From Macrostomum lignano (lineage: Eukaryota), in assembly GCA_002269645.1 (NCBI GenBank), contig NIVC01001921.1, positions 62,001 to 126,000 of the forward strand: a stretch of 64,000 nt of DNA. The letters are read 5' to 3'. Of the stretch, positions 1 to 64,000 are shown piece by piece. How positions within the stretch are numbered: position 1 is the stretch's first letter; every line of letters starts with the position of its first letter. The translations under genes and the position numbers were made by a program. Under the pieces are notes generated by a model. The model did not search any database. It saw only the letters and a list, made by a program, of their open reading frames with translations, and was not told where the DNA came from.

Positions 1-326
1 GCACCCACCCCATTTCATAGACTCACCCACACCATTGCAGAGCCGCACCCACTCCATTGCAGAGCCGCACCCACCCCATTGCAGAGCCGCACCCACCCCA
101 TTGCAGAGCCGCACCCACCCCATTGCAGAGCCGCACCCACCCCATTGCAGAGCCGCACCCACTCAATTGCAGAGCCGCACCCACCCCATTGCAGAGCCGC
201 ACCCACCCCATTGCAGAGCCGCACCCACCCCATTTCAGAGCCGCACCCACCCCATTGCAGAGCCGCACCCACCCCATTGCAGAGCCGCACCCACCCCATT
301 GCAGAGCCGCACCCACCCCATTTCAG
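1..326 (+). repeat. 22-bp minisatellite (gcagagccgcacccaccccatt)n
   Basis: Direct inspection; about 14 copies ending at the FReD acceptor. Confidence 0.95.
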
Positions 327-1058
327 AGCCCTGTCCAAAGCAGGCCGTCGTTGAGGACAGTCGCTACTGCGTGTTCATGCAGCGCGTCAGCAACTCGGTT
401 CTGTTCAACCGGACGTGGGCTGAGTACGAGAGCGGCTTCGGCAACTCAGAGAATTGGTGGATGGGTGAGTCATGAGCAGAGCTGGTGATGGGTGATAGGT
501 GAGTCATGAGCAGAGTTGGTGATGGTGATGGTGAGTCATGAGCAGAGCTGGTGATGGGTGAGTCATGAGCAGAGCTGGTGATGGGTGAGTCATGATTGAT
601 GTACTGGACAAGTCACCCTGACCTCTCCAGGTCTCCGGTCCCTCCACGCTCTCACCGCAAGCGGATCCGAAAAGCTGAGGGTGGAGATGACCTCCTGGGA
701 CAATGTCAGCTACTTCTGCGAGCACCCGAACTTCATGGTGCAGAGCCAGCTCACCAACTATACTCTGACGGTGGCACCGTTTCTCAGCGATCGCTGCAGC
801 GTCAATTACGATGCGATGATTTACCACTCAGGCATGCAGTTCTCCACTTTGGACGCTGACAATGACGCTGCATCAAGTGTGCATTGCTCCCGCGAGAGAG
901 GCGGCGGTGGCTGGTGGTTCAAGAGATGCGTGTTGCCGAACCCGACAGGGATCTACTCGAATGTGTCCATCCACCGCAGGCAGAACATGGTCTGGAAAGT
1001 AGAATCTGTTGACATTCCGTTAAAAAGTATCAAGCTAATGGTCAGCGCCACTCCATGA
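327..1058 (+). CDS. Fibrinogen C-terminal domain (FReD; ficolin/angiopoietin/tenascin-like) protein, last two exons; 5' exons lie upstream of the window
   Basis: Exons 327-464 (tttcag|AGCCC ... TGGATGG|gtgagt) and 631-1058 (ctccag|GTCTC ... TGA), joined in phase 1. They give CVFMQRVSNSVLFNRTWAEYESGFGNSENWWMGLRSLHALT..LRVEM..HSGMQFSTLDADND..C..GGGWWFKRC..NPTG, the canonical FReD motifs. AATAAA at 1253-1258. An alternative acceptor at 343 is possible. Confidence 0.92.
465..595 (+). repeat. ~27-bp minisatellite (gtgagtcatgagcagagctggtgatgg)n
   Basis: About 4-5 copies filling most of a 166-bp FReD intron. Confidence 0.9.
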
Positions 1059-1494
1059 GCACAGCTCCATTCTGTTTGCTGTAGCCTTCACGCTAACTGA
1101 GAGCGGAGTGATAATGAGATGACCCACCCTAGTCGAAATGTTACATCTGAAAACTGAAATGAGCTTAAAACAGCGCAAATGTCTGCCACCTGCTGCACTG
1201 GATTCTTGAAAATTACAATGCTTAACAAAACTTAGTAACCTTTTCGTAGTTGAATAAATTTCACGTAGCATTCTTCTGGTTCTCTTTGCTTGCAAATTTG
1301 TAGCTTTACATAACACCTTGAGTTGGCGACCTACCAGCTGAATGAAATGATGAGGATACACCGCCTGACACAGACACTTGTCCTTCCTGTTATTTTCTGT
1401 TAATCAATCAGATTTTGCTGTCCATGGTAGCAGTCAGTCAGGAGCATTCAGCTACGTGCGTATAGGTTCCTAGAAATTACTTCTAGTAGTGCTT

Positions 1495-1844
1495 GGGGTG
1501 CGCAGCCCAGTGGTCCAGCGCGGCGCTCTGATGTACCAGCGGCCCAGGCTCGATTCCTAGTGCAGTCACATTAATTTGGGGCTAAATTGGAATCTCGGCT
1601 TGGCTCTGCTCGTGCAATTGACGCCCTTGAGAGCCAACCCCCCAAGGCGCAGTGAAGTGTACATGCCTAATGATAAATAAGTTAGGGCCGCTGTACACTC
1701 CTGTGTGAGGTGTGCCTGTGCGTATGACTGCGTACGTATCCGCGCACTTGTGTGCCTGCTCCGGGGAGTCGGCGGAATGGGCAGTAATGCCTCTCGCCGG
1801 TTGTGTGACAATGTCGCTTAAAGTGCGCCAGAGAAACTAACTGG
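1495..1844 (+). mobile_element. tRNA-derived SINE (family 1), apparently full length
   Basis: Head GGGGTGCGCAGCCCAGTGG (A-box-like) and GGCTCGATTCC (B-box-like). Degenerate 11-bp TSD tagtagtgctt (1484-1494) / tggtagtcctt (1845-1855). The body motif GGGCCGCTGTACAC recurs at about 29388 and 31405. Confidence 0.65.
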
Positions 1845-2177
1845 TGGTAGTCCTTGATTTCAAATTTTTGCACTTCTGACTTCAAAGTGAAGAAAATAGC
1901 AAAATCCGAAACACACAAGAAAACGTCCTGTCGCAAAGCAGAATGCCAGTTTCCATGACAATCGGTTGGCCGAGATTCCTCAATGTATTTTCGCTGGTGC
2001 CAATCGGTGCAAAAGTAGCAATCAGGAATTTGCTAATGAAAATACTGGCAGGCCGACCGAGTCTCTGCAACCATCCACGTCAGGGCTGCTAAACGGCGCA
2101 GGTGAGATAATTAGACCTATGCTGCTGCTGGGGACTATTTAACAGTGGGGATTCGATCTATGAAATATGGTGGGGGG

Positions 2178-15237
<13,060 letters not shown>

Positions 15238-15344
15238 CTGGATTTTGAGGTGGAGATAAAGGCTGATTTTCAGGGCTTATTGAAAATGGGATTTTGTACG
15301 AGCTATATTACTGGAAAACGTCAATAATCTTCGTACGTAGCTCA

Positions 15345-15775
15345 TAAGTGTAGAGAGTCTCTCAAGCTCCACGCTGCTTTGACCGAACCTTAGAAGTGTT
15401 TTGTCTATGGGCGAAGCGTAAAGAGCCTCTCAAGCTCCACGCTGCTTTGACCGCACCTCACATGTGCTTTGTCTATGGGCGAAGCGTAAAGAGCCTCTCA
15501 AGCTCCTTGCTGTTTTGACCGCACCTCAGACAGGTTTTGTCTATGGGCGAAGCGTAGAGAGTCTCTCAAGCTCCTCTCTGCTTTGATCTCACCTCGGAAG
15601 TGTTTTTGTCTATGGCCGAAGCGTAGAGAGCCTCACAAGCTCCTATCTGCTTTGACCGCACCTCAGTGGTGTTTTGTCTATGGGTGAAGCGTAGAGAGCC
15701 TCACAAGCTCCTCTCTGCTTTGACCGCACCTCAGAGGTGTTTTGTCTATGGGTGAAGCGTACAGGGCCTCACAAG
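15345..15775. repeat. 68-bp diverged minisatellite, about 6 copies
   Basis: gtctatggg recurs near 15403, 15471 and 15539. Confidence 0.9.
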
Positions 15776-15890
15776 ATTTTTTTCTGTATTACCAACACAT
15801 CAAATGGCAGCTTTATGTCTATGCATTGCAGAAGCGTAGAGAGCCTCCAAAGCTCTTTACCACGCACCAGACGCAGAAAAATCAACTCAC

Positions 15891-15980
15891 TTCGGGATCA
15901 ATCTGTGCAGCCAGAGATCTGCGATGGCAGGCGCCGCTTCCGCCGGCACTGTTTCCGCCCCTCGAAGTGGCCTCCGCCAT
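15891..15980 (-). CDS. Candidate first coding exon A of the DPP gene (MAEATSRGGNSAGGSGACHRRSLAAQIDPE)
   Basis: aaaaATGG start at 15980, 30 open codons, phase-0 donor GAA|GTGAGT. Joins in frame to the phase-0 acceptor at 15237 (ELVGS). Nearest candidate to the shared exons. Confidence 0.75.
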
Positions 15981-17269
15981 TTTTCCAAATCAAATCTTTC
16001 AGCTGCCTGTCCCTCTCTCCTCGACAAGGGCAAAAAATGATTCTCGTCGTCAAGAAACGAGAAGAAATATCCCATCCTGCGGTCTTTATGATCTCCTCTT
16101 CCATCTATTCCGCCTCTCCCCAACTGCTCATTCGCGCCCGCCATCTGGCGCGTCTCATTTTCGAGCTCGCCTGCCTCTCCTCCCATCGCTTCCTTCCTCT
16201 CTCGCTTCTCCCACTGTCAGAGAGGCAGATGGGAGCTTTCGAGATGGAATTGCTGGCCAAGAAGCCAAAGAGCTTGGCGGAGGAATAAAAGCGGGGGTTG
16301 CAGGTGAGCAATGTCTGCCCTCCCTGCTGTCACCCCTGCTCCTGCCCGCTGCCAAGATGAGCACAAAGAGGAACGGCGGCAAAATAGAAGGGATGCCACC
16401 TGATGCCGGCTGGAAGACAGCTACAGGAGCTGCTGCACTTCTGCTACTATAAGAAGATTGTTATCAGACTGGGGATGGTCGCGTAGTGTTGCTTCGTGCC
16501 AAATTTCTGGCAATTGTTGACTCTCGGCTTATCAGTCAATTCGGTGTTCTTCCTGGGGTCGCTGGCAGATGCTGGCAAACATTTGCCGACAGCTGTCACT
16601 CGAGCTGTCACTCCACTGCTGCCTGGCACTCTATTGGGGTATTTCTGTAACTTTCTGCTCAGACCATCTGCTTGCTTGTCTTTCTGTATTTTTCTTTGCC
16701 ATTAACTCTTGTCTGTCTCCGCGTGGCTCCCGACAGGTTTCTCTGGTTTCACTCCGTTTTTCACTTCATTTTTACTCCGTTTGTCACTCCATTCTCACTC
16801 GATTTGTCACTCTTTCTCACAGTTTTTCTTCTCTCCATGCTCGTCCAACCCAACAAGAAATCTGTACTATAAATGAGCGGCCCGGATGGGCGGCCTCACT
16901 GAGCGGACAGCTCAATACAGAAAGCAGGGACCTGAGACAGCAAGTCACAGATCAAGAAAAGCGAAGATCCATCGATGGGATGGAGAATGCGTCACTCGCG
17001 TGTCAGGGAGCAGCTCAAGTAACAAGAGCCCATATTGCCGTGCCCCAATGTGCATCAATATTGCCCAGCGCCTCCGTGTAGAAGGCAAAAACTTATATCG
17101 ATTTTGCCGAAACCCTCCCTGAGAATTTCAACTGAACCAAAAAATCCCTGCCCACACTCTGAGTGGTCAAGAAGTTTAACAGCATTCGATTTGGCTGCGT
17201 TGAGCATACTACTGATTTGAGTAGGCAGCGGGTGCATTCTGGGAGTGCATTCGAAGGGAACGACAAAAC

Positions 17270-18060
17270 ATTGATCAGGTGGCACCAAATTGATCAGGTG
17301 GGGCCAAATTGATCAGGTGGAGCCAAATTGATCAGGTGGCACCAAATTGATCAGGTGGGGCCAAATTGATCAGGTGGGGCCAAATTGATCAGGTGGAGCC
17401 AAATTGATCAGGTGGCACCAAATTGATCAGGTGGGGCCAAATTGATCAGGTGGGGCCAAATTGATCAGGTGGGGCCGAATTGATCAGGTGGGGCCAAATT
17501 GATCAGGTGGGGCCAAATTGATCAGGTGGGCCAAATTGATCAGGTGGGGCCAAATTGATCAGGTGGGGCCAAATTGATCAGGTGGGGCCAAATTGATCAG
17601 GTGGGGCCAAATTGATCAGGTGGGGCCAAATTGATCAGGTGGGGCCAAATTGATCAGGTGGGGCCAAATTGATCAGGTGGGGCCAAATTGATCAGGTGGG
17701 GCCAAATTGATCAGGTGGGGCCAAATTGATCAGGTGGGGCCAAATTGATCAGGTGGGGCCAAATTGATCAGGTGGGGCCAAATTGATCAGGTGGGGCCAA
17801 ATTGATCAGGTGGGGCCAAATTGATCAGGTGGGGCCAAATTGATCAGGTGGGGCCAAATTGATCAGGTGGGGCCAAATTGATCAGGTGGGGCCAAATTGA
17901 TCAGGTGGGGCCAAATTGATCAGGTGGGGCCAAATTGATCAGGTGGGGCCAAATTGATCAGGTGGGGCCAAATTGATCAGGTGGGGCCAAATTGATCAGG
18001 TGGGGCCAAATTGATCAGGTGGGGCCAAATTGATCAGGTGGGGCCAAATTGATCAGGTGG
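17270..18060. repeat. 19-bp minisatellite (aaattgatcaggtggggcc)n
   Basis: About 41 copies. Confidence 0.96.
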
Positions 18061-18699
18061 GCTAGATTACGCAGACACGCTGATAAGCCGCTCACGAGAT
18101 TCCCTAAGCTACAAAAATCTGCAGCATCCACCTACCTCATCCGCAGTTGCATAAGCCGATTCCATGAAGCCAACTCCGAAATGACAGAACAGAGCGAGCA
18201 AGCACCGGATTTCCAATCACAGCGTGCCTTCACTTTTAAGGGCCAAATTTTACAATACCTGTCTCTCACTGCCTGTCCTGAACTACTCGCAAGCCGTTTC
18301 GGGTGGGAAAGCCTTCAGCCAATCAGCTCTCAGTTTGAAAATGGGGCCGTTAAGCGAACTGTTTTGTTAAAATACCAACTTGTCAAGCCCGGGATGAAAA
18401 ATTGCTGACGGAGCAGCGCTGAAGGCGGATTAGCGAGAATCCGGGGGGGGGGGGATGAGATTGACAAGACGGTGGTGTGACGCTGGCAGCTGCATCAGCT
18501 TAAAACCATAAATGCATCTGATATAAGATCCTGTGAAATAACTCTGAGCTCCCTATGAGATCCCCGAGAATCCCCCCGAGATTGCTATGAGATCACTTTG
18601 GAATCTCTACTAGATAACTGAGAGTCCATGAGTTTCAACCCGAGATCCTATGAGATCTCAGTGACCCCATTACAGCTATTCCTTGAGAATCTAAGTGAG

Positions 18700-18980
18700 A
18701 CCTAATTGAGAATCTAAATGAGATATAATCTTAAGAATCTAAGTATGAGCTAATTAAGAATCCAATCGAGGACTAATGAGATCTAATTAAGAATCTAAAT
18801 GAGACCTAATTAAGAATCTAAGTGAGATCTAATTGAGAATCTAAATGAGATCTAATTAAGAATCTAAGTGAGAGCTAATTAAAGAATCTAAGTGAGATCT
18901 AATTAAAAATCCAAGTGAAATCTAATTAAGAATCTGAGTGAGACCTAATTAAGAATATAAGTGAGACCTAATTGAGAAGG
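18700..18980. repeat. Degenerate ~22-bp minisatellite (gagatctaattaagaatctaagt-like)
   Basis: Direct inspection. Confidence 0.8.
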
Positions 18981-19510
18981 CCAGTGCTATCTCCAGCGCT
19001 TAGTCCCCAATCGCATATGAATCGGTGAGGGATTAATCAACATAGGAGTAAGCTGGCTTAAGAAGCTGAGAAAGGCATAGAAAGTGCTCAAAGCGCTGGA
19101 GAATCTGTGTCCCATTCAATTAGCCGAGCGACTGCCTTCCGGGGCTGGAGATGGGAGAGGAAAAGGGAGGCCCCGGAGCTGCCTCATCTGGCCCCGCCTT
19201 TCCCAATATCCTGCCTCTGTACGATGCGAGCTCTCTGTGCTCCGTGGTGAGGGGTTCTCAGGCGCTGAGCACTCCGGGGTTTCCGCACGACCGGCCGGGC
19301 TGCTCGAGAGATTCGGCCGGGTTTCCTTTGTAAGCCGGGGAAGTTCCCTTTAGTCCCGAGTTCGAATCGACTCCCCAAAAATTAGGGGACGAACTGCGAC
19401 AGTTGAGGTTAGTCGTTAATCCTTCGCTGATTTCAGGCATTTAAATCCTTCTGAACTCACTTGTTTTAGCGCTGTAAATCGTTAATCCTTCGTATGTACT
19501 GTACTGTATC

Positions 19511-21450
19511 GGATTGTAGCCTAGTGGGGGTTGTAGCCTAGTAGGGGTTGCAGCCTAGTGGGGGTTGCAGCCTAGTGGGGGTTGTAGCCTAGTGGGGGTT
19601 GTAGCCTAGTGGGGGTTGCAGCCTAGTGGGGGTTGTAGCCTAGTGGGGGTTTTAGCCTAGTGGGGGTTGTAGCCTAGTAGGGGTAGCAGACTAGTGGGGG
19701 TTGTAGCTTAGTGGGGGTTGTAGCCTAGTGGTGTTTGTAGTCTAGTGGGGGTTGTAGCCTAGTGGGGGTTGTAGCCTAGTGGGGGTTGTAGCCTAGTGGG
19801 GGTTGTAGCCTAGTGGGGGTTATAGCCTAGTGGGGGTTGCAGCCTAGTGGGGGTTGTAGCCTAGTGGGGGTTTTAGCCTAGTGGGGGTTGTAGCCTAGTG
19901 GGGGTTGTACGAGTAGCCTAGTGGGGGTTGCAGCCTAGTGGGGGTTGCAGCTTAGTGGGGGTTGTAGCCTAATGGGGGTTGTAGCCTAATGGGGGGTTGT
20001 AGCCTAGTGGGGGTTGTAGCCTAGTGGGGGTTGTAGCCTAGTGGGGGTTGTAGCCTAGTGGGGGTTGTAGCCTAGTGGGGGTTGTAGCCTAGTGGGGGTT
20101 GCAGCCTAGTGGGGGTTGCAGCCTAGTGGGGGTTGTAGCCTAGTGGGGGTTGCAGCCTAGTGGGGGTTGTAGCCTAGTGGGGGTTTTAGCCTAGTGGGGT
20201 TGTAGCCTAGTGGGGGTTGTACGAGTAGCCTAGTGGGGGTTGCAGCCTAGTGGGGGTTGCAGCTTAGTGGGGGTTGTAGCCTAGTGGGGGGTTGTAGCCT
20301 AATGGGGGGTTGTAGCCTAGTGGGGGTTGCAGCCTAGTGGTGGTTATAGCCTAGTGGGGGTTTTAGCCTAGTGGGGGTTGTAGCCTAGTGGGGGTTGCAG
20401 CCTAGTGGGGGTTGTAGCCTAGTGGGGGGTTGCAGCCTAGTGGGGGTTGTAGCCTAGTGGGGGTTGCAGCCTAGTGGGGGTTGTAGCCTAGTGGGGGTTT
20501 TAGCCTAGTGGGGGTTGTAGACTAGTGGGGGTTGTACGAGTAGCCTAGTGGGGGTTGCAGCCTAGTGGGGGTTGTAGCCTAGTGGGGGTTGCAGCCTAGT
20601 GGGGGTTGTAGCCTAGTGGGGGTTGTAGCCTAGTGGGGGTTGTACGAGTAGCCTAGTGGGGGTTGCAGCCTAGTGGGGGTTGTAGCCTAGTGGGGGTTGT
20701 AGCCTAGTGGGGGTTGTAGCCTAGTGGGGGTTGTAGCCTAGTGGGGGTTGTAGCCTAGTGGGGGTTGTAGCCTAGTGGGGGTTGTAGCCTAGTGGGGGTT
20801 GTAGCCTAGTGGGGGTTGTAGCCTAGTGGGGGTTGTAGCCTAGTGGGGGTTGTAGCCTAGTGGGGGTTGTAGCCTAGTGGGGGTTGTAGCCTAGTGGGGG
20901 TTGTAGCCTAGTGGGGGTTGTAGCCTAGTGGGGGTTATAGCCTAGTGGGGGTTTTAGCCTAGTGGGGGTTGCAGCCTAGTGGGGTTTGTACGAGTAGCCT
21001 AGTGGGGGTTGCAGCCTAGTGGTGGTTATAGCCTAGTGGGGGCTGTAGCCTAGTGGGGGTTGTAGCCTAGTGGGGGTTGTAGCCTAGTGGGGGTTGTAGC
21101 CTAGTGGGGGTTGCAGACTAGTGGGGGTTGCAGACTAGTGGGGGTTGTAGCCTAGTGGGGGTTGTAGCCTAGTGGGGGTTTTAGCCTAGTGGGGGTTGCA
21201 GCCTAGTGGGGGTTGTACGAGTAGCCTAGTGGGGGTTGCAGCCTAGTGGGGGTTGCAGCTTAGTGGGGGGTTGTAGCCTAGTGGGGGGTTGTAGCCTAGT
21301 GGGGGGTTGTAGCCTAGTGGGGCGTTGTAGCCTAGTGGGGGGTTGTAGCCTAGTGGGGGGTTGTAGCCTAGTGGGGCGTTGTAGCCTAGTGGGGGGTTGT
21401 AGCCTAATGGGGGGTTGTAGCCTAATGGGGGGTTGTATCCTAGTGGGGGG
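19511..21450 (+). repeat. 18-bp minisatellite (gttgtagcctagtggggg)n, unit contains a Pol III A-box
   Basis: About 107 copies; the TAGCCTAGTGG core matches TRGCNNAGYGG. Confidence 0.96.
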
Positions 21451-21765
21451 ACTATTGGGGGCCCCACTCCGATGTTAAAGCGTCGAACTCTCGACTTGAT
21501 GGTCGGGGGTTCGATTCCAGATCCCACTGAAACAAGTTATGTGCTTGAGTAAGACACTTAAATCTGCATCGCTTCAGTTCACCCAGCTGTAAAATGGGTG
21601 CCAGCATTAGCTGGGGTAATTGAGGGTGTGTGGCGACCCTCCAGTCCTTGGACTGAACAGCCGTACGCAGCCTTCAGATGCGCCGCGCAATAGCTGCGGC
21701 TGAGCTGTCGGTTGCACATCTGGCTCATTTGGGGCAGGTGTAATCCTATTATATTATTTATTATC
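19511..21765 (+). mobile_element. tRNA-derived CORE-like SINE (family 2) split by amplification of its own A-box
   Basis: Starts GGATTGTAGCCTAGTGG at 19511 and resumes GTTAAAGCG at 21474. B-box GGTTCGATTCC at 21508-21518. CORE-like gtgcttgagtaagacacttaa..cttcagttcacccagctgtaaaatggg at 21541-21598. AT-rich tail at about 21747-21764. Confidence 0.8.
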
Positions 21766-21770
21766 ATGCA

Positions 21771-22258
21771 CTGTAAGTACTGTATGTACTGTATTTACTG
21801 TATGTACTGTATGTAACTGTATGTAACTGTATGTACTGTATGTACTGCATGTACTGTATGTACTGTATGTACTATATGTACTATATGTACTGTATGTGAT
21901 GTATGTACTGTATGTACTGTATGTAACTGTATGTAACTGTATGTAACTGTATGTACTGCATGTACTGTATGTACTGTATGTACTGTATGTACTGTATGTA
22001 ACTGTATGTAACTGTATGTAACTGTATGTAACTGTATGTAACTGTATGTAACTGTATGTACTGCATGTACTGTATGTACTGTATGTACTGCATGTACTGT
22101 ATGTACTGTATGTACTGTATGTACTATATGTACTGTATGTAACTGTATGTAACTGTATGTACTGTATGTAACTGTATGTACTGTATGTACTATATGTACT
22201 GTATGTAACTGTATGTAACTATATGTACTGTATGTGATGTATGTACTGTATGTACTGC
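21771..22258. repeat. 10-bp minisatellite (actgtatgta/actgtatgt)n
   Basis: Directly follows the SINE tail. Confidence 0.93.
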
Positions 22259-22319
22259 ATAAGCATGTCGCCTATCCAGTGAAATCTTTTCTTATTTTTA
22301 TACAATCCGATTGCCTCAC

Positions 22320-22337
22320 CAGAAATGCTCCCTCCAT
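22320..22337 (-). CDS. Candidate short alternative first exon of the DPP gene (MEGAFL)
   Basis: ATG GAG GGA GCA TTT CTG|GTGAGG, phase 0, with an in-frame stop upstream. Short enough to arise by chance. Confidence 0.35.
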
Positions 22338-22659
22338 ACGGCTACTTCAAGTAGAATGAGTAGCTTAACAGGTATTTTATTTAACAAAAAGATTTCCTTA
22401 TTCCCAGAATACTTTCAGCTCGATGTCCCAGCTGTTAAATAATTTATTGCGCAAACTCGAATTTTGAACGGAGATCAAGCGAGTCAAATTCGAAATGCAG
22501 CAGGATCCTGTCTGGTCTCCGGTCTGAGCTCCCCGAGGATTTGCGGGGTCAATATGCTTTGTAGGAGAAAATCCCATCAATAAACTCTGCTGCGAACTCG
22601 GAGCAAACTAACTGGGCTGGATCGATTTTCTAACCGTGATTGGGTGAGTGACAGATGAG

Positions 22660-23080
22660 ATTGAGGCATTGATAAACACACTAGAGATTGATAAACACAC
22701 TAGAGATTGATAAACACACTAGAGATTGATAAACACACTAGAGATTGATAAACACACTAGAGATTGATAAACACACTAGAGATTGATAAACACACTAGAG
22801 ATTGATAAACACACTAGAGATTGATAAACACACTAGAGATTGATAAACACTCTAGAGATTGATAAACACTCTAGAGATTGATAAACACACTAGAGATTGA
22901 TAAACACACTAGAGATTGATAAACACTCTAGAGATTGATAAACACTCTAGAGATTGATAAGCACACTAGAGATTGATAAACACACTAGAGATTGATAAAC
23001 ACACTAGAGATTGATAAACACACTAGAGATTGATAAACACACTAGAGATTGATAAACACACTAGAGATTGATAAACACAC
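22660..23080. repeat. 19-bp minisatellite (gagattgataaacacacta)n
   Basis: About 21 copies. Confidence 0.95.
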
Positions 23081-23458
23081 AAGATGCATCCAATTTCCAG
23101 AGTCAGTTAATGGCTGATTTTACAGCTCTGGCCGCAGTTGCAATTTGATTTAAAGCTCAGTGGGGGGGGGGCAAGCCGGAGCTGAAGACTGAGTGAGGCA
23201 GGCCATGGGGGGCCGATGTTAGTGCTCATATCTCATGGCTGCCATAGCTGGGAGTGAATGGGAGGAGCAGAGCTCGAGATTGAGCAGCATCTCCCACCTC
23301 GGCCTCGGGGAATCCCCAAGCGGGCTGGTGCTAAAAAACATCTCGGCAAATTTCGCCCCTTTGACTCCGGCCGCCCTGCCTGCCCTCTGCTCGCGGAATT
23401 CTTGAAATATTTTCGTCTCTGCTCTCGATTTTATGAGTTTTCGACCGCAGCTTTGCAC

Positions 23459-24246
23459 AGAGGCGCCAGCACCAGAGGCGCCAGCACCAGAGGCGCCAGC
23501 ACCAGAGGCGCCAGCACCAGAGGCGCCAGCACCAGAGGCGCCAGCACCAGAGGCGCCAGCACCAGAGGCGCCAGCACCAGAGGCGCCAGCACCAGAGGCG
23601 CCAGCACCAGAGGCGCCAGCACCAGAGGCGCCAGCACCAGAGGCGCCAGCACCAGAGGCGCCAGCACCAGAGGCGCCAGCACCAGAGGCGCCAGCACCAG
23701 AGGCGCCAGCACCAGAGGCGCCAGCACCAGAGGCGCCAGCACCAGAGGCGCCAGCACCAGAGGCGCCAGCACCAGAGGCGCCAGCACCAGAGGCGCCAGC
23801 ACCAGAGGCGCCAGCACCAGAGGCGCCAGCACCAGAGGCGCCAGCACCAGAGGCGCCAGCACCAGAGGCGCCAGCACCAGAGGCGCCAGCACCAGAGGCG
23901 CCAGCACCAGAGGCGCCAGCACCAGAGGCGCCAGCACCAGAGGCGCCAGCACCAGAGGCGCCAGCACCAGAGGCGCCAGCACCAGAGGCGCCAGCACCAG
24001 AGGCGCCAGCACCAGAGGCGCCAGCACCAGAGGCGCCAGCACCAGAGGCGCCAGCACCAGAGGCGCCAGCACCAGAGGCGCCAGCACCAGAGGCGCCAGC
24101 ACCAGAGGCGCCAGCACCAGAGGCGCCAGCACCAGAGGCGCCAGCACCAGAGGCGCCAGCACCAGAGGCGCCAGCACCAGAGGCGCCAGCACCAGAGGCG
24201 CCAGCACCAGAGGCGCCAGCACCAGAGGCGCCAGCACCAGAGGCTC
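23459..24246. repeat. 15-bp perfect minisatellite (agaggcgccagcacc)n
   Basis: About 52 identical copies. Confidence 0.97.
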
Positions 24247-24641
24247 CAGGAGTTGCAGAAATTTCACTAATGCTGTAATTGGCTCACACCTGGACACCTA
24301 CATACGCGTGGGGCGATGTTTCTCGCAGTTTCCAGCTAGTGGCAACAAATTATCTTAGAAAAGAGCATGCTTAGGCCAATCAAATTCTGCTCATAACTTG
24401 CCCTAAACTGGCTTTTTAGGCTGATATAAAAGCTACGAATTATAATCCAATAAGTACAAGTGCATTTCTAGGAAAGTCCATAAATTGTCGTGTAGCGATC
24501 GAGGACAACCTGAGTCGGCCAGGCCGGGACTTGTAGGACAATGAAATCCGAGTGGCATTGATAAGGGGATACAGAAATGGGGGAGAGGAAGCGCGGAGGA
24601 CCGGGTCCCAACAGCTGCTACAGAAGCCTCTCTTGCCTCAC

Positions 24642-24785
24642 TGTCCGAGACTCTTCCGCTGTTCCATTGCTGAGCACACGGCAATCAATTCCCCCCGATC
24701 CCCAATTCCGACTCCCAATTCGAAAGCCATTTCTGAGCAGCCCTGACCAGCAGCTCAGGACCTGGCGGTGTTCGCGGACAAGCAT
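24642..24785 (-). CDS. Candidate alternative first exon of the DPP gene (MLVREHRQ...GTAEESRT, 48 aa)
   Basis: ATG at 24785, 48 open codons, phase-0 donor ACA|GTGAGG; lies in a unique island next to GA-rich sequence. Confidence 0.3.
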
Positions 24786-25334
24786 TTAAAAGGCTTTAAT
24801 AAAACCCCGCTGCCACTTCAGGCGGGTCCCCGAAGCAGTTTCTCCAAATTTTAGGCGCCAATTTCTGAACTCATATTCGCCTGCGACAGACGGGATCGAG
24901 AGACGGTTGGAGGGCGGTTGGCAGAGAAGAGAAATTTTCACGACAAACTTCTTCCGCCGCAAAAATTGTCGATAGCAACAACTTTATTTGCCCGACAGCG
25001 GTTGCCGGGGAAATAAAAAAATAGAGACAGAGTTAGAGAGATTTCTCGGCAAACGAAGGAAGCGAACCAGAGAGAGAGAGAGAGAGACTGCAGCCACCGC
25101 CTGCTCCATCAATTCTTAATCAGCTCACTGCGAACTGCAACTCCGATCCCCTGGAACCGGGCAGTTTCAGCCCGAACTCCCCAGGGGGAGCGCCGGGATT
25201 CCACTTTGAACTTTGAGGCCGCGCCACTCGAGAAATTCGCGGGCTATCGGGGAGAGGCCGGACTCGAGTCCCAGCGGCTGAGCTGTCTGCCAGTGAAAAT
25301 GTTATTTACGATACATATCGGCTAACTGGCTTGC

Positions 25335-25445
25335 GTGCACGAAAGTTATCCGGTTGGGTTGAGGTGTGACTCACAGCCATGAGGGCATGTCTGAGTGCAG
25401 TATTGGTGCGCTTGTGTGCTCGGAGTCAGCGGAATGAGCAGCTTG
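25335..25445 (+). mobile_element. Diverged fragment of SINE family 1 (3' part)
   Basis: gcgcttgtgtgctcggagtcagcggaatgagcag resembles gcacttgtgtgcctgctccggggagtcggcggaatgggcag at 1745-1786. Confidence 0.5.
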
Positions 25446-25606
25446 AAGGACTTAAGATTGCAGATTTTCCTCAGCATTGCCTCCCCAGTTCGCTTTGACA
25501 GGCTGGGCCTAAATATTGCACCTGCCTGTTAGTTGCTTTTGGGTGCTTCCTAAATTTGGTTTGCTTAAATATTTGTTGACTTGCCTCTCAGGTACTCTGT
25601 CCTCAT

Positions 25607-26492
25607 CATATCTATTCTCACCCAATTTATTCTCACCATAGCCATTCTCACCTAATCTATTCTCACCCTATCTATTCTCACCATATCCATTCTCACCCAA
25701 CCTATTCTCACCATATCCATTCTCACCCAATCTATTCTCACCCAATCTATTCTCACCAAATCCATTCTCACCCAATCTATTCTCACCCAATCTATTCTCA
25801 CCATATCTATTCTCACCATATCTATTCTCACCCAATCTATTCTCACCCAATCTATTCTCACCAAATCCATTCTCACCCAATCTATTCTCACCCAATCTAT
25901 TCTCACCATATCTACTCCCACCCAACCTTATTCTCACCATATCTATTCTCACCTAATCTATTCTCACCATATCCATTCTCACCCAATCTATTCTCACCCT
26001 ATCTACTCCCACCCAATCTATTCTCACCCTATCTACTCCCACCCAATCTATTCTCACCCAATCTATTCTCACCCAATCTATTCTCACCCAATCTATTCTC
26101 ACCCAATCTATTCTCACCCAATCTATTCTCACCATATCTACTCCCACCCAATCTATTCTCATCATATCTATTCTCACCCAACCTATTCTCACCCAATCTA
26201 TTCTCACCCAATCTATTCTCACCCAATCTATTCTCACCCTATCTACTCCCATTCAACCTATTCTCACCCTATCTACTCCCACCCAATCTATTCTCACCAT
26301 ATCCATTCTCACCCAACCTATTCTCACCATATCTACTCCCACCCAATCTATTCTCACCATATCCATTCTCACCCAACCTATTCTCACCATATCTACTCCC
26401 ACCCAATCTATTCTCATCATATCTATTCTCACCCAACCTATTCTCACCATATCTACTCCCACCCAACCTATTCTCACCATATCTACTCTCAC
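25607..26492. repeat. 15-bp minisatellite (ccaatctattctcac)n
   Basis: About 59 degenerate copies. Confidence 0.95.
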
Positions 26493-26597
26493 CCGAGTGT
26501 CGGTAGGATTTTGAGTCTACCTTTTGGTCCTTTCCCTCCTCTCTCATGGCCATAGCCAGTTTCTACACGCCATCAGCGACCCCCTCCGCAGCCTCAC

Positions 26598-26792
26598 CTC
26601 CAGGTTGTCGAACATGGTGTCCACATTTTCAGTCCGTCGATTCCATCGAACTCCCCGAACTCCGCCGCCTCCGCCGCTGCCTCCTCCGCCGCCGCCGGCT
26701 CCGCTGCCGAGCTGACGACCTTCCGAGAGGTGCTGGTGGTGGTGGTGGCCCAGCTGCTGGCCGCCAACCACCGTGGCTCGGGTTGCAAACAT
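26598..26792 (-). CDS. Candidate alternative first exon B of the DPP gene (MFATRATVVGGQQLGHHHHQH..GGGG..VDTMFDNLE)
   Basis: ATG at 26792, 65 open codons with Gly/His low-complexity coding character, phase-0 donor GAG|GTGAGG. Confidence 0.65.
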
Positions 26793-27354
26793 TGTGCCCG
26801 TCTGCCTGCCCACTGCCTGCCGTCACCGCAAGCGGCAGTTTGCCATTTTTGTCCGCCCTGCCTGCCCTCCACTTGTCCGCAGCCACCCCCCCCCCGATTC
26901 CGCAATCCAATCCTCATGCACTCGCCTCACAGCCCGGCCATTTTTTCAACTCCGCAGCATAAATTTCTATCATAAAATTCTTTTCTTGCCTACTAATAGT
27001 AGCTGAAAATCCACATGGAAATGTTTTTCAAGAATAACGAATGGCGCTGTAAGGACTGGAGGGATTAGAAATATTCGCAGAGTGCACACCTGGGCATTCT
27101 TCACTCTTTTAATTCCCTCTGAGCACAGTTTATCTTCCCCTGATCCCACAGGGCCGGACATTGGTTATAATTGAAATTCCGGATAGCAGAGAGAACTGAA
27201 ATCTGTAGCGATAGGCAAACAGGGGGTGAGGAGGGGAGCGGCTCTGAGAGTTGCAAAACGGCCCCGAGAAATGCTGCTCTGCTTTGTCTGACCTGATGAA
27301 TTAGAAAAACGGCTGAGTGCCTTTCGAATACTTGAATAAAGATTTCAATTTAAT

Positions 27355-28940
27355 CATCTATGCCTGTCTATCTCTGCCTATGCCTGTCTATCTCTGTCTA
27401 TCTCTGTCTATCTCTGCCTATGCCTGTCTATCTCTGTCTATCCCCGTCTATCCCTGTCTATCCCTGTCTATCCCTGTCTATCCCTGTCTATCCCTGTCTA
27501 TCCCTGTCTATCCCTGTCTATCCCTGTCTATCCCTGTCTATCCCTGTCTATCCCTGTCTATCCTCGTCTATCCCCGTCTATCCCTGTCTATCCCTGTCTA
27601 TCCCTGTCTATCCTCGTCTATCCCCGTCTATCCCTGTCTATCCCTGTCTATCCCTGTCTATCCCCGTCTATCCCTGTCTATCCCTGTATATCCCTGTCTA
27701 TCCCTGTCTATACCTGTCTATCCCTGTATATCCCTGTCTATCCCTGTATATCCCTGTCTATCCCTGTGTATCCCTGTGTATCCCTGTCTATCCCTGTCTA
27801 TCCCTGTATATCCCTGTCTATCCCTGTCTATCCCTGTCTATCCCTGTGTATCCCTGTCTATCCCTGTCTATCCCTGTCTATCCCTGTCTATCCCTGTCTA
27901 TCCCTGTCTATCCCTGTCTATCCCTGTCTATCCCTGTATATCCCTGTCTATCCCTGTCTATCCCTGTCTATCCCTGTCTATCCCTGTCTATCCCTGTCTA
28001 TCCCTGTCTATCCCTGTCTATCCCTGTCTATCCCTGTCTATCCCTGTCTATCCCTGTCTATCCCTGTCTATCCCTGTCTATCCCTGTCTATCCCTGTCTA
28101 TCCCTGTCTATCCCTGTCTATCCCTGTCTATCCCTGTCTATCCCTGTCTATCCCTGTCTATCCCTGTCTATCCCTGTATATCCCTGTCTATCCCTGTCTA
28201 TCCCTGTCTATCCTCGTCTATCCCTGTCTATCCCTGTCTATCCCTGTCTATCCCTGTCTATCCTCGTCTATCCCCGTCTATCCCTGTCTATCCCTGTCTA
28301 TCCCTGTCTATCCCCGTCTATCCCTGTCTATCCCTGTATATCCCTGTCTATCCCTGTCTATACCTGTCTATCCCTGTATATCCCTGTCTATCCCTGTATA
28401 TCCCTGTCTATCCCTGTGTATCCCTGTGTATCCCTGTCTATCCCTGTCTATCCCTGTATATCCCTGTCTATCCCTGTCTATCCCTGTGTATCCCTGTCTA
28501 TCCCTGTCTATCCCTGTCTATCCCTGTCTATCCCTGTCTATCCCTGTCTATCCCTGTCTATCCCTGTGTATCCCTGTCTATCCCTGTCTATCCCTGTATA
28601 TCCCTGTCTATCCCTGTCTATCCCTGTCTATCTCTGTCTATCTCTGTCTATCTCTGTCTATCCCTGTCTATCCCTGTCTATCTCTGTCTATCTCTGTCTA
28701 TCTCTGTCTATCTCTGTCTATCTCTGTCTATCTCTGTCTATCTCTGTCTATCTCTGTCTATCTCTGTCTATCCCTGTCTATCTCTGTCTATCTCTGTCTA
28801 TCTCTGTCTATCTCTGTCTATCTCTGTCTATCTCTGTCTATCTCTGTCTATCTCTGACTATCCCTGTCTATCCCTGTCTATCCCTGTCTATCCCTGTCTA
28901 TCCCTGTCTATCCCTGTCTATCCCTGTCTATCCCTGTCTA
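27355..28940. repeat. 10-bp minisatellite (tatccctgtc)n
   Basis: About 158 copies with a gradient of variants. Confidence 0.96.
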
Positions 28941-29289
28941 TTCCAGTTTATCTCAGTTTGCACTTGTTTATCTCATTTAATGCCAGTTTATCTCATTACA
29001 GTTGAACTCAGTTGCAATGCGAGAAAGGCAGATGGCAGACTACAGGATCATATCTGCAGCGGAGCAGCTGAGTCTGCTACTCAGACTTATCTGAGGAACT
29101 TTATTTATCCCCATTTGAGATCTGAGGCGCAGATCTGGGACAAGCTCTGCCGCTTGCCCCACTCAATAAATTAGCTGGCTTTGACAGCGGGCTGCCCCAG
29201 CAACCACCGGTCTTAGCTGGGACCGATTTCGCACCTTCAAGCCGAGCTTATCATGAATAAACTGCATTAAGAGAGAATTTCAGACTCGT

Positions 29290-29430
29290 GCTAGAAAATT
29301 GATCCGGGGCTTGGCTTGGTTCCACGCAAACTCGTGAGAGCAAAACTTCAAGGCTCATTGTGCGTCTTTCACCGATGAGAAAGCCGGGGCCGCTGTACAC
29401 CCTCTGTGAGCGTGAGCCTGTGGACAGCAC
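29290..29430 (+). mobile_element. Diverged fragment of SINE family 1 (body)
   Basis: aaattga..ggcttggct and ggggccgctgtacaccctctgtgag match 1590-1720. Confidence 0.55.
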
Positions 29431-29543
29431 CAATGTGGGTGCTCAGGGGTCAGCGAAATGAGATGGGCATGGCTGCTTGGCTCTTTGCTGGCTGCGGGCC
29501 CACTGTCGACTTCCTTGACTTGCGGCAGCGCCCGAAGCCTTTA

Positions 29544-29760
29544 AGTCACGTGAGTTTCATTTTGAAGAGAATTTTCAAGTCACGTGACTTTCATTTTGAG
29601 GGAGTTTTCAAGTCACGTGACTTCCATTTTCGAGGGAGTTTCAAGTCACGTGACTTTCATTTTTGAGAGAATTCTCAAACCACGTGACTTCCATTTTCGA
29701 GGGAGTTTTCAAGTCACGTGACTTTCATTTTTGAGAGAATTCTCAAATCACGTGACTCAC
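29544..29760. repeat. ~33-bp minisatellite carrying the palindrome GTCACGTGAC
   Basis: About 6-7 copies. Confidence 0.85.
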
Positions 29761-30019
29761 GAAAAATAAAGATATTTTTAACTTTTCTCTCTGGTGAAGA
29801 CAGTCTCTTGCTCTTTCCTAAATCTGAGGAATTTAGGTAAAACATCACATGACCTCGAGTTCTCAAAGCGTTCGAGGTCAAATTGTACCGATGCTACAAG
29901 CCAATTTAGCTTCGAAGGTGTATCTAATCTGTCTGAAAAGTAAAGGAAGATAAGAAACCACAGCTGTGACGCCAAAAAATCTCAATCAGAGATGTGACTT
30001 TGATCACACTTCTACGACT

Positions 30020-30411
30020 GGATAGAGGCGCCATATCGGGGAACTGACAGAGGCGCCAGATCGGGGAACTGATAGAGGCGCCAGATCGGGGAACTGACAG
30101 AGGTGCCAAATCGGGGGAACTGACAGAGGCGCCAGATCGGGGAACTGACAGAGGTGCCAAATCGGGGGAACTGACAGAGGCGCCAGATCGGGGAACTGAT
30201 AGAGGCGCCAGATCGGGGAACTGATAGAGGCGCCAGATCGGGGAACTGACAGAGGTGCCAAATCGGGGGAACTGATAGAGGCGCCAGATCGGGGAACTGA
30301 CAGAGGCGCCAGATCGGGGAACTGACAGAGGCGCCAGATCGGGGAACTGATAGAGGCGCCAGATCGGGGAACTGATAGAGGCGCCAGATCGGGGAACTGA
30401 CAGAGGCGCCA
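30020..30411. repeat. 25-bp minisatellite (agaggcgccagatcggggaactgac)n
   Basis: About 15 copies. Confidence 0.94.
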
Positions 30412-30514
30412 TTCGACTTTCGAGCTTAACGTCCAGACCACTTGAAAAACTTCATCAGCAGTTGCGCCTCAGCCTCTAAAACTGCTTCATCAACGTTCAC
30501 TCCATCAGCCTCAC

Positions 30515-30829
30515 CAGCTGTAGCAACTGCAGCTGCTGCTCCTGCACCTGCTTCCTCAGCAAGTCCTGCTGCCTCCGGCGTGCTGCCGTCTCCCGCATGG
30601 AGCACGCACTGCCGCTGCCGCTGCCGCCGACGCCTTCGCCGGCTCCTCCAGCGGCGCCGGTGCCGTCGACTGCCATCGTTGGCGTCGCCTCGCCGCCGTC
30701 GGCGCCAAGCGCGGCCGCCACGCTGCGCCTGAGCTGGCGCTGAAGCTGCGAGCTGCGCCGCTTCGCCAGCCGCCTGTCCTCGTCGTTGGCGTAGTCCTCG
30801 AACAGCGGGTCCGGGGGCCGCTCTGCCAT
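30515..30829 (-). CDS. Candidate alternative first exon C of the DPP gene (MAERPPDPLFEDYANDEDRRLAKRR..QEQQLQLLQL)
   Basis: ATG at 30829, 105 open codons of GC-rich protein-like sequence, phase-0 donor CTG|GTGAGG. A possible acceptor (aaag|attg) near 30916 suggests an upstream UTR exon. Confidence 0.65.
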
Positions 30830-31339
30830 CCGGGTGGCAGCAGCCAGACAGCCTGTCGCAGATCCCGCCAGATGCTCCCACCGGAAATTGCCTGTCCCTG
30901 GCCGCTCCGCCGTCAATCTTTGAGCCGGGCAGCTCAGAGAAATGTCACGCGCACAGCCGAGTCTGCTTTATCTCGGCTTGCTAAATCCATTCTCTTTACC
31001 TGCGAATCCAGGCCTCAATTACAATTGGTCCGAGGTTACCTGTGCCGCGCCGTATCCGGGATTGGCAGCGGTTCAGAGCCGCTGCCTTTCAGCCTCCGCC
31101 TCTCCTGTCATGAGCCGTCTCGGCCCGAACCCCCCCCCCTCCCCTATTCAGAAATCCATTTTTTGCATCGCTCATGAAATTCTGCTTCATTCTTTCTCCC
31201 TCTAATTGTGTGCTGCTGCCAGCTCCCATCCCCTCAGCTCTCCGCCAGCTTTCACTGTTGCCCCATTGTCTTCCGCTGCCTGCGCTCGGCAAAGGCCCGG
31301 CTCTGCCAAGCAGATTCAAATTAGGCCAGGAAGACTCTG

Positions 31340-31442
31340 CCTCCCCAAGGTTGCCCCGGACTCGATTCCGCCACGTGAGGCCACTTTTTTTCAATGAGAC
31401 AGTCAGGGCCGCGTACACCCTGCATGAGCCTGTGCCTGCGTT
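31340..31442 (+). mobile_element. Diverged fragment of SINE family 1 (body)
   Basis: ccccaagg..aatga..cagggccgcgtacaccctgcatgagcctgtgcctgcg matches 1640-1720. Confidence 0.5.
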
Positions 31443-31807
31443 GGGGCAGGGCCAACCCCCCCCCCTGCGAAAGATGCATTCTGAGTTTGAAACCAAATAA
31501 CTTCAATCTTCAAGCAACGTTGGGACTGAGGTTGCCTGGGGAACAGAATGGATGATGCTGGAGTTGACAGGGCCAGGAGCTCTGCCTGCGGCTGTCAGCT
31601 GTAAATGACGAATGAGGCTGTGGAGGTTGGCCCGGCACGGGGCTATCAATATGGGCTGCCGTGCTGGCGACAGGGAGCGGGGAAGAGAGAGTTTTAGAAT
31701 GTTTTGGGAGAAAGTCGGCGTAAAAAATCCAACACAGCGGCTCGGAGAGGGACGGAAGGAAAATTGACCGAAAATGTTTTCAATTCAGAAGGATGGGCAG
31801 TATGAGA

Positions 31808-32685
31808 TGAGAGTCAGATAAGGAAATTCAGACAAGGAGAGAGTCAGACAAAGAGAGAGTCAGACAAGTATAGAGTCAGACAAGAAGAGAGTCAGACAAG
31901 TATAGAGTCAGACAAGGAGAGAGTCAGACAAGTATAGAGTCAGACAAGGAGAGAGTCAGACAAGTATAGAGTCAGACAAGGAGAGAGTCAGACAAGGAGA
32001 GAGTCAGACAAGGAGAGAGTCAGACAAGGAGAGAGTCAGACAGGTATAGAGTCAGACAAGGAGAGGATCAGACAAGGAGAGAGTCAGACAAGGAGAGAGT
32101 CAGACAAGGAGAGAGTCAGACAAGGAGAGAGTCAGACAAGGAGAGAGTCAGACAAGGAGAGACAAGGAGAGAGTCAGACAAAGAGAGAGTCAGACAAGGA
32201 GAGAGAGTCAGACAAGTATAGAGTCAGACAAGGAGAGAGTCAGACAAGGAGAGACAAGGAGAGAGTCAGACAAAGAGAGAGTCAGACAAGGAGAGAGTCA
32301 GACAAAGAGAGAGACAAGGAGAGACAAGGAGAGAGTCAGACAAAGAGAGAGTCAGACAAGGAGAGAGTCAGACAAAGAGAGAGTCAGACAAGGAGAGAGT
32401 CAGACAAGGAGAGAGTCAGACAAGGAGAGACAAGGAGAGAGTCAGACAAAGAGAGAGTCAGACAAGGAGAGAGTCAGACAAGGAGAGAGTCAGACAAGGA
32501 GAGACAAGGAGAGAGTCAGACAAGGAGAGACAAGGAGAGAGTCAGACAAAGAGAGAGTCAGACAAGAAGAGAGTCAGATGAGAAGAGAGTCAGATGAGAA
32601 GAGAGTCAGACAAGGAGAGACAAGAGAGTCAGACAAGAAGAGAGTCAGACAAGGAGAGAGTCAGACAAGGAGAGAGTCAGACAAG
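31808..32685. repeat. 16-bp minisatellite (gagagagtcagacaag)n
   Basis: Direct inspection. Confidence 0.94.
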
Positions 32686-33022
32686 GAAAAATTAAGATAA
32701 AATCGCGTCAGCTTGGATTTCATCAGCTGTCCGAAGCTGTCCATCCGTGTCCGAGCAAAGCCTATAAAATTGAACCGTTTTGTACAGCAGCTCAAACAGC
32801 AGCTCAAATCAACAATCAATGCTTGAGACCAATCGATAAAAATATCTCCCACAGGGGAATCAGATTTCGTCAGCAGCTGGGAATTGGACAAAATGGAAAG
32901 ATTTACAAACTCATTCTTCCTCTTATAAGTTTTTCATCAAACTGGAGCTTAAGAAAATATTTTAACTGTCCCGCCTGCTTTTACTGCAAGTAGGCCAGTG
33001 CGCATTTTGTCAGTCAGCTTAC

Positions 33023-33136
33023 CGCAAGCACATCGGGCGGAATGTCGTTAATATTGACGTTGTTCTTGCCTCGGCGCTTGCCGCGGTACGGCGAGGTGCC
33101 GCTTCGTTCGCCGCCTGCGCCTGATGAAGCGTACAT
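33023..33136 (-). CDS. Candidate alternative first coding exon D of the DPP gene (MYASSGAGGERSGTSPYRGKRRGKNNVNINDIPPDVLA)
   Basis: Acceptor tttcag|gcc at 33164, ATG at 33136, 38 open codons, phase-0 donor GCG|GTAAGC. Confidence 0.7.
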
Positions 33137-34189
33137 GATGATGCCGGATGCTGCGGAGGTTGGCCTGAAAAATTTGTCAAATATTTTCTTCGATTTTCTT
33201 AGAAACGTATATTTGCCCTAAGTGCAGTTAGAACACACAGAGCAGGGGGTTTTGCCATAGACAAATTCTATCAAGAAGCATTAAAAAGATCTGATTTCCC
33301 GAGAAAACTCTCCAGCTCATTTCAAAGAAAATCGAGCTCAGAATTGAATTCGAATCAAAATCATCGCATAAAAAAGGTCAGTTGGGGGCATTGTTGAAAT
33401 TTTGTTATGAATATCGACCCCTTCGCATCGGAAATAATCGTTATTCGCTGCACCTCAAAGCTCAACCTTTGAGCTCACTGGACTCCTTAAATTATTAATG
33501 CACTTCTGCACTTCCTCAGCCCCGCAGCAACCGACTCCTGCTTGACCCCGGCAGCAACTGAGCACAGCTGATGAGCTGTTGTTCATCTCGGCAGAAAATG
33601 GAGAGAAGAAAAAGAAAAAAAATCTGTTGGAGCACCGCGAGTTTTCCCTCCGAGCCGCCCGCCGGTTGGAAGGAGAGAAACCGTCCGGATCAGAGAGGAG
33701 AGGCTGGGAGCAAAGATGACGGACTTCTGTTTATATTGAGAGCGGCAAAGCCTCCCCGTGAGTGAGTTTGAGAGCGCCGCGCTGGCCTGCAGATCCTGCA
33801 GAGGGGGGAGGGCAGCTCATGCGGTCTGCAACTCGATTCTAAAAATAGCGCAGCAGCCAGGAATTTCGAACCCGGTGGTCCCTCTCCCTCCCAGACTAAT
33901 TAAGCCCGACTCAGACTGCGGCGTCTGTCAGGCGCTGGCGAGGTCCCGGGCTCGAATTTCCCGGATGCGGCAGCTTGAGTGAAAATAAAAACGGAGTTTA
34001 GAGCGACTGGGGAAATTCTGCGGGAAATGGACGGCGGAGAGGGGGAAAGGGGGAAAAGGACGTTTGCGAATAAGGAACAGATTTACTGACTGCTGTGGGG
34101 ACTTTGGTTGACTGGGGACTGCGACAGAGTATGACGAAAAAATAGTAACAGCTCCTCATGCACTGAGAAAAACTTAGTCAGACCGCCAT

Positions 34190-36485
<2,296 letters not shown>

Positions 36486-37019
36486 CTGTGCGGTCCACAG
36501 GTCCCCTCTGAGAGCTGGGCGGAGATTCCCAGTCCGCCTGTCACTCATTAATTCCGAAACCTGACAGGGCCGCAGAGTTTATTCCCCTGTCTGGAATTTC
36601 CCCCAGGAATTCTCCGCAGTCCCGCCGGGGCCGAGCAGCCGGTAAATCACAGCCGCTGTGAGCTCTCCGCCTCCCCCCCCTCTGCGGACTCGAGCTCGAT
36701 TTTGTAGAGCAATCGGAATCCGTACGGACAGTGGGGTGCTGAAGCCGTGGCTGTCCGCGACACCTTTCGAGCATTTTACAAGAGAACGGAGAGTAGATAA
36801 AAAGGGAATTTTTTATATCTCGATAGGCGACTGGATGTGAGAGGCCTGGATTTTAATGCAGAATTGTCAAGAGAACTTTACTGGATTTTGAGAACAAGCG
36901 AGCTGAAGAAGAACTGAGAGCAAAAGACGGGCAGAGTGACCGGGGGATGTAGGAACAGCAAGTGCTGGACAAAGCCGGACCGACAGACAGACGACAAACA
37001 GTCAGGACAAGCAGACAAG

Positions 37020-37762
37020 CAGGCAGACAGACAGGCGGCGAATCAGAGCGGACAGGCGGGGAATCGTAGAGGACAGGTGGGGAATCAGAGCCGACAGGCG
37101 GGGAATCAAAGCGGACAGGCGGGGAATCAGAGCGGACAGGCGGGGAATCGCAGAGGACAGGTGGGGAATCAGAGCCGACAGGCGGGGAATCAGAGAGGAC
37201 AGGCGGGGAATCAGAGCGGACAGGCGGGGAATCAGAGCGGACAGGCGGGGAATCAGAGCGGACAGGCGGGGAATCAGAGCGGACAGGCGGGGAATCAGAG
37301 CGGACGGGCGGGGAATCAGAGCCGACAGGCGGGGAATCAGAGAGGACAGGCGGAATCAGAGCGGACAGGCGGGGAATCAGAGCGGACAGGCGGGGAATCA
37401 GAGCGGACAGGCGGGGAATCAGAGCGGACAGGCGGGGAATCAGAGCGGACAGGCGGGGAATCAGAGCGGACGGGCGGGGAATCAGAGCGGACAGGCGGGG
37501 AATCAGAGAGGACAGGCGGGGAATCAGAGCGGACAGGCGGGGAATCAGAGCGGACAGGCGGGGAATCAGAGAGGACAGGCGGGGAATCAGAGAGGATAGG
37601 CGGGGAATCGCAGAGGACAGGTGGGGAATCAGAGAGGACAGGCGGGGAATCAGAGAGGACAGGTGGGGAATCAGAGCGGACGGGCGGGGAATCAGAGCGG
37701 ACAGGCGGGGAATCAGAGCGGACGGGCGGGGAATCAGAGCGGACGGGCGGGGAATCAGAGCG
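37020..37762. repeat. 21-bp minisatellite (aggcggggaatcagagcggac)n
   Basis: About 35 copies. Confidence 0.95.
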
Positions 37763-38124
37763 ACCCCCAGCTTGTCCCCCCAGCTGGGAAAGTACAACGT
37801 GTCGGGCTGCTATTTTGCAAATTAGAATAATGAGGAACGTGGGGGGAAAAAGTCGGCGTCACAACGAAGGAAAGGATGAGGCGCTTCGCAAGGAGGCTGC
37901 AGCTCGTGGGAATTGGGACGCCGCCTTGAGCGAGAATTCCTGGCTCAGTGGGATTTGGCAAGATAGAATGAATTCGATGGGATGCCCTGCTTCACAGGAG
38001 TTGAGAATCCCGCGCGAGTCCGACTGAGGTAGCGAGTGAGAATAATGAGGCAGCCGACAATAAAGCTGTAAGACTGGCACGCACACGGATGCGTACATTG
38101 TGCACCAGCGGCACTGACTCTCAC

Positions 38125-38136
38125 TGCCGCGCTCAT
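38125..38136 (-). CDS. Candidate very short alternative first exon of the DPP gene (MSAA)
   Basis: ATG AGC GCG GCA|GTGAGA, phase 0; could be chance. Confidence 0.25.
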
Positions 38137-38929
38137 GGACAGCTGAAGCAGAAGACCGCTGCAATACAGAAGCAACAGACGGCGGCGAGGTTGGAAATTT
38201 TTCAGTTCAAGGACTACTCAAGTAGATGGACGGGAAACTTCGTTTCTTGGAAAGTTTTAGAAGGCCGGTTTTACCCGAAAGAATACATTAAGGAGAATGG
38301 AGGTTTTTATTTTTTGAGCATAAAATTTGTTAGCTAGCTGGAAAAAGTGGATTTTTTCTGTATCTCGCCTCAAGTGAGCTCGATCTGCAAGAACATGGAT
38401 CTCGGAGTTCCGGACTGAAAATCAGACTCAAGCAACTACTTTCCCCCAAAAGGTCTCAGAGAGCCGCTGCTCTGGGTTGAGTACTGCGGTAATATTCAAG
38501 CCTTCCCGAAGGAACTGCTGAATATATCAGCGATGTTGAAAAGCGGCCAGCTGCCGCCACTCCGCGGAACTGGATCGAGGACAGAAGTTTTGCAGAATGC
38601 TGATCTTCTTGCATTCTGGGAAGACCCAGATCACGGATGAGGGGAGCCGGAAGATGAAAACATGACAGTTCGAGTTAAAAGGGCCGAACGATCCTGTTGG
38701 AATTCTGCCGATCGCCGAAGTTCGAAATTTCGCACTAAAGGCTTTGCCAGAAATGCACCATTCAAAACTGCGATCGATCCCCGCTGGCACCAGGATTGAA
38801 GTCGCAGTGAATGCGCAGATAAAAAACTGTTTCCATGCTTTGGCTTTAAGCGCAATGCAGCACTAATTAGTGGCAGCGTTTAGCAATTAATATGGAGAGT
38901 CATTTACTGCGTGTTTAATCATATGTAGA

Positions 38930-40005
38930 TGATAGATTAGCAATCCATTCTATTCCTTCATCACTGATGTAGGCTAGATTAGCAATCCATTCTATTCCTT
39001 CATGACTAATGTAGGTGATAGATTAGCAATTTATTCTATTCCTTCATGACTGATGTAGGCTAGATTAGCAATCCATTCTATTCCTTCATGACTGATGTAG
39101 GCTAGATTAGCAATCCATTCTATTCCTTCATCTCTGATGTAGGCTAGATTAGCAATCCATTTTATTCCTTCATCTCTGATGTTGGCTAGATTAGCAATCC
39201 ATTCCATTCCTTAAACAGTGATTTTGGATAGATTAGCAATCCATTCCATTCCTTAAACAGTGATTTTGGATAGATTAGCAATCCATTCTATTCCTTAAAC
39301 AGTGATTTTGGATAGATTAGCAATCCATTCTATTCCTTAAACAGTGATTTTGGATAGATTAGCAATCCATTCTATTTCTTAAACAGTGATTTTGGATAGA
39401 TTAGCAATCCATTCTATTCCTTAAACAGTGATTTTGGATAGATTAGCAATCCATTCTATTCCTTAAACAGTGGTTTTGGATAGATTAGCAATCCATTCTA
39501 TTCCTTAAAAAGTGATGTTGGATAGATTAGCAATCCATTCTATTCCTTAAACAGTGATTTTGGACAGATTAGCAATCCATTCTATTCCTTAAACAGTGAT
39601 TTTGGACAGATTAGCAATCCATTCTATTCCTTAAACAGTGATTTTGGACAGATTAGCAATCCATTCTATTCCTTAAACAGTGATTTTGGATAGATTAGCA
39701 ATCCATTCTATTTCTTAAACAGTGATTTTGGATAGATTAGCAATCCATTCTATTCCTTAAACAGTGATTTTGGATAGATTAGCAATCCATTCTATTCCTT
39801 AAACAGTGGTTTTGGATAGATTAGCAATCCATTCTATTCCTTAAAAAGTGATGTTGGATAGATTAGCAATCCATTCTATTCCTTAAACAGTGATTTTGGA
39901 CAGATTAGCAATCCATTCTATTCCTTAAACAGTGATTTTGGACAGATTAGCAATCCATTCTATTCCTTAAACAGTGATTTTGGACAGATTAGCAATCCAT
40001 TCTAT
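38930..40005. repeat. 42-bp minisatellite (gatagattagcaatccattctattccttaaacagtgattttg)n
   Basis: About 25 copies in two subtypes. Confidence 0.95.
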
Positions 40006-40647
40006 CCCCTCACGCACTCGAGAGTTCGACAGTGCAGCGGTGCTCGCCCTGCAGTTCTCACCTGTCAGCAGTCAGCGGTAGAACACAGCAGCAGTTGCAC
40101 TGCTGCAGCTCTTTCTATGACGTCACGGCAGTACTTTGTTCTTGTAGCAGAAATTTTCACCGTTATAGCTATACGGCATCACTCATAAATATTGTCTGGG
40201 GGTGAGCTGGGCTGCGCCGAAGTCCTGGTGGACAATGCCCCCCCCCCCCTGCTGCGCTGATAACCCCAGCAGCTCGCCAAGCTGCTCTGGGCTGGGGGCG
40301 CCCATCAGAGCGGATTGGCCGATAAGCGCACCTCAGGCGGCTGGGCTCTCCCGCATTGGCCCGGTCAGTTCTGCAGCAAAAAGAGCTGCCCACGCTCTGA
40401 TGCCGCTGAGGGCCAAATTGATTGACCCAGAGACTGGCTGGCAACCGGCTGATGCCGCAGCGGCTTCCCCTATTCTTCAGTGTTTTATGAAATTGCCCTG
40501 AACACAATGGCGGCTAATCGCGCGTCCAGGAGAAATGCAGATTTTACAGCTTAGGCACGGGGGGACAAGAGATGCAGAGGATTCTGGGAGCCTGCAGAGG
40601 ATGAGGATTGATGAGGATGCGAGGATTCTGCTCAAAAATATTTTGAT

Positions 40648-40975
40648 CGCAGCAACTGAGGATCTGGGAGGCTGGCCCAGCAACTGAGGATCTGGGAGGC
40701 TGGCCCAGCAACTGAGGATCTGGGAGGCTGGCCCAGCAACTGAGGATCTGGGAGGCTGGCCCAGCAACTGAGGATCTGGGAGGCTGGCTTAGCAACTGAG
40801 GATCTGGGAGGCTCGCCCAGCAACTGAGGATCTGGGAGGCTGGCCCAGCAACTGGGGATCTGGGAGGCTGGCTCAGCAACTGAGGATCTGGGAGGCTGGC
40901 TCAGCAACTGAGGATCTGGGAGGCTGGCCCAGCAACTGAGGATCTGGGAGGCTGGCCCAGCAAGTGAGGATCTGC
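40648..40975. repeat. 28-bp minisatellite (gcaactgaggatctgggaggctggccca)n
   Basis: About 11-12 copies. Confidence 0.94.
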
Positions 40976-41916
40976 GATGTGGGAGTAAATCAGATGCAAA
41001 AAGTCGGAATTAACAAAGCCACTTACTGTCACACAGCATCTGATGTTTTCATTGACATTCATCTCAGCCATGCCTGAATCTCAAGATTCAAGAGGAAGGC
41101 GGAGCAGCAGGATTTAATTGAGAAGGAAAATCGGAATTGGTTTTCTGTTTTCCTATAGTTGGACTTGGCAGTAACCAGGAGATAAGTGCGCAGGAAAGAT
41201 TGAGAGAGGTAAGGAAAAGAGTTAGGGAGAAGGGCGAGAGGGTGAGGGAGAGGGTGAGAGGGTGAGGAGAGGGTGAAGAAGATGGTGAGGGAGAGGGTGA
41301 TAGGGTGAGGGAGAGGACGCAAATCAAACACATACGTACACTAGTCGTAGTAGGCAATGATTAGAAAATAACGACTGATTGATATATTTGAAGTCAGCGT
41401 GGATTTGCTGTGCGACTTGAATGGCAGATGCTTGTGGCACACAGTTGCCTTTTATTGCCTGTAGCTCTTTTTAGCACTAATAAAATCACAATGGTGTCAC
41501 CTTCTGGACTTCCAGAAGGCGCAAGCGGCTGTTTCATTCGAGGTGGCACTCGCAAGTTTGTCAAGAAAAAGTTTGAAATAGCAATATTTTGGAGAGCGGC
41601 AGTGCTTAAACTACAGTTGTGTTTTTTATACGGGTTTTGTAAAGATTTGCTATTCAAAGGTTCCAAGGTATCGCCATAGACAATTCGGTGGGAAAGTTCC
41701 GCGCTTAGTACGAAAGTACGAGATTGTACGATATTGCACCATGACTACGTGGCTCTGATATTCGATTATTGCCATAGACGATTCCATCTTGGCAAGTTCA
41801 TCCAGGTCTTGGTCAGTCAAAAGCCGTATATGTGGACACTGAGCCAGAAAAGTATCAAAATCATTTTCACCTCCAGCACTGGCAGTTCCGTGAACTGAGA
41901 ACCATCTAATTCTTCC

Positions 41917-42512
41917 TCGGGGGTGCGGGGACGGAGTCTAACAATAGACAAATTCTCATCAACCGGGGGTGCGGGAACGGAGTCTAACAATAGACAAATT
42001 CTCATCAACCGGGGGTGCGGGAACGGAGTCTAACCATAGACAAATTCTCATCAACCGGGGGTGCGGGGACGGAGTCTAACCATAGACAAATTCTCATCAA
42101 CCGGGGATGCGGGGACGGAGTCTAACCATAGACATATTCTCATCAACCGGGGGTGCGGGGACGGAGTCTAACCATAGACATATTCTCATCAACCGGGGGT
42201 GCGGGGACGGAGTCTAACCATAGACATATTCTCATCAACCGGGGTGCGGGGACGGAGTCTAACCATAGACAAATTCTCATCAACCGGGGGTGCGGGGACG
42301 GAGTCTAACCATAGACAAATTCTCATCAACCGGGGATGCGGGGACGGAGTCTAACCATAGACAAATTCTCATCAACCGGGGGTGCGGGGACGGAGTCTAA
42401 CCATAGACAAATTCTCATCAACCGGGGGTGCGGGGACGGAGTCTAACCATAGACAAATTCTCATCAACCGGGGATGCGGGGACGGAGTCTAACCATAGAC
42501 AAATTTTCATCG
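41917..42512. repeat. 46-bp minisatellite (ggggtgcggggacggagtctaaccatagacaaattctcatcaacc-like)
   Basis: About 13 copies. Confidence 0.94.
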
Positions 42513-42964
42513 ATAATAGACAAAAATCGATCTGTTTTTGCTGTTTTCGTTGCTATAAATCCTAATTTTACTATATTTTCTTTGCGTGCGTTACGAGTCG
42601 ATCGTAAATCGTAAATACGTTTCTCTGTTTATTAATAAAGTCTATGGTTAAATTTAGCGGGCAAAAATTTCCGGGCACAATGCGGTTAGAAATAGCCTTT
42701 CTCCGTCAGCTATTTTTGCGGGCAAATAAAGCCAATAGACACACTATCGGGCATGCCTAAAGGCTCGCTGAATTAAAAAGCCTACTAACAATACACTATT
42801 GGAGCAGCTGAAGTTTTACCGAAACTTTGCTGGCTTGCCGGAATTTCGATCAAGACAAGTAAACGTTTTAGTGCAGCTCGACCGAAACACACGCTTGCTT
42901 TGTTGGAATTCAGAATTGGGATATGGGAATATGGGAACTGCAGATTAGCAATATGCGACCCTTC

Positions 42965-43310
42965 ATTAAGTGACATCACTTATTAATGTATACCATACTT
43001 TGTTGAAATTTCCTAGAAGTGACGTCATTCGCGAAATCGCAGCCGCAAGCGACGCCATTGGAAATATCCTATAAATGACGTGATTTTCTATATACTCAAT
43101 GCATGTGTTATAAGTGACGACGCCATTTTAATCATTTTGCAAGTGACGTCATTTGCAACTTTCTACGAGTGACGTCATTTGCGATAACCGGAAATGACGT
43201 AATTAGTAATAGTTTACAGTTGATTACGTTTTTATTGGCACTTTCCGATACAAGTGCGTCACTGACTATATTTCACTGCCATACTCAATACAGGTTCAAA
43301 ATAAAATTTC
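42965..43310. promoter_or_regulatory. Cluster of CRE/ATF (TGACGTCA) and ETS (CGGAA) motifs, promoter-like
   Basis: Perfect TGACGTCA at 43020, 43144 and 43170; variants at 42971, 43076 and 43195; CCGGAAATGACGT at 43188; CGGAAGT at 43302. Confidence 0.4.
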
Positions 43311-45353
43311 GAGTGTCCATACGGAAGTCGCCAAACTTCGCAAGAGCTCGTTGAAAAGTGCAAAGCAGAGGGCTTTGCTTATAGTGAATTCGTTATCGCG
43401 GAGGCGAGAGCAAATCAATTCCAAAGTGTTTATCAATCAGTACAGTAGTGGTTGAGAGGGAGTTCGCCCTGCTTGACAAACAACTGCCCTGCAGTCTGCA
43501 GATGCAGCTTTTGACTATGCAATGCAGCTCAAAGCATGTTCCCTATAATTATATATATTTTTTGTGTTAGCATAACGTAAACCTAATAAGACGCATGTTT
43601 CAGGACTTTTGTAAGTGTTTAGCATTATATAGATAAATGGCGCTGGACAGCATCTGACGAGGGCTGGCCAAATTTAATTAGCATTAGTCGGAAGCATTTC
43701 AGAAGCGGTAAACCCTCCTGAGAGTTGAGATATTCCTTAGAAATTATTTCAAAGGGGTTGAACGGATATACTGTAAGTAGCGCGCCATCTCTACCATGCT
43801 CCCATGCACCTGGTGTTCAACAAGCACAAAATACGCTGTCAATACTTCTTAGAAAAAATTGTGTTCAAAGGAGCGCCCTAAGGCTTGGGTGCCAACGTAT
43901 TAAGTATGTCGCGCGCAGTACGATTCGGCATTAACGCAATTTGCTTGCCAAGGGGATCAGCTGAAGGTGAATTGAACAAGTGTTCAAGAATCCATTTGTA
44001 TAGTTTTCACTCGTCATGTACTATCGTATATGTACTTCTTTCTACCCAAGCAATAAAAAGAAAAGAAGCAAATTAAAGCAATTTAAACAGTTGGGTAGGT
44101 GACTGCATGGAGATGCGTAGATGTATTTTAATATTTATAGATCTGTAAATATTCTATCGTTATTCCTTATTTATTTCATACTAAGGGTATCGAGCAGTTC
44201 CTTTAGATTGTATCCTACCAAAGTAGGTAGACACGGGATAAGTATAAATAAATAAATTTAACACACGTTTGGATTTTTGATTATTTAGAATTCTTAGGCA
44301 GTCCAAAGCTTCAGTAGCACTAATTCAGGGACTACTCAAGGACTACTCAAGTAACATATAAATATATATAGGACGCTACACTCGAAATCTATGGTAAATG
44401 TTTTGAAGGCAACTTTTCGCCGAAAAATGCATTACAGAGATAGGGGTTTTTAATTTTTTCAGCACAAAAATTGTTTTTGCTTTTGATAAGAGGCAGATCC
44501 AGTGTTCATCTTTTGATATGTTGTGCCTTTCTTATTGCTCTATCGATATTCATAGAGCTTTCTGTTCAGAAATAGTTTTAAAGGCAGGTTTAACCGGAAA
44601 AATACACTACGGAGATGGGAAATTTCACGATTGTCAACACTAAAACAGTGATTGGGTCTCTTAACAGTGTCAGAGAAAGTTTTAATCACACTATTTTGTG
44701 CCTCAGATGCTGCTCTAACGACGCATTAATCGATTTTTCATGTTAAATTGGTCTTGTCATTATTTTAAACGTTTTTTTCAAGTGACAGACCAATTTAACG
44801 TCCAATTCTACATAAGTTGTTCTTGTGACTACTAAATAAATACTCCTTAGTAGACCCTGAGCTAATATTATGTATTTCTAACTACTTGTGCGAAGAAATA
44901 TCGATATGGTGCAAATTTGGTAATTTTGGTATGGTACAAATTGTGCCCCTACATCTAAGTCAAGACCTTACATGCCGCATTTTTCTTTTAATCATTATAA
45001 CAAAAAGGTTTAAATAGCTAGAAGTTAAAGTTTATATTTCAGGCTTGTAACAAAATTTGGGCACAGAAAGTTTACTAACATTAAGGACAAAAATGTTTTT
45101 CTTTAAGAAGCCCTCGCGCTAATGACATCATTCATTTCGTCCATTCAGACACATGGACTTTCGTTGGTATTTCCAAGCTTTCATTTTTGCAAACTTTGGC
45201 GTGCAATTCTTAAGAATATTTCTTTGGTTCGAAGCTTCGTCATGGCTGTCAAACCATTTCACTGTGGTGCTTTAAAAAGGCTTCTTAACTATCTAACAAG
45301 AGATTTGTCTACCGTTATAGCTTTTGATACTGTAAAAGCTAGTAAAAACAATT

Positions 45354-45758
45354 ATGACTATTCAAGTTCAGGATTCTGTCATGAATATTTTAAAGAGCAT
45401 GATTGAGTCTGACCAGCAATTTGTTAGCACAGAACTGCCCATGTTTACTACCGAATCCGAACCAACATCAACAACGGTACTGCCCCGATTTGGGCCTAAC
45501 GCCACGTCGACATCAGCTATCTTCTTGGTGACATCGGAATTCAACACTGCGAGCGACATCGCTTTTGCTGTTTCAGCTGCTCTAATCGTCCTGGTGATTG
45601 TAGCAGCGGTTCTAATCCTATTTTGGCGTCGCAGTACTCGACGGACGAACTCTGCTGAGAGGACAAATCGTGCTCCTTCCAATCTGATTGTCCGTCAGAA
45701 TCCCAACAGCCCAGACTGCACTGAAGCAGAGGACTGCCAGCTTGAAAGTTTTGTGTGA
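45354..45758 (+). CDS. Orphan single-pass membrane protein (S/T-rich ectodomain, TM, basic stop-transfer); single exon or terminal exon
   Basis: 134-codon ORF with an S/T/E-rich stalk, N-glycosylation sequon NAT, hydrophobic IAFAVSAALIVLVIVAAVLILFW followed by RRSTRR. It is richer in GC than its flanks. Possible acceptor ttcag|gattc near 45371; AATAAA near 46378. Confidence 0.6.
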   Translation: MTIQVQDSVMNILKSMIESDQQFVSTELPMFTTESEPTSTTVLPRFGPNATSTSAIFLVTSEFNTASDIAFAVSAALIVLVIVAAVLILFWRRSTRRTNSAERTNRAPSNLIVRQNPNSPDCTEAEDCQLESFV

Positions 45759-46824
45759 CAACTCAGCAATGATTTTGCATTTACTATTGCTGACTTAGTT
45801 TCATGTTGCCATATTCTATCTAGATAAGCTATAGGCATGGTTATTTTATATATTAGCATGTGGTACACCTATATCTTTGTTTACATTTTTATCAATTGCT
45901 TTTGTCTTCTACTCACCATTTTGATCAAAGAAATTCATTTTTATTAATCAAATACAGATTTAACTATGCACTGGGGTAGTGGATTATATAAGGCCTCTCA
46001 TATTTCAATTTCAAGGCCTTAGTTTAGGTTTCAGCAATGTCATTATATTCTATTTTTTAATCTTTGTTATTCAGACAGGTATATTATATTTTTTTATTTT
46101 CTGTATAATTTTAATTCAATTTATTTTTTTATCCAATGCTGTAGTGCAGGCGCTACATATTTGAGTTTTTTGTTTTGTGGCAATCTTTTTTAAAGTAACA
46201 TTGTTTTCCATTTTTCCTAATTTAATTAATAATTACATTATAAATTATAATTTATAGGGTTCAAAATATGTGTATGCAAATTCTATAGATGCTCTGTATG
46301 TTTTAGTTGTTATTTTATCTGCTATTTAAAGTTGATTAAACAATTAACATCTGTATTATCCTGATTATTTGCTTTTAAATAAACATGAATGTTTGATTGC
46401 TATTATTAACTATTAAGCATTGGTATTCAAGACCATGATTTTCTGATGCTGTGTTTGAAATTTTTATGCACAAATACTTAAAAGTTTTTGTTTGTTTCAT
46501 TTTATTTAAACTGACCTGACAAATCATTGTTGAATGAGTAGTTTTAAGCTGAATTTCTCAAAAACAACTTACCAGATTGCTTAAGCTTATCATTTATCAT
46601 TTATCATTTTTCTATATCTGAAAACCATAAGACTACTGTCTATTCACATACAGTAGTATAACTGTGTTCATTAAAAAAACTTTTGTTGTTTTAATCTATA
46701 CAGCGTTAGGCTATTCACGTGAAGTGTATCTTCTTTTGTCTAATACTCATGATGGCATTTAAACATCATTTATTTTCATTCTGGGTTTGTATAGGAATTT
46801 TTCTTTTTGCATGGGCAGGTACTG

Positions 46825-47546
46825 GTGTACATGGAAATCTCTCTCATTGGGCAAGCGCCGCCATGTTGTGTACATAGAATCTCTCTCATTGGACAGGCGT
46901 TGATGTACATAGAATCTCTCTCATTGGACAGGCGTTGATGTACATAGAATCTCTCTCATTGGACAGGCGTTGATGTACATAGAATCTCTCTCATTGGACA
47001 GGCGTTGATGTACATAGAATCTCTCTCATTGGACAGGCGTTGATGTACATAGAATCTCTCTCATTGGACAGGCGTTGATGTACATAGAATCTCTCTCATT
47101 GGACAGGCGTTGATGTACATAGAATCTCTCTCATTGGACAGGCGTTGATGTACATAGAATCTCTCTCATTGGACAGGCGTTGATGTACATAGAGATCTCT
47201 CATTGGACAGGCGTTGATGTACATAGAATCTCTCTCATTGGACAGGCGTTGATGTACATAGAATCTCTCTCATTGGACAGGCGTTGATGTACATAGAATC
47301 TCTCTCATTGGACAGGCGTTGATGTACATAGAATCTCTCTCATTGGACAGGCGTTGATGTACATAGAATCTCTCTCATTGGACAGGCGTTGATGTACATA
47401 GAATCTCTCTCATTGGACAGGCGTTGATGTACATAGAATCTCTCTCATTGGACAGGCGTTGATGTACATAGAATCTCTCTCATTGGACAGGCGTTGATGT
47501 ACATTGAAATCTCTCTTATTGGGGCGGGCGTTGATGTGCATAGAAA
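46825..47546. repeat. 35-bp minisatellite (gatgtacatagaatctctctcattggacaggcgtt)n, left half of the LTR-interrupted array
   Basis: About 20 copies. Confidence 0.95.
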
Positions 47547-50115
47547 TGTTGTACTCGCGGGCTGCGATCTCGTCTAGCCCGGTCGTTTTGTTTCCCCGGG
47601 GTAGCGGGTTCGGTGCGGGACTGCCCCGGGCGCGCGGTGGAGGGATGGACGGAGGACGAACGACTGGCGCTCCTCGAGGCGGATGGCCACTCCGAGGGGA
47701 AGAGGAAGAGATGCGACCCGGGGCGCACAGGCACTCCTTGGTCGCGGAAGGCTCGGGGTACTTCCGCGGTCAGCGGAGCGGATAGCCACTCAGAGCCGGC
47801 CCGGGAGTCACCGAGGTGAATGTGAAACGAGGTGAATGTGAAGGATTGGCCGGGGCGTACAGACACTCCGGGCCAATCAAGAGATACGAGGTGATGGATT
47901 AGCTGGGGCGTACAGACACTCCAAGCCAATCGAAGAGTGCAGGTGAGCAAGGGGGTGAGTAGGTGAAGCGATGAGGCGGCGAGGATGGAGGGACTTGACT
48001 TGACTTAGCTGCAGGGGGCGTCCGGCGAATGCAGCGAGGAGGCGGAGGAGACCGCCCATTCCGCTAGCCCCTGGCGACCAACGACTTCCGTTGAAGTGGT
48101 GTCGCTCAGGGGGACCCGTCGGTCTCGCCTGCAGCGCGGTCCTCCTCACCGACGGTGGGGAAGAAATCAGCTCGTCCGGTGTCCCTGAGGTACCGGGCGA
48201 GCAGCGGGATGCTCTCGGGCCTGCAAACGTCGGAGCGAACCGGGTTTGGCCCGAGGTGAGTAAGCCTGGCCCTGGTGAAAACCGGGCAGTGGCAGATAAA
48301 ATGCTCGGCGTTTTCACTGCCTGAGCGGCAGAAGGGGCACCGCTCCTCGGGTACTTGGCCCTGAAGGAAACGATGGTGAGAGAAGCAGCCATGCCCGGAG
48401 AGGGCCATGCTAACTGCTCTGAGATCTCTGCGGTTGAGCCTGAGGAGGGCTCTACGCAGGAGAGGAGAGGGGCAGGGGACGGCAGCACGGGATTGCCTGC
48501 AATTCCGGGTGTCGTGCCACCTGCGGAGATGCTCGGAGTCAGCCCAGCGCTTAACGCGGGAGTTGATCACCGAGGCGGGGATGGAGGCCCCAGCAGCGCG
48601 CCGGCGGAGCCAGCCTTGGCCAGCAGGTCAGCGCGCTCGTTGCCGAGGAGGCCGGCGTGGCCCGGGATCCATCTGAGCTCCACTTGGTTGCCTAGCGCAA
48701 GCCCGTTGAGCTGGGTGTTGCAGTCCAGGACGGACCTGGAGCTGGCGGTGCTGCGGCAGAGGGCCCGAAGGGCAGCTTGGCTGTCAGAGTGAAAAATAAA
48801 TTTCCGGCCGCTAAGCTGCCTTCGGCGCAGCTCTGCCGCGCAGGAGCTGATGGCAAGCACCTCGCTCTGAAAAACACTGGAGTTGAGCCCAGTGTGCTGG
48901 GAGTAGCTCCACACCACTTCTCCCTTAAAGAAGACGCAAGCTCCGAAGCCTGAACGACCATGCCTCATAGAGCCGTCAGTGTAACAGTGGACTTCAGAAT
49001 CGCTCCAGCTGTCACTCGCCTCGTGTCGAGGCTGAATGGTGACCTTATACCTTTGGCTCAGGAGAAGGGTGGCTGGGATCGAGTCCGTGAGGATGTTGAG
49101 CCCGCCACACTCCTCGAGAGCCTTGAGGCAGAGGTCAGAGTGCGGGATAAGCGACCGCTTCTTAAAGGCCCGCACTTTCTTGAAGGCCACCCCAGCATCC
49201 AGAAGACGCCGGGTGCTCTTCGCCGCCTCTCCTTTGATATAAATATCCAAAGGAGGGGCACAGAGGAAGGCATTCATGCCTTCAAAAGGAGTAGAGGGTG
49301 GAGCTCCCATAGTCATGCGGCAGGCTCTGCCCTGGATTTTGTAGAGAGCGTCGAGGTTGCTCTTGACGCTCAGGCCGCTAGCCCACACGAGGCTGGCGTA
49401 ACTGATCGAGGGGCGGATGATGGCAGTGTAAATCCACCACAGCTTCCTGGGGGTGAGCCCCCAGGTGGTGCCCATGGCGCGCCTGATCTGAGCCAGGCGC
49501 GGAGGAGGATGGAGGGAAGACACGTGCGGAGAGCCCCAAAAACGCGAACGCAACCCGAATAAACGTAATTTAAGCTCACCGGGCGGGGTCAAACCGACTC
49601 ATGCAACGCAGTTTATTTGGCCGTAGTAACTGTTCTGGCAGCTCGGAGACGGCGGGTGGCACGGATTAGCTTGCTACGAAGTGTTCCGATAGTTTACTGG
49701 GCTCGTGCCGTTTTGTACTTTTATCATAGTTTTCTTACTCAGTTGCTGGTGTAGCTCTAACCGCAAAAACCAAGCCGCGTGCCACCGGCCGGCTCCAAGC
49801 CAGCTAATAGATAGTATGCCAAAAAATGGGGGAGTGGGCCAAACCGGCCTGAGCGCAAATACTCACACAACAGAACCCCGCGAGCACCCCACCCTAGCCC
49901 AGCCAATCAAAACATGCGCTGGGTAAGGCTTTACGAACGGGGGGGTAGAAAAGCGAGGGTCTGCCGGCCCAGCCAGCCAATCAGAGCACACGCCGGCTGC
50001 CTAAAACCAAAGCCGGCTGAACCAACTCAAACCAGCTAGGCCGGCAGACCGGGCGGTTTGCATGCACAAAAAAAACCATGTTGATGAGAAGGTCATTGTG
50101 GCGCAGGCCACAACA
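47547..50115. mobile_element. Solo-LTR-like element (about 1045 bp after removing the nested LINE) inserted in a minisatellite
   Basis: Termini TGTTGT...ACAACA. 4-bp TSD GAAA (47543-47546 and 50116-50119) restores the empty repeat unit cata-GAAA-tctctc. Contains CCAAT boxes and AATAAA near 49556. No internal gag/pol seen. Confidence 0.75.
47994..49504 (-). mobile_element. 5'-truncated non-LTR retrotransposon (LINE; RT C-terminus + RNase H + CCHC), LOA/I/R1-group-like, frameshifted
   Basis: 13-bp TSD GAGGATGGAGGGA at 47981-47993 and 49505-49517; 3' tail (TCAAG)n. ORF2 remnant RRAMGTTWGL..WIYTAIIRPSISYASLVW, RNase H YTDGS/SVFQSEVLAI/SDSQAAL/WIPGHAG..GNERADLLAK, and CPFC..ENAEHFICHC. Frame break near 48570-48580. 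Confidence 0.93.
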
Positions 50116-50470
50116 GAAATCTCTCTCTTAGGACAGGCGTTGATGTACATTGAAATCTCTTATTGGGGCAGGCATTTATGTACATAGAAATCTCTCTCTT
50201 AGGGCAGGCGTTGATGTACATTGAAATCTCTTTCTTAGGGCAGGCGTTGATGTACATTGAAATCTCTCTCTTAGGGCAGGCGTTGATGTACATTGAAATC
50301 TCTCTCTTAGGGCAGGCGTTGATGTACATAGAAATCTCTCTCTTAGGACAGGCGTTGTGTACATACAAATCACTCTCATTGGACAGGCGTTGATGTACAT
50401 TGAAATCTCTCTCTTAGGGCAGGCGTTGATGTACATTGAAATCTCTCTCTTAGGGCAGGCGTTGTGTACA
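50116..50470. repeat. 36-bp minisatellite (gatgtacattgaaatctctctcttagggcaggcgtt)n, right half of the LTR-interrupted array
   Basis: About 10 copies. Confidence 0.93.
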
Positions 50471-50819
50471 TGTACTTCAGCATATCTCTTTGTCGTATTG
50501 TGTGACTTCTTAAGTGTGCACAGTATAATAAATTGTTCTTATTGACTTGACTGTCAATTTCTTCATTTGAGCAGTGTGAGCCGTCCTCTTGCACCTGAGT
50601 GGCATTCAGAATAAAAAAGAATCTCGCTGTGCTGCATCTGCAGGCGCCCTTCTGAGTTATTTATATAATAGATTATTCTCATTCATACAGATTCCCCTCT
50701 CTAGATCCCTAAGGATGTCATTCCGTTTGCATTAGCTGCTGGTGTCAGGGACACAAGTTACTTTTGTGAGGCTCGTAAATGGATCGACGATTTGAATCGA
50801 CGATAGCCTCCAGCCTAGT

Positions 50820-51102
50820 GAAGGGGATGAAAGGACAATAAAGGGGATGGGAGGATAATGAAGCGGATGGGAGGACAATGAAGGGGATGGGAGGACAATG
50901 AAGGGGATGGGAGGATAATGAAGCGGATGGGAGGACAATAAAGGGGATGGGAGGATAATGAAGGGGATGGGAGGACAATGAAGGGGATGGGAGGACAATG
51001 AAGGGGATGGGAGGACAATGAAGGGGATGGGAGGACAATGAAGCGGATGGGAGGACAATGAAGAGGATGGGAGGACAATGAAGAGGATGGGAGGACAATG
51101 AA
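50820..51102. repeat. 20-bp minisatellite (aaggggatgggaggacaatg)n
   Basis: About 14 copies. Confidence 0.94.
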
Positions 51103-51455
51103 GATTCTCAGAAAAAGGAAACGTTTGAGAAGATAATGAACGAAATACGAGGTCAAACTACGGGGCTGGGGGGTCAGAGTCGGGTTGTATGGAATGTATG
51201 GAAACACGTGAAATGAGCACTTTCTGGTGAGTGAGGGAGAGGCGAGATAAAAAAACTGAAAATCAGGAATCTAACATAAAAATGAAATTGAATTGCTCAT
51301 ACTAATTGAAGCGGAGAGGGCAGAGGCCGTAAAGTGACGGAGATACAGACAGGTAATTGGAGTGAAGAAGGCGGCCCAGCTGCTCTGTGATTGGCGGAGC
51401 ACCTGAGCAATTGCTGAGTAGCTCTCTGAGCAGTCAGTTTAATTACTTAAGCTGC

Positions 51456-54400
51456 ATGGCCTTGGCCCAGCCAGCAGCTCCATCAACTCATCAAGCTAGC
51501 AGTTCTCAAACAGAGGCAGCATCCAATCGAAGCTTCATCATGTCTGAACGCGCCGCAGCCAGCAACAGCCTGCAGTTGTGCGAACGCAACGAGAGCGTCA
51601 TTAGCAACGGGTCGTTTAATTCGTACGAGTTGAGCGTCGGCCCGGTCGGCACGGAGGGCTCGGGCTCGCCGCTGATGCCAAGTCCCGGTGAGAGAACTCT
51701 GCAACCGTGACTGGCGGCTGAGTTGGCGTGGGAATGGACTTTGAGTCAAATTTTGCCACTTTCAGATGACACTCTTCCCTGTCTGATCATATCGCGGATG
51801 GAGGTGAAGTTGCTCTTTTATGACCTACGAGTCTGTATCTACTGGTGCTGGGTGGGAGCGCTGTTGGGGGCACTGCTAGGGGCACTGTTGGGGGGCACTG
51901 TTCGGGGGCACTGTTTTGGGGGAATTGTTGGGGGCACTGTTCGAGGGCACTGTTTGGGGGCACTGTTCGGGGTCACTGTTCGGGGCACTGTTCGGGGGCA
52001 CTGTTCGAGAGCACTGTTTTGGGGGCACTGTTGGGGGGGCACTGTTTGGGGGCACTGTTCGAGGGCACTGTTTTGGGGGCACTGTTGGGGGGCACTGTTC
52101 GGGGGAAACTGTTGGGAAGTACTATTAAGTGATTCACTCAGGCTCATGCTTAATTCTGCATAATGCATAATTCTCATCCCTGACTATGCCATCTGCGAAT
52201 TGGCAGAAAATTCCATTGAAGGATTTCAGCAGCGAGGTTCGCGCCAACCTGGACATCGAGCGCTTCTTGAAGGAGGCGACGCTGCTGCTGGATGTGGAGG
52301 CGGACAACGCCGAGGCCATCGTTTGTCGAATGCTGCAGGCTGTGTTCCGTGCTGAGCGACAGGCCGCATCTTCGGGCACGTCAGCTGCGGCTTCTTGCGA
52401 CCCGGCCGAGGACCCGGCCGAGTCCTGGGTGGACAGCCGCGTCCAGGAGGCCATGCGGGCGCTGTTTCTGCGGGTGGGATGGATGGAGTTGAGCTGTGAG
52501 TGAGGCTGGGCTAGATGAAGCTGTGAGTGAGGCTGGGCTAGATGGAGCTGTGAATGAGGCTGGGCTAGATGGAGCTGTGAATGAGGCTGGGCTAGATGGA
52601 GCTGAGTGAGTCTGGGCTAGATGTAGCTGTGAGTGAGTCTGAGCTGGATGGAGCTGAGCTGTGAGTGAGGCTGGGCAGGATGGAGCCGTGAGTGAGGCTG
52701 AGCTGGATGAAGCTGAGCTGTGAGTGAGGCTGGGCAGGATGGAGCCGTGAGTGAGGCTGAGCTGTGAGTGAGGCTGGGCTGGATGGAGCAAACTAGTTTG
52801 CCAGCTGTACAAAGAACATTACTGTACTACAAAATATTTGCATCTTGCCCACAAGCCTGCTGAGACCTCGGGCACCTGTTGTGAATAAAAAGGCCAGGTG
52901 TTTTTCTAGCATAGTTGTTTTTTTATTTCGTCAACAATCGCGGTTTTAGAGGAAGAGAGTAATCACAATTTTTTAGTCAAGCCTTTGATCAGAGCCAGTA
53001 TAAAGCTTTTGTGTCGCTCAGTGGCAGTATGCCGGATGTTCAAACAGATTTTTAAACAAGGGCGTTTCCAGCTCTCAATCCATCTGACTGTTTCGTGGTT
53101 TTTTGTTTTATTTTAGTGCTCAAAGTTTTTGTAATTTCTATTCTAGTACATAATTAGAATATGAATTACTAGTTGTGTTAAGATCGGTTTGGCATCAGAT
53201 GGTGCCGGGGCTGGGAGTGAGGTGGGTGTCGGGACTGGTAGTGAGGTGGGTGTCGGGGCTGGGAGTGAGGTGGGTGTTGGGGCTGGGAGTGAGGTGGGTG
53301 TCGGGGCTGGGAGTGAGGTGGGTGTCGGGGCTGGGAGTGAGGTGGGTGTCTGGGCTGGGAGTGAGGTGAGTGTCTGGGCTGGGAGTGAGGTGGGTGTTGG
53401 GGCTGGGAATGAGGTGGGTGTCTGGGCTGGGAGTGAGGTGGGTGTCGGGGCTGGGATTGAGGTGGGTGTCGTGTCTGGGAGTGAGGTGGGTGTCGGAGCT
53501 GGGAGTGAGGTGAGTGTCGGGACTGATACTGAGGTGGGTGTCGTAGAACTTGGTGAGTTGGGCCTCGAAGTCCGAAAGGCGTCAAATTATAATAATCCAT
53601 CCTTATCTCTCTACTGATTTATCATTGCAGACCAGCGCTTGGCCAAGACGATCAGAAGTGTATCAATTCTTGATAACGACGGCTTAAAGACTGATAACAG
53701 CTGGCTGTGCACCATGTGAGCTCGTGGAAGAGTCTTTTAGAGCATTTAAAAAGACTCAACAAGATAGAAAAATACTCGATTTCCAAAATCTCTAGTAGAA
53801 GAAATTCGATAGTCTTCTTTATCTAAGGAAAATAATGAATCTGAAAAGAAGTCAAAGGTTTGCGTGACATAAGCAGAATAAAATTAGTCACGGATTCAAC
53901 CGATCTGGGCAATAATTTGAGCAGGATATTACATTTCATCCAGAGAGGCACCGGTCCCACCGCAGTCTGTGCTCGATAGGAAAATAGCAACAGTGCCATT
54001 TGATATCTGAAGTCCCACTGGCAGTGGATTAGGAATCTTGCTTTTAATCTTCAGTGTGGTATTAAAGATTCACCGGAAGCCTTGCATCTAGAATTTCAAT
54101 TGCTAAATTGTAAATGGATGAATGGATTTCATCTGCCTAGGCTAGTGTATTCTAAGGATGTCTAGCTCTAGCCAAGCCCTGTCTAACACTAGCCAATCCC
54201 TGTCTAACACTAGCCAAGCCCTGTCTAACACCGCAGGTGCTCACTGAGAGATCTGAACAAGCGCCACGTGGCCATCGCTCGGCTCCGCAGTCCGGTGAAC
54301 TTGGGCCGCGACTCCGAAGGCGTCAACTTCGTCCTGCTCGTCCTGACGCCCACAAAGGAGGTGCGGAAAGACCCCAGTTAGAAAATAATGAACACTTCAG

Positions 54401-57400
54401 AAAAGTTTCAGAAACAATATTTCCAAGTTTTTTCTTTGTAGAAAGGTACAAAGAATGACATCGAGCTTGGCCGAACGTTCGCCAGCATCCTAGTCGACGC
54501 CGAGCTCCGCCGCCGGCTGCTGCACGCCCAGTCGGAGCGCGAGTTCACCCAGCTGCTGCAGGTTCAGGCGCGCGACCTGCGCGAAGAACAGCGCGCTTGT
54601 AAGCGCAGAAGTCTGCGCGCCCAGGATTTTATGACTGAGACGTTTAACTATGTGAGCGATAGGGGTGTGGGCCGTCCAGAATGTACATAGGAGAATCATT
54701 GACTCCACCCAGAATGTACATAGGAGAACCATTGGCTCCACCCAGAATGTACATAGGAGAACCATTGACTCCACCCAGAATGTACATAGGAGAACCATTG
54801 GCTCCACCCAGAATGTACATAGGAGAACCATTGACTCCACCCAGAATGTACATAGGAGAACCATTGACTCCACCCAGAATGTACATAGGAGAACCATTGA
54901 CTCTGCCCAGGATGTACATAGGAGAACCAGTGGCTCCACCCAGAATGTACATAGGAGAACCATTGGCTCCACCCAGAATGTACATAGGAGAACCATTGAC
55001 TCTGCCCACAATGTACATAGGAGAACCATTGACTCTGCCCACAATGTACATAGGAGAACCATTGACTCTGCCCACAATGTACATAGGAGAATCATTGACT
55101 CTGCCCACAATGTACATAGGAGAACCATTGACTCTGCCCACAATGTACATAGGAGAACCATTGACTCTGCCCACAATGTACATAGGAGAACCATTGACTC
55201 TGCCCACAATGTACATAGGAGAACCATTGACTCTGCCCAGGATGTACATAGGAGAACCATTGACACTGCCCAGGATGTACATAGGAGAACCATTGACTCT
55301 GCCCAGGATGTACATAGGAGAACCATTGACTCTGCCCACAATGTACATAGGAGATCCATTGACTCTGCCCAGGATGTACATAGGAGAACCATTGACTCCA
55401 CCCAGAATGTACATAGGAGAACCATTGACTCTGCCCAGGATGTACATAGGAGAATCATTGACTCTGCCCACAATGTACATAGGAGAATCATTGACTCTGC
55501 CCACAATGTACATAGGAGAATCATTGACTCTGCCCACAATGTACATAGGAGAATCATTGACTCTGCCCACAATGTACATAGGAGAATCATTGACTCTGCC
55601 CACAATGTACATAGGAGAATCATTGACTCTGCCCACAATGTACATAGGAGAATCATTGACTCTGCCCACAATGTACATAGGAGAACCATTGACTCTGCCC
55701 ACAATGTACATAGGAGAATCATTGACTCTGCCCAGGATGTACATAGGAGAACCATTGACTCCGCCCACAATGTAACATTGGAGAATCATTGACTCCACCC
55801 AGAATGTGCATAGGAGAATCACTGACTCCGCACAGAATGTACATTGGAAAATATCTGACTCTCACAGTGTGTACAATCGAGAATGATCTGATCATTAAGT
55901 TTGAATTGAATGTACATTCATCAAACCAAGAAGAGAGCATCCTGCACCGAGTAACCGGGTGAAGTGCACTTTCAGGACAGCACTTGGCTCCTGTGCAACG
56001 GCATCAGGGCTGATCTCAAACGGCGATTGCCCCACTATCTGTCCGACTTTGCCGATGGTAAACAATGAATAAATTTTACGATATTTTAAATCAATCTTGC
56101 CTATGTTGAGTCCGAACCGCACTTTTTAAACTGCAGGTTTTCGAGGCCCCAAAACGCTAAATAAAGTGGCGAGCACGATCGTGTTTTTGTACTTTGCCTG
56201 CCTGATGCCCTGCATCGCTTTCGGAGTGCTGAACAGCCGGCAGACTGGGGGAGCGCTGAGTGAGAGCCGTTTAGCATCGGCTGTAATTTATACTTTATTC
56301 CTGCCTGCCGCGCTCAGCCAATCAGAAAGAACCTGCGACCCCTCTCTACTTTCCTTCCCGCGATCAGCCAATCAGAGAGAACCCGAGACCTCTCTCTACT
56401 TCCCTCTCCGCGATCAGCCAATCAGAGATAACATTAGACCCCTCTCTACTTCCCTCTCCGCGATCAGCCAATCAGAGATAACATTAGACCCCTCTCTACT
56501 TCCCTCCCTACGCTCAGCCAATCAGAGAGAACCTGAGGCCTCATAATTGAATTTATTACTCATTCCTAAATTTCTTTTAATATAACCCGATCTCATAGCG
56601 GTGGAGCACGTGATTTTGTCCCAGTGCATCGGCGGCGTCGCCTTCGCCCTGATTGGCGGTCAACCTTTGATCGTGCCGCTGACGACTGCACCGATTGCCC
56701 TCTACACGCGCAGTGAGTCTGAAGGATTGGGTATGGGGTGCAGGACAGGGTGTGGGATGGAGGGCTTGGTTTTGGATGGCGGACTGGGTGTGGGGTGCAG
56801 GACAGGGTGTGGGGTGCAGGACAGGGTGTGGGGTGCAGGTCAGGGTGTGGGGTGAAGGACTGGGTGTGGGGTGCAGAACTGGGTGTGGGGTGCAGGACTG
56901 GGTGTGGGGTGCAGGACAGGGTGTGGGGTGCAGGACTGGGTGTGGGGTGCAGGACTGGGTGTGAGGTGCGGGACTGGGTGTGGGGTGCAGAACTGGGTGT
57001 GGGGTGCAGGACTGGGTGTGGGGTGCAGGACTGGGTGTGGGGTGCAGAACTGGGTGTGGGGTGCAGGACTGGGTGTGGGGTGCAGGACTGGGTGTGGGAT
57101 GGAGGACTGGGTGTGGGGTGCAGGACTGGGTGTGGGGTGCAAGACTGGGTGTGGGGTGCAGGACTGGGTGTGGGGTGCAAGACTGGGTGTAGGGTGCAGG
57201 ACTGGGTGTGGAGTGCAAGACTGAGTGGGTGATTGTGGATTGGTGTGGGGTGCGGGACTGGGTGTGGGATGGAGGACTGGATGTGGGTGCAGGACTGGGT
57301 GTGGGATGGAGGACTGGGTGTGGGGTGCAGGACTGGGTGTGGGATGGAGGACTGGGTGTGGGATGGCGGATTGGGTGTGAGGTGAGGACTGGGTGTGGGC

Positions 57401-60400
57401 TGCAGGACTGGGTGTGGGGTGAGGACTGGGTGTGGGCTGCAGGACTGGGTGTGGGGTGAGGACTGGGTGTGGGGTGCAGGACTGGGTGTAGGATGCAGGA
57501 CTGGGTGTGGGGCGCAAGACTGAGTGGGGGATTGTGGATTCGTGTGGGTGCAGGACTGGGTGTGGGGTGAGGACTGGGTGTGGGGTGCAGGACTGGGTGT
57601 GGGGTGAGGACTGGGTGTGGGGTGCAGGACTGGGTGTGGGATGCAGGACTGGGTGTGGGGCGCAAGACTGAGTGGGGGATTGTGGATTCGTGTGGGTGCA
57701 GGACTGGGTGTGGGGTGAGGACTGGGTGTGGGGTGCAGGACAGGGTGTGGGGTGAGGCCTGGGTGTGGGATAGCGGATTGGGTGTGAGGTGAGGACTGGG
57801 TGTGGGGTGCAGGACTGGGTGTGAGGTGAGGACTGGGTGTTGGGTGAGGACTGGGTGTGGGGCGAGGACTGGGTGTTGGGTGAGGACTGGGTGTGGGATG
57901 GAGGACTGGGTGTGGGGTGCAGGACTGGGTGTGGGATGGAGGACTGGGTGTGGGGTGAGGACTGGGTGTGGGGTGAGGACTGGGTGTGGGGTGAGGACTG
58001 GGTGTGGGGTGAGGACTGGGTGTGGGGTGAGGACTGGGTGTGGGGTGAGGACTGGGTGTGGGGTGAGGACTGGGTGTGGCGTGAGGACTGGGTGTGGGGT
58101 GAGGACTGTATGTGGCAAAGGTGGCAAGGCCAGCCCACCCCAATTCCCCACACAGTAATATTCGAGCTGAGCCAGTCCTTTGAGGTGGACTTCCTGGCGC
58201 TGTACGGCTGGGTCGGTCTGTTCAACTCCCTGCTGCTGGTGGCCTTCGCGATGTGCGACCTGAGCAAGTTGATGCGGTGGTCCACTCGCAGCACCGAGGA
58301 GATCTTCGCCATTTTTGTGGCCATCACCTTCACGGTGGAGGCGGTGAAGAGCATCTGGTACAGTGAGTTCGGGTGGTCTTTTGTGTGTTCTTTGCCATGG
58401 CTTCACCTTGTCTAATGTGCAATTGGCCTTATTGCATGTGTACTGAACTGCACATGATCCGGTGTCTAATGTGCAATCATGTATTCTATTGAATGTGTAC
58501 TGAACTGCACATGATCCGGTGTCTAATGTGCAATCATGTATTCTATTGAATGTGTACTGAACTGCACATGATCCGGTGTCTAATGTGCAATCATGTATTC
58601 TATTGAATGTGTACTGAACTGCACATGATCCGGTGTCTAATGTGCAATCATGTATTCTATTGAATGTGTACTGAACTGTACATGATCCGGTGTCTAATGT
58701 GCAATCATGTATTCTATTGAATGTGTACTGAACTGCACATGATCCGGTGTCTAATGTGCAATCATGTATTCTATTGAATGTGTACTGAACTGTACATGAT
58801 CCGGTGTCTAATGTGCAATCATGTATTCTATTGAATGTGTACTGAACTGCACATGATCCGGTGTCTAATGTGCAATCATGTATTCTATTGAATGTGTACT
58901 GAACTGTACATGATCCGGTGTCTAATGTGCAATCATGTATTCTATTGAATGTGTACTGAACTGCACATGATCCGGTGTCTAATGTGCAATCATGTATTCC
59001 ATTGAATGTGTACTGAACTGCACATGATCCGGTGTCTAATGTGCAATCATGTATTCTATTGAATGTGTACTGAACTGTACATGATCCGGTGTCTAATGTG
59101 CAATCATGTATTCTATTGAATGTGTACTGAACTGCACATGATCCGGTGTCTAATGTGCAATCATGTATTCTATTGAATGTGTACTGAACTGCACATGATC
59201 CGGTGTCTAATGTGCAATCATGTATTCTATTGAATGTGTACTGAACTGCACATGATCCGGTGTCTAATGTGCAATCATGTATTCTATTGAATGTGTACTG
59301 AACTGTACATGATCCGGTGTCTAATGTGCAATCATGTATTCTATTGAATGTGTACTGAACTGCACATGATACGGTGTCTAATGTGCAATCATGTATTCTA
59401 TTGAATGTGTACTGAACTGCACATGATCCGGTGTCTAATGTGCAATCATGTATTCTATTGAATGTGTACTGAACTGTACATGATCCGGTGTCTAATGTGC
59501 AATCATGTATTCTATTGAATGTGTACTGAACTGCACATGATCCGGTGTCTAATGTGCAATCATGTATTCCATTGAATGTGTACTGAACTGCACATGATCC
59601 GGTGTCTAATGTGCAATCATGTATTCTATTGAATGTGTACTGAACTGTACATGATCCGGTGTCTAATGTGCAATCATGTATTCTATTGAATGTGTACTGA
59701 ACTGCACATGATCCGGTGTCTAATGTGCAATCATGTATTCTATTGAATGTGTACTGAACTGCACATGATCCGGTGTCTAATGTGCAATCATGTATTCTAT
59801 TGAATGTGTACTGAACTGCACATGATCCGGTGTCTAATGTGCAATCATGTATTCTATTGAATGTGTACTGAACTGCACATGATCCGGTGTCTAATGTGCA
59901 ATCATGTATTCTATTGAATGTGTACTGAACTGCACATGATCCGGTGTCTAATGTGCAATCATGTATTCTATTGAATGTGTACTGAACTGCACATGATCCG
60001 GTTTCTAATGTGCAATCATGTATTCTATTGAATGTGTACTGAACTGCACATGATCCGGTGTCTAATGTGCAATCATGTATTCTATTGAATGTGTACTGAA
60101 CTGCACATGATCCGGTGTCTAATGTGCAATCATGTATTCTATTGAATGTGTACTGAACTGCACATGATCCGGTGTCTAATGTGCAATCATGTATTCTATT
60201 GAATGTGTACTGAACTGCACATGATCCGGTTTCTAATGTGCAATCATGTATTCTATTGAATGTGTACTGAACTGCACATGATCCGGTGTCTAATGTGCAA
60301 TCATGTATTCTATTGAATGTGTACTGAACTGCACATGATCCGGTTTCTAATGTGCAATCATGTATTCTATTGAATGTGTACTGAACTGCACATGATCCGG

Positions 60401-60847
60401 TGTCTAATGTGCAATCATGTATTCTATTGAATGTGTACTGAATTGTACATTATCCTGTCTAATAGGCACTAATGTGTCTAAAAATTACTTTTGAGAATTT
60501 TTGCAGAAAATATCTGTTTTACACATTTTTAGCATATTAGATCTACGAAAGCGAGATATTTGCCAGCGGGAGAAAAACAGAAGTAGCAATTTCAACCAAT
60601 CGTAAAGGAATTAATTAAGCTGCGTTAATCTGCGAGCGCATCTGTCGGTCAGATCCCGACTGAATCTTAGATTGGGCGGCCAGCAACAGATTCTGGGCAC
60701 ATCTGGGCTTCCATCTGTCTCAGAAAGGCAAAAAATTATGAGCACTCACGGGCCCGCCTTGCCGTGCGGGATGGGGTGGCGCTGTGGCTGCGCGGGAATT
60801 CTTCATCTCTAAGAAATTCATTTTCTACGCTGTGACTCAAAGCGGTC

Positions 60848-60904
<57 letters not shown>

Positions 60905-63425
60905 CTAAGACAGACAGACAGACAGACAATAATCAAATAGGCTACCCTATTGCCTATTTACAATCAGCATTTCAGACTTACTACTGCGACCCCTCGGTAG
61001 TTCCGACGGCCTCGAGGCCAACTTCATGGGGCAGCAACGCGTCTTCCGACGAGCAACCGTCAGCAACCGTCTGCCAGCGGGACAGCAGCATCCTGTACCT
61101 GCTGCTCTGCCTGGGCACCGTGTTTCTGGCCATGTACCTGCTCAACTTTACCGAGACGTGAGTTATCTTCGGCCATTATCTAAGACTGTACATTTAGGGA
61201 TCACGTGACCATGTCTAAGACTGTAAATTTAGGGATCACGTGACCATGTCTAAGACTGTACATTTAGAGATCACGTGACCATGTTTAAGACTGTACATTT
61301 AGGGATCACGTGACCATGTCTAAGACTGTAAATTTTGGGATCACGTGACCATGTTTAAGACTGTACATTTAGGGATCACGTGACCATGTTTAAGACTGTA
61401 CATTTAGGGATCACGTGACCATGTTTAAGACTGGAAGAGTAATATTTCTCGAAAAGCAGAATATTAGGAGCCACGTGAAAGCCTATTAATTAACCTGACT
61501 AAATATTCAGGCCTTACCTGAACCGGGCAAAACGCGAAGCGATGGCGGACTTCTCAATACCCGTGGCAGTCTTGGCGATGTCTGTTCTGGGCACCTGGCT
61601 TTTTAAAGATGTAGCTTGTAAGATGTTCGATTGTATGACATAATTTTGCTGCAGTACCAACGCTTTGCTCTCTAGGATGTGTAGTGAAACACCAAGTACT
61701 CACTATCAACGCCAGGAAACTGAATTTATACCCCGGAAAAGCTTCGTCACTCTTTGGGTTCTTATTGTCCGCCCTCACACTGAGAGATTCCACCGGTCAC
61801 TTCTAAAATTCCATATCTGTCACTCCTTAGATTCAATTGTCACTTCTTAGATCCAAATTGTCACTCCTTAGGTTCAAACTAGCACTCTTAGATTCAAATT
61901 GTTACTAATCTAATTTCAATTGTCACTCCTTAGGTTCAAATTGTCATCCCTAGAAGTTTAATTGTCACTCCTTGTAATTTTAATTTTCCCTCGTTCGACT
62001 CAAAATTGTCACTCCATCGACTCAAAATTGTCACTCCATCGACTCAAAATTGTCACTCCATCGACTCAAAATTGTCACTCCATCGACTCAAAATTGTCAC
62101 TCCATCGACTCAAAATTGTCACTCCATCGACTCAAAATTGTCACTCCATCGACTCAAAATTGTCACTCCATCGACTCAAAATTGTCACTCCATCGACTCA
62201 AAATTGTCACTCCATCGACTCAAAATTGTCACTCCATCGACTCAAAATTGTCACTCCATCAACTCAAAATTGTCACTCCATCGACTCAAAATTGTCACTC
62301 CATTGACTCAAAATTGTCACTCCATCGACTCAAAATTGTCACTCCATCGACTCAAAATTGTCACTCCATTGACTCAAAATTGTCTCTCCATCGACTCAAA
62401 ATTGTCACTCCATCGACTCAAAATTGTCACTCCATCGACTCAAAATTGTCACTCCATCGACTCAAAATTGTCACCACTTCGACTCAAAATTGTCACCACT
62501 TCGACTCAAAATTGTCACCACTTCGACGTGCTCACAGTGGAAGGCTTCACCTGTCAGCCGAACGTACGTCTCGAGCTCACGGTTGCTAGGCAGTTGTCAG
62601 GGCCCGGCATTGCGGCGGCCCTGGGCCTGGCGGTGCCGCTGGCTGTGCTGTGCTTCATGGACCAGAGCATCAGCTCGGCCACCGTCAACTGCCCTGCCAA
62701 CAGGTGAGCCGGATGGAGTGGGACATGCTGTCTCCACTGCTCGTAACCCAATACTCTTCTGCTGTTGCTGTCGATGGCGGGTCCATTGATTTGGCTCCAC
62801 TGAGGTATAACTTTGACTTTTTTTATCGAACCTCTGCCCACTTTGCCTTCTTTTGTCTGCAAATTCTCTTTGACTTTTTACATTCCCCCCCCTATCTTTC
62901 ACTCTGTAAGAAGCCTCTTGACATCGATCTCTGTTCGCTCTCTCATGTCTGCCTCTCTCATCTGCCTTCTCCTGTCTCTCCTTTCTGTTCTCTCTCCCCT
63001 CTCCTCTCACCCTACTTCCTTCTCCATTCTCCCTTCTCGCCTCTCCCCTCTCTTCTCTCCTTCTCTATTCTCTTCCCTCTCCTCTCTTTTCTCTGCCATC
63101 TCTCCTTAGCTCCTATTCTTCCCCATTTTCATCTCTCTTTCCCTCACCTTCCTCATTATTAGATAAATGTCATTGGGTGATGCAATTACCCTGGTATTTC
63201 AATCATTACATGAAACCCATTACAAAATTCTCAACCGCTGGCCAGGCTGCAGAAGGGCTCGGCCTACCACTGGGACCTGCTGGTGATGGGCCTCATCAAC
63301 GGCTGCCTGTCACTGTGCGGCCTGCCGTGGCTGCTCGGCTCGCTGCCCCACTCGCCGCTGCACGTGACGGCGCTGGCCGACATTGAGGAGCGAATCGACC
63401 CCGGCCAGCAGCTCGTGCGGCAGAC
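51456..63425 (+). CDS. SLC4A11: SLC4 family anion/borate transporter, SLC4A11 (BTR1/NaBC1)-like; 14 exons, 3' end beyond the window
   Basis: Exons 51456-51687, 51766-51803, 52207-52495 (donor uncertain), 53631-53715, 54237-54360, 54442-54651, 55976-56057, 56137-56259, 56599-56712, 58156-58362, 60968-61157, 61511-61617, 62538-62703, 63246-63425; phases are consistent. Motifs: [119 protein letters not shown]. Confidence 0.93.
51850..52112. repeat. 12-14-bp degenerate minisatellite (gggggcactgtt)n
   Basis: SLC4 intron 2. Confidence 0.88.
52485..52790. repeat. ~27-bp minisatellite (gatggagctgtgagtgaggctgggcta-like)
   Basis: Starts at the end of SLC4 exon 3. Confidence 0.88.
53200..53542. repeat. 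24-bp minisatellite (gagtgaggtgggtgtcggggctgg)n
   Basis: About 14 copies. Confidence 0.92.
54678..55850. repeat. 33-bp minisatellite (atgtacataggagaaccattgactctgcccaca)n
   Basis: About 35 copies. Confidence 0.95.
56310..56545. repeat. ~50-bp minisatellite containing cagccaatcagag
   Basis: 4-5 copies. Confidence 0.85.
56725..58110. repeat. ~20-bp G/T-rich minisatellite (gactgggtgtggggtgcag / gactgggtgtggggtgag)n
   Basis: Fills a SLC4 intron. Confidence 0.94.
58410..60460. repeat. 57-bp minisatellite, about 35 near-identical copies
   Basis: tactgaactg recurs at 58441, 58498 and onward; no spacers. Confidence 0.96.
60850..60928. repeat. Short (GACA)n with a CACTAA interruption
   Basis: Direct inspection. 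Confidence 0.9.
61178..61433. repeat. 35-bp minisatellite with TCACGTGAC
   Basis: About 7 copies. Confidence 0.93.
61995..62527. repeat. 22-bp minisatellite (cgactcaaaattgtcactccat)n
   Basis: About 24 copies ending 10 bp before an acceptor. Confidence 0.95.
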
Positions 63426-63554
63426 GTGAGTTGCCCCACATACCGATATGTATCGAAAATTGAGTTTTTTGATGACTGGAAAGGTATTTAGATTCGAATT
63501 TCAACAAAAATATCGACCTTAAGGTAATCATGCTTATCAATCTCACCTTTAACT

Positions 63555-64000
63555 ATAGAATCCCACCCTAAAGAGTCCCACCCTAAAGAATTCCACCCTA
63601 AAGGATCTCACCCTAAAGGATCTCACCCCAAAGAGTCTCACCCCAAAGAGTCTCACCCCAAAGAGTCTCACCCCAAAGAGTCTCACCCCAAAGAGTCTCC
63701 CCTTAAAGAGTCTCACCCCAAAGAGTCTCACCCCAAAGAGTCTCACCCCAAAGAGTCTCACCCCAAAGAGTCTCACCCCAAAGAGTCTCACCCCAAAGAG
63801 TCTCACCCCAAAGAGTCTCACCCCAAAGAGTCTCACCCCAAAGAGTCTCACCCCAAAGAGTCTCACCCCAAAGAGTCTCACCCCAAAGAGTCTCACCCAA
63901 AGAGTCTCACCCCAAAGAGTCTCACCCCAAAGAGTCTCACCCCAAAGAGTCTCACCCCAAAGAGTCTCACCCCAAAGAGTCTCACCCCAAAGAGTCTCAC
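63555..64000. repeat. 15-bp minisatellite (ccccaaagagtctca)n
   Basis: Runs off the window end. Confidence 0.95.

Follow-up and report, generated by a model that had tools for sequence, protein, structure and literature searches.

Candidate alternative start exons upstream of a DPP6/DPP10-type anchor exon in Macrostomum lignano

On the minus strand of Macrostomum lignano contig NIVC01001921.1, several ATG-bearing exons between 15.2 and 33 kb of the window (the whole 64,000-nucleotide stretch analysed here) would each splice to the acceptor of one exon 2, providing a membrane peptidase with alternative cytoplasmic tails from an inherited array. We place the probability of this reading at roughly 60%. 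The exons end at a codon boundary on GT[AG]AG or GTAGG donors, and each could be joined to the single phase-0 acceptor at 15237. The choice of start exon, presumably made through alternative transcription starts, would generate N-terminal isoforms with an identical transmembrane segment and a catalytically competent ectodomain but differing cytoplasmic tails.

The gene and its shared anchor exon

The window gene encodes a type II membrane peptidase of the DPP4 family (S9B), and its exon peptides are identical to two M. lignano UniRef models (P0001 and P0002). Its database matches carry DPPIV_N (PF00930) and Peptidase_S9 (PF00326), the beta-propeller domain and the alpha/beta-hydrolase domain of the ectodomain, and its PDB matches are DPP4, DPP6 and DPP10, with E-values near 1e-15 from one exon. 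The gene body (2181..15122, minus strand), whose introns are half minisatellite, contains about 13-15 core blocks in 13 kb, as compared to 25 exons in vertebrate DPP6/DPP10.

Shared exon 2 (15123..15237, minus strand) opens at a phase-0 acceptor (...aaaatccag|GAGCTGGTGGGGAGC), encodes 38 residues comprising the juxtamembrane ELVGS motif and the transmembrane helix, and closes on a phase 1 donor (CCAG|gtgagc). Its peptide is 55% identical to residues 82-121 of human DPP6, while no alignment to the DPP4 N-terminus was obtained. Relatives from molluscs, arthropods and nematodes also carry the segment, which is of the type ELVGS..NW.GI.IALLVI. This region sets DPP6/10 apart from DPP4 and mediates Kv4 binding. 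The DPP4/FAP peptidases have a cytoplasmic tail of about 6 aa straight before the anchor and no ELVGS exon, an arrangement the window gene does not fit. A phase-0 intron lies directly before ELVGS, between variable exon 1 and common exon 2, and this site is common to the window gene, its paralog (cag|GAGCTGGTTGGC, giving ELV(G)N), all vertebrate DPP6 N-terminal variants (PMC3973911) and predicted isoforms X1-X3 of a clam. The original prediction of a DPP membrane anchor with a vertebrate-type junction is thus borne out; all eight donors it quoted occur on the minus strand with the quoted sequence, as does the acceptor, and its four ATG-led ORFs (A-D), which are mutually unrelated, each end in phase 0 and so are in frame with ELVGS.

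Vertebrate DPP6 has Asp, and vertebrate DPP10 Gly, in place of the catalytic serine, a loss typical of these proteins that the window gene does not share. Its Ser-Asp-His triad is complete (GWSYGG, HGTADDNVH and DDSHG), ruling out identity as an inactive DPP6/10; GWSYGG is kept in the paralog too. In its intact triad the window gene resembles fly DPP10. By these features the gene is a member of the DPP6/DPP10/fly-DPP10 lineage of S9B, with peptidase activity predicted.

Start exons and their counterparts at a paralog

First exon B (26598..26792, minus strand) encodes 65 aa, beginning MFATRATV, passing through a His/Gly-rich stretch and ending in RWNRRTENVDTMFDNLE|GTGAGG, so that this conserved terminal segment would adjoin the membrane. 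First exon C (30515..30829, minus strand) encodes 105 aa, from MAERPPDPLFEDYANDEDRR through a Gln-rich region to QLLQL|GTGAGG, and its tail would have an acidic PPDPLFEDY head and a Gln-rich end. Both have counterparts at a paralog, BOX15_Mlig002127g4 (P0003, loci L001-L003), the protein of which is 47% identical to that of the window gene. These are B' (L001 3564-3737; MFAARVTV...RFNRRTENVDTVFENME|GTGAGA) and C' (L001 970-1251; MSAPPDPLFEDYADD...LAQLQA|GTGAGG). In each pair conservation runs from the ATG to the donor with mostly synonymous changes; among 25 codons compared between B and B', 6 are identical, 13 synonymous and 6 non-synonymous. Across 15-56 kb no segment scores higher as coding than exon C (0.49 per codon, with GC3 at 0.88); exon B scores 0.42, and a coding scan of 15.3-41 kb found C, B and D as the only coding-like minus-strand segments. 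No Pfam domain was found in B or C, and no database protein was found to contain A, B, C or D. On the strength of their conservation, B and C are clearly genuine start exons that code for protein and are under purifying selection.

The paralog also identifies a further first exon, E' (18136..18165, minus strand), encoding MESAYATADE|GTAGGT, a 10 aa tail that would be acidic. It matches the annotated exon 1 of the paralog, E (L001 10001-10042; MSESEYNDDLDADE|GTAGGG), which is longer (14 aa) and is the only first exon in the paralog's GenBank model. The 14-mer GCGGATGAGGTAGG of E' occurs once in the window, where 0.01 occurrences are expected, and E' has no phase-0 AG upstream, marking it as a start exon only. 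E' was missing from the original list of candidates.

The order C'-B'-E-exon 2 in the paralog (exon 2 at L001 16827) is that of C-B-E'-exon 2 in the window, and all three conserved families end in phase 0. As read from the two loci, the paralog conserves B, C and E', with frames and phases compatible with exon 2. The loci differ in that the paralog has a second B-type exon, B2' (L001 ~7051-7191), with no counterpart in the window, a 6.8 kb intron 1 after exon E, and no A-like exon.

Exon D (33023..33136, minus strand; 38 aa, MYASSGAGGERSGTSPYRGKRRGKNNVNINDIPPDVLA|GTAAGC) is probably a first coding exon, with a basic tail. Its evidence is codon bias, with a frame-specific score (0.37, versus -0.27 and -0.47 in the other frames) that is the best among non-genic segments. 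The paralog flank that was compared does not reach the region matching D. Exon A (15891..15980, minus strand; 30 aa, MAEATSRGGNSAGGSGACHRRSLAAQIDPE|GTGAGT) is possibly a first exon. With an in-frame stop 3 codons upstream and no in-frame acceptor, it is confined to the role of start exon, but its codon score of 0.03 is not frame-specific and no counterpart was found in the paralog flank. Of the four start exons proposed originally, then, B and C are confirmed by their paralog counterparts, D is backed by codon bias, and A gained no support independent of its ORF and donor.

To what extent such ORFs arise by accident was assessed in the 12.3 kb outside repeats from 15238 to 41100. There, six ORFs on the minus strand and two on the plus strand start with ATG, span 30 aa or more and reach a phase-0 GT[AG]AG donor at their end; shuffled sequence gives an expectation of 1.5 +/- 1.2 against the six observed (P=0.003). 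Roughly four of the six therefore exceed what chance would supply, which itself accounts for one or two. Another 38 'candidates' fall in a 15-bp minisatellite (25610-26494) and are artefacts of its repeat unit. The weaker candidates, all on the minus strand, are in line with chance expectation: 24642..24785 (48 aa), which has a codon score of -0.29, is negative in all frames, shows no conservation in the paralog comparison and was judged a chance ORF; 22320..22337 (MEGAFL|GTGAGG, 6 aa) and 38125..38136 (MSAA|GTGAGA, 4 aa), for which no support was found; and an isolated donor without an ORF at 40062..40070 (CAG|GTGAGA), a candidate 5'UTR exon end. That A, these three weak ORFs and perhaps D are ATG...GTRAG pairings that arose by accident comes close to an even bet, though it falls slightly short of one. 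The expectation of about 1.5 ORFs in the interval, the low codon scores of A and of the 24642 candidate, and the missing counterparts in the paralog flank favor it. Against it, six versus 1.5 still accommodates A and D once the negative-scoring ORFs at 24642 and 33479 are removed, the frame-specific score of D exceeds that of every non-genic segment, and A combines a strong GTGAGT donor with an aaaATGG start context. The count of four to seven tails given in the original prediction does not hold up, since it takes in A, known from ORF and donor, and the three unsupported candidates. Nor does the proposal that minisatellites insulate the exons from one another, because tandem repeats are as dense in the gene body as in the array (51% each) and take up 57% of the adjacent SLC4-like gene.

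Alternative splicing models

The upstream ORFs could instead be successive exons (e.g. C to B to exon 2) that together encode one cytoplasmic domain of roughly 180-200 aa. Every donor is in phase 0, as are a number of possible acceptors, including AGs at -24 and -9 of window B and in-frame acceptors at paralog B' (tag| at -12, AT-rich), B2' and E, the one at E (ccccag|ATC) having a good pyrimidine tract, so that some exons might also be internal. Furthermore, P0145, an M. lignano protein predicted ab initio, joins C'-B'-B2'-E-exon 2. However, P0145 takes the start of B' out of its conserved frame and skips the conserved PPDPLFEDY start of C', and so is an unreliable ab initio path. In-frame stops lie 2 codons before the ATG of C', where no phase-0 AG is found upstream, and 4 codons before that of B', where the one such AG is created by the stop codon itself. 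Window E' and A lack any acceptor that keeps the frame, the stretches from acceptor to ATG are unconserved (AVGRQTGT versus LIKV), and three of three B-type exons open with M[FL]A[TAS]R. We consider a chain of this kind unlikely. Still less probable is that C and B (with C', B' and B2') form a small unrelated gene, syntenic with both DPP paralogs and not spliced to exon 2; we give this very little weight. It would explain why no annotated DPP protein contains C or B and why neither has a Pfam domain, but both end on conserved donors and so need a downstream acceptor, on the minus strand nothing else coding-like separates them from exon 2, and strand, order and phase are common with the DPP exon at two loci with just 47% protein identity.

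The M. lignano spliced leader (CGGTCTCTTACTGCGAAGACTCAATTTATTGCATG) is trans-spliced to about 30% of genes at the motif YTNCAG (PMC8629364). Its terminal ATG, placed on the phase-0 acceptor at 15237, would encode M-ELVGS. The main mRNA may thus give an almost tail-less protein, with the upstream exons minor, or the first exons may themselves be capped by the leader; either is compatible with alternative start exons. The exon 2 acceptor ATCCAG fits TNCAG (YTNCAG in part), and TTTCAG acceptors lie 45 nt upstream of the ATG in paralog B' and 28 nt upstream in exon D, the latter (tttttcag) fitting the full published motif. Upstream cis donors, on the other hand, as a rule outcompete trans-splicing (PMC8629364), and the conservation of B and C shows selection on the peptides encoded by the upstream exons. 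This route is improbable, slightly more so than the chain of exons.

Origin of the array and its implications

Like the flatworm gene, vertebrate DPP6 and DPP10 (DPP6a/K/L/S/D and DPP10a-d) have the type II membrane S9B fold and an exon 2 that opens at phase-0 ELVGS. Exon 1a of the vertebrate genes (MNQTAG...) is an N-type inactivation peptide. Several ATG-bearing first exons place variable cytoplasmic tails on a common core in vertebrates (PMC3973911). The flatworm tails A, B, C and D have no detectable similarity to vertebrate tails, and no clear MNQTA counterpart was found in the window. The one faint candidate, at 41027..41071 on the minus strand (MAEMNVNENIRCCVT|GTAAGT), resembles MNQTAG.SNN[VI]RC and takes first place among 59 when scoring is anchored at the N-terminus, but in local scoring controls do as well and it lacks the AGAS core of the Dreissena and vertebrate sequences. 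Drosophila DPP10, which has a DPP10/6-like transmembrane region and a DPP4-like catalytic serine region, is both a Kv4 binder and an active peptidase (Shiina et al. 2016, PMC4873792). The flatworm gene has the same combination of sequence features; N-terminal isoforms are not discussed in that report.

Three Gnomon-predicted isoforms (X1-X3) of a Ruditapes philippinarum 'inactive dipeptidyl peptidase 10-like' protein differ solely in the peptide before ELVGS, evidence from predicted isoforms that N-terminal exons are swapped here in another lophotrochozoan. DPP4-like paralogs in Dreissena, likewise Gnomon predictions, start with MNSVAGASNV, like vertebrate exon 1a, whereas no clear start of this kind was found in the window. 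None of the Ruditapes or Dreissena tails is related to window exons B, C or D. Together, the paralog array, the Ruditapes isoforms and the exon-1a-like Dreissena start make the array look inherited, on present sequences from the ancestor of both M. lignano paralogs and probably from a bilaterian DPP6/10-like gene. The idea that it expanded independently is not supported, as the same exon families occur in the same order at the paralog and the clam isoforms swap N-termini at the same place.

Past the conservation of the exons, everything is what we infer, including their alternative use, one promoter per exon, and the tuning of a Kv4/Shal-type partner or of trafficking by the tails. A fuller scheme, which we regard as doubtful, is that an ancestral bilaterian start-exon array sits on a dual peptidase and Kv4/Shal auxiliary subunit, that flatworms evolved tail families of their own, such as the B-type tail with its conserved RxNRRTENVDTxFxNxE adjoining the membrane, which tune gating or trafficking per cell type, and that the AUG of the spliced leader adds a tail-less M-ELVGS form.

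The speed at which vertebrate Kv4 A-type potassium channels inactivate is set by the variable DPP6/DPP10 tails. The origin of that isoform system has been dated only to 'before the DPP6/DPP10 split' (PMC3973911). The flatworm junction and conserved 5' array, the clam N-terminal swaps and the exon-1a-like Dreissena start would move the design back to protostome-deuterostome ancestry, and the ancient isoform design would sit in proteins predicted to be still active as peptidases. The AUG of the spliced leader, if used, would constitute a route to N-terminal isoforms that vertebrates lack. As M. lignano is transgenic-ready, isoform-specific promoters and tails are directly testable in this organism.

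Identity of the gene and its shared exon

Exons of the DPP4 family (S9B) run downstream of exon 2, the shared exon that carries the ELVGS juxtamembrane motif and the membrane anchor, to approximately position 2181 on the minus strand. Exon 2 opens at a phase-0 acceptor at 15237 (minus strand; …aaaatccag/GAGCTGGTGGGGAGC, a slash marking the splice boundary) and ends CCAG/gtgagc after 115 nt. One exon of 128 amino acids matches the solved structures of DPP4, DPP6 and DPP10 equally well (E ~1e-15), and a word-indexed protein search with a single internal exon as query returned no match. A search with the stitched protein finds two M. lignano UniRef models, P0001 and P0002, with exon peptides that match the window exactly and so identify it as M. 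lignano, and an M. lignano paralog, BOX15_Mlig002127g4 (P0003), at 47% identity; after the paralog come DPP6/DPP10-like proteins from molluscs, arthropods and vertebrates at approximately 30%. At the transmembrane exon, identity to residues 82-121 of human DPP6 is 55%, and DPP4 offers no counterpart.

The protein keeps an intact catalytic triad (GWSYGG, HGTADDNVH and DDSHG). Fly DPP10, an active peptidase that also binds Kv4, shows the same combination of a DPP6/10-type transmembrane region and an intact triad (PMC4873792). Given this precedent and the intact triad, the gene is, as judged from its sequence, not an 'inactive' DPP6/10.

First-exon candidates upstream of exon 2

All eight donors listed in the original prediction were found as quoted. 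Four of the proposed first exons are ATG-led minus-strand ORFs, namely A (15980-15891, 30 amino acids), B (26792-26598, 65 amino acids), C (30829-30515, 105 amino acids) and D (33136-33023, 38 amino acids), and each joins in frame to ELVGS because each ends on a codon boundary. About half of the candidate interval is minisatellite, and a 15-bp array at 25610-26494 alone yields 38 false 'ATG…GTGAG' candidates. Unique sequence amounts to 12.3 kb of the interval 15238-41100. In it, ATG-initiated ORFs of at least 30 amino acids that end at a phase-0 GT[AG]AG donor number six on the minus strand and two on the plus strand, compared with 1.5 ± 1.2 in shuffles (P=0.003). The set as a whole is above chance, and one or two of its members are expected to be accidental.

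A codon model trained on 1147 DPP codons (GC3 0.77) gives scores, in bits per codon, of 0.49 for C, 0.42 for B and 0.37 for D, where the score is frame-specific, -0.27 and -0.47 being the values in the other frames. A scores 0.03 without frame preference, the candidate at 24642 scores -0.29, and an ORF ending at 33479 scores -0.33. When 15.3-56 kb is scanned frame by frame, the minus strand from exon 2 up to 41 kb looks coding only at C, B and D, so their donors have no other evident coding exon as a target; the remaining scoring segments are parts of a retroelement fragment or of an SLC4-like gene on the plus strand. Pfam detects no domain in A-D, and none of the islands that hold A-F is a dispersed repeat. 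D is probably a first coding exon and A stays a candidate, while the sites at 22320, 24642, 38125 and 40062 gain no support. Just beyond the interval first proposed, a strong donor closes a short exon led by ATG (MAEMNVNENIRCCVT/GTAAGT, 41027-41071, minus strand). Anchored scoring places this exon first among 59; its likeness to vertebrate exon 1a (MN...N[IV]RC) is faint and not convincing.

In M. lignano approximately 30% of genes receive by trans-splicing a 35-nt leader with ATG at its end, at acceptors with the motif YTNCAG (PMC8629364). With the exon 2 acceptor in phase 0, leader addition at this site would create ATG/GAG CTG… and give M-ELVGS. TTTCAG acceptors lie 28 nt before the ATG of D and 45 nt before that of B', the paralog's counterpart of B; these two exons could be leader-capped, or could stand behind a 5'UTR exon, for which the 40062 donor is one possible end.

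Tandem repeats make up 51% of both the array and the gene body, and 57% of the neighboring gene. This equal density rules out minisatellites as specific insulators between the first exons, as had been suggested, and assigns the repeats to the introns of this genome rather than to the array. Across all 64 kb of the window the tandem-repeat share is 46% (39 arrays, units of 4-93 bp), and two AGAC-type arrays of approximately 2.3 kb each occupy 12357-14638 and 34192-36485. Exons of an SLC4-type bicarbonate/anion transporter lie at 51531-63414 on the plus strand (Pfam HCO3_cotransp, E=1e-18 for 58110-58382), the first coding exon of the gene being probably one near 51.5 kb, while 52219-52494 is likely an exon for the cytoplasmic domain. 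The transporter gene lies head-to-head with the DPP gene and so sets the limit of the DPP 5' region. Between the two genes lie 10 kb that include a retroelement fragment (48106-49592, minus strand): a 341-amino acid ORF with an RNase H domain (Pfam E=3e-12), preceded by a stretch resembling reverse transcriptase. A 134-amino acid plus-strand ORF at 45354-45758 contains a hydrophobic stretch resembling one transmembrane helix (AFAVSAALIVLVIVAAVLILFW) and has no Pfam match.

Conservation in the paralog and proposed use of the exons

The paralog was taken as locus L001 with a 10 kb flank, which ends just upstream of its exon C', together with two further copies, L002 and L003. In L001 the annotated exon 1, designated E, reads ATG…MSESEYNDDLDADE/GTAGGG and exon 2 begins cag/GAGCTGGTTGGC (ELVGN), so that paralog and window have the phase-0 junction before exon 2 in common. 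Translated comparison of the upstream region with the window gives a frame-shifted match over exon 2 and two non-repeat matches. One is the end of B (RWNRRTENVDTMFDNLE/GTGAGG in the window versus RFNRRTENVDTVFENME/GTGAGA) and the other is the start of C (PPDPLFEDYAND versus PPDPLFEDYADD). The full ORFs of B' (MFAARVTV…RFNRRTENVDTVFENME) and C' (MSAPPDPLFEDYADD…ARLAQLQA/GTGAGG) match those of B and C, both of which are therefore conserved from ATG through donor. Among 25 codons compared between B and B', six are identical, 13 differ synonymously and six non-synonymously, a pattern that reads as the signature of selection on the protein. All three copies also hold a second B-type start exon, B2' (MLASRSGAMPSGG…RTETVDQTFDRLE/GTGAGG; L001 ~7051-7191, L002 7037-7159, L003 5943-6065), so the B type has been duplicated in tandem there; the window holds one.

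Searching the window for the paralog exon 1 type revealed an overlooked exon, E' (MESAYATADE/GTAGGT, 18165-18136), which shares its final 14 nt, GCGGATGAGGTAGG, with the end of paralog exon 1; this 14-mer occurs once in the window versus 0.01 expected. Both loci have the order C–B–E–exon 2, and by these comparisons exon 2, B, C and E' are real and conserved. The E' start codon is preceded, at distances of approximately 40 and 155 nt, by two inverted CCAAT boxes (GATTGG; within 18200-18330, minus strand). These boxes may be promoter elements; alone they are weak evidence for that. A dispersed repeat of approximately 290 nt lies in the first-exon array (21470-21757) and directly upstream of exon 2 in L001 (16517-16806), the copies being 70-95% similar at the translated level; ARAGORN finds no tRNA gene in the whole window, so none overlaps the window copy.

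As alternative start exons, each would join exon 2 on its own; in a chain, the upstream ORFs would be consecutive exons. C' has an in-frame stop two codons before its ATG and no phase-0 AG, A has a stop three codons upstream, and no phase-0 AG was found upstream of E'. By this reading-frame evidence, A, E' and C' cannot serve as anything but translation-start exons, and the same very probably holds for B': an in-frame stop lies four codons before its ATG, and its sole phase-0 AG is AT-rich and made by its own stop codon (aaatag/CTG, -12). Two weak phase-0 AGs upstream of window B and usable ones at paralog B2' and E make some chaining possible, and P0145, a protein predicted ab initio in M. 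lignano, joins C'–B'–B2'–E–exon 2 in this way. However, P0145 reads the start of B' in a frame other than the conserved one and omits the conserved start of C', and we therefore treat it as unreliable. Moreover, the stretches from putative acceptors to ATGs are not conserved, and all three B-type exons start M[FL]A[TAS]R. We therefore favor alternative start exons, with a probability of roughly 0.6, and regard a chain as improbable.

Relatives elsewhere and origin of the array

A protein search with the concatenated A-D peptides finds no database protein with these tails. HMMER searches of 1.84 billion representatives with all tails and exons 2-3 reveal no A-D homologs outside M. lignano, returning P0145 and one poly-Gly false match only. 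Similarity of the A-D tails to vertebrate and mollusc tails is no higher than that of plus-strand controls. Ruditapes philippinarum isoforms X1-X3 differ before ELVGS only (MMEFVSS…STFK, MHSAGYRFAGSRRGPKLR and MEKSPQHDSDQTDE), and an acidic MSE..EY.DD type is common to the flatworm paralog and clams (MSEYDDFEE, MGSEYDDFED). Mollusc DPP4/6-like proteins, namely P0128, P0130 and P0135 of Dreissena polymorpha and also P0147, start MNS(V/A)AGASNV before ELVGT, strikingly like vertebrate exon 1a (MNQTAGASNNIRC), the 'ball' of DPP6a/DPP10a (MNQTAG(A/V)SNN(V/I)RC). This suggests that the exon-1a type is older than the protostome-deuterostome split. A further invertebrate protein starts MAMIQSAGASGSV…/ELVGN.

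The original prediction is thus borne out in its sequence observations and, in part, in its core idea. Its view of an independently expanded cassette does not hold, as the paralog has the same exon families in the same order and the clam and Dreissena N-termini also speak against it; the alternative-first-exon design looks ancestral. DPP6/DPP10-type alternative first exons were already known, and what appears new is their probable presence in a flatworm and on a protein whose sequence is catalytically intact. The main value of the finding is evolutionary, and it also provides a testable case in a transgenic model.

What the first reader, a model, noticed from the sequence alone, without database searches (positions are those of the whole stretch)
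19511..21765. A 1.9-kb minisatellite made of ~107 copies of a Pol III A-box, grown inside a SINE
Seen: removing 19528-21473 rejoins GGATTGTAGCCTAGTG(G) to GTTAAAGCGTCG..GGTTCGATTCC, a normal tRNA-like head followed by a CORE-like domain and an AT tail. The 18-bp unit is the SINE's first 18 nt including TAGCCTAGTGG. A short filler (actattgggggccccactccgat) marks the right junction, and a tgtacgagtagcc variant recurs every 100-350 bp. Each unit adds a G5 run, giving a dense G4-prone strand. Inference: this catches a minisatellite's origin from a promoter element. An A-box polymer with one B-box might act as a TFIIIC landing or insulator site between DPP promoters, or give variable-length Pol III transcripts.
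Basis: partly seen in the sequence, partly recalled or inferred. Interest (0 to 1): 0.72.

Follow-up and report, generated by a model that had tools for sequence, protein, structure and literature searches.

The report
Minisatellite grown from a SINE's head
One copy of a small mobile element (a tRNA-derived, MIR-like SINE) in the flatworm Macrostomum lignano has had its first 17 bases copied about 111 times in place; this is a clear but ordinary case of a transposon-derived minisatellite in a genome full of such arrays.

Summary
Window 19511-21450 is a head-to-tail array of 111 units. The modal unit is 17 bp (TTGTAGCCTAGTGGGGG), not 18. Deleting the array and a 23-nt filler restores a 308-bp element. 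That element has an A box, a B box 33 nt downstream, a weak tRNA-like cloverleaf, a CORE/MIR-like central domain and an AT-rich tail. The unit equals SINE nt 1-17 with one A>G change, and only the first unit keeps the A.

The motif ACTGTATGT lies directly on both sides of the element and fixes the insertion boundaries.

A multi-unit block carrying a 6-nt insertion variant recurs, 15 units in a row are identical, and the ends of the array are the most variable. This pattern points to in-situ growth by slippage or unequal exchange.

The window is Macrostomum lignano: its exons are 100% identical to M. lignano proteins. Forty-five unrelated arrays cover 47% of the window, so the expansion reflects the genome region and not the A box.

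The functional ideas are not supported:
- Only one B box is present.
- Only one DPP-IV-like gene was found.
- Seven T4 terminators interrupt the array.

I could not obtain the SINE family consensus, because no M. lignano genome is available to these tools.

Verdict: a new member of a known kind, of low to moderate interest.

The parts
19492..19510 (+). 5' flank: about two units of the ACTGTATGT motif (GTATGTACTGTACTGTATC), directly before the SINE. A target-site-duplication-like match to the 3' flank.
   Evidence: Rotations of ATGTACTGT occur at 19492-19509 and from 21766 on, and otherwise only once in the window, at 58105.
19511..19527 (+). SINE nt 1-17 and first array unit, GGATTGTAGCCTAGTGG. 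It is the only unit that keeps A at position 3. The A box TAGCCTAGTGG is at 19517-19527.
   Evidence: It aligns with the A-box/D-arm region of MIR and of metagenomic relatives.
19528..21450 (+). Units 2-111 of the minisatellite (consensus TTGTAGCCTAGTGGGGG). It contains six 23-24-bp units with a 6-nt insertion, seven units with a T4 run, and a run of 15 identical units at 20681-20935.
   Evidence: TRF; unit table; variant map, A-box and T4 counts; block structure.
21451..21474 (+). Junction filler ACTATTGGGGGCCCCACTCCGAT, plus an ambiguous G at 21474. The first 11 nt are a degenerate partial unit. CCCCACT is the reverse complement of the unit's AGTGGGG.
   Evidence: The hairpin is no more stable than shuffles (z = -1.04).
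21475..21539 (+). Rest of the tRNA-like head: D-arm remainder TTAAAGCG, an anticodon-like CTC loop, and the B box GGTTCGATTCC at 21508-21518.
   Evidence: B-box scan; ARAGORN on the rejoined head; alignment to MIR.
21540..21601 (+). CORE-like central domain: TGTGCTTGAGTAAGACACTTAA...CAGTTCACCCAGCTGTAAAATGGG.
   Evidence: A profile built only from metagenomic relatives hits 21493-21601 at E = 1.5e-13, the only significant hit in the window. The region is colinear with the MIR CORE.
21602..21765 (+). Family-specific 3' body and the AT-rich tail TATTATATTATTTATTATC (21747-21765).
   Evidence: No other copy exists in the window.
21766..22257 (+). (ATGTACTGT)n array of about 53 units, starting directly after the SINE tail. 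It carries the same motif as the 5' flank.
   Evidence: TRF; motif scan.

Best explanation
A single full-length copy of a tRNA-derived, CORE-type (MIR-like) SINE inserted into or next to an (ATGTACTGT)n tract. The site lies about 4 kb upstream of the putative first coding exon of a DPP-IV-like gene in Macrostomum lignano.

After insertion, the first 17 nt (GGATTGTAGCCTAGTGG, which contains the A box) were duplicated in tandem. An A>G change at position 3 created the G5 run. The array then grew in place to 111 units (1.94 kb) by replication slippage and unequal exchange or gene conversion involving several units at a time.

The growth split the A box from the B box and so most likely disabled this copy as a Pol III unit. 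It is a neutral by-product of the very high rate of minisatellite formation in this genome region. It is not an element selected for its A boxes.

Shown: the array, its colinear position inside the element, the restored SINE, the boundaries and the block structure. Inferred: the order of events, the mechanism and neutrality.
For: 1. The array and its units are confirmed.
2. Removing 19528-21474 restores an element that is colinear from A box to CORE with MIR (score 55; shuffles 17.4 +/- 2.2, maximum 26). It is also colinear with metagenomic relatives.
3. The rejoined head is called tRNA-like by ARAGORN at 90% of threshold. None of 500 shuffles is called, and the actual sequence is not called.
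4. The same 9-mer motif abuts both ends of the element and occurs almost nowhere else, which fixes its boundaries at 19510/19511 and 21765/21766.
5. Only the edge unit keeps the presumed ancestral GGA. Variant units concentrate at both ends, and 15 identical units sit in the centre.
6. A block [TTTAG | TGTAG | TGTACGAG-insertion | TGCAG | TGCAGCTTAG ...] recurs three times in full and three times in part, which shows multi-unit duplications.
7. Seven T4 runs inside the array make retroposition of an already expanded Pol III transcript unlikely.
8. Forty-five unrelated arrays cover 47% of the window. M. lignano is reported to have 15% simple and tandem repeats (PMC5730564).
9. Minisatellites derived from SINEs, and satellites derived from tRNA-related regions, are documented (PMC9659126).
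Against: - No other copy of this SINE could be obtained. There is none in the window. No same-family copy turned up in metagenome, viral or prokaryote collections. The protein route found nothing. The family's true 5' end is therefore inferred from relatives and flanks, not from a consensus.
- The progenitor has 0-1 nt of microhomology at a 17-nt offset, so simple slippage between direct repeats does not explain the first duplication.
- The array starts exactly at SINE nt 1. In-situ slippage does not predict this.
- The 23-nt filler is unexplained.
- The array length and the G5/G6 differences could partly be long-read assembly error.
Confidence: 0.8

Rival explanations
1. The head repeats arose during retroposition. 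The reverse transcriptase reached the 5' end of the SINE RNA and repeatedly switched back to about position 17, or 5' junction repair made the first duplications. The insertion therefore arrived with a short head array that later expanded.
For: The array starts exactly at SINE nt 1. A second array starts exactly at the SINE's 3' end. There is no flanking microhomology for slippage. The filler contains an inverted copy of part of the unit, as a template switch would leave.
Against: 111 units cannot come from one event. The block structure and the homogenised centre show later in-situ turnover in any case. The exact start is one post-hoc coincidence. The filler hairpin is no more stable than shuffles.
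Confidence: 0.08
2. The array is an independent satellite family, and a 5'-truncated SINE happened to land next to it or was joined to it by rearrangement.
For: The 23-nt filler at the junction could be a rearrangement scar. The window is full of arrays, and mobile elements do sit inside them.
Against: The unit supplies exactly the missing head. It is a perfect A box in the right register and completes AGTGG|TTAAAGCG as in MIR. The A-box consensus occurs only once elsewhere in 128 kb of sequence counting both strands. The left edge of the array coincides with the insertion boundary marked by the flank motif.
Confidence: 0.02
3. The A-box polymer is functional. It could be a TFIIIC or TFIIIB landing pad, an insulator upstream of the DPP-IV-like gene, or a source of Pol III transcripts of varying length.
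For: 75 perfect A boxes and one B box are present. In human MIRs, transcription persists in vitro after B-box mutation, so the A box has some autonomous core-promoter role (PMC5381342). The array lies upstream of a gene. A long-loop G4 is predicted.
Against: - High-affinity TFIIIC binding depends on the B box (established knowledge; the key role of the B box is confirmed in PMC5381342), and there is only one.
- The last perfect A box is 115 nt from the B box.
- T4 terminators occur in 7 units.
- No second DPP promoter was found.
- 44 neighbouring arrays have unrelated units, so no special explanation is needed.
- There are no conservation or expression data.
Confidence: 0.03
4. The array is real, but its length, unit order and G5/G6 variants are partly artefacts of assembling long noisy reads across a 2-kb low-complexity tract.
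For: Published M. lignano assemblies rely on PacBio reads and are described as difficult because of simple repeats (PMC5730564). Homopolymer-length variants cluster at one end.
Against: The substitution variants are structured: recurrent multi-unit blocks with identical variants. Random error would not produce that. Both junctions are unique sequence.
Confidence: 0.1

Closest known systems
TE-derived minisatellites (human Alu-derived minisatellites; mouse B1-derived VNTR family), as reviewed in PMC9659126
   Same: A short internal segment of a SINE copy is amplified in tandem at one locus. The array stays embedded colinearly in the element and contains interspersed variant units.
   Different: Here the segment is the extreme 5' end and includes the whole A box. 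There is no flanking direct repeat in the progenitor. The host is a flatworm, and the SINE is tRNA/CORE-type rather than 7SL-derived.
Satellites derived from the tRNA-related region of SINE-like elements (Hydromantes Hy/Pol III; Xenopus Satellite 1), listed in PMC9659126
   Same: The tandem repeat unit carries Pol III promoter sequence of tRNA-like origin.
   Different: As far as I recall, those are genome-wide satellite families whose longer monomers keep both promoter boxes. This is one local array of 17-bp units with the A box only, and it is still attached to its parent element.
CORE-SINEs (MIR/Ther-1, OR2, BflSINE1, BivaCORE-SINEs, Styp of Stylophora)
   Same: A tRNA-derived head with A and B boxes, followed by a CORE-like domain (...AAGACACTTAA...CAGTT..CCCAGCTGTAAAATGGG), then a family-specific 3' part and an AT-rich tail.
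   Different: The 3' part matches nothing I could reach, and the partner LINE is unknown. Flatworms are not mentioned among CORE-SINE hosts in PMC5804259. This copy is interrupted by the array.
Classical hypervariable G-rich minisatellites (Jeffreys-type VNTRs)
   Same: A 10-60-bp unit, kb-scale length, a G-rich strand, interspersed variant repeats, and more variable ends.
   Different: Length polymorphism and meiotic instability are untested. The unit has a known single-copy progenitor.

Membership tests
tRNA-derived SINE (type 2 Pol III internal promoter) | A box TRGCNNAGTGG near the 5' end | tested here: met
   TAGCCTAGTGG at 19517-19527, which is nt 7-17 of the element. 75 of the 111 units match.
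tRNA-derived SINE (type 2 Pol III internal promoter) | B box GGTTCGANNCC about 30-60 nt downstream of the A box | tested here: met
   GGTTCGATTCC at 21508-21518. The gap is 33 nt in the rejoined element. In the actual locus it is 115 nt from the last perfect A box and 1.98 kb from the first.
tRNA-derived SINE (type 2 Pol III internal promoter) | tRNA-like cloverleaf in the head | tested here: inconclusive
   ARAGORN at default settings and Rfam find nothing in the window. On the rejoined head ARAGORN calls tRNA-Glu(CTC)-like at 90% of threshold, with 0 of 500 shuffles called. The head is degenerate, as is usual for SINEs.
tRNA-derived SINE (type 2 Pol III internal promoter) | Target-site duplication and A/T-rich 3' tail | tested here: met
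   The AT-rich tail is at 21747-21765. Both flanks carry ACTGTATGT-type sequence, an imperfect match of about 17 nt. The exact duplication cannot be defined because the 3' flank is itself an array.
tRNA-derived SINE (type 2 Pol III internal promoter) | Dispersed multi-copy family in the host genome, with a consensus starting with the same head | not testable with these tools
   There is one copy in the window. No M. lignano genome is in the searchable collections, and only distant relatives (about 72% identity) were found in metagenomes.
CORE-SINE superfamily | CORE central domain directly after the tRNA-related head | tested here: met
   Colinear local alignment to the MIR consensus scores 55, against shuffles of 17.4 +/- 2.2. 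Independently, a profile built from 8 metagenomic elements with a tRNA head and a CORE-like domain hits 21493-21601 at E = 1.5e-13. No curated library (Dfam, Repbase, SINEBase) was available.
CORE-SINE superfamily | 3' tail shared with a partner LINE (L2 or CR1 type in known members) | not tested
   The 3' part has no similarity to the retroelement fragment at 47.9-49.6 kb or to anything else in the window. No LINE library was available.
Minisatellite (VNTR) | Head-to-tail array of 10-100-bp units reaching 0.5 kb or more, with interspersed variant units | tested here: met
   17 bp x 111 = 1.94 kb. 41% of units equal the consensus, the mean is 1.16 edits per unit, and there is recurrent block structure.
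Minisatellite (VNTR) | Length polymorphism between alleles or individuals | not testable with these tools
   Only one sequence of the locus is available.
TE-derived minisatellite born by slippage between short direct repeats | The progenitor unit is flanked by direct repeats one period apart | tested here: not met
   In the rejoined sequence C|GGATTGTAGCCTAGTGG|TTAAAGCG, bases 17 nt apart share 0-1 nt at the unit borders (read). A 15-nt GG...GG slippage followed by G-run growth remains possible.
Canonical G-quadruplex motif | Four G3+ tracts with loops of 1-7 nt | tested here: not met
   There are 0 matches because the loops are 12 nt, and 21 matches when loops up to 12 nt are allowed. The mean G4Hunter score is 1.08. 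ViennaRNA's G-quadruplex model still predicts a long-loop G4.
TFIIIC-bound ETC or insulator site | One or more B boxes bound by TFIIIC without Pol III | not testable with these tools
   By sequence there is one B box for 75 A boxes. Binding needs ChIP.

The most novel reading that the evidence does not exclude
Retroposition junctions may seed minisatellites in M. lignano. The 17-bp array begins exactly at nt 1 of the SINE, and the (ATGTACTGT)n array begins exactly at its 3' end. If tandem duplications made during target-primed reverse transcription or junction repair routinely start arrays that the genome then expands, this locus would be a dated, polarised snapshot of the process behind part of the genome's 15% tandem-repeat load.
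Probability: 0.08. Interest if true: 0.55.

Novelty: new member of a known kind. Interest (0 to 1): 0.25.

Why it matters
The locus shows a minisatellite whose single-copy progenitor is known. The parent 17-mer, the polarity of the array and its internal block duplications can all be read directly. This makes it a useful marker for studying how arrays are born and turn over in M. lignano, a regeneration model whose genome is hard to assemble because of such repeats. It also points to a CORE-type SINE in a flatworm, a phylum not mentioned among CORE-SINE hosts in the one survey I checked (PMC5804259). It does not reveal a new kind of element or function.

Tried and rejected
- Rfam at gathering and permissive thresholds, and ARAGORN at default settings, found no tRNA or SINE-related hit in the real sequence. 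The only weak hits were miRNA-model matches to the (ATGTACTGT)n array, which are low-complexity artefacts.
- blastn and nhmmer found no other copy of the SINE body in the window.
- The single metagenome scan with a B-box + CORE pattern gave 40 loci. Eleven are SINE-like elements with a tRNA head and a CORE-like domain. The rest are ordinary tRNA genes with chance downstream matches. None belongs to the same family.
- Viral and prokaryote genome collections contain no array dimer and no intact head junction.
- I translated the minus-strand ORF across the SINE, hoping to find M. lignano gene models containing an intact head (REFDALTTRLQ). The search found no homologue.
- Supplements with SINE consensus sequences are not held, so I used a MIR consensus from memory as a lead only.
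- I searched for a second DPP gene with Pfam on 20 ORFs to the right of the array and with tblastn of the window's own DPP exons. Nothing was found.
- The filler hairpin is not significant.
- I rejected retroposition of a pre-expanded transcript because T4 terminators sit inside the array.

Full report
**What is there**

Window 19511-21450 is a head-to-tail array.
- TRF reports 19514-21449, period 17, 111 copies, 90% matches, score 2988.
- My own tokenisation gives 111 units. Forty-six are exactly TGTAGCCTAGTGGGGGT, 17 are the TGCAG variant, and 6-7 are the TTTAG variant, which creates a T4 run.
- Six units are 23-24 bp long because of a 6-nt insertion (TGTACGAGTAGCC...). They start at 19906, 20218, 20533, 20641, 20986 and 21214.
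- Units of 18-19 bp with G6 cluster at 21254-21434.
Everything else in the description is in the sequence, including the 23-nt filler at 21451-21473.

**The element around the array**

Joining 19511-19527 (GGATTGTAGCCTAGTGG) to 21475-21765 gives a 308-bp element with these features:
- an A box (TAGCCTAGTGG) at nt 7-17;
- a B box (GGTTCGATTCC) 33 nt downstream;
- a central domain, ...CTTGAGTAAGACACTTAA...CAGTTCACCCAGCTGTAAAATGGG;
- a unique 3' part and an AT-rich tail.

ARAGORN and Rfam find nothing in the real sequence. On the rejoined head ARAGORN calls a tRNA-Glu(CTC)-like cloverleaf at 90% of its threshold. None of 500 shuffles is called at that setting, and the interrupted sequence is not called either.

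The rejoined element aligns colinearly from A box to CORE with the MIR consensus. The local score is 55, against 17.4 +/- 2.2 (maximum 26) for shuffles. The interrupted sequence aligns only from the B box onward. The junction AGTGG|TTAAAGC mirrors MIR's AGTGGTTAAGAGC.

For independent real data I used my one metagenome scan. It returned 40 loci, eleven of them elements with a tRNA-like head followed by the same central domain. A profile built from eight of these, with no sequence from this window, hits the window once, at 21493-21601 with E = 1.5e-13.

**Boundaries**

Rotations of ATGTACTGT occur at 19492-19509, directly before GGATTG. They occur again from 21766, directly after the tail, where they form a 53-unit array. 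Elsewhere in the 64 kb they occur only once. The SINE is therefore a discrete insertion from 19511 to 21765. The 17-bp array begins at its first nucleotide and lies inside it.

**Origin of the unit**

The unit equals SINE nt 1-17 repeated, with position 3 changed from A to G. This change makes the G5 run (GTGG + GGG). Only the first unit keeps GGA.

In the rejoined sequence, bases 17 nt apart share at most one nucleotide at the unit borders. The classical model of slippage between flanking direct repeats therefore does not explain the first duplication. A 15-nt GG...GG slip followed by G-run growth is a less economical alternative.

**Evidence for growth in place**

- A block of units [TTTAG | TGTAG | TGTACGAG-insertion | TGCAG | TGCAGCTTAG | ...] recurs in full at about 19872, 20185 and 21180, and in part three more times.
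- Fifteen consecutive units at 20681-20935 are identical.
- Variant units concentrate toward both ends.
- Overall, 41% of units equal the consensus, and the mean is 1.16 edits per unit.

This is the signature of unequal exchange or conversion involving several units at once, with ends that are less homogenised. Seven T4 runs lie inside the array. T4 or longer is the canonical Pol III terminator (PMC5381342), so an already expanded Pol III transcript is an unlikely retroposition template.

**Host and context**

- Exons at 2138-2850 on the minus strand are 100% identical to two Macrostomum lignano Peptidase_S9 protein fragments. A retroelement ORF also has its closest named relatives in M. lignano.
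- A DPP-IV-like gene lies on the minus strand. Its Peptidase_S9 exons are at 2138-3219 and 5834-6229, and its DPPIV_N exons are at 7014-7235 and 7641-8138. A possible membrane-anchor first exon is at 14965-15276.
- The array is therefore about 4 kb upstream of that gene. I found no second DPP gene.
- Forty-five arrays with unrelated units cover 47.2% of the window. Apart from (AGAC)n tracts and one split array, the sequences between arrays are unique. M. lignano is reported to carry 15% simple and tandem repeats (PMC5730564).

**Interpretation**

The simplest reading is that a region that readily forms minisatellites amplified whatever sequence it hit, in this case a SINE head.

The functional ideas are weak:
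- There is one B box for 75 perfect A boxes.
- The last perfect A box ends 115 nt before the B box.
- Terminators interrupt the array.

One caveat applies. Human MIRs retain some transcription in vitro without a B box (PMC5381342), so short A-box-driven transcripts are not excluded.

The G4 claim is half right. No canonical motif exists, because the loops are 12 nt, and the mean G4Hunter score is 1.08. ViennaRNA's G-quadruplex model nevertheless predicts a long-loop quadruplex.

**Comparison with known cases and novelty**

Minisatellites derived from SINEs (Alu, B1), and satellites derived from tRNA-related regions (Hydromantes Hy/Pol III, Xenopus Satellite 1), are documented (PMC9659126). CORE-SINEs are known from vertebrates, lancelet, echinoderms, molluscs, arthropods and cnidarians. 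Flatworms are not mentioned in the survey I checked (PMC5804259). This is a new member of a known kind. Its only unusual feature is that the array starts exactly at the element's first nucleotide.

**Main gap**

No M. lignano genome is available to these tools. I could not test the family consensus, other arrays of this unit, or the homeologous 'empty' state.

Noticed in passing
window 1-64000: The window is Macrostomum lignano; its exons are 100% identical to UniRef M. lignano proteins. It is 47.2% tandem repeat: 45 arrays with unrelated units of 4-93 bp, about one every 1.4 kb. The sequence between arrays is unique.
   Followed up: partly
window 2138-8138 (-), possibly to 15276: A DPP-IV-like gene. 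Peptidase_S9 exons are at 2138-3219 and 5834-6229, and DPPIV_N exons are at 7014-7235 and 7641-8138. A candidate transmembrane first exon is at 14965-15276. Its introns hold kb-scale minisatellites, for example 3661-5775 and 9197-10341.
   Followed up: partly
window 600-1055 (+): An exon encoding a fibrinogen C-terminal domain (Pfam Fibrinogen_C, E = 2.8e-20), next to the 3' end of the DPP-like gene.
   Followed up: no
window 46865-50471: A 2.6-kb retroelement fragment on the minus strand carries an RNase H ORF at 48567-49592. Its relatives carry RVT_1 + RNase_H. It sits between two related 35/36-bp arrays (46865-47545 and 50116-50471, about 76% identical), as if it inserted into and split one array. 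This parallels the SINE flanked by ACTGTATGT on both sides.
   Followed up: partly
window 12357-14638 and 34192-36485: Two (AGAC)n tracts of about 2.3 kb each lie 21.8 kb apart and align at about 92-93% identity. A short third tract is at 60847-60928.
   Followed up: no
window 19413-19426 and 19479-19492: The 14-mer TCGTTAATCCTTCG occurs twice, 66 bp apart, just upstream of the SINE. TAATCCT also occurs at the SINE's 3' end (21741-21747). This may be chance or a nascent repeat.
   Followed up: no
window 21442-21468: At the right junction, the unit's AGTGGGG and the filler's CCCCACT form a 7-bp inverted repeat. This would fit a template-switch scar, but the hairpin is no more stable than shuffles (z = -1.04).
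   Followed up: yes
loci L004, L007, L016, L038, L033; L002, L012, L018, L020, L022, L026: Metagenome contigs (Ga00998xx, Ga0100405, Ga0126343 and JACSEG010...) carry SINE-like elements with different tRNA-like heads and the same CORE-like domain (...AAG[AG]CACTTAAC...CCCAGGTGTATAAATGG). They probably come from eukaryotic host DNA in those samples.
   Followed up: partly
window 21786-21995: Several Rfam miRNA models (mir-3327, mir-297 and others) give weak sub-threshold hits inside the (ATGTACTGT)n array. These are low-complexity artefacts.
   Followed up: yes
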